Positions 1-64,000 of a stretch of 64,000 nucleotides of DNA are shown here, one piece after another. Source of the DNA: Moniliella sp. 'wahieum' (lineage: Eukaryota); the NCBI GenBank assembly GCA_003971905.1, contig RSEE01000013.1, positions 62,001 to 126,000 on the forward strand. Reading direction: 5' to 3'. A program made the translations under genes and the position numbers. The notes below the pieces were generated by a model. It ran no database searches. It saw nothing but the letters and a program-made list of their open reading frames with translations, and had not been told where the DNA came from. How positions within the stretch are numbered: position 1 is the first letter of the stretch; each line of letters starts with the position of its first letter.

Positions 1-268
1 ACGATTCATCATCCGACTAGCTGTGCCTGCCTTGCGACCCATCGGTCATCCTTATTGTTTAGTAGAAGTAGAAGCGGTTTAGTATACGAGGCCTTCTCCT
101 GGCTCAGGTGTAAAAAAAGAAGAAAAACAAATCAGCGGCGGCGCAGCCAGTTTCGCACGTCTCGCCTTTACGCATGCACAAAGCATGCCGGGCGGTTGGT
201 TCTGCCCCGCCAGCACGCTCGAGCGCTGCGACCCGCGGATGTCGGTGCTCGCGCGACCCAAAAAGGAG

Positions 269-362
269 TGCTTCAAAGGGGAATCGAACCCCTGTCACAT
301 CGAAGTTTACAGGCACGAGGCCAGTCTGGCAACGATGTAGTATACCACTAACCCATTGAAGC
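269..362 (-). tRNA. tRNA-Gly(GCC) with 23-nt intron
   Basis: The reverse complement folds as a cloverleaf: acceptor GCTTCAA/TTGAAGC+A, anticodon stem CATCG/CGATG with loop TT-GCC-A (anticodon 328-330), intron 304-326 after position 37, T arm GGTTCGATTCC. A T5 Pol III terminator lies at 260-264. Confidence 0.95.
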
Positions 363-1118
363 TTTATGACAGTGCACCTGGAAGACTTTTGGTGGGACGC
401 TGTGCGACCCGAGGCTAACTAAGGTGGGGCAGGAAGACCGATTGACAAGTACAGGTCGATACATGAGGCGCGGAGGTCGGTATCATTGACAAATCGCAAT
501 TAAACGAAGGAGAGTAGTAGTATACAGGTTTGGACAAACCCCGTAAAGAGAGATATAGATCGATGGAAAGAAAAAGATACCGATTCTCCACGGCTCGAGA
601 CGAGAGGAAATCAACTGAGCACACTGATATCCTGATTGTGAAAATGTAGTGGTGACCCAAATGTACGCCAGTCTGCTTCGCTCCATTGAAGTAAAAACGG
701 TTGCCTGCGTTGAGCGCTGTGCTTCATTACTGTGCGCTGAAAGTACCGCACTGCAGGCGTAGGTGAAACCAGCGAAGCGAGATGTACGTTATACCTGTGA
801 AGAGAAAGGGTGGGTCGTCTTTTGTAGCCACTTCTTCTATTATAAGTATTATAAGTTTAAGACAAGATGAGGATATGGAATGATATGAGCCTATAGTTCA
901 TCGGAACGGGTAAGAAGCACAGTGAAGAAACGGCTCTGATGGAACGAGACAGAAGAAGTGATTCAAAAAGGCGCCATGGACCCTTTCCCCTTTGAGGAAC
1001 ATCAGGAGCAGAAGGGAAAAGGCGCATATGTACAGGTGCTCTCGGCCTCCAAAGAAGGCGTAGAGAGTGGCATGTGGCGCTTTCACACTGGGTTTTCGCG
1101 TTTCATCGGTTCCGGTTC

Positions 1119-2795
1119 TTAGAGGGGGTTGGGTGCATCAATGTTAACCGACACGGCCTTAACCTGGACATAGTTTTCCAGCGCGTAGCTTCCATTTTCA
1201 CGCCCAATGCCCGAGGCCTTGTATCCGCCAAACGGCACTTGGGACGACAAGGCGTTGTACGTGTTGACCCACACCGAGCCGGCCTGGAGCGCGTGCGCCG
1301 TCTTGAGAGCCTTAGAGATGTCACGGGAAAACACACCGGCAGCCAAGCCGTACATGGAATCGTTGGCCTTCTGCAAAAGCTCTTCGTGATCCTTAAACTT
1401 GTGCACCACGACCACCGGGCCAAAGATTTCCTCGCGACTAATCACCGAGTCCTCCGACGCATCCACAAAAATCGTCGGCTCAATGAACCACCCATTTGGC
1501 TGGCCCTTGCCCACGTACCGCTCCGCCGGCAGCGGCTTGCCACCCGTCACCAAGCGCCCCTCGGTCTTGCCCACCTCAATGTAATGCATGATGCGGTCAT
1601 ACTGCACCTCGCTAATCTGCGGGCCGAGATAACTGTTCTGGTCAAACGGGTCGCCCACCTTGACGGAATCAAACTTGGCCTTGAGCCGGCAAGGAACGGC
1701 TCATAGATCTTCTCGTGCACATAGATCCGCGTTCCGGCACAGCAGGTTTGGCCCATGTTGAAGTTGGCGCCCATGGTGCACCAGGAAATGGCCTGTTCCA
1801 AGTCCGCATCGTCCAGCACCACCGACGGCGACTTGCCACCCAGCTCGAGGGTGACCTTCTTGAGGTTGGTGTTGGCTGCTGCCTTCATCACCACGCGTCC
1901 GACGCGCGTCGAGCCAGTAAAGGAGACCTTGTCAATGTCCATGTGCTCTGCAATTGCGTTACCCGCGCCCGGGCCGAGGCCCGTGACCAAGTTGACCACA
2001 CCTGGAGGGAAACCAGCTTGGTGGATCAGCTCAAACAGCTTCAGCGCCGACAAGGGCGTGTTCTCGGCCGATTTGAGCACCACCGTGTTGCCCGTAGCGA
2101 GGGCAGGACCCAGCTTCCATCCCGTCAGTACCAACGGATAGTTCCACGGTACAATGCGCCGCACACGCCCACGGGCTCGAGACGCGTGTACTGGAACAAG
2201 TGCGGGTTTTCGCCCTGCAACACTTGGCCCGTGTGCTTGTCGGCCCAGCCAGAGAAGTAGCGAATGGTCTCGGCCAGTTGCGTGACGTCAAAGGCCTTGG
2301 CAATGGACAGGGGCTTGCCATTGTCCGTCGCCTCAATCGCCGCCAACTCGTCAAAGTTCTCGTCAATCAGATCGGCGAGTTTGCGAAGCATGGCAGCACG
2401 CTCGGGACCGGTCGTGTTCATGCCCCACCACGTCGTCTTGAACGCCCGACGCGCCGCCTTGACCGCCAAGTCAATGTCGTACCCATCGCCTTGGGCAATC
2501 TCGGCAATCTGCTTCTTGGTCGCAGGGTTGTACACCTTGAGCAGCTCCCCGGTCATGGCAGAGACCCATTTCCCACTGGATCACCGAGGTAGCAATAAGC
2601 AGTTAGGACATTGATCGCAAGGCACCTTTCGGCTAGGAACGGCACCAGATAAAAGCACGAACAATGAAAAGGGATCAAAACATACTCAATGTACAGACCG
2701 CCACTGAAGCTGGACTTGGTGCCGTCGGGGAAGACGAGGTTCACTTTCGGCACGGGCGACGAGCCGTAAGGGAGACTTTGAGCAGTAGGAGCCAT
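1119..2795 (-). CDS. NAD(P)+-dependent aldehyde dehydrogenase (ALDH1/2, AldA-like)
   Basis: Motifs [22 protein letters not shown], catalytic GQTCCAG, EEIFGPV and [13 protein letters not shown] are spread over ORFs 2125-2556, 1547-2164 and 1119-1658. ATG at 2795; intron 2576-2685 (GTATG..CTAAC..CAG) joins GLYID/GKWV. Apparent frameshifts near 2150 and 1690. Confidence 0.95.
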
Positions 2796-2887
2796 AGTGA
2801 TGGATAGGGCTAGAGGGAGCAAAGGGGAAAGAGGAAGAGCGGTGGGGAGTATGACGAAAAAGACAGGAGGGAGGGTCGAAGGTGGAG

Positions 2888-2897
2888 TTATATATAT
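2888..2897 (-). promoter_or_regulatory. putative TATA element of the ALDH gene
   Basis: ATATATATAA about 95 nt upstream of the ATG, followed by a CT-rich leader in an otherwise GC-rich context. Confidence 0.45.
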
Positions 2898-5800
2898 GCG
2901 ACCCCAGACGCACAGACCCTCGGCCACATGAGCTTATTGAGGTCTGAGGGAGGCCCCAGCGCGCGGGAATAATAGACGAGACGAAGAAAAAGTAGGTTGG
3001 ATGGGGGGCGGGGGACGGTGAGGAATAGCCGCAAGGGCAGCAGCCGATGGCTATCGTGCCTGTCATCTGTCACCCACACAAAACACAATAGAAATGTGAC
3101 ATGTGATGAGGCACACGGGCATAGGATGAGGCACGGCAGAGACGGGATGATGCTTGACGGATAGCGGCTGACGGCGTGGGGCCCCGGAGTGGGGCACCTC
3201 TGCGGTGGTAACTCAGAACACCGGGCATGGCCGGAGGCATGGATCCCGACGATGGGGGAGCGTGGGGGCGGGAGCGCCAGGCAACCGACAAGAGGCGGCT
3301 ATGTGCGCCGGGGGCCGAGCGGCGCTGGGGGTGGAGGCACTGGGTGGCGCTTGGCCGCGTCAAGAGTGGGGCTGGCCGGGCGGCTGGGGAGTGTGGGTGG
3401 GGCGGGACGAGAGAGCGGGGGGCGATGGAGTGAGGTGCGGTTGGCGCCGCACTGCGTCTGTTCGGCTCTGGTTAGCCCATGGTGGCTCGCCTGCGAAAAC
3501 AGCCAGAGACACTCCAGTGACGGGAGGCTAGTATACGGCGCGCTAAGACCCAAAGCCTTCCAAGCGCCCTGCGCGCGTCTACGGCTGCTACGGCTGCTAC
3601 ATGGCCGGTATAGCAGCACAAGGACGGTCAACAGATGTGAATGTGATGGTACTTTGAGTGTAGCTTTGGCCACGGCGTAAAGGCCTGTAGCACGCTACTA
3701 CGTCCGGCCGCGGTACGGTTGGGGCAGGTGCTGGGCCCTGCAACACGTGCGGGGCAAGCTGCAACGCTGGCGGCGGAGACGAGTGCCGGCTGGTGCCTGC
3801 CGGAGCGCATCGCACCCCCGCATGGCAGCCGCCGTGTGGGGGAATCAGTAACCAGTGCAGCAGCTGGGCCTGGGTGTCCCCCCGTGCCTGGGCCGGCAGC
3901 CATCACCCATCGCGGCATTAACGTCAAACATGTAACAAAGCGCAGCACGTGCAGCTCTCCGATCACCGGTCGCCAGTGGAGCAGGCGACAGCAGAAGAGC
4001 GCAGGCTGGACACTGCCCCCGCGCTGGGCCCGGAGCGGGTATAACGCACGAGGCACAGGGCCTCTGAGTACATGGAGTGCTGACTGGCGCTTCCCTGCTG
4101 CATCCCCCACGTCGCAGGGGGCCAGCCAGTGCGGCGAGCCCGTCCTTGCCCCCACACTGGCACCGCGCCCCAACTGGGAAGCGCATAGCTGTCTCACCAT
4201 GTCCGCCCTCCCCAGCGTCTGATCGCATCGGTTCCGCGCCCTTCCGCTCCCGGTTCCGCGGCCCGAACTCGTAGTGCTTGGGCATGGATTGGGACGGCCA
4301 TTGTTGGATGTCTGTGTCTTCCCTCTCCCGTTCCATTGAACGTTTGAACCCAGCCACCATCTTCAATGCACCACCCTCTCCCATCATCTTTCGGCGCGAC
4401 GGCGGGTCGCCCAGCCTATCCTCTCTCCCTCGTCGCAAGTCCCGTTCGTACGGCCGAGGTGGTCTGTGCGGGAGCTTCTGTGAGTCCCTGAATTTGTCCT
4501 ACTTCAATCTTTTCGTCTCTGGTCTTTTGGACACAAGTGAGCTTCACTGCTTAGTTGTGAGCATGCGGATCTGGACGTCGGTTTTTCCTGATCTGAGCAT
4601 CTCGTTTTCGTTGTGAGATTCTTCCCTCTCACGCGCTCGCCTCATGCATCATGCCTTCTACGTTTCTAGCTGAGGGCAGAGAACCTGTCATTTTTCGTTT
4701 GAGCATTTCTGGGTTTGACTGTCCCGTTCCTGGCTGAGCGTGGGAACCGTTCCCTACTGTTGGTCGGTGCTCATTTCTGGGTACCACAGGTCTCGATTCC
4801 CTTGCCCATTCTTCGTTGTGCTGTCTTCTCTTATAGATCCTCGTCTGTATGACTCTTGATTCATGTTTCTTTTCCCCTAGCGGGACATTTCGTCTTTTCC
4901 TTCGTCTACTTCGTCTTTTTTGTCCACATTTCGCCTCATCCTTTCGTCGTTCGTCCTTGCGCAGCATCCTTTGCCAATCCATCCTTGATCCACCACCAGC
5001 CAACTCCCGTGCTACTCTTTTAGATCGCCAGCAGTCGCTCCCAACTGCTTCCAGCAGCCACAACTGGGCCTTTTCCGTATCCATTCGGCCGCGCCATCCA
5101 TTGCCGTCGATCTCCAGCTTTCAATCTGGTCTGTCTGCTCTGCACCGATCCCGCGGCGACCCTGCAAGAGTTGAGTTGTTCGTCCGACAGACCCGGTCCT
5201 ACTTTGTCTTGGTCTGACGCGTCAACCGTACCGTTCAGGCAACCCTTCAGGATCACACAACGGACGGCAGACACGCTGGACCTGCACGTTCCGGTGCATC
5301 CACAACCTCTGGTCACGCGAGCCGACACCCCAATTGAGAGGTCCCACCTCGTCTCAAGCTCTGTTCGGATCTGCCAGTAGTGCCCGGGGGCTCGATGAAC
5401 CGTGAGTGCCAGTGGCCTGTCCAGATGGAGATGAGCGAGCGACAAGCAGACTAGCCTCGGTTCCGTTTAGTTTATTGTCGGGTGCAGTGCTCTGTCCAGA
5501 TACTAACTAGAGGGGGGGGATGAATATGCATGCCATGGCAAAAGCAAAAGCAAAAGATGATGGTGTGGTGAAGAGAGCACAATCAAATCTCACCGCCAAC
5601 CTCTTGTTTCGCTTTCGACCATTTTTCTTAGCGCGATGCAAAGCACGCTTCAGCCCAAACATCTTCCTCCCCAGCATCTCGAAGACATCTTGGCCCAGAT
5701 CTGCTCCAAGGTCCTCGTGGCATGCCTGCACCGTGGCTTGCGTCCAAATTAAATAATGGGCCCCAGTGGCAGTGGTACGTTTCGGCAGTGCGTAACCCTG

Positions 5801-6742
5801 CGCAGATGGCCCGTTCCTTCGCGCCCTCTAAGGAGGAGAAGTAAGGGTGGTGCAGAGGTATACTGACCAACCTGCTGTTGAGTGTATTCCCACTCGACCG
5901 CTGTCCATTACCCCTCTGGCTGTTGGCGCGGTCCACGGTCCAAAGACCTCAACAACATATTTCGTCCTCCCGACACGCCATGCACCCCGGCGACACTTTG
6001 TATCCGCTACCAGACACAGCATTGTTCGAGCCAGAACGAGATGACAAGGAGCAAAAGGAAATAGATTGGACCACTGGTGAGGAGAGCCACGATTCTCACT
6101 AGAGTGTATCGGCCATACACTCGGAGACGATATGGTTCCATGTCTTGCGTTGCGGTTCTTCCTCTTCCTCCGCGCACCACACCCGGGCCCGTTGTTCGAA
6201 ATGGCAGTGTGCATCATACCCAAATAATGAAAAGCGCTCGAGTTGCGGGTCGGCTCCCGCACCATCTCGCAGAGTGCGCTGAAGGTGGAAGGGATAATCG
6301 ATAACGTACGGAGCTCAGGATGGGCTCAAACAGGTTTAGTGAAGTCAGTCATCATGGCGACGAAAAGAAAGGTGCTGGACCGTCGCGGCGACACGGTGGC
6401 CAGAATAGGCAGGGGCAGGTTGGCCACGAGACGAATATTACAGCGATCCACCCTCAACCCTGCGCGTAAAACTACACATGTGCCCCAGTGGACGCCGCGA
6501 CGGAACATGATGTCTGACGCCCTCTCGGTTAGGGGTCTAAGACGCTGAGAAAAATAGGCGCGCAAAGGCAGGTATCAAAACAAGCAAGGCAAGAAGGATT
6601 CGAGCACCGTTTCAAACCGGTGCATTTTTGTCAGGTCGTACATTTCCACATCAATAAGAACGAAAGGGGGGGGAGGGGGGATTAGTGGTAAGAAGATAAG
6701 GCGCGCGGGGGGGGGGGGGGTTCAAACCCTCAGGAAGCCCGA

Positions 6743-8841
6743 TTAGAGAAGAAGTCAAGCACCTTCTTCCACCAGGGAACGAGGCGAGCCTCTTCGCGCT
6801 CGCTTCAAGTTGTTCGAGGGTAGGAGCTTCGCGGCGGCCGGTATCAATGTCAATGTCCTCCTGCTTGACCCAGGAGTGAAGCCACCAGCGTCGGGGCCCG
6901 TACCAGACGGCACGTTGCCCAGGTACTTGACGTGCCATGGCGAGCGGAAGACCGCGTCCCAGTCCATCTCGCCAAACACGAGGAAGGCAATCACCACGGG
7001 CACGGCGAGGTAGGCTTGGAAGAAGGTCACCGGCGCTCCGAGTCCGTGTCGGCATCGGCACCGATCGGGGCAATGGCAATGATCGCTTGGAATACCAGCA
7101 CGGCAAAGTTGATCACAATCCCGTACACTGCCCCGGCAATCCCGACGGGCGAACGCCAGGGAATCAGTTCGACTGGCCGGCCGGCAGCCTTCCAGGCAGC
7201 ACGGAAGCGGATGTGGCAAATGCAAATGGTACCTAGAGCGAGCGAGAAAAAGAGGGAAGAATGCAACGTTAGTTAGGAGGCAAGGGTAATGCAGGGTAGG
7301 GCAGGAGCCGAACGAGGACAAGTAAAGAAACATACCCCACGAGAAGATGACGGCGAGACCACTGAGTGCCAAGAGCCAGTTGAAGACGTTACCGGAGCTA
7401 GTCGAGTAAACGAGGAAGGCGAGGAAGCCAAAGGCCAGTGTGACAGCCACCCGGGCATAGGGCGACCTTCGCGGTCAATGTAGGCGAACCAACGGGGAGC
7501 CTGACCGTTTTGGGCGGGGCGACGAGGGTACGAGAAGACCGTACACACTCGTGTGGCCACCGACAGGGACGAGATGAGAATGACGCGTTGACAATCGAGG
7601 GCAAGGCGTGGATTTTGGCGTGCTTGATGACGAGGACAAAAGGAGAACTGTTGGGATCGTTGCTGCTCGACCCGCTGGTCAGGGCAGGATCGTTGGGACG
7701 GATGTTGAGAGTGATAATAAAGAGCGAGCCAACGTAGAAGAGCATGATCCGCATGAAGATCTGGCGCGAAGCTTTGGGGACTGCCTTGCGAGGGTTGATC
7801 GTCTCGGCCGCGGTGATACCAATCATCTCCGTGCCAGAGAAAACTGAAGGCGGCACTGACCAGAACGGAGCAGAATCCCTTGAAGCCATTGAGGAACGCA
7901 TCGCCATGGTGCCAGTACTGCAAGCCAACCGTCGTGTGGTTAGGGGCCCCGCCGGCAGTAATCACAATGCCAGCCACGATGAAACCAAGGGTCATGCTAA
8001 AAAAATCCGTGGGTCAGTACCAGGCTCGCTGACGACAAAACAACGGTACATACAGAATCTTCAGTACTGAGCCAAACACTTCAAAGTCGGCGTAACCGCG
8101 AACGCCAAAGATGTTGATCACGGCAATGACAACCCAGCAAATGATCACCCAGACACCAGGGGATACGTGTTGGTTCGGATCCCAGAACCCAATAATGATG
8201 GTCGCTGCCACCAATTCGAGGGGCAAGGTGACGAACCATTGCATCCAGTCTGTGCAGAGGCAGAGGTTAGTCGATTGTCGAAGGGTAGATACCATGGGAG
8301 ACAGGGGGTGCAGAAATACGAACAGTTCCAACCCATGGCGAAACCCCAGGCGGGCGAGATGAAGCGGGTGGAGTAGGTGGAGAAGGAGCCAGAAACAGGG
8401 AAAATAACCGCCAATTCACCGAGGCACATGACGACACAGTAGAGCATGGAACCAATCAAGCAGTAGTCGATAATCAAAAATCCCGGGCCACCGCTGGCGT
8501 ACAACCGTGCCACCCAATGTAGAGACCGGTACCGATGCTACCGCCAAAGGCGATCATCTGAATGTGGAACTGGCTCAGCTTGCGCTGAAGTCCCTCGGGG
8601 GGTTGGAGGTGATTTCCTGGATGGAGGAGGTGCCGTCCAAGTCATCGTCTTCGCGGCCATAAGGGGAGTGGGCGCTGTCAATAAACGAAGTCTTCTCGAG
8701 TGCTTGTTCGGTGGGCGAAGCCTTGGCCATGTCGGGGTAGTTGGCCGGCTGGGCCTGCGCGGCCGCCGACTCGGGCGTGTCGACGAGCGGGGCCGGGTGC
8801 AGCTTAAAGCCGTCGAGCCAGTAGCGGATGGCACTGGCCAT
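6743..8841 (-). CDS. amino-acid permease (APC/YAT family, GAP1-like)
   Basis: GELAVIFPVSGSFSTYSTRFISPAWGFAMGWN, GVRGYADFE, GFKGFCSVLVSAAF(S)GTE, AETINPRKAVPKA, SSPFV and VFNWLLALSGL. Several introns (about 8250-8320, 7997-8048, 7233-7335) and frameshifts; the C-terminus is probably PWWKKVLDFF. Confidence 0.92.
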
Positions 8842-11216
8842 GGTGGACGAAAGAGGTGGTGGTGGTGGTGGGGAGGAGAAACGCAAGGGGGCCCCGCGTT
8901 GCGAGGCGGCGAGCGGGAGGCTTAATATGCGAGCGCAAGCGATGGCGCACACACGCGTGCCTTGGGAGTGGTGCGTGAGCGCGTGAGGCTGGGCGCCGTT
9001 TGTTTTGTCAGGGGGGCCAGCGGCGGAAAATTGTTCCTAAGAACGCAAAGGAGCCGGTCGCCGGGGGGCGTTAGCTGCCATTATGCGTTAGACGCAGAGA
9101 ATGTGGCGGCGGGCGATCTATGATGCCATACTGCCCGCCTGCCTGGGCGCGAGCGCTCTGGCGCGGCCGCAGCCACGGGGCCTGTGGCCACCACACTCCC
9201 GCACGCCATGACGCGATGGCGCGGGTGACGCGTGACGCATGACGTGCGCCGCCGTGCGGGCGATAGCAGAGATGGACGCGACACCGACCCCGTGCCGACA
9301 GTTTGAGATGGGTTCTCGACGCCACATCGCTATCGCAACACTGGCGCTGTGCGTCTGCGTGGGATTGGCTTGGGCGGCACAGTTGCTCCGTTTTCGACCG
9401 GCTTTTGGCCGTGCCCGTGGCCAGGGCACACCAACGCAAAATAAGGCAAACCAACGCAGGCCAGCGCACACCAAGGCACCGCCGCCCCGCTCAGCTGCGC
9501 ACTCCGACGCCCAGGCGCGGCGCCCGGCCCGACAATGGGCCGGCTTGCGGCTGGCGCCGTGCCTTAGCCACCCGCAGCCAGCGGCCAATTAATTGCAAGC
9601 CCCCCTGAGGCGGCAGAGTCAGCCAGTAAAAGAAAAAAAAAAATCAAAATTCTATAATCAGTGAAGCTAGTGACTCCTTCCAAGCGGCGGGGCTGCGCCT
9701 GGGCCGTGCCTGGGCCGTGCCTGCGTTGCCGTGGCTGTCGGCTAGTCGGATGGATGATGCAGTCGATACAGCCGCGTCAAGACACCCCCACCACACACCA
9801 CATGTTTCCTCCACCGCCCACCAGCCCAACCCTGGGATGGGGCCCAAGAGGGCCCAGGCGGCCCAGGACTTGGATATGCTTCGGTGCCTGTCCCGGAGAA
9901 GGGGTCAGTTCAACTTGAACGTTCAACGAACGGTTCTCCGGGGCTCAGGCTGAGTGCCTCAGCAGGCTGAGGCTCAGCCTTCAGTGAAGCTTCAGACTGA
10001 AGCTCAGTGCGCAGCCTCCTGAGCACTCGCTCACTAGTCACTGGTGAGGCTTACTGCTCACTAGTTCCCCACTAGCTCGCGCCCGCATCCCCAGGATCCA
10101 CTTCTCAGATCTCATTCTTATGCGCTAGGCCTTAGGCCGAGCTTGATACGTGATGCACTTGAGCGCTGCAGGCGCGCTTGAAGCTTGAAGCTGGATCCGT
10201 TTGGCGCGTTCGCACCGTATGTAGATTCTTTTAGAGAGCAGTATATTATACCCCAAGCACCGTCCGCGCTCCCCCCTGTGTTACGCCCAAAGTTATACCC
10301 TCTTCTGCGTACTGAATCATGGTGCACTGAGCTATTAACTAACTCCGATTAACACGCAGGCGCGCTCGTCGTTATCATGCTCTTTCTCCCTCCGCCCTCC
10401 TCCGCCAGTGCCACATTTGCCCCACCTCGAGTATATTATTGACCCGTATAGACTGTGAGCCGCACTCTAAACTGTTCCATCAACGTCTTCGAGCACCACA
10501 ACCGTAAGTACACAGGTGGTTCGCATGGCGCGGACGAAGGTATCGATCATTTGCCAAAACCCCACATTATAATGGCCAAGCCGGCAAATTGACTTGCTCT
10601 CTTAACCGCTCAAGCTTCAGCTGAAGCCTTTGGACTCTGGGCACAATACCAGCATGCTATTGCTCTAGAGTGGGTGCGACCCTTCCCCCCTTCAGTGCGT
10701 TGTTTGGGCATGATTAATCATTGCTCGGCGGGCCATCTGTTCGTTTGGGATACCACTTCCTGGCCCTCCCCTCTTCCCGGCGGAACCTCATCGTCTCTCT
10801 CTTCGCCGTGGCTCTTGATTCTTTCTTCCTCTACCGACTGCCTCCCTACTAGCCCCGCTCACATGCATGTCACACCGGTAGATCACATGCATATCCAACC
10901 AACTGTTCAGCGCCCTAACCCGTCGATTTCGAAGCGTATCGTACCTATAGGACTTGCCCCAGCTGCTTGCTGTAATGCTCTTCCAACGTCCTGATGCTCC
11001 CAGGGGTTTAGTGCGTGGCAGATGAGGAACAGCCACCGTCGTCGGGCCCAGGTCAGAAGACATGAACGTATGCGTGGAAATTGTTGTACAGGTGGAAGGG
11101 GGAAGAAGACACGAGAAAACAATGGGAAGGACACCAGGTAAAAGGGAGGACGTGGATGAGGCCCCGGTACGTGAACATGAACGTCTGTATGGAATCCTGT
11201 GGAATCCAGGAATAAG

Positions 11217-12226
11217 TTACAGCCGCCGATTCTCCTTATCGGCATCCTCCTCGCACAAGGCCCAAAACGAATCCGAATCGTCGGACGCAGCACGAGAGGA
11301 AACCTCACTGGACGCACGACGCTTGCGCTTTTTCAGCGCACGGTGGGACCCACCCCATGTCGGTCGCGGCAAGGGATGCAGGATGGGGGGGTGTCCACGT
11401 GCGAGGCGGACCCAACGGGACGAGGGTCGGGGGAGACCTTCGATGAGGAGGGCGCGGCTTGGTCGGCACTTGGGGGATAACAGATGCAGATGAGCGCCGA
11501 GAGCGCCACACTGCGGCTGGAGGGTATGAAAGGCATGAGCTGTGCGTTGGCCCAGCCTACGCAGGCGGCTCCTGCCTCTTCCTGATCCGAGCGCGGAGCC
11601 GGAAAGGTAGAAGACCAATCGGATGAGGGAACGGGACCTGCGGAAGGAGCCGAGGCGACTAGCAGAGACGAGGAGTTGCTATGCCAATCTTCGTCCGTAG
11701 TAGAACCAGATACCATGGAGACAGCACCAGTAAAAAGCCTGCGCCTCTTGCTCAGCGGCGAGGCAGTGGGAGAGAGGGGGGCTGCGCCTGTGGGCGGGGG
11801 GGGGTACCTGGTCGGCGGAGCCTCGGGGGCATCGGCAGGGATCACAGGCGGCGCGTGAATTGGCGAGCCAAAGCGGGATCTCCCTGAGTGGAATGCGGTT
11901 GCGCAAGAATGGCGCGTCAGCCATGCTGGAAGAGGAGGAAGGGGCGAGAAAGGCGTGCTCGTGTGGCATAGGAGCAGCACGAGCGAGCAGGGGCCGCACC
12001 GGACCTGAGACAGGGCCAAGGCCAGGGCCAGGGGCAGAGGGGGGGCGGAGGGGGGCGCAGCCAGGGGGGGCAGGGGTGGTGGCATGTGGGTGTGGACAGA
12101 TGTGTGTCCCGGCGGTGGCCGTGCGAGGGTGGAGTGGCGAGAGGAGGCGCGATGCGGGTGGGCTGCGCCGCTCTGGGTAGACGTGAGGCGTGGGCAAGGA
12201 ATGCGATCGATGGCCGGCGATGGCAT
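11217..12226 (-). CDS. hypothetical low-complexity Pro/Ser-rich protein
   Basis: Long ORF 11333-12382 plus overlapping frame 11217-11618 ending LKKRKRR...DKENRRL. No recognisable domain; start and frame are uncertain. Confidence 0.35.
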
Positions 12227-12848
12227 GGCAGCCACTGAAATGAAAGTTGAAACTGGCCGCGGGAGGCGGGAGGCGGGACGCTGGAGATTGGAAATTGCAA
12301 CTTGGCCAGGACAAGCGACTCGCCCGATGGAGGGAGTGTCTGCGCAATGATTAAGCACCCAATCGATCCCGCAGCTGGGCAAGGAATGGTTAATGCATGC
12401 TTGGATGGCCTGAGCCGGGCAAGGGTGGGCGCAGCCAAGCTGGCGTCACACACTAGCCACAGTCCCTGGCCCCGTTTCACGCGCGCGTCCCGCAGCCTGC
12501 TGGACCGCCTGACTGGGACGGTGCGCGGCGCGGCCTTGGCTGATGCTGAGTACTCGACTGAGTCTGAGCGCCGAGCAACTGCGTACTGCGTGGCGTGGCG
12601 TGTGGTGGGCGATGCATGATGCCACAGGGTCGGTGATGGTGCTGCGCAGGCCCGCCTGGCGCCACTGTTGCGCAGGAGGCTGACGCAGCTGACGTAACCT
12701 CTGCGCTGGCGGCCTCCTTCAGACAGCTTCACCTCAAACCCGCCGTTCAGCTCTTGCAACCACCGCCATTCCAGCGCCGTCAGTTACGAGCCGCTCCCTC
12801 CAAGTTGTTTTTTTCGGGTGATTCCCCCCCCCCCCCCCCACACACGCC

Positions 12849-13947
12849 ATGTCGCTACCGCCCCGCTCGCGCACGCCCGGTGGCACTCCCTTGCATGCAG
12901 CCGTCAACACCGTCTTCCCCTGGAAGTCATTTATTGGCATCTTTGACCTCAAACAAGGCAGCGCAGTCATCAGTCTCTTCGCTCTGTTCAACAAGATTGT
13001 AGGTGTCTTTGGCATCATTGCCATCCTCACTGGCGGCACATTTGCCCAGGTCAGCCTCTACCTCTACAGTCTCGCCACCATCTTTTGCATCCTATGGGGG
13101 TTGCGCGGCATTTCCGATGAAGATGCTCGCACCGTCATGCGCTACGCTCACTTTTTTGTTGCCGACCACCTCATCTCGTCCATCTGGACCTTTTACTTTT
13201 CCCGTCAAGTATTACCAGCCCACACAATGGAGACCCCCCTGCAACGGGCAAGTACCAGCAAGCGCTGATGCAGCTCATTGAGCAGCTCGAGCAAGAGTAT
13301 GGGGAGACGCGTAAGCACTCTGAATCGCTCACTGGCGCTGCCCGCGTCGAGGCGGCCCAACAAGTATGGAACTTTGAGAAGAATTTTGCCACGCTTGCTA
13401 TTCTCCTTGGTTGGTTCCTAAAGGTGAGTCCATACGTTCTACTTAGCTTGCCACTTGCCCCTATCCGCTACTAACCTCGACGCATCCTTGCTCCAGATCT
13501 TTTTTGCCCTCACGCTCTACTCGTACGCGCTCCACCTTCGTCATGGCACGTACGCTGCGCTGCCCCTGGCCAAGTCGTCTTCGATGAACGTGGCCGCTCT
13601 CCACATGCACCAGCACCACCGCCACAACAGCATGATGGCTGTAATGGAGAGCGACGAGAGTGGCGATGACGAAGAGGATGAGGAGAACCAGCAGAAGCCT
13701 TCGGTTGACGTGTATGGTCAGCCTCAATCGCCCGCGCACATCCTTGGCAGATGCCGGTCCTTCATCTGCGACCGATACGCAGGCGGACTGGTGGCCAAGT
13801 ACCGCGCCTCCGCGGCGCGCCTCCATTCGCGCGTCGTCCGACGCTGTACAGGCCCCGCGCGCACAGCGTGGCACGCTTCTCTTTGGCCAAGACGACCTTG
13901 ATTCGCCGCCGCCCAATGCCTCTCCTTTGCCCGCTGTCGCGCCTTGA
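12849..13947 (+). CDS. KEI1: inositolphosphorylceramide synthase regulatory subunit Kei1
   Basis: SFIGIFDLKQGSAVISLFALFNKIVGVFGIIAILTGG...QVSLYLYS...YAHFFVADH matches Kei1. Intron 13424-13496 (GTGAGT..CTAAC..CAG); frameshifts near 13200-13260 and 13750. Confidence 0.85.
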
Positions 13948-14740
13948 CTCGACCCCCCCCAAATCAAGATCCGCGCGTCTCCTCTTCATCGGTTGTGCAC
14001 GACTTCATCCTTTCTAGCCGCACCTCGTTTGTCGACCATGCCCACCTAACGCTCTTCGCGCTCGGCCGCACCGCACCTTTCCTTCCTCGGCAGCTCGCTG
14101 CGTAGAAGCAGGAGGGGGGGTGCCGCCCTCGCAGCGCATCAAGCCCCTACTGCTGGCGCACAGGGCGGAGATACCGAAGCGATAATCGCCATTTTCCACA
14201 TTGTGTGCCGCTCTGTAATCTTCCTGCTCGAAACGATGATACCCGTGCCATCGACCACCCGCTGCGATAGGCAGCATAGTCGCAGCAACCATGCTATGCG
14301 GCACGAGTATAGGATGCGAGTGAGGTAGGAGTGCCACTAGGCGTGCGGGTGCTGCATGTATATACGCGTTTGCCGGCCATGGGAGGGCCATAGATGGATT
14401 CCATTCGAAGGGGCAGCGAGGTCCCCCACCCGCACCGATGCGGAGGTGCTGGCGCGCACGTTCCGAGGGGAGGATGGCACGTAGAGTCGAACACAGGTTG
14501 TGTTGCTACCTATGGCTTGGCACGCAGACTGCGGTACATAGACTGGAGCCTGCCGGCCGTCGGCGGGCTCCCGCTGCTGCGGGCAGGCAGGGACCACATG
14601 GTAATTCGAAGTGCGTGGGCGGCACGCAATGAAAAATTGCCAACACAGCCCTGTTATGTCATCACAAATTTAGAGTGGGCTATGCGTGAGCAACACCAAC
14701 AGCGCTTTGTGCACCAACCGAGTCCTTTCGCCTGGCCGCC

Positions 14741-14772
14741 GCCACTGCCACTGCCACTGCCACTGCCATTGC
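14741..14772 (+). repeat. (GCCACT)n hexanucleotide microsatellite
   Basis: About five tandem GCCACT units just upstream of the MATE start codon. Confidence 0.85.
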
Positions 14773-14806
14773 CGCGGCCCCCACCCCACCACCATCCGCG
14801 CAAGCA

Positions 14807-17089
14807 ATGTCCTTCACCTCTCGCCTGTCGTCGTCCCCCGCGGGGATGCAGCACGAGTACGAGTGGCTTGCCTCCTCCTCTGCGCCGCCTGCCTGGCCCT
14901 CGTGGCGCGACGCCTCCGCCCCGCCCGACAGCCCCAGTCCGGCGGCGCATGCGAGCCCTAGCCATGCCCACCGCTACTCGCAGCATGCCACCTCTTTCCA
15001 GCCACACGTCTTGTCTGATGTTGCTTCCGAAGAGGGCGAAGACTACGACGAGGAAAACGGCCGCCCGCTTTCCATGTCTGGCTCCTCGGTCGCCCCCATT
15101 TCCTGCCCCGCCGCATCGACCGAGGCGCGCGGGCGCGGTGTTCCATCCGGCTTGGCCCGCGCTGCCCGCGGCTTCCTGCTTGGGCCTGAGCCTCACTCTA
15201 TGGACCGCGCTGCCATGTCGTACTCCTACGGCTCTTCGTACGGCCGTCACCAGCGCGTGCGTAGCCGTGCGACCTATGGTGCCATTCACCACGACCCTCA
15301 CGCTCCTCGCGCATTCAGCTTTGAGGAGGAGCCCTCTCAGCTGCAAGCCGCCGCTAGTGCTGATGCTCCCGTCTCGATCTATCATGCTCGCGACATGGAC
15401 CCGATCATGGCTGTGCGTGGCGTTCCAACGCAAGATGACATTGCCCATACCCTCGATGGGTTGTCGCACGACGTGGCCCAGTCGGGTCTGGCTCGCGCCT
15501 CTGGCTTTACACCCACCGACATTGCTCGGTGGAAGCACAATGCCAAATCCAAACAGCCGCATCGCCCCACCCCCCCACATCAGGATGGAGGACAAGTGGG
15601 TGCGGAACCAGGCGAAGGATCACGGTTACTTCCGTCAGGCGGGATGGCGGTGGACCCCGAGTCGGAGGAGGTGTACAGCTCGCCATCAGCTCCGGAAGAG
15701 GCCAAGATTCTGGTCCGCTACTCGCTTCCTATCACCGGCACGCATTTGCTTGAGATGGGAGTGCTGAGCACCACCGTGTTCTCTCTAGGGCACTTGGGAA
15801 CCGTGGAACTGGCCGCGGCCTCGCTCGCGTCTTTGACGGGCAACGTCACTGGTTTCTCCATCATCTCGGGCTTTGTTTCTGCGCTCGACTCCCTTTTGCC
15901 CGCCGCATTTGCTTCGGATCGGCCCTGGACGGTGGGAGTATGGACGCAACGGATGGCAGTGCTCCTGAGCATCTTGCTGGTGCCTGTTGCGCTGATTTGG
16001 TTCAAGGCAGAGACCATCTTGGTGGCCATGCGGCAAGAGCCGGAAGTGGCCCACCTTGCTGCCCAGTACCTGCGTCTTCTGATTGGTGCGCTGCCAGCCT
16101 ACGCTGGGTTCGAGACGTGTCGGCGCTACCTCCAGGCCCAAAAGCTATTTGTCGCGCCCACCATCGCGGTTGGCATTGCTGGGGCCATCAATATTCCTCT
16201 CAACATTCTCCTCGTCTATGGCCCTTCGGGCATTGGGATTGGCTTTTTGGGCGCGCCTTGGCGAGTCTGGTGGCGTACTGGATCATGTTTGGTGTTGCGC
16301 TAGTGCAATGCGCCCTGGCGCCCTGCTCCACCTGGGCCGGTTTTTCCAAGTCGGCCCTCGACCCTGCCGGGCTCAAGTCCCTGTGGCGGCTCGGCTTTGC
16401 CTCGACGGCCGCCATGGCGGCCGAGTGGTGGGCGTGGGAAATCACAGGCTTGTTGACCAGTTACCTGGGTACCACCTGGCTTGCCGCCCAAAGTGTGTGC
16501 TGCTGGTCACATCGGCTCTGATGTTCCAAATGCCGTATGCGTTGGCGACGGCGACGGCGGTGCGAGTGGGCAACTTGTTGGGTGCCCATGCGTCCAAGCA
16601 TGCCTTTATCGCCGCCCGGGTGGCCATGATGGCCGCTTTTGTTGCCGGGTTGTGCAACATGCTGATTCTGGTCGTTGCACGCAACTATTGGGGGATCTTG
16701 TTCACGTCGGACCAGAAAGTGGTCCGGATCATTGCTCAAAACTTGCCCTTTCTCGCTGCGTTTCAAGTGGCCGACGCCATCATCGCCGTCAACGGAGGCA
16801 TTCTTCGCTCGAGCGGGAGGCAATCTGTCGGCGCCTACCTCAATCTCGTGTCGTACTATGTGCTGGGCATTCCTACCTCGATGTACCTGATGCATTTGGG
16901 CTGGAAACTGTCGGGCATCTGGCTCGGTCTCACTCTGGCCTGGTCGCAGGCGCGGTAGGCACGACGATCGTCGTGGCACGGACCAACTGGGACCAAGAAG
17001 CTCACAAAGCCCAAGAACGTGTCTCCGCTGCGGCATGCATGGATGCCGCTCCCGCCGACTCGTTGCCCTCCATTGCAGAGGCTTCGTAA
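14807..17089 (+). CDS. MATE family efflux transporter (ERC1-like)
   Basis: A long disordered N-terminus is followed by YSLPITGTHLLE, GHLGTVELAAASLA, SALDSL, RRYLQAQ, AEWWAWEI, VRVGNLLGA, FQVADA and GGILRSSGRQ. Frameshifts near 16260, 16495 and 16945. Confidence 0.93.
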
Positions 17090-18623
17090 ACGCACATGGA
17101 ACCTTTCGTTCCACTGGCGCTTCGTCCTAGCCATTCTTCTGGGGCCTCGTCCATTCCACGGCGTTGGTACCGTTCGCGACATTGTCATATTCCCCTCACT
17201 TGCATCCTCTGTGCCTCCTTCCTCATCTTCACACCTCCACCTCCCCCCCTCGCCTCCTTGCGCCTAACCTTCTTTTGCAAGGATGTGTGGTCCTGTAATG
17301 TTGTCCCCGTACCTCGCATACTGCTCATTGCCGGTCTTCATTCGTGCTCCTGTCCGCGTTCGGTTTTCGCTGCTATTCCCCTTCCAGGCATTCGTCCCGC
17401 TTTCTCTCCTATTGAGAGCAGTCCCTAGTCACCCCCAATCCCCCCCCAAAAGAGGGCCCAAACGCCCTCCGCTTCGTCCCAATCCATCCCACATGGAAAC
17501 CTCGGTTGAGCACATATATAGGCCATCAGTCTCGAGTGGAAGAATCAGCGTGACATGTGACATGCGACACGCGTCCCTGCTTCCCGACGCCCCCCACAAC
17601 GCCACGCCCCTGCGACGACAGGGTAACGCAGTCGGGGTGGCAGGACTAGATGGGTCGACGGAGTGGCCTTGGCCGTGACTTGGAGCTCCTGGAGGTGGTG
17701 AAATCGGGGGGAAAGCGTAAGTTAGCCACTGAGGTTCTATACGCGGGGAGAGAAGTAGTAGGCCAAGTTCAGCGGCTCAGCCTAGTAGGTAGTCGCGCTT
17801 GTCATGTGGTTGCGAACCCCATACGACTCAGCCTCTCTCTTCCAGAGCCTTTTCTCCAGCTTCCAGGTTGCCCCAGGTTACATGTTACACCCTCTGTCTG
17901 ATACGGGGCATGTGCATGTGCTGGGGAGCGCTCAGGCTGAGCACGCACGACTGTGTGCTAGTTGCACATGCAATGGCACTGCTGCGCATGTTAAGCTTTA
18001 AGCTTTGGGAGGCGCCAAGCCAAGTGTTGGTGAACGGGTGAGCAACGCCGTCGATCCCGATCGTCAATCATCAATCATCCAGCCTCCCCAGTCGGAGCAG
18101 AGTACAATGCGCATGCCTGGCACGATGCATGAGTCATGTGAGTGGTGGTGAGCATGTGGGGGAAAGCTGGAAGAGGCATTGCGTGGATACGGGTTGATCG
18201 TGATCGAGTGATCGTCCGAGGCCCTCTGGCTGCCCGTGTCCCTCAAACGGGGACGTTGCGGCGCTCATCGGCATGAATGTAATCAATCTCATCGATCTCA
18301 GACCCCTCATCAGCCTCATCCCGTGGCTGAGCGGCGGGGTGGGGGATTGTCGATTGCGCCCAATGGACGTTGTTTCTGCGGCTAATCAACGTTTCAATGG
18401 ACAACGGTGTGCGCTCTACGACGTTCAGCTCAGCCATGCTTCCGCAACCTGCGTCCATGTGGTTTCCTCCGCCGCCTCTGCCCAGCCGCAACAATAGCCT
18501 GCACGCTCCTATATACGCCGTTTGGTTATAAGCGACTTGGGTGGCTGTGCTCGCCATGTACAGATAGCTACCACTGCTGGTACTGCCCGCCGCCCCCTTC
18601 TCGTCTTCCCCCCCGCTCTCTCC

Positions 18624-20466
18624 ATGGTTGCATCCGGCATCCTTGCGCCCGTCGCTGCCACTGCGCTGGCGCTGAGCCTGGCCCTGACGCCCGCCGCCTC
18701 GGCCCGCACCGTCGCATCGGCCTCGTCGGCGGCCCGCAGCTACGTTGCCAGTTCGGCTGCTGTGCCGCTGGACCAAGTACTGACCTACACCGTCGCCCTC
18801 ACGCCAGGCAAGCAGGAGCAGTTGGATGCCAAGATGCTCGCTACTTCCCTCCATGGCGGTGCGTGGCTGAGCGAATCGGAGCTGACGGACTATACGCGTT
18901 CCAAGCCCGAACACGTTGCTGCCGTCAAGGCCCACCTGGTTGCGCATGGTATCCACGAGTCGGACATTACCATGGGCAAGTGGGGGATGAGCTGCGTGTA
19001 CAGAGCACCGTCGCTGCTGCCAACGCGGCCTGGAATACTTCGCTCCAGGCCTACACCCATACCACCCAGGGCCACACCATCCTCCGTGCCGCTGACGGGT
19101 ACTCCATTCCGGACGGTATCCTGCATGAGGCCATTGTCAACGTCCATCCGTTACCTCGTTCCCCAACGTGCGTACTTCGGCTCCGATCCCTGTGCTGCCC
19201 AATGCGCAACCGGCCCCGCTTGCGCATCGGGCCGGCAGCAGTAATTGCGATGCCTCGGCAGTGACGACCAAATGTCTCAAGCACTACTACGGTGCAGGCA
19301 ACTTTACGCCTGTGCCGCAGGAGGGAGAGACGGATGTGCTGGTGTTTGGGTTTTTGGGAGAGTATGTGTCGCCGACGGACGTGTCGAGCTATATGAAGAA
19401 GTACAGCGACTACCCCAACTATACCATCCCCATCATCTCGGCTGGCAACTCGACCAACGATCCGTCCAAGCCCGGAAGCGAGGCGATGCTCGATGTCGAT
19501 ATGGTTGGTGGCCTGATCGCACCTCTCCACGCGCAGTTCCTGTCTTTTGGAACGGACAACCAGAGCGCCAACGAGCCCTTCCTCCAGGCCTTCCACTGGG
19601 TTCTGGACAACTACAATGATACCAGCCGTCCCGGTGTGATTACAGCGTCGTACGTCGACGACGAGTCATCCTACTCGCCCGCCGACGCTCACCAGCTGTG
19701 CAACACGATCCAAAAGGTCACTGCCTTGGGCACGTCGGTCCTGTACGGATCGGGTGACAATGGCCTGAACGGGGTCCAGTCCTACGAGAACTTGAGTTGC
19801 AAGAGCAAGTTCAACCCGACCTTGCCTGGCGACTGCCCTTATGTCTTGTCCGTCGGCGGCACCCAGGGCTTCCCTGAAGTCGTCGTTGATGGCAACTCGC
19901 CCAACGGTTTCTTCGGAGGAGCTGGCTTCTCCAGCACTGGCTTCTTCAGCCGCCCTGCCTACCAAGTACGTACCTACCCTTTTCCTCTGCTCTACGTCGT
20001 CGTTCGTGGCTCTTGCTATGCTATGGGCCAACTGACAAGCTTGCCACACTGGGTTATTGTACTGTAGAACATCTCGGTTACCAACTACTTGAAAGAGATC
20101 AAGTATGCCCACTCGTCCTACTACAATTCCAGCAACCGTGCGTACCCGGACGTGTCCGCCATGTCGCTCAACCTGGTTGTGGTGGTGGGAGGGCAAGAGC
20201 AGTTGATTGGGGGGACGAGTGCTGCCACGCCCATCTTTGCCGGTATGCTTGCCTTGCTGAATAACCAGCGCAAGCTCCAGGGCAAGGCACGCGTCGGTTG
20301 GATCAACCCCGCGTTTTATGCCAAGCCAGAACTGTTGCGCGACATTACGTCGGGAGACGTGGGCGGTTGCCCCGAGCCGGGGCTCACGTTTGAGGCCACC
20401 ACGGGCTGGGACTTGCCGTCGGGATTGGGCAGTCCCCTGTTTGGGAAATGGAGCGAGTTGCCGTAA
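18624..20466 (+). CDS. secreted sedolisin / tripeptidyl-peptidase (peptidase family S53)
   Basis: Signal peptide MVASGILAPVAATALALSLAL and prodomain (HGGAWLS). Catalytic E..LD (SEAMLD), oxyanion SGDNG, RAYPDVSA, nucleophile GGTSAATP and Ca-site GWDLPSGLGSP. Intron 19966-20067. Confidence 0.93.
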
Positions 20467-21307
20467 AGCTTAAAGGGGGGAAAGCGCACGAACGCCTACT
20501 GGAATGACGCTGATCTATCCTTTTCCTTCGACGGACGCGCGAGTTTGATGCTGTTTCTACTAATGATTGATGAACGATGCAGCGAGACACACGTTTTGCT
20601 TGCATGTGCGCATCGACAAGGCGCGGGACGCCATGTTGACTGTAATCGCAACTATCCTTTATCTATATGGTGCTCAGCTGGATTCGCATTGTTGCTTCGT
20701 ACGTAGCGCATGCGGCAGCCCATGCGCCAAGACTTTTGTGAGGAGGCCGTTGCTAGCTGATAACACATGGCCAATGAGGCGAGAGAGTGCTGGATGAGGC
20801 AGGTGGAGGTGGTGTGGATGCTGGGGCAAGATGGGAGCGCATAGCTAGATGGTCGTGGGGATGGATGGGGTGGGAACATGGGAACATTACCTTGCTAGAG
20901 GGGGCGTCAGCATCTTCCGCAGGACCGACGTGCATGTTACGGCTTGAAGCTTGACATGCGGCAGGCTGCAGGCTGCATGCTGCCCGGGCAGTGTACCCCG
21001 CCTTTGCTCATCACTCATCGGCCATGGCTGCGGGCACTGGCGCGTGGCGGCGCGTGCGGGAGGAAGCGGCGGATGGGGGTGATGCCCCCACTGGCATGCA
21101 GCGGTGACTATTGGAGTTCGCTTGGCCTGGGCTGGGCACTGGTCGCAGGCACCAGTCACTACACTGCCCACTAGTCACTAGCCACAGGCCTTGCCTAGTC
21201 CAGCTTTCCGTCCCAGTGCCTGCGCCTCCCGCATCTCTTCTGGCCCACGCGCCCCACCTTCGTCTGCCCCCCCGCCTCCCCCCGCGCCCCGCGCGGCTCC
21301 CTCCACC

Positions 21308-22376
21308 ATGCACCCCGACGACTCGCCCCTGTCCGCGTCCGAGCTGGAGGACAAGGACAGCCTGTCTTCCCACCTCCACAAGGTCTCCTGGTCCCCTCCT
21401 TTGCCGACTCGCTCGCCAGCCTCCAGCGCCTCCGCCGCCGTTCCCCTGGCCGCAGCCTTTGGGCTACCGCCAAGAGCCCGTGCGCAAAGACTCGACAAGT
21501 GCACGCGTAGCAGCATACCCACCCCACCCTCCTCTACAGCGAAACCATTGCCCAGGCACACCGCCGGCCGCTCAGCTCCTTGACGTCTTTGCCGGGTCGG
21601 ACATTGACCTGGGAAACTCATTCTTCCCTCCACCAGATCGTCTTCCTCTCGCGCCTCCCAGACCTTCCACGCCTTCCACGCGGAGATGGGGGATGAGTCG
21701 GCCGCAGCGGCTGTGCTTTGCCGCTTGGTACGTCGGTTGCACACACGAACGCCTTTTCTTGCATGGAGCCCCGGCGTGCTGACTATGGTCCATGGCCTAA
21801 CCCCCACCCTCGTTTGACCATAGCTTTCTTGCCGGATCCAGCGCTTCCTTAGCCGCAACACTGCTTTTCCTCTTTGATGCCAAACACGAGCGGCTGTTTG
21901 ATGTCATGTACCCGCTGGGCTCGGTGTGCGCGTTTGCGGGAACCGGATTTTGATGGGCGTGAGTACGTAAGTACACTGATCTGCGAGACCCCCTTGTTCG
22001 GCGCCTCATCTTGACACTAACACGCCTCTGCCCTGTTGGGACGGCTGCAGTACCTAGACCAGCTGAGGATCATGTTTAAGCCTGTCCGGATCGTCCTCTC
22101 CACCCTCACGATCGGTGCCTTCGTAATGGTTGGGGTCAGTGCATACAACTTGAGCGTGTTATTTGCCGTCATCTTCAACGGCGTTATGAACATTGCCTAC
22201 CTCTGCTATGCGGTATCTATCCTGCCCAATGTACAAAAATGTGCGTGACTGGACCTATTGTCTTCTTCCTCCTAGCCCTCTTTGCTGACGCTTGACACTT
22301 GGCACTTGACGCTTCCCCTCTCGATCCCTCTTTTCTGCTGTTGTTTGCGTTTGCCCTGTTGGCAGGCTTCCCATGA
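21308..22376 (+). CDS. SFT2/Got1-family vesicle transport protein
   Basis: MSRPQRL..F, YPLGSVCAFAGTGF, QLRIMFKPVR and YLCYAVSILP fit the Sft2 four-TM pattern. Introns at about 21728-21822, 21959-22050 and 22241-22365; stop at 22374-22376. Confidence 0.75.
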
Positions 22377-22996
22377 CCCTTGTGTCATCACAGAGAGAAA
22401 CCAAAGCTGCGGTGCTCCTTCACGCCAGCTTTGCTAGCGCGGCCTGCACGCTCGCGCTTGTGTCCCATGTGCACCACCCGATATCCAAACCACATCCCCT
22501 GCTGTTGGCTGCCAGCCCCATCTTCATGCATGCTCACTAGTCCCTTGGCTGTCGTGTGGAGACGTGGGCGGAGGGGGGAACTCGTAAGCAACTCGTGTCG
22601 AGCGTGGCGGGGATGATGAATGATTGAGACGAGATCCGCTCAGATCGCCCCAGCAAACCGGGGAGACGTGCCAAATCCGGTGACGATAACGACGGCAGGG
22701 ACTAGGCCTGAGGCTCAGGCCTGACCAGGACCAGGCTGCCTGCGTCCGCGAGAGCAGCTGCTGATAACCACAAACGTTCAACATTGAAACATGCACATGC
22801 ATCCGGGAAACAGAAAAGGTTAAGTTGTCCGTGCGCGTGTCATGTCCGCCGCCGCACGGGGGCAGTGCTGCGGCGTTCTTCGTTTGGTTCCCAAAAGTTG
22901 GTACAGCCATAGGTCCTGCGTCCAGATTGGTCCATTGTCCATTGCCCGGCGTCCGCTCCACCACCACCACCACTTGGCCTTGCCTGTGTGCTGAGC

Positions 22997-24608
22997 ATGC
23001 TGCGCTCTGCCTGTTCCCGGCCCCGTGCGGCCCATCTGCCCGCTGATCTGCTTGGCCGCCTCGCTCTCTCCACGTCGTCCCGGGCGGCGCGGGCGGCGCC
23101 GAAGCAGCCCAGCTCGTCGCTCGGTGGTGGCTTTGCCGTCAGCTCGCAGCCGCGCATCACCTACACGCATGCGCCCGCCTCGCAGCCTGCCACGCTCCAT
23201 CTCAAGACGGGCGAGGCATTTACCGGCAAGAGTTTTGGTTCGCCCGTGCCGACCAAGTTTGGCGAGACGGTGTTTTCGACGAGCATTACATCCTATACCG
23301 AATCGCTTACCGACCCGTCATACCAGGGCCAACTGCTGACGTTTACCCAGCCCTTGATTGGCAACTATGGTGTGCCAGACAACTTTGCGCGGGTGGACCG
23401 ACGGGGGATGCGCGCGACGTGAATGTAGGTTCCTACATGGAGTCCGTTGGCGTGCAGGCCGCCGGGGTGATCTGCTCCAATCTGTCGGAACATTTTTCCC
23501 ACTTTGAGGCGGTAGAGAGCCTGTCGACCTGGCTTGCGCGGCACGGGTGTACCGGGCGTGACGGGCATCGACACGCGCGCACTGACTACGCTCTTGCGGA
23601 CCCAGGGATCCACCCTCGGCGCCATCAAGATTGGTCCGGACCACCTCGTGCCCCCGGCTGCGGACCAGTTCCTCGACCCCATGGCAGAGAACTTGATTGC
23701 CAAAGTGTCCACCAAGCAGCCCTATACCATCCATCCGCGCGGCGGTCCCGACGCGGCCAAGGTGCACATTGCTCTGATGGACTTTGGTTCGAAGGCCAAC
23801 ATCTTGCGCCACCTCTTGCGCCGGGGCGCGTCGGTGACGGTGCTGCCATGGGACTATGACTTTAGCAAGGTGCAGCATGGCTTTGATGGTCTCTTCCTTT
23901 CCAACGGACCGGGTGACCCGCATTCCATCCCGGGTGCGATCCGTGTCGTGCGCAAGGCCATTGCCGAGTTTGACCGCCCCATTTTTGGTATCTGCATGGG
24001 CCATCAGGTACGTCGAATTCTGACTTGGGCTGGCTGGCTCCTGCTTCCCCTCAGCCCGCTTCTTTGAACTCTGACTTGACTCATCCCCCACCCTTGTTCC
24101 CCTGCTCCCTCGCCCCCCCTTCTCCACTTTAGATTATTGGTTTGGCGGCGGGGATCCAAGCGTACCGAATGAAATTCGGCAACCGGGGCACAACCAGCCC
24201 GTGGTGGCTATGGCATCCCATGGCAAGTCGGTCAAAGCTGGGCGGGTGTACATTACGTCGCAGAACCATGGGTACGCGCTGAAATGGGAAGAAGGGGCCC
24301 AGACGGTGGCCGAGGGCAAGTGGCCCGAGGGGTGGGAACCGTGGTTTGTCAATGCGAACGATGGTTCGATTGAGGGCATTCGTCTGTCGCCAGAGGTGGA
24401 CCGGTCGCCCGTGTGGGCAGTTCAGTTCCATCCGGAACATGCTGGTGGCCCGGAAGACTGTGCGGAGATGTTTACGGATTATGTCGAGGAGTGCATCAAG
24501 GCGCGTGCGCAAAAGGGCGCGCCGCCAGCCACGTTTCGCATGCCCGATGCGGTAGACAAGCCGCTCGGCACGGGCCTGCCTCCGACGCTGGTTGACATTG
24601 GCGCATAA
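22997..24608 (+). CDS. CPA1: arginine-specific carbamoyl-phosphate synthetase small subunit
   Basis: Arg/Ser-rich mitochondrial-type leader, GETVFSTSITSYTESLTDPSYQGQ, IDTRALT, FLSNGPGDP, catalytic GICMGHQ, TSQNHGY and VQFHPE. Intron 24008-24132; several frameshifts. Confidence 0.95.
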
Positions 24609-25004
24609 CCGGTGTGCGGCGCAGCCTGGGCACCGTCCTAAGCTGCCTGCCCCCCTGCTTTTTGGTTCTCTAGCTTATGGTCAAAACGTAGTACTCAACC
24701 TGCAAGAAAAGCAATTTTGTATTTGGAACTGCATCTCCTCCACGTTGGAAGTTCAACCCTCCCTGCCTCTTGGCCGATTGATGGTTGGATGCAATCTCAC
24801 GTATGGGGGTGGAAGGGGGGAGTATTGGGTGACGCGCTCGGCTTGGGTGCGCGGTAGCGACTTGAGCGCCTGGTGTGGGGCTCTTGTGGCGCCGGGATAC
24901 AGTTCGCAGTTTCGGGGGGGGGGTACTAGGTTTTACCTCCGCCGAGGTACACTATCGGACAGGAAACGTGTGTGGTCTCGATGCAGTTGCATTGAAGCGT
25001 GGGT

Positions 25005-28000
25005 CTAACTGGGTCGCGTGGAGACGAAACTGCTGGCAGGAACTGCAGCGGGAAAAGGCGCTACGGCATGGGGTAGAGGCGTTAGGTGGGGGACGCCGAG
25101 GCCATCCAACATACCGACATACCGTGGCCGCCGAGCAGAGAAGCAGAAGAGGATGGCAAGATATCTTAAACTTGGTATTCACATGGACAAGCCACTGCAG
25201 TCTTCCTTTCCAGACAAGGGAAGATACGGGGCAGCAGGGGGGGCGGGGAAAAGGGCAGGCTCAAGTCAAGGGGAAAGGGACAAGGCAAGAGTGCGGAAAG
25301 GGGGGGTATGGCAGCCACACTTCAAAATCACCCCTATACGAAAGCAGGGGAGATCAGAAGGGGAAGAGAGGGGGGGTCACAGCATGAAGGTGGCGGGATA
25401 TGGGAAGGCCGCCACAGGAGATAAGGGTATACGCAAAAAGTGCGACGAGGAACGAGTCCCGGTGAGGGGACCGCGACGAGCGGGGCCACGGGGTAAAGGG
25501 GAGGGACGGAGGCGGGGTGGTACATGTTACCCGTCGCCCGAGATGGAGGAGGCGAGAGGAAAGCGAACTGGTGCTTCCACTAATGCTGACGCTGGACATG
25601 CTAGGTCTCGGTGCCGAGTCGGGGAGAGTGTCTGAATTGGTGGTTCGGCCAGGCGGATGGGCGGTGGGCAGGCCGCTGTGGGGCTTGGAAGGCGAAGGAA
25701 GGGAGGGCCGTGCGCATCGGCCTCGGCATCGGCACGAAGGCCCATCCGGCGCCCGACACGCTTGAGTTTGGTCCGCAAGTTGCGTTCGCCGCTGGAAGCC
25801 GAGGCACTGTAGGACGAAAAGGTTTCGCTCGTAGCGGGGGTGGATGCGGATGCGTCGGGGGAAGAAACATGGAAAGAAACATGGGAGGAAACATGGGACG
25901 AAAGGTGGGAAGAAAGGTGGCTGGTACCAGGCCGAGCGGCACCAGATCGGGCGGGCGAGCGAGAGGCGTGGCCTGGTGCGGATCCGGAGCACTCTGATCA
26001 ATCCGGGTTCGGGGTGGTCCACGGGGGGGAAAGGTGAGTTGGGCACGGAGGACATGGAGGACAGGCGGGGGAAGCAAGTCGGTAGCCGACTCGGTCACGG
26101 GGCGTAAAGGCGAGCGGGGCAGGAAGCTCTCGTTGTGGACGAGCGTGGTGCAGCCGCGTGCCCCATGAAGTGGTCCATGCGGTGGAGCCAGACCGATCGG
26201 TTGGACCGAGCGGGATGGGAATCGCATCGGTGTGCGTCGCATCGTCCGGCCCGTGGGGGCCTGACGCGGGGAGCGGAGGAGGAGGGAAGGTGGGAGTGAG
26301 CGAGGACCGATGGGCGTGGAAGCCTCGGCTCTGCAAGGAGAATTCCGAGCCGCGGCGACTGGGCGCGTGGGGGTAAGGTTTTTTGAGCGCGATGACGGTG
26401 CGCAAGGCATGTACTTGAAGGGAAGACAGTCGGCTAGAGCCGCGGCTTGGTACACGCCTTGGGCCATCGCAAGCCGCGTCTCGTTCGTGAGAGCGGGTTG
26501 GAACGGCTGCAGGGCAGGCTCATCCACAACAGCACTTGTTTCTTCCTCCCAGGAAGAGGGGCCAAGTCGACCGCCAAAGCATGGTGGGAGGGCATGCGTG
26601 CACCACGTTACCAACTGCGAATGTCGTACACGTACGCCATACACAACAAGGCAGAGGCGATTCGCGGGTGGCGTTGCAGCGGTGTCGCGAGCGTTTGGGT
26701 GTACAAGTACAAAAGCAGGGCAAATACCACCTCGGGTGGCTCATGCACACTCAGGCTCCGAGGTGTCACCCGCACATCCGACTTTCCTAATCGCAACACC
26801 ATGATCTCCTCTTCCTCCGTTGCCGAGGTGCGAGCGAGATGCAGCGCACGTCCGCGGTACGTACGCATGGCGTGACGGAACCAGGTCCACCGACGCTCCA
26901 GCACCGCCCGAGACGCACTCAGCTTGGTTCCATCCAAACACACAATCTCAAAATCGCCTTGCTCCCCAAGCACACGGAGGGAGAAGGGCTCGGGGGATCG
27001 GTTTTGCTCGAGGACAAGGGCACACTGGGACCCGAAAGGAAGAACACAGCGTGTCCATACCGAGTTGCACACTGAATGTGCTAAATGCCTTAGTGGCGGT
27101 TGGTAAATGCCCCAGGCGCTTAAGCTCAATGCAGCCAACTGGTTACTGTTGATTTGGCGAACATAGTAATCCTCGGCCAAACTACGCTGGCGATCACCGA
27201 GGATGAGCAGGCGGTTGCGCAAGGGATGTAGAATTGCCTTGTTCCACGACCCTCCCCCATGAGCACGCCTCCGTCCAACCGGGTCCAACACAACGTCGGG
27301 AGATGGAGAGCCCAAATAGCATGAGCTTGAGCAGCGCTGGTAAGATGCGTTCCGGAAACGATGAGGTGTTCGCCTACCACGTACCCAGCTGGGAAGCGCA
27401 GTCCCGGTGGAAGGGCGCTGCTGACCACTGGAGGTGGAGGTGTGGTGAGGAGGCATGGACCGTCCTTGAACCATTCGCTGGCTCACATCCTCAACGTGGA
27501 GATGCGGGGCGACGTCGCCCGGATCAAGTTGGTAGTGAAAAATTTGGAGCACGCGCTGAACGTTGGCGAAACGCGAGTTGGAGTACACGTAAATGGGAGC
27601 CAGGCGCTTGGCGCTCGAAAAGGACACACTGGTGGGAAGCGGATGAACCTCCGTAGCAGGCTCAGTAGAGGGAGGGGCAGTCCAGGTTGCTGCAACTTTT
27701 CCAGCATTTGAAGCGACGATTGCAGACGCTTTGTACCCGCCGAAGCAAATGACGGGGTAGTTTGACTAAAAGGGGAAGAAGGGGAATGATTGGACCATGG
27801 GGAACGGAAATGTGACCAGCCATGTTGAGGGTCGGATTGGCCGCCTGGACCAGAAACGGTTAACCAGCATGGCAATTCTCGGGAAGGCACTTGCAGAGGT
27901 TCCTCTTCCTCGGAACCCACTTTCCCTTGTGATGCAGCAGAGACCCACCTCGTGTCCTTTCCCATCCACCACCATCCAGGGGGGGTAGCCGCGAGAGAGC

Positions 28001-29453
28001 GGTACGATCCTAGCTTGCCCTTGATCGGATCGTGCGGAGCCAGCGGGCAGCCCGTAAGCTGTAGACATTGGCGTCCTGAATGTACTCGTTCTGGCGTCCT
28101 GCCCACCGATCATAACAAGGTAGTCACCTGTGACAGCAGAGAGATGGGCGTAGCGAGCTTTGGGACACCGAAAAGCGGTAGGGGATACCGAGTTGGGGTC
28201 AGATTGGGGACGATCAAAGGTCAAATCCACCTTTGGGTGCGGAGATTGTAGGCGATCACCTCAGAGAGGGCAACCAGTCCATCGGTGTTGAGCCCGTGGA
28301 CGCCATAGAGGGGCGAGGGGTCACATCAGGGTCGACCGCCTCGCTGGCACGCGGGGTGCGCATGGTGACGGTGTCGGATGATTCGCGCTCGCCGTCGGGA
28401 CCATGGAGCAAGGCCATGCCACCAGAGATAAACCAAGCGCCCGTCCCACAAGTTGGCACCATGAAAGTACCGCGCCTGGGGCCAGATACAAGGGGATGCC
28501 TCCAACTCGTCGTGGGGCTCTTGCTCTCCAGTTTTGGAAGCGGTTTGGATAATGGCATCCGAATCCGGTCCCAGAAAGGTCCACACCCGGGTTTCAAGGT
28601 TGAGAACGTAGAGGGAAGCTTAATCGTCGGTCCGTCAGGCGGCCGCCAAAAACATAGAGGCAGGCCTCGCCTTGATCCGACGTGCCCGGACCAGAATCAA
28701 CAAGCGTTGCGGATGCTCCCTGAAAAGGCCAAGGGGGGAGGTTAGGATTCAGCGTAGGTGAAAGGGAGAGGCTACGCACGATCAGAGGGGGCGGGATGTG
28801 CCCACTAGTGTCAAGCAAAGAAGACGATGTGTCGGCGAGAGAGGGCATGTAGCCACGGTGATCAGAGGCGAGTGGTGGGACAGACGGGACAGATGGGGAT
28901 GAAGGGCCGCTAAGCACGTCCGACAGCGATGCCCGGGAGGTGGGGGAGATGGATGGTTCGGTGAATGAGTTGCTGGCATGCGTGTGCTCGGCTGTGGGGG
29001 CTGCAGGATAGTGTTGATGGCTGGAGTAGATCAAGGAGCGGCCAGATCGGAGGAGGGATGCGCCTTGGCCTGGGCTGAGGGCGCGAACCGAAGCGAAGTG
29101 GCGTCATCATCGGCTGAGGCCCCAGACAGAGGCAAGGGACCAGAAGCAGGAGGGGGGTATGGGGCAGGATGGTTAATCAGGGTGGTGGGGCTGGAGCTCT
29201 TGACAGCGCGAGCAACGCCGCCGCGGCCGGTGGGGCGAGAGGAGGGGGAGCCGGCTGGATCTGGCGTCGAGAGGGAGAGTCGAGGACGACGGGTTCTTGG
29301 TCGGGGTACAGGGGCAAGATGGTGGGGGTGGCCGCTGCGTTGGTGGTGGTGGCGGGGGGGGCGGTGGTAGCGGGGGGAAGGGGATGGAGGACGAGGGAGT
29401 CAGAAGTGGCGGGGGCGCGGGCCGCTGGTGGCGCGTGTGCGGAGGCGAAACAT
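25005..29453 (-). CDS. kelch-repeat + BTB domain protein (Mds3/Pmd1-like)
   Basis: Fragments PPPLI/GASATLV, LYVFGGRL, RYFHGANLW, PKARYAHLSAVTGDYLVMIGGQD, LPPGLRFP and SWNKA...EDYYVRQ, and BTB-like DFEIVCLDGTKLSASRAVLERRWTWF...LLLYLYT. Many frameshifts; both ends are uncertain. Confidence 0.8.
25864..25920 (-). repeat. 12-bp coding minisatellite (about 5 units)
   Basis: Plus strand GAAACATGGAAA/GAAACATGGGAG/GAAACATGGGAC/GAAAGGTGGGAA/GAAAGGTGG; reads SHLSSHLSSHVSSHVSFHVSS on the minus strand in the tail of the kelch-BTB gene. Confidence 0.75.
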
Positions 29454-30334
29454 GGAGGAGGGGGAGGTGGCGGCCGCGGGCCAGGGCGGGAAATGGCGAC
29501 GGCGCGGAGGGGAAGGGGGATGGGCAGGACCTGGGAGACAGGTGGGAGGTGGGAGTGGGAGTGGGCAGCAGGCTGCTATGGGCTGGCGTAGTACACTCTC
29601 TGCCTTGGACACTCTGTCCAGCCGCTGTACTCAAAGCACCCGGAGAGAATGGAACGCCTGGGGGCAGTCTGATCCCTGCGACGCAGTGCTCGGTGGGCTG
29701 CATGGGATGGATGATGGATTTAATGAGTGCTCTGCGCTGGCGCCGCCGCACGACGGCTGTGGGGGTTCTGCTGTGACATGTGGCATGCGACGTGTGCTCT
29801 GCGCTGCCCGTGGCGCCGCTGCAGCTGCCGCGGCTCACGCGCTGAGCCCAAGCGTCCGACTCGACATGCAGCAGCGCAGCAGCCCAGCGCTGAGCCTGCC
29901 CATCAGTCTGAGATCCCGGCGTGATCACCCATCATCCACCCATCGCTCACCCATGTCCCAGCACTGCAGCACTGCTCCCCTGCCCCGTCGGACGACCTCG
30001 CACCACACCACACCCCTGCGCCTCTGCCCCTGCCTCGCCCTGCTGCGCCACCTCGGCCCTTGCCTGCCCCTGGCTGTTTCTCCTCTCGTTGCTCGTCGCC
30101 CATGCATCATGCACCAGGCCGTAGGTGGGAGCAGGCACTAGCTTCCTGTGGCAGCGTTGGCCCTGCATCCGTGTCGGCTTACTTGCACAAGACCCTGGCG
30201 GCCAACGCCACGCTGCGGTAGCCCCTTGGGTGCTGGGCTTGAATTGGGTCGATGTGGGATCTGAAATCAACTGGTTATTCGGCCCCCATTGGCCATGGCC
30301 TTTGAGGCCACCATCTCTCGCGTATGTGGCAGCC

Positions 30335-31809
30335 TCAGCGCTGGGGCTCAGCGCTCAGCCCCGCTAGCCCCGCTAGCCCCGCTCCGGTCTCACCCCTCCT
30401 TATCCATTGATCCCAGCTGGTCATTATAGTCCTGCACATTGGGCCTCTGCTGGAAAACAAGACACCGGCGGCACGGTTGTGCGTCTCCATCAGTGCATCA
30501 GTGCTGATCACAACATTCGGCACGCCCTCGTCCTCCTTGTCATCCGCGCCATCACTCTCACTCGGCAGCAACACTCTCCACAACTCGAGGGGACTTGCTC
30601 CCCTTTCACGCCGCCTCAGCTACGAGATGGTCATTTGCCAACCCGCAGAAACAAGTGGGCATGTACGAGACGAGACCCGCGTCGGCGGTCCGGACAACAC
30701 AGCGAAAACAATGCTAGCCCCCCCCCCCCCCGTGTGGAAGCTTTGAAGCACTGCTTGGAGTGGACGAGAGTTGACTCAAGACGTCAATGATGAAGTGTGT
30801 GCTTGGTCTGCTCCAATTGTTGGTGCAATCGAAGCCGCCACCACACGGCGAGGTCTCAGCAGAGAGGGAGAAAGACTCTACTATATCCCTCGTCCCCCCG
30901 CCATGTAATGATCCTGGTTACCTAGCGATGTCCGAAGTGCAGTTTTGCAGTGGTCGAAAGAGGACAGGAGCTGGGTTGAACGTTGAACCCAGACGGAGGA
31001 TCAGGAGAAGAAGGAGAAGAAGAAAAAGGAGAAAAGGAGAAGAAGGAAGAGTGGCACATGGCCAGAGGAAAGGGATACTGGCGTGGCGCCCGGATGGGTA
31101 AGATGGTCACAGGATGACCTTGGAGGTGGCTGACCCATAGGACCCTGGTCAACACAATGCAAAAGATCAATGCTCCCCGAGAAAAGTGGGTGTAGCAACA
31201 ACGGATGGCGTCGAGTCGTTGAGGTCCTCTCTGAAAAACGGAATAGCGCCATGTTGTGGTGACGGTGGTGGTTGAGGTCTGAGATCTTCATCAGTTCCCA
31301 GAGACCAACACACGGGGAACAGACCGGGGTTGAGACAAAAGCCCGTTTGTATACAAACAAAAGTCTGCATTTATGCACACACGCCTAGATCGGGCATCAC
31401 AGAAGCCGACGTGTGGCAAGGCTGCGTATGCACCGCGGCTTGGGTCGTAGTAACGTGTTTGAAGCCTGCGGGGCTTAGAGACGGGTAGAGGCAGTGGAGG
31501 ACAAATACTGCCTGCGTCGAGGCTGGGCAGGGATGGCTGTCGACGTGGCTGGAAAGGAACCCACGCAATATGCTGTGGTACGGGGATTCGACGCGGCTGA
31601 AGGAAGGCTCGTGCGGCTGGGCGGATGGGAGCTGGAGGACGAGGTTGGAAGATGATAAGGAGGCAGCTAAGCGGAGACGAGAGGTTGCATTGAATCGATT
31701 GGCTGGAAACGGTCAGGAGTTTTGGACAGGAAAGGCGGGAAGGGACGAGAATGGAAGGTGGGAAAGGATCCCCATTGATCAAGGATGCTGACTGTGGGCT
31801 GACCATTTT
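30335..31809 (-). CDS. hypothetical protein or gene remnant
   Basis: Chain of same-strand ORFs (31291-31941, 31001-31378, 30335-30583) with protein-like composition; no motif recognised. Confidence 0.3.
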
Positions 31810-33645
31810 TGGTAGCCCCCTCCTGTCTAAGCCCCATCGCACTGGTATATATGTTGACAGAGCGAAGCAGACGAAGCACGCGAAGGCTGCGAAGGCGCTA
31901 AGAATATCATCCGATAGCACTTCCTCGTATAGTAATGTCACACAGGTCGGAAGTGACCTTGCTGCCCCACAGCGCTGGGGGTGCTGCGGTCTTCAGCGTA
32001 CAACGCCAGCAAATCTCACCAGCGGTTCGGTGTGGTCAAACCAGCTAATCTCCAGCGGTTGGGAGTGGTCGAAGAGAGTACCGGACCCACCATAGGATGG
32101 CCAGCTCGCACGCCGGAAGGGGTGGGTGGGGGGAACTAGAAGTCATGGAACGCCTGCTCCCACTCCAGCCCCGCTCGAAGATTGGTTGCTACTTGAGGTC
32201 GAAGAGGTTATTCGGAAGCGTGTGGCGCAGGCGGCACGTGACGCGTGACGTGAATAGGAAGGGGGGATAGGTGAAGCTGTGGTGCGTGGCGTTATGAAAT
32301 TTGAAGGATCATCGATCAAGCTTCAACTGACGCGTGGTGTACACTGCATGGTGCTTGAAGCTTGAAGCTTGAAGCTTGATCGATGATCGATGACGCGATG
32401 ACGTGTGCATGTGAGCGCCTGAGCCTGAGCCGCGTTGAGGTGATGCGTGATACATGATGCACAGGCCTTCTCGTACTCACCAGTTACTAGTTACTCACCA
32501 AGCGTACAGGGCGCTGACAGCGCTGACAGGCGGTGAGGCATGGGTGTCGATGACATGTTGACAAGGCGCTGGCCCAGGAGGGTGCACGTTGCAGTCGACG
32601 GAAGCGACGAGGGCGCTGCCCGCGTTTTGGGCGGTCTGGCTGGGGTGGCCTGGGGTGGCCGCGTGTGGCTGGCGGCCAGAAGAGAACGACGCCGTGCTCA
32701 GCCTGAGCTATGTATGCGAGACTCATACTACCGCCCACAAGGCCAGTCGCTAGCCCCCAGTCAGCGCTCAGCGCCTTTGTGCAATTGCTTGCAAGAACGC
32801 GATGCATGACCATGCACGCATGACGCGGTTTTGATTGGATTTGCACTTTCTTTTCTTCTTATCGACTATCGATTATCGCCCTTTTGGCCAAGCCAGGCCA
32901 GCCGCGCATGCTCAAGCGGACGCCGTGTTCGGCCGCGCGGGGCGCGGAGCCTCAGCACGGACAGTCACCGGTGCAAATGAACAGAGCCAGTGGTCTGTAC
33001 CATGCACAAGAAAGAAGGCCGCTGGAGCGCGCTGACTTGTGTGTTGGCCTACATCGAGTGGACGAGCCAGGTGCCGGATGGGCCGTGCTGTTTCTTGCTT
33101 TGCCCGCTTTTCGCCGGGGCGTAGCGAGGAGTGAGAAGTGGCATAGTGATAAGGCAAAGCACCCCCATACCCGGCCCTCTTGCATTCGCGGGACACCATG
33201 AAGCATGGCTCTGCTTCAATCAGAGCCGCTCCTACTAGGTAGCTCCTCGAATTGAAGCTTGAGGCTCGAGAAATCGTACGCACTTACTTCAAAGGGCGAA
33301 TGAAACTTCAGAACATGGCCCACAGGCCTCGGGCCCATAGTTCATTTTGGGGGAGCACGGCGCCAGTGCTGGGCCAGTGTAGTTCGCAGGAAGCACTGGG
33401 CCAGTGTATGCGCCGTGTCAGTTTCGCCCCGAGCAGAGCGGAGCACGGACGGAGAGATTGGCGAGAAAGCCAGAGGCCACAGAACGACAGAGTGTACTCC
33501 CAGGCCGCCTCACCCCCCCCCCGAGTGTATAAGAAGGCTGGGCCGACACTTATCTCTTCGCCATGTCAAGCGTCCGCACCGCCCTTCTTCGCTCGACGAT
33601 CCGTGCTGTGCCTGTTCCCCCCGTGTCCTGCCTGCTGCACGTGCC

Positions 33646-35077
33646 ATGTCTCAACTTTCTGCCGCTGCAACCTTTGGCGATGAGCACCTCACCTCTGCCA
33701 TCAGCCGCCTGAGCAAACACGTGTTTGTGTCGGGCAAGGGTTCTTGGGTCACCACTGACCAGGGCAAGGAGCTTCTCGATCTTACCTCGGGCATTGGCGT
33801 GACCAACCTTGGCCACTGCCACCCCAAGGTGACCGCTGCGGCCGTCAAGCAGGTCCAGTCCATTGTGCATGCCCAAGTGAGCATTGCTTACTCGGAGGCG
33901 CAGATCAATGCGACCAAGAAGATCCTCGGTGTTCTCCCCACCCTTCTCTCGAAACATCTTCTTCTGGAACTCGGGATCGGAAGCGGTTGAAGCTGCTGTC
34001 AAGCTCGCTCGCCTGGCGACCAACCGACAGAACATCATTGTTATGCAGGGATCTTACCATGGCCGCACCCAGGGTGCTATGGCGATGACCACCTCCAAGA
34101 CGGTGTACCGCGCCGGTACGCTGCCCAACATGGTACGTATTTCACGCTCTGCCGTTCGTGGTTGCGTTGCCTTGGGCTAACCCCGTTTTCTAGCCTGGTG
34201 TGTTCACGACGCCCTACCCCTACTACTCGCAGCTGGGTGTGACGCCCGACACGGATGAGGAGACGATGAGCACCATGTGCCTGCACAGCTTGCGTCTGTT
34301 GCTGAAGCAGCAGACCGCACCCAAAGATACTGCCGCCATTGTGGTGGAAGGTGGTTGGGCGAGGGCGGGTACGTTGCGACGCCCACGCCCTTCCTCAAGG
34401 GCCTGCGCAAGATCTGCGACGAGCATGGCATTCTTCTTGTGGTGGACGAGGTCCAGTCGGGCTTTGGACGCACGGGGAAGATGTTTGCGGTGGAGTACTC
34501 AGGGGTGCGCCCGGATGTGCTGATCAGTGCCAAGGGCTTGGCCAATGGGTTCCCTCTCTCGATGATTGTCGCGTCCAAGGAGCTGATGGACAAGCAGCCT
34601 GTCGGCTCGGCCGGCGGCACGTACGCTGGTAACGCTGTTGCCTGCGCGGCGGCCGAGGCGGTTGTGGATGCGTTCCAGGAGGAGAAGGTGCTGGACAATG
34701 TCAATGCGCGCAGCAAGGAACTGTTTGACTTCCTCTTTGCGCTCAAGAACAGTGGTACCAAGGCTGGCAGTCTGATCCAGGACATTCGTGGCCAAGGTCT
34801 TATGGTTGGCCTCCAGTTCTTGCTGCCCAAGACGGCGCTGTGGCGCCCAAGGCGGCTCCTGGCCAACTCGTTCCTTTCGAGGTGGAGCCTACAGGCAAGG
34901 CGCAACTCGCTCCTCAGATTAGCAAGGAGTGTCTTGCGCGCGGGTGCTCTTGCTCTCCACCTCCACCCAGGATACCATCCGTTTCATCCCCCGCTCACCA
35001 TCTCGAAGGAGGAGCTGGCTAAGGGCCTCCAAGTCTTCAAGGAGTCTCTCGAGGCTGTTGTGGCCAAGCTTCCATGA
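33646..35077 (+). CDS. class III PLP aminotransferase (GabT / acetylornithine aminotransferase-like)
   Basis: LDLTSGIGVTNLGHCHPKV, NSGSEAVEAAVK, SYHGRT, DEVQSGFGRTG, PLP lysine SAKGLANGFP, GGTYAGN and DIRGQGLM. Intron 34133-34193. Confidence 0.93.
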
Positions 35078-35352
35078 GCGCAGTCCCAAGAGTTAGGAGA
35101 CCACCAGCTGCCTCAAAGTTGATTTTGTACATTCCCACACCACATTAAAACTACCCTCAGTAGATCGTTTGAACCTTGGCTAATACGTAGCGAAGCAAAA
35201 GAGAGGATCGCTCTAGTGGGCTGTCTAGCCTAGCCGACTGACGCGCAGCCGTTACCGAATCATTCGCAGGGAAACGCAATCCAGCCGACGATGGTACAAA
35301 ACAGAAATGGGGCTGTCGAGGTATATCGGTTTAGGCGTAGCGTTTCCCTGTC

Positions 35353-35413
35353 CCAGCCGTAAGCTCTGTCAATGATATGGATACACCAGCTTAAGCTCTG
35401 TCAATGAAATGGA
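35353..35413 (+). repeat. imperfect tandem duplication, about 33-bp period
   Basis: CCAGCCGTAAGCTCTGTCAATGATATGGA followed by CCAGCTTAAGCTCTGTCAATGAAATGGA. Confidence 0.8.
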
Positions 35414-36205
35414 CGCGGTATAGAAGTGCAAAAGTACATAAAACCTCACGCGTTAAAAACAAGTACACGCAGTTTTACCCCACAAACGTAAGGCCAGAAG
35501 TTGCAACAGAGGGCAACCCGACAACGCGTGGGCATGGCCCGATTGGGACCACGGCCTGTGCGTTCTGGATCTACTTGGCGCAATGGAGTCGGCCCTAGTC
35601 CTCACATCATTTGATCTTCAAGCTGGTTAGGCTAGTCAAGTGAGGCCGGCCAGGCAATGCATTACTACTCGTTTATTCTACTGTTTGGATTCGTGTGTCT
35701 TAAAAAACGAGAAGCGAGTAGCTCTCAGTGGCCCCCCACGGTTCTTACAGTACGCCTGCTGACACCGGTCAATGGTCACTTTGAGCAAGGACCATTTTAT
35801 CTGTACGATGAGTAGCCCTTAGCACCATCGACCGTGATCCATCAACCAACGCCAGATCGCAGTGCAGGTGCCAGCCAGCATCATCTCCGCTTACCCCACA
35901 GATCCCCCATCCATACGGCCTCCCGTACTCCTCACATGCCACAGTGGCATGGCAAACTACTTCTCGCGATCAGTGCACTGAACACTCCCGAATAGACGCG
36001 CGTAAAGGAATACATTACGGCACAATTGGGTCCGTTCGCGACCCGCCGGAGAGGTTGAGAAAAGGGTTCGTAGCCAATCAAGTCGTAAGGGAGCCAAGTG
36101 ATGCAATTTAGTTGTTGGCAAACATTGAGGAGAGAGAGCGAGAGATTAGATTCCAGCATCTGTCGCCGACACTTCGGCGCAGGGGAGAGGGTTGGTATTA
36201 CAACG

Positions 36206-37918
36206 CTAGACACTGTACCGGAATCAGGGTTGGACCGATCGGTCAAGTTGAGGACTCGTGGTTTTTAGTTGGTGGCGTGTATGTGCCGTTGGCAATCGCT
36301 TCCTCCTTGGCCCGGTCGCGTTTGCGGTTCCCGGACAAAGAGGTACCACATCAGTGCAAAGTCCAGAGCACAGATGAAATAGATGATGGCAATGGCGATC
36401 TTGGCAGGCAGGTAACGGGGAGCCGTGTTGTGTGTCATGATCTGAGGCGAGATGATGTTCTGGGTAGACGTGGGGAGATGCAAATTAAGATGTGAGATGA
36501 AAAGTTAGTCAATCGGTCGACAGGAAAAGAACAGAGAAGCCACACGTACGCCGATGGTGTAGGCCACAGTCTGGATGGCTGAAACCGTAATTTCTTACTC
36601 GCTCCTCCAACGTTGGACGAGGTAAGTCCCAAGATGGGACCCATCCCAGAGGAATGGAACCCGTAGGAAAAATCCAATCAGTGCTGGCACTTTGCCCGTC
36701 GTGGCCATCATGACCGCCCCTGCAAAGCCAGGAATGTGACCGACAATGCACCAGAAAACCGCTTGTTTGTCCTGACCCGAGCCAGCTGAGCCCAATCAGC
36801 ACAACCACTTCTACTGCGCCCAGCGGTGTCACGAGAATCAACGACTGGTTCGCTGTATCCGAGGCCCATGACAAGCGTGGTGCCAAACGAGGTGGCAAGA
36901 GAGTTGGGGATGTTGGCGGCAAACGTCCAAAACGAATAGGTCCACGTGAACGGATCCCGAAGCGCTTCGCGGCACTGAGCCCAGTCAAAGTGCCGGGATC
37001 CAATCCCTTGTTCGTTGCTGCGCAGGCGCTCAATGTGAATCGCCTTCTCCCGGTCGGTGAGGAACCAAGCATCGGCGGGCGAGTTGGGTAGCAGCATGTA
37101 AAACATAACCCCAAACAAGGCTGCCATAATACCAAACACGATAAAGCAAATCTGCCAACCGCGAAGGGTTGCGTGCGGGTCCGATCCCACATGGGTTGCA
37201 ATCCCATACGCAATCGCACCCCCCAAGATCTGGGATAGACCACAGGTAGCGAACCAAAGGCCAACACGGAACGCCTGCTCACGACGAGTGTACCATTGGC
37301 TGGTATACACCACCCATGCAGGCACCACTGTAGCTTCCGTGAGGCCAAGGAAGAAACGTGCGGCAAGCAAGCCACCATAGGACTTGACTCCCGCTTGTGC
37401 CGCCACAATCACGCCCCAAAGGATCACATTGATGAGACGTATGGCCGAAGCGGAAAGTATTGCATCAGACGGATGGTGGGGAACTCACCCACAGCTTGTC
37501 CAACAAAGAAGAGTGTGGCCACCACGTTAAAGTGGTCTCCCACCGCCAAACTGGGAATGGACTTTTTGATCCCCAGCGCAGCGGCGTACGAGATGGAGCT
37601 CTTATCCAAGTACTGGGTAAAGTAGATGATCAGCAACATGGGAAGCACATGTAAATCCACTTTGCGCACAAGCCGGCGCTTTTCTTCGGCCGTCACTTCC
37701 CCCAGCGGACCGACGCGGGCGAGGACTTGGAGCGCGTCATCTGCATGAGAGTTGATAGACTCTTCAGATTCAGTCGCGACTGGCGCGCTGCCGTCGTACT
37801 TCAAGTCATTAGCCTCTTCGCTGTGGTTGTCAACCAAGCTGTGCGGCAAGTCTGGCACCCCGGCTGCTGCACCTTCAACGTCAATCTTCTCCTTTTCAGA
37901 GGGAGGCGAAGCGGCCAT
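36206..37918 (-). CDS. MFS transporter, allantoate permease (DAL5-like, anion:cation symporter family)
   Basis: RLVRKVDLHVLP, QYLDKSSISYA, ARFFLGLTEA, QWYTRREQAFR, LPNSPADAWFLT, IISPQ...APRY and C-terminal TDRSNPxFRY. Intron at about 36455-36535; frameshifts present. Confidence 0.92.
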
Positions 37919-38137
37919 TCTTTTCTGCGAATGGTGCGCGGCGGGGGGGGGATATGGTGGTCGCTGGAGAGGTGGTATACAGGACAGGGAAATATATATA
38001 TGCAACTTTTTCTGGACCTGTTCAAACGATGTGCCAATGTGACATGCGCAAATGTTGGATTGACGTGCTCGGCATGCTCTCAATGTGGGGGGAGTCTTGG
38101 CGGCAGATTTTTTTAGCCGCCAATTCGAGCACTACCA

Positions 38138-38410
38138 AGGGATCTAATCGATCTAATCCAAGATCCTCGATCCACACCCTTCCATGCCCCGCAAGCCTGA
38201 GACCCTGAGACGCCACTGCTTTACTGCCTCTCAGATCTCATGCATCACGACCCAGATGCCGGCTGGTCAGGTACTGGGGGCTGTGACTCCGTACTCGGTG
38301 GCTGAGGGAGGACTCACAGATACTCAGGTTGAGAGTACACTTGAGTACCTTGAGTAGCCAGACGGTGTACCGACAACCGGTGTGGCTCAGGCACACGCAT
38401 ATGGGCAAAG
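38138..38410 (-). repeat. upstream segment of the MFS gene, source copy of the inverted repeat at 45910-46195
   Basis: Its reverse complement aligns with 45910-46195 (e.g. GGCATGGAAGGGTGTGGATCGAGGA, CTGAGTATCTGTGAGTCC), with many substitutions and short indels. Confidence 0.9.
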
Positions 38411-39904
38411 TCACCGATGCGGACCAGGCCTGCCCAGGCCCGAGACCGGGTCCCGCCATAGATTGCCTGAGGTGTTCGTGTGCCACAGGCCATGGGGGGG
38501 AAGTTGACTAGTGACTAGTGACTAGCTGACTGCCCCCTGATTAAGGAGGTAGGGGCAGGGCAGTGAACGTTGAACTCGTGAACCAGTGAGCGTTCAAGTT
38601 GAACTCAACGTTGAACTCAGTGGACGGGCAGGCTACTGGGCGTTAGAGTAAAACTTCCGGCGGCACCGGTAGGCGCACCCGCCCATCGGATGGGGTGTGG
38701 TGACCGGTGATACGGCGTAGTGTCGGGTTCCATGTTCGACGTTGATGCTAGCACGCCATACGTCCATGGATGTTGGTCTTCTGCATGGTTGCACGGTCGT
38801 GTGCCTGGTCGATGATCGATGATCAATGTTAATGATCGATGATCCGCTTGCCTTGGCGATTTCAAGTTGAAATTCCGACGAGGCAGATGTGCGGAAGAAA
38901 TTTCTTCGGCCAAGTAGCTGCTCCACACGCTCCGCTTGCCATTGGTCTTGAATAGCAAGCTGCCGCACTTCCTCGAGACTTGCGTGTTGGGCGCTGGAGC
39001 GTCAGGGGCCATGCACATGCATCGTGCGAGTTGTCCAAGCTGGTCTCTCAGATGCCCCCAGCCTCAGCGACTAGTGAGGCACGCAATGAGATGAAGAGAG
39101 AAGGAGATTGGTCTCTGATTGAACTTATTACCCATCCGCATTATCGCAACACTCATCAGTGTTGCTCTCCGTACGGTCAGCATGGCCCATTAGTCACTAG
39201 TCACTAGTCACTAGTAGTCATACAGCTCATCTCTGCAGACATCTTCGCCCGCTTGCTTCTCCTGTCCTACCGTGCAAGGTATTGGCCGTGCATGCCATCT
39301 GAATCGCCCCTAGGCCCGGATGCAAGGAAGCATGTGCGGCGACCCGCTCCCCCGCTGCTGGCTGCTACGCAACCGCGGCCAAAGTACCGGCCAGCCTGAC
39401 AAAAAACATGACGGACCTTCACGAATGACGAAGCGATGAAGGATGAAGTGGAGTCAAGATGCTAGCCTTCCCGTCGAAATGCGACAAGGAGCCCGCCAGG
39501 CAATAGTCCCCCTAGTCTACCGACGACGAGAGTACCCGGGGTGCTGGAGTACACAGGGGAAGAAAATACATTCTTCGGTCTCCAACGTGGATAACCAAAA
39601 CCGTTGGATTCATCATGCATCACGGAGACGTTTCGGTAGACCTGTTGCTGACCGTGACCGCTGAACGTGCAAAGCAAGCACAGGAGATGCTGGCGCGCCC
39701 TCAGCCTCATCCGCCAGCGGATCCGAGGGAGCCCAGGACATCGTTGCCACCTGGCTGGAATAGTGGACCGGACGTACTTTGAACCCCTCGGAGCCACGGC
39801 GCATTAACCTCAGATGCTTCCATCACGCCATGTGCTGACATGGGCGAGGTGACAGTAGCGGTTTCTAACGCGCACAGAGTCACGAGGAGGCCAACGGTAT
39901 TGCG

Positions 39905-40640
39905 CTAGAGGATCGGAAACAGAGGGATAGGACCACTCCGACTGGTTGGCCGCCGTTGCGACAGTAGGCTGCGCCTGGGTGTGGGGCAAGACCGCCCGCA
40001 GCGCTTGAGGGACATGGGCAGGGGGAGCTGGTGGTACAGGCATGGTAGCGGTAGGTAGGTGGTCAATGTAGGTACGAGCCAGAGCCAGGGACGAGGGCCC
40101 AGTGTAGCAAGCAAATTGGTAACCGTGCCCACAGAAAAGGGATATGCTGTGCTTCGGAGCTGGAGATGCGACCCCGGGGGCGAAGGTGTGGCCGCGCGAT
40201 TGGTTTCGGAGGACTCGATGGACGTTTGGTTGGCCATGGTGAGCAAAACACAAGTACAGTGAAAAGCCCCTACGAGCAGCAGAACCAAGGAGGAAAGGAC
40301 CATGTTGGTCAGTAGCACCCCCATCACAAACGACGTGGGGGCCCGCGGCGAATGCGCCCCGCGTCGAGAGCGACTTGGGCCAATAGATGGAGATTAAATG
40401 ACAGACAGACATCCGTCGCCAAGAGCAACCGAAGAAAGTCGCCGTGATTGCGCGCTCCAATACAACTGCCCAGCCAAGGGCAGTGACTAGTGATGCAAGC
40501 GATGGTCCATTCGCACAATGCACACCCCGCAAACACGGCGTGGCTGAGGAACAATATATGGTGCTCAGGTGCTCTGTCCGGCAGCGACGGAGATCCAAGC
40601 CGGGAGCCACGCCTGTTACGTAATCCTCCTGGGGCTCTCA
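39905..40640 (-). pseudogene. DHHC palmitoyltransferase (Pfa3-like) pseudogene
   Basis: Reconstructs to PDRA..HCRVCGVCIVRMDH[16-nt insertion]HCPWLGSCIGARNH, then two TM segments, a TTxE-like NQTSIE and a PaCCT-like PFSVG..NL..LG..WLWLVP. There is no room for TM1-2 before the divergent IVY1 start at 40809. Lesions are multi-base insertions and a deletion, unlike the single-base errors in other genes. Confidence 0.85.
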
Positions 40641-40808
40641 TTAAAACAATCAGCGGGCCAAGCGGCACGTGCTCTGATTAAAGGCGACTGCTTTTTGTGG
40701 GAGCACCTGCGCGTTGGCGGTGGCGGTGGCCGCGCCAGCAGCCTCGCATCCCTCTTCCCATCGCCCCTTGCGCCCCAACATTGGCTGGCATCGCGATCAC
40801 GCCGCAGC

Positions 40809-42509
40809 ATGCCGCCCAGCTACTCTGTCCGTTCCACAGGCTCGTCCTTGGCCGGCACCCACTTGAGCCCCCCGGGCTCCATCGCCACCACACGCCTCGC
40901 TCGACTTTCCCCATCGGCCCGACGTGCTAGTGACGCGCGCCGATCTGCGCAGCAGTGTATCCGCGTACGAGCAGCTGCTCGCTTCGGGAAAAGCATTGAC
41001 CAATGCCATGCTCGTCCTCAGCCGGGCTGCCGCGGACTTTGCTGCGTCGCTCGAGACGTGCCGCAAAGTCAAGGGCGCTCATGCCCAAGCGGAGAACTTG
41101 CAAGCCTGTGCTGGCCTCCACTTTCTCACCAGCAACTGGTCCCAAGTTCTTGCCGACTCGTTCTGGAAGGACTTTCAGATCCCTTTGCTCAGTGCCTTTG
41201 ACTCCTATCGCACCACCCACAACGAACGGCAGGTGGCCCACGATAAGCTTTTGGCCGACAAGTCGCGCGCGCTCAAGGAAACTGAGGCTCGTAACATTCG
41301 CAATGGCCTTGGCAGGCGTGGCCCAGGACGTGATCTCGCCTCCTTCAAGCTGCTCTTGGCAGAGATGCAGCAGCAAGTGGCAGAAATTGACCTGTACAAG
41401 GCCGAGTATTACATGAAGTGTTAGGTGCAGAGGAGGAAATGTGGGAATACATTCAAAGCAAGGTTTGTCCTCTTTGCTCTTTGCTCTTTGCTCTTTGCTC
41501 TCTGCTCTTTTCTCCTAACCTTCTCACCCATCCGACCTATTTTTTTTTTCTGCCTTAGATCTCATTGCTCTCGCGCTCGCAGGTGGAAATGTGGGAGCGT
41601 TTGTCGTCCAAGGCAAACTCTGATCCCGTCCTGGAACACGTATTGGCTTCCATCCCTGATCCTTTCCATTCATATGGGATTCCACCACCAGAGGACCAGA
41701 TCTTGAGTATCATCCCGCCTTCCAACCTCCTCTCTGGTTATACTGGGAGCCAAATGCCGCGCACCGCCCCACGTTCACCAGTGGCTCGACGAGTGGGAGT
41801 GCGGCGGCGGCGGCGGCGTTGGCCACTTCGGATGGGACTGCACAGACTCGGGGGGCCGTCCCTTCGCTCAAGGCTTCCGAAAACGCAAGCCCCCGGTTGC
41901 GAGAGAAGGCCTTGTTTGAGCCGTCGGGTTCGGAGGATAGTAGGACAAATGGGGACTATGCTATCCTCACCGCTCCTGCGGCCAACGAGTGGCACCCTCC
42001 GGCTCCTGAGCCCCACGAAGGGAAAAGGCGCGAGTCCAAAGGAAAGAAACGTGCTTCTTTGAACGACATGGACGGGGCGGAACCCCTCCCGGATGGCGAT
42101 CTCCGGCCGCTGAGCAGCATTAGCGAGGAAGCGGCGTACAATGGTTCTATGAGTGATACGGACGAAGAAGGGACTGGGTCCAAGTTCCCTGGTTCCCCTT
42201 CGGCCAGCGGGGATACGGCCCACGCACCCGACTCAGCTAATGCTGAATCGGGCAATACTGTCGTCCTCTTTGCTTTGTGAGACGAAGGAAACCAGCCCTG
42301 ATCCGCCAAAGATTGGTTCTGTTCTCGCTACCGGAGACGAGGATACGTCTGAAGGCCCTGGGGATCGTACCCCCGATACCGTCTCGGACGGCGGCGTGAC
42401 CGTTCGAGAGGATGAACGGGGGGATGATGCAGCCAGTGACGGGACGAGTGTGGACGTTCCACCGACGACTATGGCCGCTGAGGCAGAGACGAGTGTCGCC
42501 CAAGCCTAA
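40809..42509 (+). CDS. IVY1: Ivy1-like I-BAR/IMD phospholipid-binding protein
   Basis: LVTRADLRSSVSAYEQLL, AAADFAASLETC, AGLHFLTSN, LADSFWKDFQIPL and RDLASFK, followed by an acidic disordered tail. Intron 41463-41558; frameshifts present. Confidence 0.82.
41471..41510 (+). repeat. (TTTGCTC)n heptanucleotide repeat in the IVY1 intron
   Basis: Four perfect units plus one degenerate unit. Confidence 0.85.
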
Positions 42510-43099
42510 TTGTCCTTCTCTCTTTGTACTTTGTTCTTCGCACCAGATGTTGGCCAGCCTGCCGGCAATGTCCCGTCTCGTTTCTTTTGCTTCTTTATCA
42601 TTGGTTTCATTGACCTCCCACATTCCTTTACTATCGCATCGTTTGTGCTTGTCCACTTTTTTCGTTGATACCTCATCCTGCTGCTTACCCTTGGACCTGT
42701 TGCTGCCCAATTCGACGAGTATGTAGATGCCAAATGAACGAAGGGATGGTTAGATGACGCGCGATGACGGGAACCAAAGGATCCAGGGGTGTTGGCAACG
42801 CCGTCGGTCTCCTTAATTGAGTGTACGAGAGCTGTCAGCAAACGCTGGATGACCGAGCTTGGTAGAGACGAAACGTTTCTTCGTTGTATGTCTCCGGCGC
42901 TTGAGGTTTACAAATGCTACTAGTATGAACCCAAAAGTCATCTCGGCCCAAAATCTTGCAACATCCCCAACCCAGGCCATGCTTCAGCCAAGGACGGCAT
43001 GTCCGTCTCTGTGTACGGCGCGACACTCACTTCTATGCCGGCAAGGGAGTTCATACCCCGTTAACGAGCATCCCAAGTATACAATAAGCAACCGAGCCA

Positions 43100-45431
43100 A
43101 TGCAGACGCATGACGTCGAACCGGGCGGGCCAACGGGCATATGTATCTCCCCCCGAACTCGGGGAAGCTAGAAGAACACAGACCACTGTCCGTAGATTGA
43201 CAGTTCCTGCTCCCCGGGACCACATCCGCTGCGATTGCCTGCACCAACCAACGGTCCACTACATCGCGCGTGTCAAGGCCGCGTTGACGAAGGGTGCGGG
43301 CATGGATGTGCACCAACGCAGAAGAAGGGTCGGTTGAGTCGGCGGTCAAGCTGCTAGCAGCAGAGGCAGCGTCCAACGCACGCCCCACTCCGGCAACTAG
43401 ATCCGTCCCCCAGTCGCTCCACGCTTGAGCCAGCAGGGCGGCAATGGAGCCATCCAGGACCAAAGCTGTTGCTTCTCGCGGCGACTGGGCCAACAGACGA
43501 GTGTCTTGCGCAGCAGGCGGTTCAGGTGATCGTACTGCTCCAGCCCTGACAATGGACGGTCGTTTCGAAACACGGGATCGAGGTGGACGCCTTCCATCTT
43601 GGTCCTGTCCGGCCTCCTCCTTCTCCCTCCTCCCGCTCCTCCTCTCCTCCGCGCCCTCATCTCTCTCTCCCATCTCTTCTTCCTCTTCCGCCTGGTCTTC
43701 CAGAATGTTGTCGTCATCCAGGAGGAGCATCACGTCCCTCTCCCCGTCCGTATCTCGAATGCCCAGCGGGGGGTGGCACCTAAGGGCCCCGTCAAAACAA
43801 ACGAGAGCCATCCCCAGCCAGCAAAATAGTAGCACAGGAAGGCAGCCAGGATGGCCATCAGTCTCGCTGGTCGAGAAGGGCGCGAACGCGTAGCAAGGAG
43901 GTCAGCCCGAGCTCCTACCGCGTCGGCCGGGGTGAGTGTGAAGAGGGATGCCTCGGTCGCCTCTTCGTCTCCCAAAGGCACTTCCGAGCGGGGACGTTGG
44001 CGCGCCTGTTTGCGTGCCAACTCATCTCGAACAAACACCTCCTTCAGCTCAGCAGCCCGCTCCTCCACTCTCCTCCAATTACCAAAGTCAGCACTGGTCC
44101 AGGTGATGGGCACAAACGATCGCTTGCCTGTCACAGCATCCGTGCTGGTCAGAGAAACGGTGGGCAGAGCCCGAGGGGACGTCTCGGTAAAGGGACGGGA
44201 ACCCGCTTGGGCCAACGCCGCTCTCCCACCTGCCCGTACCGCCCCGGCCGTGTCACCGGCCATGATATTGGTCAAGTCGACCAGCACATCAAAAAACCGC
44301 GGCCGCTCCACCATCACTCGGTCAGTCGTCACCGCTACCCAGCCCGCTTGGGCCGAGGGCATGAAGAGGGTCGTCTTGAGGGAGAGAACGGATGCGGTCC
44401 TCTTCCTCCAAAGCAAAAAGGTCATGCAAGCTCAGATACCCACGATAGCGGGGCAGCATCGCGTGAGGAGCAGGATCGGAGGTACCGTCCTGGCCAAGAG
44501 AGGCCAGGGAGCTGCGTCCTCGTTGGGAAATGTTGTCGAGCAGACTGAGAAGGTTGAGGGCAAACATGGAGGCTGTGTAGAGAGGGTTGCCTGGTGGACA
44601 ATAGATCAACACCCTCCTCCCATACTCAGGACCAGTCTCGAGGCCACTCGCTTCCAAGGCCAAGTATTCGGGCAAGAGAAGCTTGATCAGCTTGGGGAGC
44701 AGCGGGCCAAAGCCGTAGTGGACCGCAGGAAGAAAGAAGAGCGAATCGTACGAGGCTGGCAAGGCAGTGACTAGCTGGGGCTGCGAAACTGAGCATAAAA
44801 GTCCTTGATGAGCGTCGCAACTTGGCGAGCAGCAGCCTTGCGCTCCAACACCTCTTCCACTCCATCTTCACTTTCCCCCGAATCCGAGCCAGCGTCAGGC
44901 AGATCGCTCTCGTCTTCAGCTAAAAGGAGTTGCACCAGAGTCAAGTCCAGCTCGGGACACGACGCAATCACAGCCACAATCTCCTCGCCCAACTGACTCA
45001 ATGGAGTGGTGTAGCGTATGCAACCCACCCGCTCTTCCCGCTCCCAGTGGCTGGGGGGGTACTGGTCGTCGACGGGTGCGAGGTAACGACACCGACACTA
45101 AAGAAGTGGGCGCCCCGCTGGGACGCGCGTGCGTCTGCGCCGAGACGTACGTTGTGGAACGAGGCAACACCAAGGCTCTTGATGGGCGACTCGAAGATAC
45201 TGCGAGGGAGTCAGTGGCTCGTCGTTTGTGGTCGCCGGCCTCGGGCCAGTGCGCAGGGGCGAAAGGGAGCACGCACATCAGGTCGTTGGCAAGCGCATGG
45301 CCGCCCGCCGGCAGCGTCTTGCCCTCCAGCCCATCGACAATGGCGTGCGGCGGGTAGCGGCACGCGATCTCGGAGCCGCGGGTCACGTGGAATTGGGACA
45401 CAAAGACAGCACCAACGGTCAGCGCGGCCAT
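43100..45431 (-). CDS. LCHN/Anr2 (DENND11-like) domain protein
   Basis: N-terminus AVFVSQFHVTRGSEI...GLEGKTLPAGGHALANDL, then RRVLIYCPP, GYLSLHDL and GWVAVTTDRVMVERPRFFDVLVDL. Intron at about 45200-45275; the 3' end is uncertain. Confidence 0.75.
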
Positions 45432-45668
45432 GGCGGTTCGGGCACAAAGCACAGCCGAGCAGATGGTGGTCAGCGGCACGCAGCTGAGCTCCACGTTCGC
45501 CTCGCCTCGCTCGCCCTCCAGCCCACCCAGGCCCCGCCAGGCCGATGCCCCCAGCGCTCGGGGCAGCGCGGATGACGTAACGACAGGGCCATTGAATATT
45601 GCGTGAGGGCGTGGCGAGCAGTTTATTTAAACTGGCCTGGCTCCGACGACGGTGGCCCAACAACCGCT

Positions 45669-45879
45669 GCATCCATTGCTTGCCTCCTTTCCACCACCTT
45701 TTGGCTTCAATTGTCCCCTGACTCGTGCCATCTCGACTCCTCAACTAACTCGCTGCTTCCCTCTCTGCCCTAGCCTTGATTCCCGGTGGGTCTCTCTGCC
45801 ATAATAGGTGAGTACCAACGGAGCTTATTTCTTGGCCTCACGGAAGCTACAGTGGTGCCTGCATGGGTGGTGTATACCA
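45669..45879 (+). repeat. 211-bp direct repeat, copy 1
   Basis: Identical to 46332-46543 apart from one homopolymer C. About 160 bp of foreign sequence is fused to about 50 bp of MFS coding sequence. Confidence 0.95.
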
Positions 45880-45909
45880 CACAGGCGTCATTCGCGAGCA
45901 GGCTGTAAT

Positions 45910-46195
45910 CTGGTCTCGGGCCTGTGGGCAGGCCTGGATGTCATATACTTGTCCCAGAGCCACACTGGTCGCCGGTACTCAGTACTCAAGGTACTAACTC
46001 AATTGAGTGTACTCAATCTGAGTATCTGTGAGTCCGAGTCCTCCTTCAGCCACCGAGTACTGAGTCGCAGCCCTCACTACTGACCAGCCAGCATCTGGGC
46101 CAGGAGAGAGGCAGTAAAGCAGTGGCGTCTCAGGCTTGCAAGGCATGGAAGGGTGTGGATCGAGGACCTTGGATTAGATTGATTAGATGATCCCT
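45910..46195 (+). repeat. diverged inverted copy of the MFS upstream region 38138-38410
   Basis: Direct visual alignment to the reverse complement of 38138-38410. Confidence 0.9.
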
Positions 46196-46331
46196 AGGTG
46201 GTTGTGTCACCGGGATTACCGGCCGGCGGGGTTGGAGAGTAGCAGGTTTGTGTTCGGGCGGCCGATCCCCGCGGTGGGCGGATAGGGGGGGGGGTTGAAG
46301 CTTGGGGTTGATGCGATTGACGAGCTCAACG

Positions 46332-46543
46332 GCATCCATTGCTTGCCTCCTTTCCACCACCTTTTGGCTTCAATTGTCCCCTGACTCGTGCCATCTCGAC
46401 TCCTCAACTAACTCGCTGCTTCCCTCTCTGCCCCTAGCCTTGATTCCCGGTGGGTCTCTCTGCCATAATAGGTGAGTACCAACGGAGCTTATTTCTTGGC
46501 CTCACGGAAGCTACAGTGGTGCCTGCATGGGTGGTGTATACCA
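46332..46543 (+). repeat. 212-bp direct repeat, copy 2
   Basis: Matches 45669-45879 and runs on into the MFS duplicate. Confidence 0.95.
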
Positions 46544-47997
46544 GCCAATGGTACATCGTCGTGAGCAGGCGTTCCGTGTTGGCCTTTGGTTCGCTACCTG
46601 TGGTCTATCCCAGATCTTGGGGGGTGCGATTGCGTATGGGATTGCAACCCATGTGGAATCGGACCCGCACGCAACCCTTCGCGGTTGGCAGATTGCTTTA
46701 TCGTGTTTGGCATCATGGCAGCCTTGTTTGGGGTTATGTTTACATGCTGCTACCCAACTCGCCCGCCGATGCTTGGTTCCTCACCGACCGGGAGAAGGCG
46801 ATTCACATTGAGCGCCTGCGCAGCAACGAACAAGGGATTGGATCCGGCACTTTGACTGGGCTCAGTGCCGCGAAGCGCTTCGGGATCCGTTCACGTGGAC
46901 CTATTCGTTTTGGACGTTTGCCGCCCAGCTCTTGCCACCTCGTTTGGCACCACGCTTGTCATGGGCCTCGGATACACGGCGAACCAGTCGTTGATTCTCG
47001 TGACACCGCTGGGCGCAGTAGAAGTGGTTGTGCTGATTGGGCTCAGCTGGCTCGGGTCAAGGACAAACAAGCGGATTTTCTGGTGCATTGTCGGTCACAT
47101 TCCTGGCTTTGCAGGGGCGGTCATGATGGCCACGACGGGCAAAGTGCCGGCACTGATTGGATTTTTCCTAACGGGTGCCATTCCTCTGGGATGGGTCACC
47201 ATCTTGGGACTTACCTCGTCCATCGTGGAGGAGCGAGTAAGAAAATTACGGTTTCAGCCATCCAGACTGTGGCCTACACCATCGGCGTACGTGGGCTTCT
47301 CTGTTCTTTTCCTGTCGACCGATTGACTAACTTTTCATCTCACATCTTAATTTGCATCTCCCCACGTCTACCCAGAACATCATCTCGCCTCAGATCATGA
47401 CACACAGGCTCCCCGTTACCTGCCTGCAAGATCGCCATTGCCTCATCTATTTCATCTGTGCTCGGACTTTGCACTGATGTGGTACCTCTTTGTCCGGGAG
47501 AACCGCAAACGCGACCGGGCCAAGGAGGAAGCGATTGCCAACGGCACATACACGCCACCAACAAAGAACCACGAGTTCCTCAACTTTTGACCGACCGGTC
47601 CAACCCTGAGTTCCGGTTACAGTGTCTAGAGTTGTGTATTACCAACCCTCTCACCTGCGCCGAAATCTCCGCGACAGATCCTGAAGTCTAATCTCGCTCT
47701 CCCTCAGTGTGTGCGCCAACAACTAAACTGCATTATTTGGCTCCTTTACGACTTATTGATTGGCTACGAGCCCTTTTCTCACCTCTCCCGCGGGTCGCGA
47801 ACGGACCCATTTGTGCTGTGATGCATTCTTTACGCACGCCTATGGGAGTGTTTAGCATTGATCGCGAGAAACTGAGGTATGCCATGCCGCTGTGACACGT
47901 GAGGAGTGCGGGAGGCCGTATGGATGGGGGATCGTGGGGTAAACGGGGGTTGATTCTGGTTGGCACTGCACTGGGATCTGGTGTTGGTTGATGGATG
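46495..47997 (+). pseudogene. 5'-truncated inverted duplicate of the DAL5-like MFS gene plus its 3' flank
   Basis: Aligns to the reverse complement of about 35837-37349, starting at LGLTEATVV and retaining the intron. It lacks the first roughly 190 codons and has an approximately 10-nt deletion in AANIPNSL. Confidence 0.88.
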
Positions 47998-49236
47998 CTG
48001 GATGATGTTGATTGATGATGGATGGGGATAGTCGATAGTGGTGGTTGATGCATGATGTGTGCTGAGCGCTGAGGCTCGGCGTCCGCGCTGCGAGGGGGGA
48101 TTTGGAGTGACGGCATTCTCGACATAAATTGCCGAGAACGAGGAAGCGGGCACGGAGACAGTCGGTGGACCGCACGTTGCAACACTGTCCCAGCCCTGCG
48201 CCGGCCTGTGCCGGCGCATTCAAGTTGGAAAGAGGGCCGCGGCTCGCTTTGCAGGCGCAGCGGCGGTGACAGCACCGCCGCGTTGCGCTTATAAGGGTGC
48301 CGGATCGGCGCTTGAAAATCAGCGTTCAGCCGAAGTGTGAGGACCGCTGCTGCGCGCCACTCGGCACACGCCATGCACCTTGCACCATGCATCATGCATC
48401 ATGCTTCAATCTTCATCTGCCCTTGGCCCGCAGCCATCTGATGCGGTGAACATGACGGGTGACCGTCACTTGTGATGTGGGGCTTTTTTTTTTTTCTTCT
48501 TTCTCGTTTTTATAGCAGCACAGGGCCTTAGGATACTACCTGTGGGTAACCAAGGGCTACGCATCGTTGCGCGTTATTCATTGTCGAATCTCCACGCGCA
48601 CGTCCCTCACGCATCACGCCGTATGCACCCTCCTGCTGCTGCCACGGTGCGACGGAGCACGCGCTACTGACTAGCTAAGCTCATCAGCGCACATCAGCGC
48701 TCAGCGCGCCCGTCACGATAGTGACGATCAGAGCTTGTTCACCGTATGGCAAATGTTGATTTTGGCATGGCGTTTTTGGGCGTCCCCGAGCTCCCCGCCT
48801 GCCGTCTCCGCTGGGCCTTTCAGTTTCCACCTGGCGCACGCGTGATGCGTGACACCACACGCGCTCCCGGCTGCTCTCGGCCACCCGCCGCCTGCCGGAT
48901 CGGCGAGGAGAGACAGCAAATTGTGCGCACGCACCAAGCGCTCCCGCGCTGGCACAGCAGCCGTGCCCTGCTGTGCGCCCAACACGGCGACACACTCGGG
49001 ACGGTGGTTGTTGCTAAGAACGCTGGGCCTGTCTGTCCCAGCAGGAACATCGCTCGCACACACTCGCATCTGCTGCCCCGCATTTTTTTTCTGCACCTTG
49101 CTCGTGCACCCTCCGATATTCACACTTCTGCTCCGCTTCCTACATGCCCCGCCTGCTCCCTTTTAAGCGCCTGCTCTTCCCACCGACCAGGCAGACTACC
49201 CATCTCCTTCTTTCTCCATCCGCCCTCTTTCCCGCC

Positions 49237-50367
49237 ATGGCCGGCCCAACCACTGCATCTTCCACGTCAGCCACCCGACCCGCGGCCCTGCGCCACGCGG
49301 CCTCGGACAGTGTGTTGCGGGGTTGGGGGGTGCCACTGCGTCTGCTGTCCTCCTTGCCCGAATGCTGGGGCCATCGTGGCGCATCCGGTGCGTTCCCGAG
49401 AACACCATGGCTTCATTTGATGCCGCCGTGGGACGGCGCGGATGGGATTGAGACGGATGCACATTACGAAGGACAATGTGATTGTCATGTTCCACGACTC
49501 GGTTCTGGGTCGGACGACGAATGGCTCGGCCAAATCTCGGCGCAAAACTATGTGGGCGGGATTGACCAAGTTCGCACGTGCAAGAGCCCGTGCAGAAGAT
49601 TCCGACGTTCAATGAGCTGTGCGACTTCTCATGCTCCCCGAAAACCGGCACGTCAAGGCCACATTGATGTCAAGCCGGACAACCAACCGGACCGGCTGTT
49701 TCGTCTGATGAAGGGCGTGGTGAGCCAGCATGAGGGCTATGAGACGCAGTTGGCACCCCGCCTGGTACTGGGTCTGTGGCATCCCAAGTTCATTGCCTCT
49801 GCCATTGAGCACGTTCCAACCCTGCGCCCGCATCCACATTGGTGGCAGCCCCTCCAAGGCACGCAAGTACTTCTGGCAAGGGTGTGATGGCTTTAGCATG
49901 TCCTTTGCCTCCCTTGTCGGGGCCGAGGGCCAGCGGTTTCTGCGTGACGCTCAGGCCGAGGGAAAGCACGTGTACGTCTGGACCGTCAACCGACCGGATG
50001 AGATGATCGAGGCAACTCGATGGGGTGTCAATGCAGTTTTGACGGACAATACCGAGCTGTTCCAGCGTTGCGCACCGAAATGAGGCAAGACTTTGTCAAG
50101 ATTTACCACCGCAACGTGCCCGCCTTGTTCCGCTGGACCACTTGGCAGTATTATGGAGTGCCGCAGTTCCTCATCCAGCGCAACTGGCACGCCGACGCTG
50201 AGAAGCGGGCGGGGGAGACGTTTGACGAGGCCCAGGCTCGTGATCACCAACGTTCCACTAACGCTTCCCCCGTGCCGTCGGAGGATACGTGCGTTGCCAC
50301 CCCCCCCACCAAAGCGATTGCCGAGACGGAGCTGCCGATGCCCTCGGTCGAGCCTTTGGCAGCGTAG
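49237..50367 (+). CDS. glycerophosphodiester phosphodiesterase (Pgc1-like)
   Basis: PECWGHRGASGAFP(ENT), DGADGIETD, IDVKPDN, LAPRLVLGLWHPKF and VYVWTVN...WGVNAVLTD. Several frameshifts. Confidence 0.9.
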
Positions 50368-50871
50368 CCCTCACCTCACCCCTTCTCCACCTTTTTCTAT
50401 AATCCCACCTGCCCCCCCCCCCCCCCCCCGCAACCTATACAGTCCCTTTATCCCTCTTTGTACTCTATACCAAATCTCTCTCGATTCCTGTCCCTCTCCA
50501 GCAAAAGCGCCTGCACTCTCTAGCTGCTTCTCCCACCCAGAATCCTTAACAATCTCACGCGCTTTGCCACTATGGCTGCAGTAAACCAGGCTGAATTTGA
50601 CTGTCAGATGAAGCCGTCACGGTCGAAACGGGGTGCGTACCCTCCAGCTCTAGCGGCCCTGGGGTAGTACACTGTCCTTTTGTGCAAGTGCTACTTCAAT
50701 TGGCTTCACCCCCTTTCGAGCCCATCACATTAACCTTACGGTGCCGACCTATCTTTCTCTTTTCATCTCATACTGATGAACTTGTCTGTTCCGTTGGTCC
50801 ACTGGGGCACAATTGACTTGCAAACAGGATACATGTGTCCGTCCATCTTGGGTGGCGATAGGACAAAAAAT

Positions 50872-50971
50872 TGATCGAACCCGGGATCGAACCGGGGACC
50901 TTACGCGTCTCAACGAGACCTGTTGCTCCAGGATGTGAAGCGTACGTCATGACCAGCTAGACCATCCGACC
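50872..50971 (-). tRNA. tRNA-Val(CAC) with 26-nt intron
   Basis: Acceptor GGTCGGA/TTCGATC+A, anticodon stem TACGC/GCGTA with loop TT-CAC-A (anticodon 50935-50937), intron 50908-50933, T arm CCCGG-TTCGATC-CCGGG. A T6 terminator lies at 50865-50870. Confidence 0.95.
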
Positions 50972-51709
50972 GTGATAGTGGCAGTCAACTTCCGCTTATG
51001 ACCCACCACCTAGTCATGGTGGAGGCGAGCCCACTACTTCTCTCACACAGTTTCTTCACGAGACCAAAGGCACGGCCAAGTAGCAAAAGAAACTCGCTCG
51101 CCCTGAAGCATCGCTTCGATCGAAGCCATGCGACTGGGCAGATTTGGTTACCTGTGCGCGAGGAACGGCAGAGGTTATGGAGGGGAGGACCTATTGACTG
51201 TACGATGCAGGCTGCCCAAGCAAACAATGGGGCAAAACGGAGGTACTTCTTTGATGAGAAAAGGGCAAGAACTATCGATTCACCAAGCCAGCCTAGGAGC
51301 ATGCGAGAGGAGAAATGTAATGCTGCACTGATGGATGGAGGAACAACAAGGAGGGTAGGGGGGTAGGGGGGTAGGGAAGGTGGGACGATTTTAGTGAGGG
51401 CGCTCAGGCGGGGCAAGGAGCGAGAGGGGATCTGCTCGAGCAGGGCTCAGTTCACAGTCCAGCACCAACGGCGACACGGACGGAGTCCGTGATTTCGCTC
51501 GTGGCCTGGGCGCGCGGACTACGAAGCAGAGGCGAGCCACCGAGCTCGGCAGAAAAACGTACGGGGTGTGCAGTTGACGTCGGAGGGAAGGGGACGATGT
51601 GGTGGTGCCAAACGCACGCGCACACGGCGGGTCCTCCGACCCCGAACCCCAGGTACAGTCGCAGCAGCTCCCTGCCGGTTCACCGCAGGGGAACAGCCGG
51701 CCAAGCCTG

Positions 51710-53656
51710 CTACAACTGGCGACTGAGGTAGCAGTGCACTGCCTTTACGCGCTGACACAGCTTTGGGGGAAAGCGGTTCGTCCGCCACGCCGTACGTAGG
51801 CGTGTGCATCCGTAGTGGAGATGGAGGGGGGCAGGGGGCGTAGTAGAGAGGGTGGTCTTGCCCCGGTCATGGACGGCAGGGAGGAGCGAAGTGCGGCGGG
51901 GTGGTACTGATGGCAAGCCCGTCGTTGGCCGTAGGATTGGCAGGAGAGGCGGGTGGTAGGGTGGAGTGGGGAGACACGCTAGCTTGGCGGGCGGACAAGG
52001 CGGTGGGGGTGTAGCAGAACACCCAAGCTCTGGCGAAAAATAGATGCTAGCGGGGGAAGTGGTATGGGTAAGGGACAAAGGCGAGTCCTGACACGCCTCA
52101 CTGCGCCCCGGCCCCAGACCAGGTGTGGGGGGTGGGCCAGGGTAAGGCGTCGACGCCGGCACTGGTGCGGGTATCGGTACTGGCACAGATGCGACGGCCG
52201 TTAGGGCTGTTAGGTGACGTTCCCATTCGACCAGCTGGTATAAAAGGGCACAGTTGGGCGAGATGGCTGGGGAGGCCTCCTTGACACGCGTATACGCGTC
52301 ATGCATTCCCCGTAGCGAAGCCAACAGGGCTGGATGATGACCCAGCGCAGCCGACTGCATCACATAGGCAATCACTGCTGTGGCCGAGCGCGAGATGCCT
52401 AATTGGCAGTGAACCAGCACCGCCGGCTTGGATGGCGCCTGGGTCGACGAGATGGGTGCCATGTTCAACTCGGTGCTGGCCGGTCCTGTGAGGAGGCCCT
52501 GGCCATCAACGGCCAAGCCCAATCCAGCAGCAATCACCCCGCACGCAGCTGAGAACCCCCCTTGGGGAGAAGCCAGGTCCGGTTGATCGTGCGACCAGGG
52601 GAGAAGCACACACTGAATGGGCCATGGCAGGGATGAAGATGGGTCAGGAGGAATCGTGGCTGTGCTCGTGCCAGCAGGAAGAGGTGCGCTGCCTCTTGTG
52701 GGAGGGCGTAACTGATGCGCGTAGGTTGGGTGTGGAAGCTGCAAGGCGAAGAGGGGTGTGGGCTGCGCGGTGGCGTGGAGGAGGTGGGGGAAAGAACACA
52801 GACACCGGGTGGTGGGTGAAGATTGGATGGGCCAGTTGCTGTGGCTGCGGGGGAGGTGCAGGACGTGGATGTCAATACGGGGGGAATTGGCACTCGGATG
52901 CAACGGTAAGGATAGTGGTGATGCCGCAGCGCGCAAGGACGGCCGGGTCGTGTGCCGTCTGCTCGCCGGAAAGAAAGAGGCGTGGGAGGATCTGGACTGG
53001 GCCGGCTGCATATGCGCTAGCGGCAAGCGCAAGAGATGCATCCTCTCCTGCGTCGATGGAAAGAGCGGGGGGCGAGACGACCAAAGGAGATGGAGAGATT
53101 CCAGCTGTGGCCAAGGGAGCCGCAAGGGGGGCATGGCTGCTGATCCCAGGCGCCAGTACGAGGCGGGGCGGAGCACGCCGGCGGCGAAGCCCTGGGAGCC
53201 TGTTGGACGAGTTTGTGCCAGGAGGGGAAGGGGCCGAAGGGGAGCTGGGACTGGCGCGGGGATTGGGCGTAGGGACGAGCGGAGAGGGGCGGCGTGAAGC
53301 CCGCGGGTGGGCGGGAGTGGGCAAGCATCGGCGCCAGGACAGAAGGGGGGGGACGAGAGAAGGTGGGAGGGAGGGTGATGCTCGTGGCCGGGGCCGGGGC
53401 GGCGGTGCTCAGGTGGGTGTGGCGGATGGGAGGGTTGGCGGCGTTGCAGCCTGCGGGAGCTGGAGCGTGCTGGCGCACTGCTGGAGGGATTGGGGTTGCG
53501 TTGGCGTTGGAGTGGCGTTGGAGTTGGAGTTGGAGTTGGAGTTGGAGTTGGGCTGTGGCAAGTGCCGGTGATCACGCGCAGCGAGGTGGAGCCGGGAGGA
53601 GACAGCCTGAGTGCGTGGTGCGGCAAGGGGCACGGCGGCAGCCTGGGCACATGCAT
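51710..53656 (-). CDS. dual-specificity (MAP kinase-type) protein phosphatase
   Basis: GPVQILPRLFLSGE...ITTILTVASEC (ORF 52872-53324), active site VLVHCQLGISRSATAVIAYVM and ISPN..LLYQLVEWE (ORF 51710-53860). The start is uncertain. Confidence 0.85.
   Translation of the reverse strand: MHVPRLPPCPLPHHALRLSPPGSTSLRVITGTCHSPTPTPTPTPTPTPLQRQRNPNPSSSAPARSSSRRLQRRQPSHPPHPPEHRRPGPGHEHHPPSHLLSSPPFCPGADACPLPPTRGLHAAPLRSSLRPIPAPVPAPLRPLPLLAQTRPTGSQGFAAGVLRPASYWRLGSAAMPPLRLPWPQLESLHLLWSSRPPLFPSTQERMHLLRLPLAHMQPAQSRSSHASFFPASRRHTTRPSLRAAASPLSLPLHPSANSPRIDIHVLHLPRSHSNWPIQSSPTTRCLCSFPHLLHATAQPTPLFALQLPHPTYAHQLRPPTRGSAPLPAGTSTATIPPDPSSSLPWPIQCVLLPWSHDQPDLASPQGGFSAACGVIAAGLGLAVDGQGLLTGPASTELNMAPISSTQAPSKPAVLVHCQLGISRSATAVIAYVMQSAALGHHPALLASLRGMHDAYTRVKEASPAISPNCALLYQLVEWERHLTALTAVASVPVPIPAPVPASTPYPGPPPTPGLGPGRSEACQDSPLSLTHTTSPASIYFSPELGCSATPPPPCPPAKLACLPTPPYHPPLLPILRPTTGLPSVPPRRTSLLPAVHDRGKTTLSTTPPAPLHLHYGCTRLRTAWRTNRFPPKLCQRVKAVHCYLSRQL
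53517..53551 (+). repeat. (GTTGGA)n hexanucleotide microsatellite
   Basis: Nearly six tandem units within the 5' part of the phosphatase gene. Confidence 0.85.
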
Positions 53657-55341
53657 GCCTTTGGCCGGGCGCTGGGCGCTGTCGCGTGCTGCAGGCGTGC
53701 GGCAGGCGCGCGGCAGCAGCGCGGCGGCACATGCCTGCATCCCGAACATCCCACACGGGCCGCTCTGGCCTGGCGCATCATCGACACTGCCTCTGTGCCG
53801 CTGGTGTTCCTCGTCTGCAATCACAGATTCCAGACTTCTGACGTGCGAGGCTCTGACCATCGATCATCGATCATCATCACTAGCATCACTGGTCACCCGT
53901 CACACCTTCGGATTGCCCCCACCAATGAGTGCTGGTGCTGAGCGGCTAAAGCGCTGAATTTGCTTTTGAGACATGCGATCTGTGACATGTGACATGTGGT
54001 TACTAGGTTACTGCCTAGTGGCTAGTGGCTAGTGGCTACATCACCCACGCGCTGCCATCGGGAGCGGTTGGTTGAGCTGGTTGTGTCCACGGGTATCCAG
54101 TTTCCGACTTGTGTTTCTCTTCTGTCGCTATTTGAGGGCACCCCATTCCCATACAGTCGCTAGCCAAGCAATTACTCATCATGCGGCACAGCAGGCAGCT
54201 CCAGGCGGCCACCCACATCCCACAGACAGTAGCTTTTGCCACAGCGCATTCTAACAGCAGATGGCTGCTCTCCATCCACATTGCTCGGGGATACGGAGCG
54301 GTAAGAGGAAGGTAACCGGTCATTAAAGACTAGCAACCCGGAACCCACTGCCCCTCTTCCGCCACACTGCCAAGGTCTGCAAGCCCGAACCAGGGGATAG
54401 AGTCCGATAGCCACTCTGTGGTGCATCGGTAGCCTGCGACACCGCCACGCCATTGCCACGCCCTGCTCCACATGAAGCGCCACACACTGTGCCTTATGCA
54501 CGCGATGCCCTGCGATGCCTTGCGATGCCTCGCCGCCCATTCCCGCCCATTCCGCCTGCCTCTTGATGTTCCACATTCAATGAGGCTTCACACCCTCGCC
54601 CCCTGCCACGCCCACCCCTGCAGCCCCCATTAGCCACAATGGAATCCCACCGCCCCCAGCACAAGCTGATCCAGGGGCGTACAACCCTTTCAGGGCGTTT
54701 GCAATAGTCCGCCGGCACCTGCATGTTGCTTTCCGCACAGCCTTTGGGGTTCTAATCCATCCATCAGGCACTAGCTCGTTTCCCCCGCCATTGTCATGTG
54801 CGACAGTGTTATAGACTACCAACGGCACCTGTCTGACTGAGTAGTAGGGCGTGTGAAAACCGATTCGCCAAGTTGCCGTTGGGAAAGGGAGGGAGACCAA
54901 GGTCCTGTCAGAGGCGGGAGGAAAGGCAAGATCGTTCGTGGGAGGAAACAGAAAGCATCGGGCAGAGAACAGAAGCAAAAGGAAAGGGAAGAGCGAGAGA
55001 CACATGAGCCAGAATTGGAAACTGGAGCGAGCTTAGTCCTTCGGTGACAAAAGGTTGGCTGCCCTTCCGTTGGCACTGGCCTTCACATTGGCCGCAGCCA
55101 GGTGAAATATCACACTACATGATGAACATGTATCGCTATGCCGAACCCGCTATGTCTATGCTCAAGCCCTCAAGCCCGACTGACTACTCTCAATGCCGCG
55201 TCAAGCTTCAAGGCGCTCAACCATGCGCTGCTCACATTGTCTTCTTCTTTTGACGTTTAGTAGCCTGATGGTACTGGGCTGGCCTTTGTGGCGCCAAATC
55301 GTTCTCATCAATTCTCGGATTTACCCTATCTCGTCGTCGGT

Positions 55342-56919
55342 TCACTTGGGCAGTGTCACCTCTTTCTCGTTGATGCGGCGACACAGTTCCTTCAGAGCCT
55401 ACAGAGAGAGACCAGTCAGCTCTTGTCTTGGCCGAGAGCCCATAACAGGAGAACCTCACGTACCTGGGCGCCATACAAAAAGTCCGACTCGTCCAAGTAT
55501 ACCTGGCTCGACAAGCGTGCCCATAGCTGCCCGCCTGTTTCGAAGACGGGGATGACAGTGTTAAACTCATCATACAGGTGAGTCTGGATGTAATCGTTCA
55601 CGCCCCCCGGCTGAGTCCAACCGTCACCCCAGACAGGGGCGCTGGCCCAAATGTCTTGCTGCAGCGGAAGTTGAACATTGGCAGTAATGTAAGTCAGCTG
55701 GTCCGGGTCGCCTCCCTCACCCGCTTCAGCAACAGTGAGGCGCATGCTCCGCGTTCCCAGTTCCCGAGCAGCTACCTCGCCTCCTTCAATGGACAGTTTG
55801 CGAAGGTAAGCGTGAATGCGCGCCTCGCCCCCAATGCGTTCATAAAAGTCCAGAGCCGAGTTGATTGCCAGCGCATGGGCCATATCGTTCGTCCCGGGGA
55901 AGGCCCACATGGCGTTCCAAGAGGGAGCCCACGTCGTCGGCACCGAGCTCAGCACCTTGTCCCGATTCTTGGGGGCTACATAGAGGACCGCATTTCCCCG
56001 CGGGGCATACTGCCACTTGTGTGCATTCGACACGAAAAAGTCGGGCTGGAGCTTGCTCAAGTCCAGCGGGATACCACCCAAACCATGAGCCCCATCGACA
56101 AAGGTTAGTACGCCGTACTCACGGAACAGGTCCGTCAACTCGTAAAATGGCATGATAACCCCCGGCCGGCTGGACACGGTATCAAACACGGCCATACGCG
56201 GCAACTTGCCCGCCACCTTCATTTCTTCCAATTTGGCCCGCGTCTGCTCCACAACCGCAGCCAAGCTGCAAGGATACTGGAGAGATCGTCTCAACCTTAG
56301 GGAAGGGATGGGCGGTACGAGCTCGATCCTGAACGTACTCAATGGTACGCAGCAGGTTGAGGTAGACAGTCGAGTACGTCAGCACCACATCCCCCTCGAC
56401 CCAGGGAAAGTCCCGGAGAACAGCGTTGGTGCCGGACGTCGCGTTGGCCGTGATGACAACCGTACCGGGCTCAGCGTGCAGGTAGGCTTCGAGACGTGTG
56501 ATCGCGCGCTGGAGCTCAGTCGGGCGGAAGCGAGTAAGAAACGCCTGGACCAGACGGGCGTTAGTGGGCTCGTCGAGGACGAGGAGGTGGGCCGGGGGTT
56601 AGGAGGCACGTACATCAGGAGCCGACTCGGCGCGGATTTGCAGTTGCTGCAGCGCCGTCAGAACAGGACGGGGACAGGTACCGTACCCGCCTAATCTGCG
56701 TCAGCCCCGGATTAGGCGCCACATGCGAAGAGGGGGACATACCACTATTGAGGTTGATGTACCCCGGCTGGAAGTCCCAGTGCTGAAGCATGGCGTGTCC
56801 AAACTCTGGATTTTCCTCTACAGTCAGGGCAATGGGTTCGTCTTGTCGGCGAAGGCATCAGCCTTTGGCGGCACAACCGAGGCCGGCTGAGCGACATTGG
56901 ATTCATCCGGTGCGGCCAT
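55342..56919 (-). CDS. class V PLP enzyme (Egt2 / hercynylcysteine sulfoxide lyase / cysteine desulfhydrase-like)
   Basis: FGHAMLQHWDFQPGYINLNSGGYGTCPRPVL (across intron 56691-56742), FDTVSSRPGV, VDGAHGLG, PLP lysine SNAHKWQYAPRG, GTND and WARLSSQVY. Last intron 55399-55463. Confidence 0.88.
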
Positions 56920-57837
56920 GGTTTGCGCTCGTGTTGAAATGTGAGGATGGTGGTGGTGGAGTTGTGGGAAGAGGAAAGAGTCATTACAAAAGTAGCTTTA
57001 AGTAGTAGCTTTTAATGGTGATCCTCCGCAATCTCACATCGGAGCGCTTGGCATGCGATATGCGATAGGCGGTGCAACCGACTGGTGGTCGAAAGGTACA
57101 AGTAGGACCCAGTACGGCTATGGATATGACTCGACTAGGTGGCTTGCCGCATCGCATGGAAGGAAACACATCAGGAACACACCACCGGTTTCTGAGATCC
57201 CCGCGGACTATGCCAGTTGCGACGCGGATATCATGCACACTGCATGTTGATAGATTCCCCAGACAGATCCTCTGTGCTCCGGCGCTGACTCCCATCTCAC
57301 CCTTGCATCGAACCTTGCGCTCTGGCAGGTTCACAACCCTCCTCCTGTCTTCTCACCACGACCCGTACCGCTTGGAAGCGATACCTAGTACCCAATTTGC
57401 TCCAATCACTCATCTCCCCCTCCTTCAGGCAGTCTAGTCAGTCAGTACTCCGGTATACACTCGTCGGTCGGGGTTATTTGTCTGAGAGAGATCTGATTGC
57501 GACCAGTGGTCACATGGGTCATGACTCCGTGACGCGGGAATTACCCACCTCGTCATGGTCATCCACAGTCACGCGTTCACGTGGCAGCAGCAGCTGAGCC
57601 CGCCGAGGCTCGCGCCGCCTATCCTGAGCAGGGCCACCATCCTGGGCCAACGCTTCAACAAGAGCATCGGCCTAGCATCAACGTAAACGTTAAACATCAA
57701 CGCGGAACGCGGAACGCTTGCATGCGTTATGCATTGAAGATCGTGGCAGATCACTCAGTTATAAAAACACAGTGGAACAATGGAAATGATGGCTAAGGGG
57801 CAAGGGGGTTCGGGGGGGTGGGGGGGCAAACTCCATT

Positions 57838-59342
57838 CTACTGGAGCTTCAGCCCAGCGGCCTGCCAGGTCTCCAGCACAGACTCCCGCAGACGCAACAG
57901 ACCCTTCTCGATCTGGTCGAGCGGGACGAGGGAGAAGGAGAGGCGGGCGTAGGGGCTAGAGTTCACGTTGGGCAAGAAGGCGTAGCCAGGCACGCCAGCA
58001 CCCCCTTGTCGCGCGCAACCTTCTCAATCATGGTGTTCGAGTCGCCTTCGGGCGCGGCGGCGGTGGCAGGAAGACGGAACTTGATGAAAAAGAACATGCC
58101 GGCATTGGGCTCGACCCACTCAGCCACGGGCACTTGCTTACCCCCATTGCTGCCCATTTTTCGAGCGCAGCAGAGAAGACGTTGCGCCGGTCGAGGTAGA
58201 ACTGGGCTACCTTGTCGCAGTGAACCAGGAAGCCTTCCAGGCCCCACTTGGCCAGGATAGCCTGCGCAACAACCTGGGCAGTGTACGATGGCTGCAATTG
58301 GTAGCAAGCAGTCACGCCATCAATCGCCTCAATCAGCTTGGCAGGACCAGTGGCAATGCCAATCCGGAAACCGGCCGCCATGATCTTACTGAGCGAGTCA
58401 AAGCGCAGACGCGGCCGTCGCCCCACGTCTCAGCACCCTCCTGCTCCAGGGCAAGGTAGCTCTTGGGACGAGGACGGGTGAGGGGGTCCCCACCGGTTCT
58501 CAAAGGAGAGGAAGTAATAAGGGTCGTCCTCGAAGAGGATCAGTCCAAACTCGCGAATGACAGCGAGAACCTCGCGCTTGCGCTCCTCATCCGCACTTGC
58601 TCCACTTGGGTTGCCGCCGGTAGGAATCGAGTACAGCACCTTGGGGAATGTAAGGTGCTTGGTGCTCTCGGCCTCATGCCAGTTTTCCAGTGTCGAGCGC
58701 AGAGCCTTGGCCGACAAGCCGCGAGAGTCGGTCGGCACACTGTGCACCTTGTTGCCAAGCGTACTAGCCGCACCCGTGGCACCACTGCAGGAGAGATAGT
58801 GCACAATCAAGTCAGCGAACGCTCACGCGAATAGGGACAGAGACAGACGAGTACATACGGGAAAGTGGGGCCCTCAACAAGCACAGTGTCGTTACGATCA
58901 GTAAGAGCCATGAATGCCTTGCTGATCAGATCCTGGGAGCCGTTGCCGGTCATGGTGGACCAAGGGGTATGGAAGCCAGGGTTCTTGGGGTCAAAATCGG
59001 GCTTGCCATGGAGCTTCTGTTGAAAGTCGTGGAGAATCTGGACAAAGGGGGGCATGCCACCCGACATGCCGTATTGCAAGCTGGCTTGAGGTCGTCGGTG
59101 GGGATTTCGACAGCCTCCGCAGCACCCGTGTGAGGGTTGACAACGTCGACGGTCATGCCACGTACTGGGAACGCCTCGGGGTTGGGCTTGCCGGCCAGGA
59201 AGGAGACCATGTCGGGCACAAACTCGTATGGGAACAGGCCGCGGATGGCGGGCTTGGGCCAGGCCTTCATGGGCGCCGAGTAGTAGTCGACATAGTTGAG
59301 GTGGGTAGCAGGCGCAGGCTTGTGGGACGAAGCGGCGGGCAT
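57838..59342 (-). CDS. class I aromatic / 2-aminoadipate aminotransferase (Aro8-like)
   Basis: IRGLFP...MVSFLAGKPNP, QYG, GSQDL, VEGPT, LYSIPTGGNPSG, EDDPYYFL, PLP lysine RFDSLSKIMAAGFRIG, AGMF and YARLSFS. Intron at about 58790-58857. Confidence 0.92.
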
Positions 59343-60571
59343 GGCATGGTGAAAGCAGGGGCAGCGCGGGCGGGCGGGGTGAGGATGGAGACGGGGGGTG
59401 GGACCTCAGAAGGTGATTGGAAGGACAGCGCGCCTCTCTTATAGTCGCTGGCTAGAAATTGGCGAGGCAGGCCATGGATGACACTGGCACCCAGCGTCAG
59501 GCCTCAGCGGGTGTGGTAACCGCGTCTGCGTAACAGTCACCAGTCACCGCCGCCGCTGCCGGCGTGCCTTCACCGGCGCAGTGCGGTTGGTTGGTCTCCG
59601 GCCAGGGCCTCGTCCGCTAAAAATTTTCTCCGTTTGCGGTGGATGAAATTAACAGAAGCTGTGGCCTGCTGCTGGGGGCCCAGTGGCCGACAGGACAGCA
59701 CTCGTACGTTAATCGATAATCGATAATCGCAGGCCCAGTCCACGCCTCGGCCCCACCCTTTGCGTACGCAGCGCCCCACGGAGATGCCCAGGCGCCACAC
59801 CTGCGCACTCCCGGCTACGCTACTGCCGAGCCGAGGGCTGCCGTGGGTTGCCGAACCTGGGGGCTTACGCATTGATTACGCAAGCCCACGGTGCTACAGC
59901 GACCATGGGTGTTCCAGGTCACGCGCTCACGTGCTCCTCCCTCAGCGCTTCAGCCCCGCCTCTACTGACATGGGCGTCACTACCACGACTTCCCCAACAC
60001 CTCCAGCGACCCAAGTTAACCCCCCTATATGGAGGCACGCGCATACTACCTGCTCCCACCTCAATATATGGTGCCCTCGTCTGGATGTAGACCACCTTTG
60101 CTTGTGTTTTCGTCGAGGACACCAATGTGACCCTTTCAATTATCGTATTCCGCTGCGCCATTAAGGGCTCAGCCTGAGCCTCACCGGTCACCCTCACGCC
60201 CTCAGGCCTCCCTCTGGCTTCAGCGGATTGACAGGTTGTAGCTGTGGTCATCGATCTTCGACCAAATGGCTCCAATAGGCTGGACGGTTGCTCATTATAT
60301 GCAGGGCACCACCCTGTAGTCATGATCCGTTGAAACAAGTACATTCAATATTCAAACGTTCAATTGTCACCGCAAGCAACGCCAAGCAAGTACAATCAGA
60401 CCAACGGGAGAAGGCGCAATAAATTCAGTCCTACTGGGAACAAATAGGGTTATTGAGTTACTGTGCCCTTGTGCCGTGCTTGTCGCCAAAGCCAGTCGGG
60501 CGAACGGACGACCTCTGGTGAGCAAAGGCCAACGGCAACCAGACTACCTCCTCACCAACCAACCCACCAAG

Positions 60572-61605
60572 ATGGCCACGACGGTCCCCTCCCACGAGTC
60601 GATTCTGCGCCCTGAGGCTATCGCCAAGCAGGTTGCCGCCCAGGACGCGGTCAAGGCTGAGCTTGCCGCCAAGGCGGCTGAGGCCAAGAAGGTACGTTAC
60701 CTTGCGTTCGACATTGCCAGAGGTGGGACCACGCTAGTGGCATCCGATGATGACGGCGTACCTACACGCCATGTCATCCCATCCGGGAGCGGGCAGCTGT
60801 GATGCATTACAACCACTTTGATGGCTAGCCCTTACTTTGCAATGCTGCCTCAATATTATACCATCTTTCGGGTCTGAGCATCCTTCTCCCGGACTTGCCA
60901 CTACTTGTCCCGCCTGGGCATTGTATCAACGGTGAATGTGCCGCACTGGGACTAACTTTTCATTGTCATTTTCCAGGCTGCCAAGGAGACTCGCGAGAAG
61001 ATCCTGAAGCGCAACGAGGCGTACATCGCTGAGTATGCTGCTGCGGACGCTGAGGAGGTTAAGAACCGCCGTGTGGCTAAGGCTGCTGGCGACTTCTACG
61101 TCCCCGCCCAGCCCAAGGTGGTGTTTGTTGTGCGTCTTCGCGGTATCTGCAACATCCCCCCAAGCCCCGCAAGATCATGCAGCTGCTCCGCCTGATCCAG
61201 GTGAACAACGGTGTGTTTGTTAAGCTCACGAAGGCGACGGCGCAGATGCTGCAGCTGATCGAGCCCTACGTCACGTACGGTACCCCTTCGCTCGCCACGA
61301 TCCGCCTGCTTCTGTACAAGCGTGGCTACGCCAAGATCAACGGCCAGCGCCTGCCCATTTCGGACAACAAGCTGATTCAGTCTCGCCTCAGCAAGCTTGG
61401 CTTCCTCTCGGTTGAGGACCTTGTTCACGAGATCTACACTGCCGGCCCCCACTTCAAGCAGGTCACTACCTTCCTCTGGCCCTTCAAGTTGTCCAACCCT
61501 ACCGGCGGCTTCCGTGCTCGCAAGCTCAAGCACTTTGTGGAGAACAACGGCGACACTGGTGACCGTGAGCACTTCATGCCCGCGCTCATCAAGCGCATGG
61601 CCTAA
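60572..61605 (+). CDS. RPL7: 60S ribosomal protein L7 (uL30)
   Basis: [63 protein letters not shown] and [10 protein letters not shown]. Intron 60692-60976; one single-base frameshift near 61160. Confidence 0.97.
60796..60879 (+). ncRNA. intronic box C/D snoRNA (snR39/snR39B-type guide for LSU rRNA)
   Basis: C-like box GTGATGC at 60799-60805 and D box CTGA at 60874-60877. The D box is directly preceded by ACCATCTTTCGGGT, a 14-nt complement of the conserved LSU sequence ACCCGAAAGAUGGU. Closing stem TCCGGGAG (60782-60789) pairs with CTCCCGGA (60886-60893). Confidence 0.88.
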
Positions 61606-62227
61606 GCTGAAGCTCGATGCGCACCCTTTCGGATCCTCGGTTGCGCGTAATATGCCCGCAGTCCTCTGCACCTCAGTGTCTTGCCGTGGGGCAAGGGGCT
61701 CCAGGGCTTTGCGTCGGAATCGGGGCGCAAGGATACTGGTTGGGATGCTCGGCTTTCAAAACTTGTCTGGTTCTACCTCGACCAGGCTTAGCACTCCATG
61801 CCTCTTCTGCTATGTGATTGTGGTGGCGTTCTGTACACGAGTAGAGCTGTAGACATGGTGTACGCTGTTTTCCTCGACGCAAAAGCAGCACAAGCAACAT
61901 AGTTTTAGCTCAAAGTCAAGCAGGCAGAGCTGTGCGGCAGGTGCAGTGCGGCAGGTGCGAGGCCTCACCTCACCTAAGGGCCTAGGCCCGCCACGCAAAC
62001 AAAAGAAAGTGAACATTTGAAAGTTGCTCGGAGGTTACTTTAACTTCCACTGGTGGCCTGGCGGCGCCAAACGGAGGGCCCTGTGAGTGCAGTACCAAGT
62101 ACCGCCCGCCGCGCCAGGGGCTGTCGACAGTCCTTGGACCGCCACCACCTCTCACCACCGCTCTTCTCGCCTCGCACCTACCCCTATCGCCTGCCCCGCT
62201 GTGTGCGGTGCTTTCGCGTCCTCTGCC

Positions 62228-64000
62228 ATGTTCTCCCGCACCCATGCAGCGCGTCCGAGTGCCGCTTCCAGCACAGGCACCAGCGGCAAGCGCGATGCCT
62301 GGGCCAGCCGGTATGCCATGTTCCCCCCCACACCTGGACGCAGCTGACCATCTTTTCTTTGTAGATACACTTCAGGCCTTTCCGAGTTTGGCGATGAACG
62401 GGAGCGCACCTTGTCCTGGGAAGACGACCGTGCTGCCATTCGCGCACGCCAACAAGCCGTCCAGGCAACCAATTTGGGTCTCCGCCTCGGTCTAGCAGCA
62501 TTAGCCGAGATCTGCATTCATCCGTATCGATCCCGCCAGGATTTTCGGGCTCTGCATCTATGGAGAGCCTCCCGGGATCTTTTCGCGGAAGCGACTTCAA
62601 TCCCGACGTCAGCGCAGCTGATATCAGTGCGTCCTCGGCGCGCGGCGGCAACATTGGCTTCACCTTCCCGAGCCTACCTTCCAACGAATCAGGGATGACC
62701 GCCCAGTGTGATCCTCCAGTTGGCAGCAATCATTTGATTCCAGACCCGGACACGAGCCAATTGTCGAGAGTGGTGGGAAGTGTGATCGAGCCGCGGGAGA
62801 AGCGGGAACGCTGGCATTGTACCGACTGTGGTCTTATCTTCCCCCGTGATAGCACCATCTTTGCTCCCCCTACGAGCATCCCAACTGCCACAACTGGCTC
62901 TGTACGAGCTCCGGGTACGGGATCGGACCCGGTACGGCCCGACGCTGGCGCTGAGCCCTCGTCTTATTTCTGCCGTCACTGCTATACGAAAAGATTCAGT
63001 CTCGGGCAATGTGCCGAATGCGGGGGCGACATTCTGGGTACTACGCGGCAAGATGGAGCTTTCGTCCGTGCGCCTTCTACGGGGGCTATGTACCATGGAC
63101 GGTGCTATGCGTGTGTCCACTGCGGCATCGCCTCGGCTCCTCCGCCTCTGGGGGATGGAGCAACAATATTGATCGGCATGCACGGTCTTCCATTGTGTGA
63201 GATGTGCTTTGATAACGATCCACAAGCGCCTCGTCAAGACCGCGCGGCCTGGACATACCACTCGAAAAGTTTGGACCCAGGACAAGACCCTGACATGAGC
63301 ACTTCCTCTCCTCGTCGTAAGGATGCCCGATCAAAAGCGATTGACGAGTTGCATGAACGTCTTCACCAACCCCTCAAGGCCGAGAAGCTTAAATCAGACC
63401 CGAAACCAGCGCCCCCTCCCGTTTCTACACCTTGTTCACCATCACTCCTAGAGGCAGAGGCTACCCCGCGTCCGCGTTGGGGATCTTTTCCGGCTTTCCC
63501 CGGACTAAACCCATGAATCCCGACGAATTGAAACCGACTTCACTTCCTTCCGTCAAGCCCCGGGCACTTACACGGTCTAGTCCGAGGGTGAAGGATGTGG
63601 CCGCAGCCTTTGAAGCGGGTGCGCCAGCTCTGAAAGCCCGCCCCGGCTGGGCAGCCAGTTTGCCTGCTTCTCCCGCCAAATCAGTCCTGCGGCCGTCTTC
63701 AGCTGTGGCTTCCACGCCGGCGGCATTCTCGAATGTATCCAAGCCCCGGCCCATTCCTATACGCAAGTGGCATCCTCTTCGGGCCTGCGTACCCCCAGCC
63801 CTCAACGTACTCTACCCGACCAAACTCGTTCCTCGCCCATTCGGCCTTCGTTTGGAAATGATTCTCCCCTGCATACACCCACAAGCCCTTCGACTCATCG
63901 ACTTTTCGAACAGTTGTCCATCAGGCCTACCTCGTCAATCAAACCAAGCATGTCGGCTTTGGAGGATCTACCGGAGGTTAGCCCAAGTCTTTCCAATCCT
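62228..64000 (+). CDS. LIM / zinc-binding domain protein, probably continuing past the window end
   Basis: ATG 62228 and intron 62311-62364. CTDC...CRHC followed by CAEC...HGRC.AC.HC...CEMC, which is LIM spacing; Pro/Ser-rich continuation with frameshifts. Confidence 0.75.

Follow-up and report, generated by a model that had tools for sequence, protein, structure and literature searches.

Elements of the hAT, Transib, RAG and Mutator-like groups are described as closing the DNA that flanks them into hairpins, which are then opened by the host (PMC5499845). For the hAT element Ac/Ds, flank hairpins, their opening by host factors and subsequent end joining have been put forward to explain the footprints, and P-nucleotide footprints have been documented in fungi (PMC5873905). 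Fungal 7-bp target duplications, in turn, are given for hAT7 and Kyakuja elements (PMC12730594).

The upstream non-coding DNA of the stretch analyzed here (64 kb in full; the window) contains about 50 tiny insertions of 7 bases that obey one common rule. An earlier note on this DNA had interpreted them as excision scars, a proposal that our analysis supports in part.

A common rule for the insertions

The core of the rule is the 10-mer TNA-xy-rc(xy)-TNA, its two triplets sharing one N. It occurs 53 times in the window, whereas 100 dinucleotide shuffles gave a mean of 2.03 and a maximum of 5. The full 12-mer, counted in both orientations, was found 62 times against 0.3 in 30 shuffles. The enrichment asserted by the earlier note is real and far above chance within the window, and every site that it had listed was recovered (25/25 forward 5+2+5 sites, 6/6 on the reverse strand and 2/2 of the '7+2+7' form). 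Sites beyond that list include 17878, 20464, 55201 and 57684.

How specific is the rule for its letters? T..A is the sole enriched pair among the 16 combinations of first and third letter: the other 15 range from 0 to roughly 2.4 times the mean of their shuffles, with 1-10 observed against 1.6-7.4 expected, except for A..T (0 observed, 2.0 expected in the same core test). That T..A alone is enriched, with 53 cores against 2.0, points to recognition by a sequence-specific enzyme, and controls lacking the TNA triplet show no comparable enrichment. Likewise, T precedes in 62 of the 76 11-mers that have A at the third place, the other three letters reaching at most 4 each. Pairs of TNA triplets, tried at spacings 5-13, are enriched at spacing 7 alone (103 pairs against 35), where palindromic fillers number 53 against 2.3 expected. 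Of the possible A-xy-rc(xy)-T hexamers 14/16 are present, and the central N is G in 20, C in 20, A in 4 and T in 3 of the 47 loci into which the sites merge. These loci, at most 8 of them within one kb, are given below as period-7 tracts, unstranded, with length, triplet and palindrome.

3094..3106, 13-base locus, TGA, ACATGT
4642..4654, 13-base locus, TCA, ATGCAT
6293..6304, 12-base locus, TAA, ATCGAT; left-flank type
9225..9238, 14-base locus, TGA, ACGCGT; plain 7-bp duplication fits too
10031..10042, 12-base locus, TCA, ACTAGT
10103..10114, 12-base locus, TCA, AGATCT
10176..10192, 17-base locus, TGA, AAGCTT
10610..10619, core only, 10 bases, TCA, AAGCTT; without flank copy
17550..17564, 15-base locus, TGA, ACATGT
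17877..17889, 13-base locus, TTA, ACATGT
17991..18006, 16-base locus, TTA, AAGCTT
20464..20475, 12-base locus, TAA, AAGCTT
20942..20954, 13-base locus, TGA, AAGCTT
30346..30359, 14-base locus, TCA, AGCGCT
30975..30988, 14-base locus, TGA, AACGTT
32237..32250, 14-base locus, TGA, ACGCGT
32295..32305, core + 1, 11 bases, TGA, AAATTT
32307..32318, 12-base locus, TCA, ATCGAT
32316..32326, core + 1, 11 bases, TCA, AAGCTT
32353..32379, array, 27 bases (3.9 units), TGA, AAGCTT
32377..32393, array, 17 bases, TGA, ATCGAT
32482..32495, 14-base locus, TTA, ACTAGT
32761..32774, 14-base locus, TCA, AGCGCT
33252..33262, core + 1, 11 bases, TGA, AAGCTT
38229..38240, 12-base locus, TCA, AGATCT; paralogous promoter without it
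38238..38247, core only, 10 bases, TCA, ATGCAT; paralogous promoter without it
38505..38525, array, 21 bases (3 units), TGA, ACTAGT
38564..38575, 12-base locus, TGA, AACGTT
38699..38710, 12-base locus, TGA, ACCGGT
38809..38824, 16-base locus, TGA, ATCGAT
38832..38844, 13-base locus, TGA, ATCGAT
39191..39215, array, 25 bases (3.6 units), TCA, ACTAGT
39611..39622, 12-base locus, TCA, ATGCAT
40482..40493, 12-base locus, TGA, ACTAGT; within a 275-aa open frame without Pfam match
45975..45988, 14-base locus, TCA, AGTACT; promoter of the second MFS copy, unlike the first copy
48046..48057, 12-base locus, TGA, ATGCAT
48061..48073, 13-base locus, TGA, AGCGCT
48386..48404, array, 19 bases, TCA, ATGCAT
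48694..48707, 14-base locus, TCA, AGCGCT
53858..53875, array, 18 bases, TCA, ATCGAT; first three bases are the minus-strand ATG of a 716-aa phosphatase frame
53981..53998, array, 18 bases, TGA, ACATGT
55201..55212, 12-base locus, TCA, AAGCTT
57684..57695, 12-base locus, TAA, AACGTT
59497..59507, core + 1, 11 bases, TCA, AGGCCT
59710..59729, array, 20 bases (2.9 units), TAA, ATCGAT
60181..60192, 12-base locus, TCA, ACCGGT
60343..60355, 13-base locus, TCA, AATATT

A chain of TGA triplets with 4-base palindromes between them starts at the array 32353..32379 and extends to 32403.

Tract length, symmetry and longer copies

Tract lengths are distributed as 10 (2 loci), 11 (4), 12 (14), 13 (7), 14 (8) and 15-27 bases (12). 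Because 27/47 loci fall short of 14 bases, the mode being 12, they fit a 5+2+5 arrangement and cannot have arisen by plain 7-bp tandem duplication. A mismatch between spacer and flanks had been claimed for four sites; it holds at 10031, 38564 and 60181 (12 bases each) but not at 9226, where the tract of 14 bases (9225-9238) makes a plain duplication possible. The palindrome copies the two adjoining flank bases on the right only in 18 cases, on the left only in 14, on both sides in 15 and on neither in 6, against 0.17, 0.22, 0.01 and 1.85 in shuffles. Such near-equal mirror-image outcomes (18 and 14) are expected of a two-fold symmetric cut.

Might the tracts reflect a template switch during replication or repair, with no sequence-specific cutting? 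To this explanation, in which realignment on one base of microhomology demands complementary first and third letters, we give little credence. Whatever their period, short tandem duplications are indeed in 2-4 fold excess in the window, and heptamer-rich metagenome contigs have all four complementary kinds of first and third letter. Here, however, only T..A is enriched (A..T, 0 against 2.0; G..C, 5 against 7.3; C..G, 8 against 7.4), and the effect is confined to spacing 7. Moreover, fold-back priming is not expected to produce a loop-less inverted copy adjoining its template, whereas the opening of a covalent hairpin does (P nucleotides); the need for a loop-less palindrome of the hairpin type is supported. 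TNA-centered 7-bp tandem duplications whose spacer is not palindromic were seen 3 times (0.16 expected). With the 27 that follow the rule set aside, 38 of 65 period-7 tracts remain; the expectation for the whole class is 12.6, and the excess is on a par with that at other periods.

Longer direct copies inform on the size of the target. TNA is found in 6/17 tracts of the 6+2+6 class and in 5/15 of the 7+2+7 class, every other letter pair reaching at most 3 in either, where arithmetic with equal base frequencies (no shuffle) predicts about 0.1 and 0.03, respectively. The triplet lies exactly in the middle of the copy in both forms, which supports the 7-bp target NN-TNA-NN deduced earlier. Period 7 is far commoner than periods 8 and 9, no 7+4+7 form occurs in the window, and perfect palindromes of 10 bases show no enrichment. 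The variants are as follows, unstranded.

32511..32529, 7+2+7 (period 9), TGA-centered 7-mer; spacer is the reverse complement of its first two bases
38141..38158, 7+2+7 (period 9), TAA-centered; also in the paralogous copy, 46172-46188
38340..38356, 7+2+7 (period 9), TGA-centered 7-mer
53875..53890, 7+2+7 (period 9), TCA-centered 7-mer
4336..4349, 6+2+6 (period 8), TGA
8973..8987, 6+2+6 (period 8), TCA, minus-strand reading
18200..18214, 6+2+6 (period 8), TGA
30488..30504, 6+2+6 (period 8), TGA, minus-strand reading
32388..32403, 6+2+6 or 7+1+7 (period 8), TGA
53998..54012, 6+2+6 (period 8), TTA
42753..42769, 7+3+7 (period 10), TGA-centered tract; spacer, read by eye, two inverted left-copy bases plus one right-copy base

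Location and the proposed mechanism

Pfam-supported coding segments make up 22.6% of the window and contain none of the 53 cores, in agreement with the earlier statement that confident genes are free of sites. Clusters lie upstream of aldehyde dehydrogenase, permease, sedolisin, aminotransferase, MFS (both copies) and phosphatase genes; 'mutator of promoters' is apt as a description of where the sites lie. The MFS genes allow an internal comparison:

35823..38450, minus strand, MFS transporter gene copy A with upstream region (38131-38450)
45920..48010, plus strand, copy B of the MFS transporter gene, an inverted paralogue, including its upstream region (45920-46205)

Over about 320 bp of promoter, indels between the copies coincide with motif loci, most of which are unlike between the two, and the opposite flank of the duplication has indels of 1-4 bases only. 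The cleanest two promoter indels, +8 at 38196 and +6 at 46030, lie outside the rule, and the comparison, itself complex, yielded no clean series of empty, filled and scar alleles. One 9-bp duplication is present in both promoters.

Two further explanations bear on location. Selected cis-regulatory sites, in the form of palindromic hexamers for dimeric factors held at 7-bp spacing, would account for the position upstream of genes and for the 9-bp duplication retained in both promoters. This we regard as improbable, because 14/16 A....T hexamers are in use with none favored, the neighboring two bases dictate the palindrome, and the paralogous promoters differ at most loci. In addition, 12-mers with one rule broken number 74 against 7.2 in shuffles and those with two broken 197 against 104, a decaying tail that matches the expectation for unselected scars. 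An assembly or sequencing artefact is scarcely credible: the coding sequences of the MFS pair do differ by several 1-base indels, with no other differences, and these may stem from faulty assembly, but no known error mode yields a TNA-specific, flank-templated palindromic +7, both paralogues inherit one variant, and the sites avoid coding sequence.

How might such insertions arise? We are inclined, with some reserve, to regard the loci as scars left by the excision of a cut-and-paste DNA transposon absent from the window, which would use a 7-bp NN-TNA-NN target and whose flank hairpins would be opened 2-3 bases off the tip. We envision that the element integrates by a 7-bp staggered cut centered on T-N-A (N being G or C in 40/47 loci) and would thereby duplicate the 7-mer pq-TNA-xy. 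At excision, the transposase would close each flank into a blunt covalent hairpin, and an Artemis- or Pso2-like host nuclease would open it 2 (or 3) bases away from the tip, exposing the palindromic 3' overhang xy-rc(xy). If end joining retained one flank's overhang while the other's was trimmed, the product would be TNA-xy-rc(xy)-TNA-xy, a net gain of 7 bases. Less complete trimming might produce the 6+2+6 and 7+2+7 forms, and arrays of 3-4 units could stem from the regenerated TNA target being hit again and again, or from later slippage. Accumulation upstream of genes may reflect a preference of such elements for open chromatin and local re-insertion, as well as the purging of +7 frameshifts from coding sequence. 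What the sequence shows is the rule itself, with its specificity, symmetry, location and indel character; the transposon, the hairpin chemistry and the steps of repair are inferred from it.

The window itself contains no element with inverted ends and a TNA-centered 7-bp duplication (1 weak match among 841 candidate 7-mer pairs, with an estimated 0.3 or so expected) and no terminal inverted repeat pair for the scars; as noted earlier, no transposase is seen in it either, the domain being absent from 173/173 open frames of 130 aa or more. The scar density, 47 in 64 kb, is high for an element with no copy nearby, and the spectrum of outcomes is very uniform; these points weigh against a transposon. 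Conceivably, a host-encoded and possibly domesticated nuclease or transposase that forms hairpins repeatedly cuts open promoters at TNA-centered sites, the +7 scar being the product of repair without any mobile element, which we consider unlikely. It would suit the strict TNA (mostly TSA) specificity, the lack of element and transposase in the window, and the very high local density with chains of hits on one triplet; in yeasts, domesticated hAT transposases make hairpin-capped breaks (Kat1; PMC4763223). Yet a single hairpin-capped break gives 2-3 inverted bases rather than a direct copy of 5-7, and the direct copy needs a 7-bp stagger, which in known chemistry is supplied by integration of an element. 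We know of no host enzyme of this kind. As for a transposon as the source, our literature search found no described family with a 7-bp NN-TNA-NN target consensus, and none is known to us.

Comparison with known systems

PIF/Harbinger and IS5-type elements make TNA or TWA duplications and thus have the T-N-A target triplet in common with the scars. Their duplications are of 3 bp (PMC12730594); by our reasoning, hairpin or overhang repair of such a duplication gives no 4-base palindrome templated from beyond the triplet and no direct copies of 6-7 bases. Transib/RAG transposition duplicates 5 bp and CACTA transposition 3 bp, and both fail against the 6- and 7-base direct copies found here; Transib, to our knowledge, has no report from fungi. 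V(D)J coding joints and Transib nevertheless resemble the inferred chemistry of the scars, in that the flank ends in a blunt hairpin whose opening takes place a few bases from the tip (PMC5499845), and they share an even-centered palindromic addition on one end with trimming of the other.

Ac/Ds footprints in plants, budding yeast and Candida albicans keep the target duplication, as here, and combine short palindromic P-nucleotide insertions with small deletions at the joint (PMC5873905). In the same source, however, hAT palindromes are odd-centered, their middle base being the complement of the one that adjoins the element. The canonical hAT duplication is 8 bp, whereas the scars are even-centered and point to 7 bp. 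The odd-centered form is not enriched in the window (at spacing 7 there are 0 sites, and at spacing 6 there are 9, with 8.8 expected), and a canonical hAT element fails on this point. Each canonical family named in the earlier note, hAT, Transib/RAG and CACTA, thus fails one test. Experimental Ac/Ds footprints are also far more varied, 128 excisions having given 28 types (PMC5873905); detection bias may lie behind part of this gap in uniformity.

Among basidiomycetes, hAT7 of rust fungi and Kyakuja of Laccaria are alike in the length of their duplication, 7 bp, and hAT7 belongs to a hairpin-forming superfamily (PMC12730594), although hAT chemistry predicts odd-centered palindromes, unlike those seen here. 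The best named protein matches of the window include smut relatives, and its host is a fungus that perhaps stands near the smuts. A possible parallel is offered by the small intergenic repeats of a transposon-poor smut genome, which have been proposed to be scars of past element activity; the core of the rule reported here is likewise 10 bases long.

The TNA grammar and its variants

In its simplest form, the rule joins a TNA triplet, a 4-base palindrome and the identical TNA into a 10-base core. The window contains 53 such cores, compared with a mean of 2.03 and a maximum of 5 in 100 dinucleotide shuffles, whereas the other 15 pairs of first and third letter each stay at or below about 2.4 times their shuffled expectation, A..T being represented by none. 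The earlier note had asked for a count against shuffled and non-TNA controls, and every coordinate on which it relied was recovered (25/25 forward, 6/6 reverse and 2/2 '7+2+7' cases). Merging of core sites yields 47 loci, and the 12-mer that adds a 2-base copy of the flank (5+2+5) occurs 62 times, both orientations summed, against 0.3 in shuffles. When spacings 5-13 are compared, TNA pairs are in excess at spacing 7 only (103 pairs vs 35), as is the palindromic filler between them (53 vs 2.3 expected). This filler is the reverse complement of the two adjoining flank bases in 47 of the 53 cores (0.4 expected): 18 palindromes match the right flank alone, 14 the left alone, 15 both flanks and 6 neither of them, with shuffle values of 0.17, 0.22, 0.01 and 1.85, respectively, so that the mirror-image right- and left-flank forms are nearly equal in frequency. 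A generic template switch, or microhomology, might conceivably underlie such copies, but this is unlikely because among the complementary letter pairs T..A alone is enriched.

Is the triplet a by-product of the way the motif was defined? A stands at the third place in 76 11-mers, 62 of which carry the preceding T, and an equivalent structure is seen at most four times each when C, G or T stands there; TNA is therefore a true site preference and no by-product of the definition. In 40 of the 47 loci, G or C is the middle letter of the triplet. Slippage, which the earlier note had argued against at four loci, was rejected as a microsatellite mechanism: the periodic tract is shorter than 14 bases in 27/47 loci (mode 12), making simple duplication of a 7-mer impossible there, and the slipping unit would have to contain TNA together with the palindrome. 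The argument does not extend to 9226, one of the examples originally offered, where the tract measures 14 bases.

Direct copies span 5, 6 or 7 bases, and in the 7-base copy TNA takes the exact middle (2+3+2). The rarer 6+2+6 and 7+2+7 forms, in which a longer direct copy surrounds the 2-base spacer, are built on TNA in 6 of 17 and 5 of 15 cases, respectively, and every other letter pair accounts for at most three in either class; by our arithmetic, about 0.1 and 0.03 TNA cases would be expected. A 7+3+7 form occurs once, and a 7+4+7 form is absent from the window. Short tandem duplications are in two- to fourfold excess at every period in the window. Period-7 tracts number 65 (12.6 expected); 27 obey the grammar, and the other 38 are in line with the general excess.

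Around the perfect motif lies a tail of decayed copies, with 74 12-mers that break the rule once (7.2 expected) and 197 that break it twice (104 expected), which fits unselected sequence. Heptamer repeats likewise built from a triplet and a 4-base palindrome, but with a triplet that departs from TNA by a single letter (TGG, GAA, GGC), are seen at 54015-54038, 57699-57717, 20961-20977, 21038-21049 and 53667-53681, and represent either decayed scars or relaxed targets. At 9233-9244, 48319-48330 and 48607-48619, TNA 5+2+5 repeats have a spacer one base off the palindrome; in two of these three, CA stands in place of CG, the change expected if older scars decay at CpG.

Placement of the loci in upstream DNA

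The 64-kb window has a G+C content of 59% and fragmented open frames, as is typical of an intron-bearing eukaryote.

Genes assigned by Pfam (window coordinates, strand, product)
1122-2580, minus, aldehyde dehydrogenase
6758-8537, minus, amino-acid permease
from 12822, plus, Kei1
14690-16955, plus, MatE transporter
from 18386, plus, sedolisin-type peptidase
22913-24605, plus, carbamoyl-phosphate synthase small chain
33304-35074, plus, class-III aminotransferase
36512-38131, minus, MFS transporter, first of two inverted copies
46444-47397, plus, MFS transporter, second inverted copy
51713-53860, minus, dual-specificity phosphatase
55419-56378, minus, class-V aminotransferase
from 61081, plus, ribosomal protein L7

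For the aldehyde dehydrogenase piece, the best matches that carry a name belong to fungi, among them several smut relatives (Tilletia, Exobasidium, Ustilago, Pseudozyma and others) at 68-69% identity; its closest matches overall reach 77-82% identity, and protein search with an aminotransferase frame likewise led to fungal relatives. These matches place the host among the fungi and hint weakly at a position close to the Ustilaginomycotina. The 716-aa phosphatase frame gave no match in the protein search. Between 24000 and 32000, the plus strand shows a strong purine excess (GC skew 0.15-0.17, AT skew 0.08-0.10) and both strands hold many long open frames without a Pfam match, possibly reflecting a large low-complexity gene. 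Homopolymer runs of 14-18 C or G are located at 12824-12839, 50412-50429, 6707-6720 and 30718-30731.

As the earlier note had maintained, the sites avoid confidently identified genes: Pfam-supported coding segments amount to 14,493 bases, or 22.6% of the window, and contain none of the 53 cores. The loci fall into 20 of the 64 one-kb bins, with up to 8 per bin, and 29 of the 46 gaps between them are shorter than 500 bases, as opposed to 14 under uniform placement. The resulting clusters sit upstream of oriented genes.

Clusters of motif loci (window coordinates, position)
9225-10619, upstream of the permease
17550-18006, upstream of the peptidase
32237-33262, upstream of the aminotransferase
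38141-39622 and 45975, upstream of the two MFS copies
53858-54012, upstream of the phosphatase
59497-60355, between two divergent genes

Exceptions on the 3' side of genes are few (20464 and 55201), and the site at 40482 lies inside an open frame without a name. An 18-base array at 53858-53875 overlaps the ATG of the phosphatase frame and, on the minus strand, contains additional ATGs that are out of frame; an effect on the choice of start site is possible.

The inverted segmental duplication of the MFS gene (copy A, 35823-38450; copy B, 45920-48010) offers an internal comparison. Its coding parts are 97-100% alike and its flanks 82-94%, and about 7.5 kb of unrelated DNA separates the copies. 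Over some 320 bases upstream, motif loci match the positions of indels, giving about five motif-type differences in that stretch between promoters that otherwise differ at roughly a tenth of bases by our estimate from the alignment. The double locus 38229-38247 of copy A has no counterpart in copy B, one 7-mer appears as 7+2+7 in copy A (38340) and as 5+2+5 in copy B (45975), and an 8-base insertion in copy B creates a 10-base palindrome. A 9-bp duplication is common to both copies (38141 and 46172), and two clean indels fall outside the grammar (+8 at 38196, +6 at 46030). No clean empty site, which would give the events a polarity, was found between the two promoters. The opposite flank of the duplication contains 1-4-base indels only.

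Might the loci be selected binding sites for transcription factors? We consider this unlikely, because 14 of the 16 possible A....T hexamer types are in use, without one defined consensus, and the sequence is dictated by the flank; in addition, most motif loci are not common to both MFS promoters.

Two further features of the duplication deserve mention. Adjoining direct-repeat pairs of 102 and 112 bases (45669-45879 and 46332-46543; 100% identical, 663-664 bases apart) sit just upstream of and inside copy B, and reflect either tandem duplication in the very recent past or an effect of assembly. Where the coding sequence of the two copies is otherwise identical (36330-36450 vs 47380-47500), small indels at four places (1 base in three cases, 4 bases in the other) indicate either that copy B is decaying or that the assembly contains indel errors.

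A possible route from hairpin opening to scar

We regard the loci, with modest confidence, as scars of a hairpin-forming cutter that is centred on TNA, has a 7-bp stagger and leaves its marks mainly in promoters. As put forward originally, this idea still provides the best explanation, whereas the families then named as its agent (hAT, CACTA and Transib/RAG) fail on footprint centring or on duplication length. An inverted copy that abuts its template without a loop is characteristic of a hairpin that was covalently closed and then opened away from its centre, as in the P nucleotides of V(D)J joints. The window's motifs display both hallmarks of a flank-hairpin footprint, a direct target duplication of fixed length and a loop-less palindrome templated by the flank. 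For as many as 7 bases to be copied directly, a 7-bp stagger is required, which the integration of an element provides. Hairpin-type flanks are described for hAT, Transib and Mutator excision (PMC5499845, PMC5873905).

The end products alone are observed, and from them we infer the following steps. An element would integrate at pq-TNA-xy and thereby duplicate the 7-mer. Upon its excision, both flanks would be sealed as blunt hairpins, which a host nuclease would open 2 bases off the tip, or equally possibly 3 bases off, because the third base is T either way. End joining would then keep one 4-base palindromic overhang and remove the other, resulting in TNA-xy-rc(xy)-TNA-xy, and partial trimming would produce the 6+2+6, 7+2+7 and single 7+3+7 forms. 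Long P stretches were rejected, as perfect 10-base palindromes show no enrichment in the window. Since the scar would regenerate TNA targets, repeated hits could give chains; this could be the origin of the locus 32353-32403, a chain of TGA triplets with successive 4-base palindromes between them. Slippage may also extend arrays of 3-4 units.

Against a transposon origin stand the lack of an element or transposase in the window, the unusually uniform outcomes and the high density of scars. A search of the window for inverted ends bordered by exact direct repeats of 7 bp gave 3 matches, none of them TNA-centred, and 841 TNA-centred 7-mer pairs tested there for inverted ends gave 1 weak GC-rich match. 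No element with matching target duplications and a transposase was thus found in the 64 kb, and, in agreement with the first reading of this DNA, Pfam assigned no transposase family to any open frame of 130 aa or more, all 173 of which were covered. Alternatively, the scars may derive from a host-encoded nuclease with the same chemistry rather than being relics of a selfish element, which strikes us as rather improbable. Similarly doubtful is the related scenario whereby a hairpin-forming transposase or nuclease, retained by the host, cuts T-S-A sites in open promoters as a promoter-restricted insertion mutator, and is perhaps the source of small repeats in smuts. If true, it would keep a transposon-poor fungal genome supplied with new cis-regulatory variants of 7 bp.

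If instead the excision of a TNA-centred element made the scars, these alone would fix its duplication (7 bp), its target (NN-TSA-NN) and its cleavage, which would leave the flank as a blunt hairpin to be opened 2-3 bases away from its tip, and a single process would have made much of the small-insertion variation in upstream DNA. The old suggestion that transposon-poor fungal genomes, such as those of smuts, keep footprints of elements would then become a countable signature, searchable genome-wide and across populations. It would open a route to asking what share of promoter evolution is due to cycles of insertion and excision as compared to point mutation.

Comparison with known repeats and elements

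When three units of one heptamer served as the seed of a metagenome scan, at least 123 loci were returned. Among those ranked with a length of 3 kb or more, of which the best 25 were listed, none showed the TNA-restricted, many-hexamer grammar, and most matches examined repeat one recurring unit many times. Others are crowded with heptamer repeats of every kind. One of these, L036 (1-8664; 8.7 kb, 45% G+C), packs 80 period-7 tracts of at least 13 bases; in many of its units one base is added to a 6-base palindrome, all four complementary letter pairs being in use, and other units are non-palindromic. We judge this packing to be a different phenomenon, which may correspond to the heptamer repeats of filamentous cyanobacteria. 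Seven others (L076, L028, L048, L038, L058, L015 and L059) carry one heptamer unit (ACTAGT type with TCA/TGA) in many places per contig with similar flanks, which suggests a sequence-specific dispersed repeat in their organisms. Small '10-bp repeats' have reportedly been noted in a comparison of smut genomes (U. maydis) and may represent the same phenomenon. Full-text literature search retrieved no description of the grammar and no element with a 7-bp NN-TNA-NN target.

Among known families, those with short duplications were rejected. A Transib/RAG-like 5-bp duplication is at odds with the TNA specificity of the 6+2+6 and 7+2+7 forms; a model of 5 bp plus 2 additional bases would require an asymmetric target, T-N-A-x-y, and leave the copies of 6 and 7 bases without explanation. 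For PIF/Harbinger and CACTA, the 3-bp TNA duplication is unable to template the palindrome, and direct copies reach 2 bases beyond TNA on each side. In hAT footprints, according to PMC5873905, the centre of the palindrome is a single base, complementary to the one that adjoins the element; the odd-centred form thus predicted for a canonical hAT occurs 0 times at spacing 7, and spacing 6 holds 9 (8.8 expected). The usual hAT duplication is 8 bp, with 5-7 bp in named variants, of which hAT7 alone fits the 7 bp proposed here (PMC12730594). For Mutator-like elements, a blunt flank hairpin fits the even-centred palindromes (that of Muta1 is 43+43 nt; PMC5499845), but their duplication is usually 8-11 bp, longer than the 7 bp proposed here, and excision of Muta1, the one member assayed, is more than 90% precise in the same paper. 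Fungal elements whose duplication measures 7 bp do exist: rust fungi have hAT7, and Laccaria has Kyakuja (PMC12730594); it is in this length that they are likened to the window's loci. We therefore leave the agent unnamed. Although the target, the uniform grammar and the density in promoters are undescribed in the literature searched, a transposon excision footprint is of a known kind.

Follow-up and report, generated by a model that had tools for sequence, protein, structure and literature searches.

Short insertions in the DHHC codons of a PFA4-type pseudogene: likely stacked excision footprints of a hAT-like element

The pseudogene

The locus lies in a 64-kb window, by which we mean the whole stretch of DNA that was analysed. 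It holds the remains of a gene for a palmitoyltransferase:

39634..40590, minus strand: 5'-truncated, multiply frameshifted PFA4-type DHHC palmitoyltransferase pseudogene (tblastn, three-frame reading, Pfam and the names of relatives)

Across the DHHC region runs a 117-aa stop-to-stop ORF (40324-40677) that includes an apparent 'TSHC' (ITSHCPW) and has a partial match to the Pfam DHHC model (PF01529, E 7.6e-8, positions 22-72 of the 133 in the profile). A homologue search with this mixed-frame ORF returned no match. The C-terminal frame (window 39908-40336, minus strand), used as a query against 1.84 billion representative proteins, found 14 at E<=0.001. The best of these, P0001, is a protein of 632 aa with 64% identity over 97 residues (E 2.9e-25). 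A second search gave P0015, which has 745 aa and is 77% identical to P0001. Both proteins come from assembled read archives only.

The original prediction described the gene as Pfa3-type and implied that it was otherwise intact; neither description fits. Among the named relatives of P0001, the best carry PFA4 annotations (Rhizoctonia, Kalmanozyma, Sporisorium, Pholiota and others, at 37–45% identity, the names being those of the sources); PFA3 is not named until far down the list. As for the state of the gene, about 244 N-terminal residues are missing and there are at least five frame changes besides the one in the DHHC codons. When P0001 and P0015 are compared with the whole window by tblastn, they match only over residues ~245–630 and ~292–706, respectively, in at least five differently framed pieces running from 40537 to 39634. 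For residues 1–244 of P0001 and 1–291 of P0015, tblastn over the whole window gave no match at E<=1.

The frame changes are of several kinds. Three frames compared with P0001 show ~17 extra nt at the expected Cys codon between HH and RVC (~40537-40556), with a 6–8-nt duplication of the GAGCACC type just upstream; no breakdown of this +17-nt block into footprints was obtained. Further along, a C-run near 40335 is short by one base (−1), and there are a pair of −1 and +1 changes around 40268-40240 and a pair of +1 and +2 changes around 40190-40140, followed by more frame changes toward the 3' end. The copy is homologous to PFA4-type DHHC palmitoyltransferases (PF01529) over the DHHC-CRD, TM3-TM4 and the C-terminal region. 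Unlike the functional enzymes, it is truncated, frameshifted and non-functional: its DHHC cysteine-rich domain is interrupted, the N-terminal half with TM1-TM2 is absent and the frame is discontinuous.

Consensus errors may account for some of the 1-nt frame changes. Elsewhere in the window, a T-run near 7845 has a +1 within an amino-acid permease gene that is otherwise good, and single-base indels are the main difference between two inverted, 99%-identical copies of an MFS gene region. Such errors are not everywhere, as the aldehyde dehydrogenase gene and a 717-aa ORF are free of them.

Judging from sequence affinity, the host is probably one of the poorly sampled Ustilaginomycotina. The best named relatives of an aldehyde dehydrogenase exon belong to that group (68–69% identity), and other relatives reach 77–82%.

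The insertion in the DHHC codons

From 40510 down to 40482, the minus strand reads ATG GAC CATCGCT TG CATCACT AG TCACT and continues into GCCCTTGG. This is the wording originally reported, and direct reading shows it to be correct. The parts are as follows:

40498..40504, minus strand: first copy of the 7-mer, CATCGCT, with one A>G difference from CATCACT (direct reading)
40496..40497, minus strand: TG, a 2-nt spacer that reverse-complements the CA opening the second copy and resembles P-nucleotides (direct reading)
40489..40495, minus strand: second 7-mer copy, CATCACT, identical to the ancestral CAT CAC T in the DHHC codons (direct reading and orthologues)
40487..40488, minus strand: AG, a 2-nt spacer that reverse-complements the CT closing the second copy (direct reading; CATCACT-AG-CATCACT is also found at 53875)
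40482..40486, minus strand: partial third copy, TCACT, running into GCCCTTGG, which encodes (H)CPW (reading and chain census, chain 40484)

Sixteen of these nucleotides are extra, and they are placed between the two His codons (DH|HC). Twelve repeat adjacent sequence; the other four make up two dinucleotides, each of which reverse-complements the bases beside it. The frame 5' of the insert translates to RVCGVCIVRMDH and a different frame 3' of it to (ITS)HCPWLGSCIGARNHGDFLRL. Without the 16 nt the intact site reads GACCATCACTGC, and their removal yields MDHHCPW, as had been proposed. P0001 and P0015 have MDHHCPW uninterrupted: both read straight through the DHHC region and lack the 16 nt, which are thus extra in the window copy. 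DHHCPW is present in 127 of 133 homologues, the remaining six being those without a regex match. Comparison with the two orthologues therefore bears out the claim that the motifs are derived insertions, and the three-frame reading likewise shows 'TSHC' to be an artefact of the shifted frame.

The duplicated target was proposed to be the 7-mer CA-TCA-CT, centred on TCA. Two observations back this: the TNA-centred pattern found across the window (below), and a second duplication of CATCACT, with an AG spacer, at 53875. Allowing at most one mismatch, TCACTAGTCACT occurs eight times in the window against 0.19 expected, a count reached in none of 100 shuffles.

Searches of metagenome contigs gave no match to exact-flank alleles of the insertion site. 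A metagenome scan guided by P0001 found 80 loci, mostly at ~24–44% identity with a maximum of 64% over one segment of ~50 residues, and none of the 80 is a close relative.

A 7-nt pattern across the window

The anatomy of the DHHC site recurs throughout the window. We defined a canonical motif as the 10-mer 'TNA + 4-nt palindrome + TNA' and counted 53 such junctions in 44 chains, compared with 2.04 chains expected (maximum 6 in 50 shuffles). The density of these canonical scars is ~0.7 per kb, and at some loci the chains reach 3–6 TNA units. Among all 141 junctions of the form 'XNY + palindrome + XNY', TNA accounts for 53, though no trinucleotide class is rarer in the window (3.7%). At the junctions the middle base of TNA is C or G in 45 cases and A or T in 8, and the 4-nt filler takes 14 different forms.

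Tandem repeats give the same period. Tandem Repeats Finder (TRF) reports period 7 most often (29 of 113 rows), and the window has 150 period-7 tandem runs compared with ~55 in dinucleotide shuffles. In 50 of the runs the unit is an interrupted palindrome, where 6.6 are expected (maximum 11 in 20 shuffles); at the other periods tested, from 5 to 11, this excess is absent. Restricting the count to arrays with at least two full units leaves 38, of which 21 are perfect interrupted palindromes, and 20 of these 21 are centred on TNA (CATCATG, AGTCACT, GATCATC, CTTCAAG, GCTCAGC and TGTCACA are among the units). Examples are:

39191..39215, plus strand: array (TAGTCAC)x3.6, with the AGTCACT unit seen in the DHHC codons (TRF; array and chain census)
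38505..38531, plus strand: array (TGACTAG)x3.7, with the AGTCACT unit on the other strand (TRF and array census)
53858..53903, plus strand: chain GATCATC GATCATC ... CATCACT AG CATCACT GG TCACC CG TCAC, including a +9-type duplication of CATCACT
32309..32397, plus strand: two chains of 3 and 6 TNA units, TCA-TCGA-TCA-AGCT-TCA and (TGA-AGCT)x3-TGA-TCGA-TGA-TCGA-TGA

Chains cluster between genes, at 32237-32878, 38162-39215, 48046-48707 and 53858-54038. Pfam-matched stretches make up ~12% of the window and hold one of the 44 chains, that in the pseudogene itself, where rough arithmetic gives ~5. This scarcity is consistent with insertion bias, with purging from working genes or with a combination of the two.

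The unit of duplication can be read from the flanks. The outer dinucleotide is identical to the neighbouring half of the filler, the 4-nt palindrome, in 40 of the 44 chains, a match with a chance of ~12%. It follows that each event copies at least TNAxy (5 nt) and adds y'x', the reverse complement of xy. In agreement with this rule, 5-nt repeats separated by a 2-nt spacer that is the reverse complement of the adjacent bases number 22 against 4.9 expected, and reverse-complement spacers are enriched too for 6+1, 5+3 and 7+2 repeats.

There are two readings of the duplication length. Two +9 cases show duplication of a full 7-mer: the earlier event at the DHHC site, and CATCACT-AG-CATCACT at 53875. 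Both involve the one 7-mer CATCACT. These cases, together with symmetry about N, lead us to favour 7 bp (abTNAcd) with moderate confidence. A 5-bp duplication (TNAxy) with two P-nucleotides suits the +7 class equally well. On the 5-bp reading the P-type bases always stand at the xy end, which is asymmetric, whereas abTNAcd is symmetric.

Proposed mechanism

We propose that the 16 nt are two successive footprints of a cut-and-paste element with a TNA-centred 7-bp duplication and repair through hairpinned flanks, as in hAT-like elements, and we give this reading a probability of roughly 60%. The end products alone are observed; that a transposon made them is what we infer.

In this model the element would insert and duplicate abTNAcd, here CA-TCA-CT. 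Its excision would leave both donor flanks as hairpins, comparable to those of hAT, Transib and V(D)J-type reactions, and nicking ~2 nt off the tip would then give palindromic 4-nt 3' overhangs (cdd'c' and b'a'ab). If one overhang were kept and filled and the other clipped, the product would be abTNAcd-d'c'-TNAcd or its mirror image, a gain of 7 nt and the dominant class; CATCACT-AG-TCACT at the DHHC site would be such a +7 event. If one flank opened at the tip instead, both 7-mers would survive around a 2-nt palindromic spacer (+9). CATC(A>G)CT-TG-CATCACT would be a +9 event of this kind, having begun as CATCACT-TG-CATCACT with the A>G change coming later.

Each +7 scar would also create a new perfect interrupted palindrome (AGT-C-ACT) that could again serve as a good target, building stacked arrays. 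If the +7 product is a preferred target, chains of 3–6 units are the consequence. That one site was struck repeatedly, as the original prediction inferred, is plausible, and the 3–6-unit chains elsewhere in the window are in keeping with it.

The scars at the DHHC site would have persisted because their host is a dead, truncated PFA4-type copy from which they were never removed, and the invariant DHHC would show the state before insertion. Given the truncation and the many other frameshifts, footprints alone did not inactivate a working gene.

The model has weak points. The +5 TNA class, predicted as a side product, shows only a mild excess, with 7 observed against 1.95 expected. A +11 product is also predicted, and none of the eight period-11 cases in the array census fits it. 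Some fillers are unexplained by the outermost flanks, such as AGCT in GATCAAGCTTCAAC at 32309. We also worked through by hand a hairpin model with a 2-nt offset nick (compare the 1-nt offset of Hermes) and rejected it: it predicts CATCA-AGTG-TCACT, not the product observed.

The element was sought within the window. No transposase domain was found by Pfam in 125 scanned ORFs of at least 140 aa, a set that leaves aside 13 ORFs of 140–219 aa, mostly overlapping mapped genes. Looking for inverted ends with a matching duplication (3, 5, 7, 8 and 9 bp were tried) gave only weak, chance-like candidates in the 64 kb. One of 523 bp (58377-58913) was rejected, as it sits in apparent coding sequence. 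For a family lacking a resident copy the scar density is very high, which counts against the transposon reading.

Comparison with known systems

Elements of the hAT superfamily such as Hermes form flank hairpins, and Ac and Tam3 leave complement-type footprints. In hAT footprints (Ac/Ds, Tam3, Hermes) both copies of the target duplication are largely retained and the bases at the junction reverse-complement the flank beside them, as hairpin logic has it. The DHHC site has both features: a retained 7-bp direct duplication, and the reverse-complement junction bases TG and AG. The replaced stretch is 2 nt in the window and typically 1 nt in Ac footprints. The apparent target here, nnTNAnn, is also unlike the canonical 8-bp hAT target nTnnnnAn. 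A flank-templated, palindromic 2-nt addition like that in the window is also familiar from the P-nucleotides of V(D)J coding joints and from the hairpinned flanks of Transib/RAG. Transib makes 5-bp duplications; set against it, the 5-bp reading needs P-nucleotides at only one end of the duplication.

Basidiomycetes have transposons with duplications of the right length. According to the parts of PMC12730594 that were searched, hAT7 families in Pucciniales, which cluster with Ac and Tam3, make 7-bp duplications, as do Kyakuja elements in Agaricomycotina; Kyakuja (KDZ) elements end in CA..TG and lack inverted repeats. The window thus shares with both groups a 7-bp duplication and a basidiomycete host. 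It differs from the hAT7 families as described there in that these come from Pucciniales and the window looks Ustilaginomycotina-like, with no hAT element or transposase seen in it; nor does it hold a Kyakuja element. The searched parts of the PMC12730594 text and supplement gave no target consensus or examples for hAT7 and no target examples for Kyakuja, nor any account of how KDZ elements excise or what footprints they leave.

In Ustilago maydis, numerous 10-bp repeats were 'suggested to be footprints of past TE activities' (PMC4081816, as far as its text and supplements were searchable). As described there, these repeats resemble the window's motifs in being numerous, short and intergenic, in belonging to a TE-poor Ustilaginomycotina genome and in being read as transposon scars. 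The core motif of the window (TNA + 4 nt + TNA) also has 10 bp, a likeness of length. No sequence for the U. maydis motif is given in the text of PMC4081816 or in the 11 of its 15 supplementary files that were searched. Unlike U. maydis, the window is intron-rich, and its PFA4 relatives are only 38–43% identical to those of Ustilaginaceae. Searching the literature text for the literal footprint motif strings returned primers and the like only. Overall, the original prediction is essentially right, with two corrections: the host gene is a truncated PFA4-type pseudogene, and the transposon itself is unseen.

A broader joint reading is tentative, and we consider it rather doubtful. A hairpin-forming family with 7-bp duplications would have swept an Ustilaginomycotina-like genome and then been purged, leaving about one scar per kb; the scars would have seeded arrays, and the U. 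maydis 10-bp repeats would be TNA-xyy'x'-TNA. If this were true, intergenic and promoter sequence would be built to a major extent by footprints rather than by elements, and the pseudogene would supply the mechanism and the target of the U. maydis repeats.

The value of the locus lies in its invariant DHHC codons, which provide a built-in 'before' state and make the mutational process readable base by base. Footprints in non-coding DNA seldom allow such a before-and-after reading. Combined, the pseudogene and the census yield a target (nnTNAnn), a likely 7-bp duplication, a 2-nt reverse-complement junction rule and signs of probable repeat hits. The wider pattern in the window merits genome-scale follow-up. 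If the whole genome confirms it, thousands of scars, mainly intergenic, can exist in a genome where resident DNA transposons are few or absent, and the short repeats of smut-fungus genomes would have a testable explanation. Annotation calls for caution: in this lineage, palindromic 7-mer arrays and 'variant' active sites like TSHC are to be read as scars, not features.

Alternative explanations

The strongest competitor to excision footprints is break repair with no transposon involved, which we rate as unlikely. Here a nuclease or a recurrent staggered break at nnTNAnn would be followed by fill-in, and fold-back (snap-back) synthesis would add the two reverse-complement bases. Both the failure to find an element or transposase in the window and the high density of scars favour it. 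So do the duplicated MFS copies, which differ by an 8-nt duplication of CCTGAGAC, a palindrome, CAATTGAG, and a 6-nt duplication of GGACTC. We know of no endogenous nuclease of the nnTNAnn type. A fixed stagger at a weakly palindromic target of odd length is moreover the classic signature of a dimeric transposase, and the searched parts of PMC12730594 document 7-bp duplications for the hAT7 and Kyakuja elements of basidiomycetes.

Replication slippage of short palindromic 7-mers, that is, minisatellite behaviour with the DHHC site as a chance member, is improbable. Arrays of 3–6 identical units are what it would produce, and non-palindromic period-7 arrays are present too, such as (CTCTTTG)x6.4 at 41470. 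Slippage can lengthen an array, but the first copy cannot arise in this way. At the DHHC site the ancestor is known, and the new AG and TG copy nothing adjacent in direct orientation. The specificity for TNA and the flank rule that holds in 40 of 44 chains are likewise left unexplained.

An element of the PIF/Harbinger or CACTA type with a 3-bp TNA duplication, whose inverted ends would each leave 2 nt as filler, would account for a constant part equal to TNA and a filler that is always a palindrome, and CATG fillers would suit CACTA ends. The flank rule largely refutes it: half of the filler repeats the outer dinucleotide far more often than the ~12% due to chance, so the duplication extends past TNA. 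Fourteen different fillers would require many families, and the +9 events duplicate a full 7-mer. We regard this type of element as very improbable.

We give equally little credence to an assembly or sequencing artefact at the DHHC site. The window does contain likely consensus indels, namely the +1 in the permease T-run and the 1-nt indels between the near-identical MFS duplicates, but the 16-nt insert is structured, lies outside any homopolymer and is built in the same way as 43 other loci in unique sequence.

Least probable of all, to the point of being negligible, is a functional feature (a tiny intron, a programmed frameshift or a variant active site), for which the open 'TSHC' frame speaks and nothing beyond: the insert has no GT..AG ends, fungal introns are far longer than 16 nt, and the gene around it has lost its N-terminal half and carries at least five further frame changes.

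Inverted duplication and differences between its arms

An MFS transporter gene region is present twice in the window, as a large inverted duplication (35837-38400 and 45950-47996), with the DHHC pseudogene, a truncated and frameshifted palmitoyltransferase copy, between the two arms. Core identity between the copies is about 99%; the single-base indels that distinguish them number more than 20, and substitutions are few. Such indel-heavy divergence is odd for natural decay, and the indels may stem from poor consensus in the repeat.

Differences between arm a and arm b, the two copies, were also located at 38196-38211, 45975-45988 and about 46010-46030. Found only in arm a is CCTGAGAC, an exact 8-nt tandem duplication; found only in arm b are a TGAGT-AC-TGAGT insert, of the type of the proposed excision footprints (a short duplication with two reverse-complement bases), and the palindromic insert CTCAATTGAG. 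These are more before/after cases of small duplicating or palindromic insertions.

The second arm also holds a 211-nt direct repeat (45669-45879 and 46332-46543; 100% identity, spacing 663-664 nt), which suggests further local rearrangement.

DHHC pseudogene and its neighbour

On the minus strand at 40537-40580, the pseudogene's cysteine-rich domain has about 17 additional nt in place of the Cys codon that belongs between its HH and RVC residues, directly downstream of a GAGCACC(T)GAGCACC duplication. Both are additional insertions in the pseudogene, and neither could be broken down into simple footprints. The truncated end of the pseudogene, a possible rearrangement breakpoint, lies about 280 nt from the start of a divergent gene that had no match in Pfam. 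Features of the neighbouring region are:

40867-42300, plus strand: neighbouring gene, first 185-aa exon open
41470-41514, in the region of this gene: non-palindromic period-7 array, (CTCTTTG)x6.4

The array is at odds with the TNA footprint rule, under which a 4-nt palindrome is flanked by TNA on both sides.

Homopolymers and a permease frame change

The window is rich in poly-G/C tracts (54 G/C 8-mers observed versus 6.4 expected), including two long homopolymers:

12824-12839: C16
50412-50429: C18

In an amino-acid permease gene on the minus strand (about 7840-7850), the frame shifts at AGTTTTCTCTGGC, where there is too little space for an intron. One extra T in the T-run would explain the change, which is therefore either genuine or a consensus error in the homopolymer.
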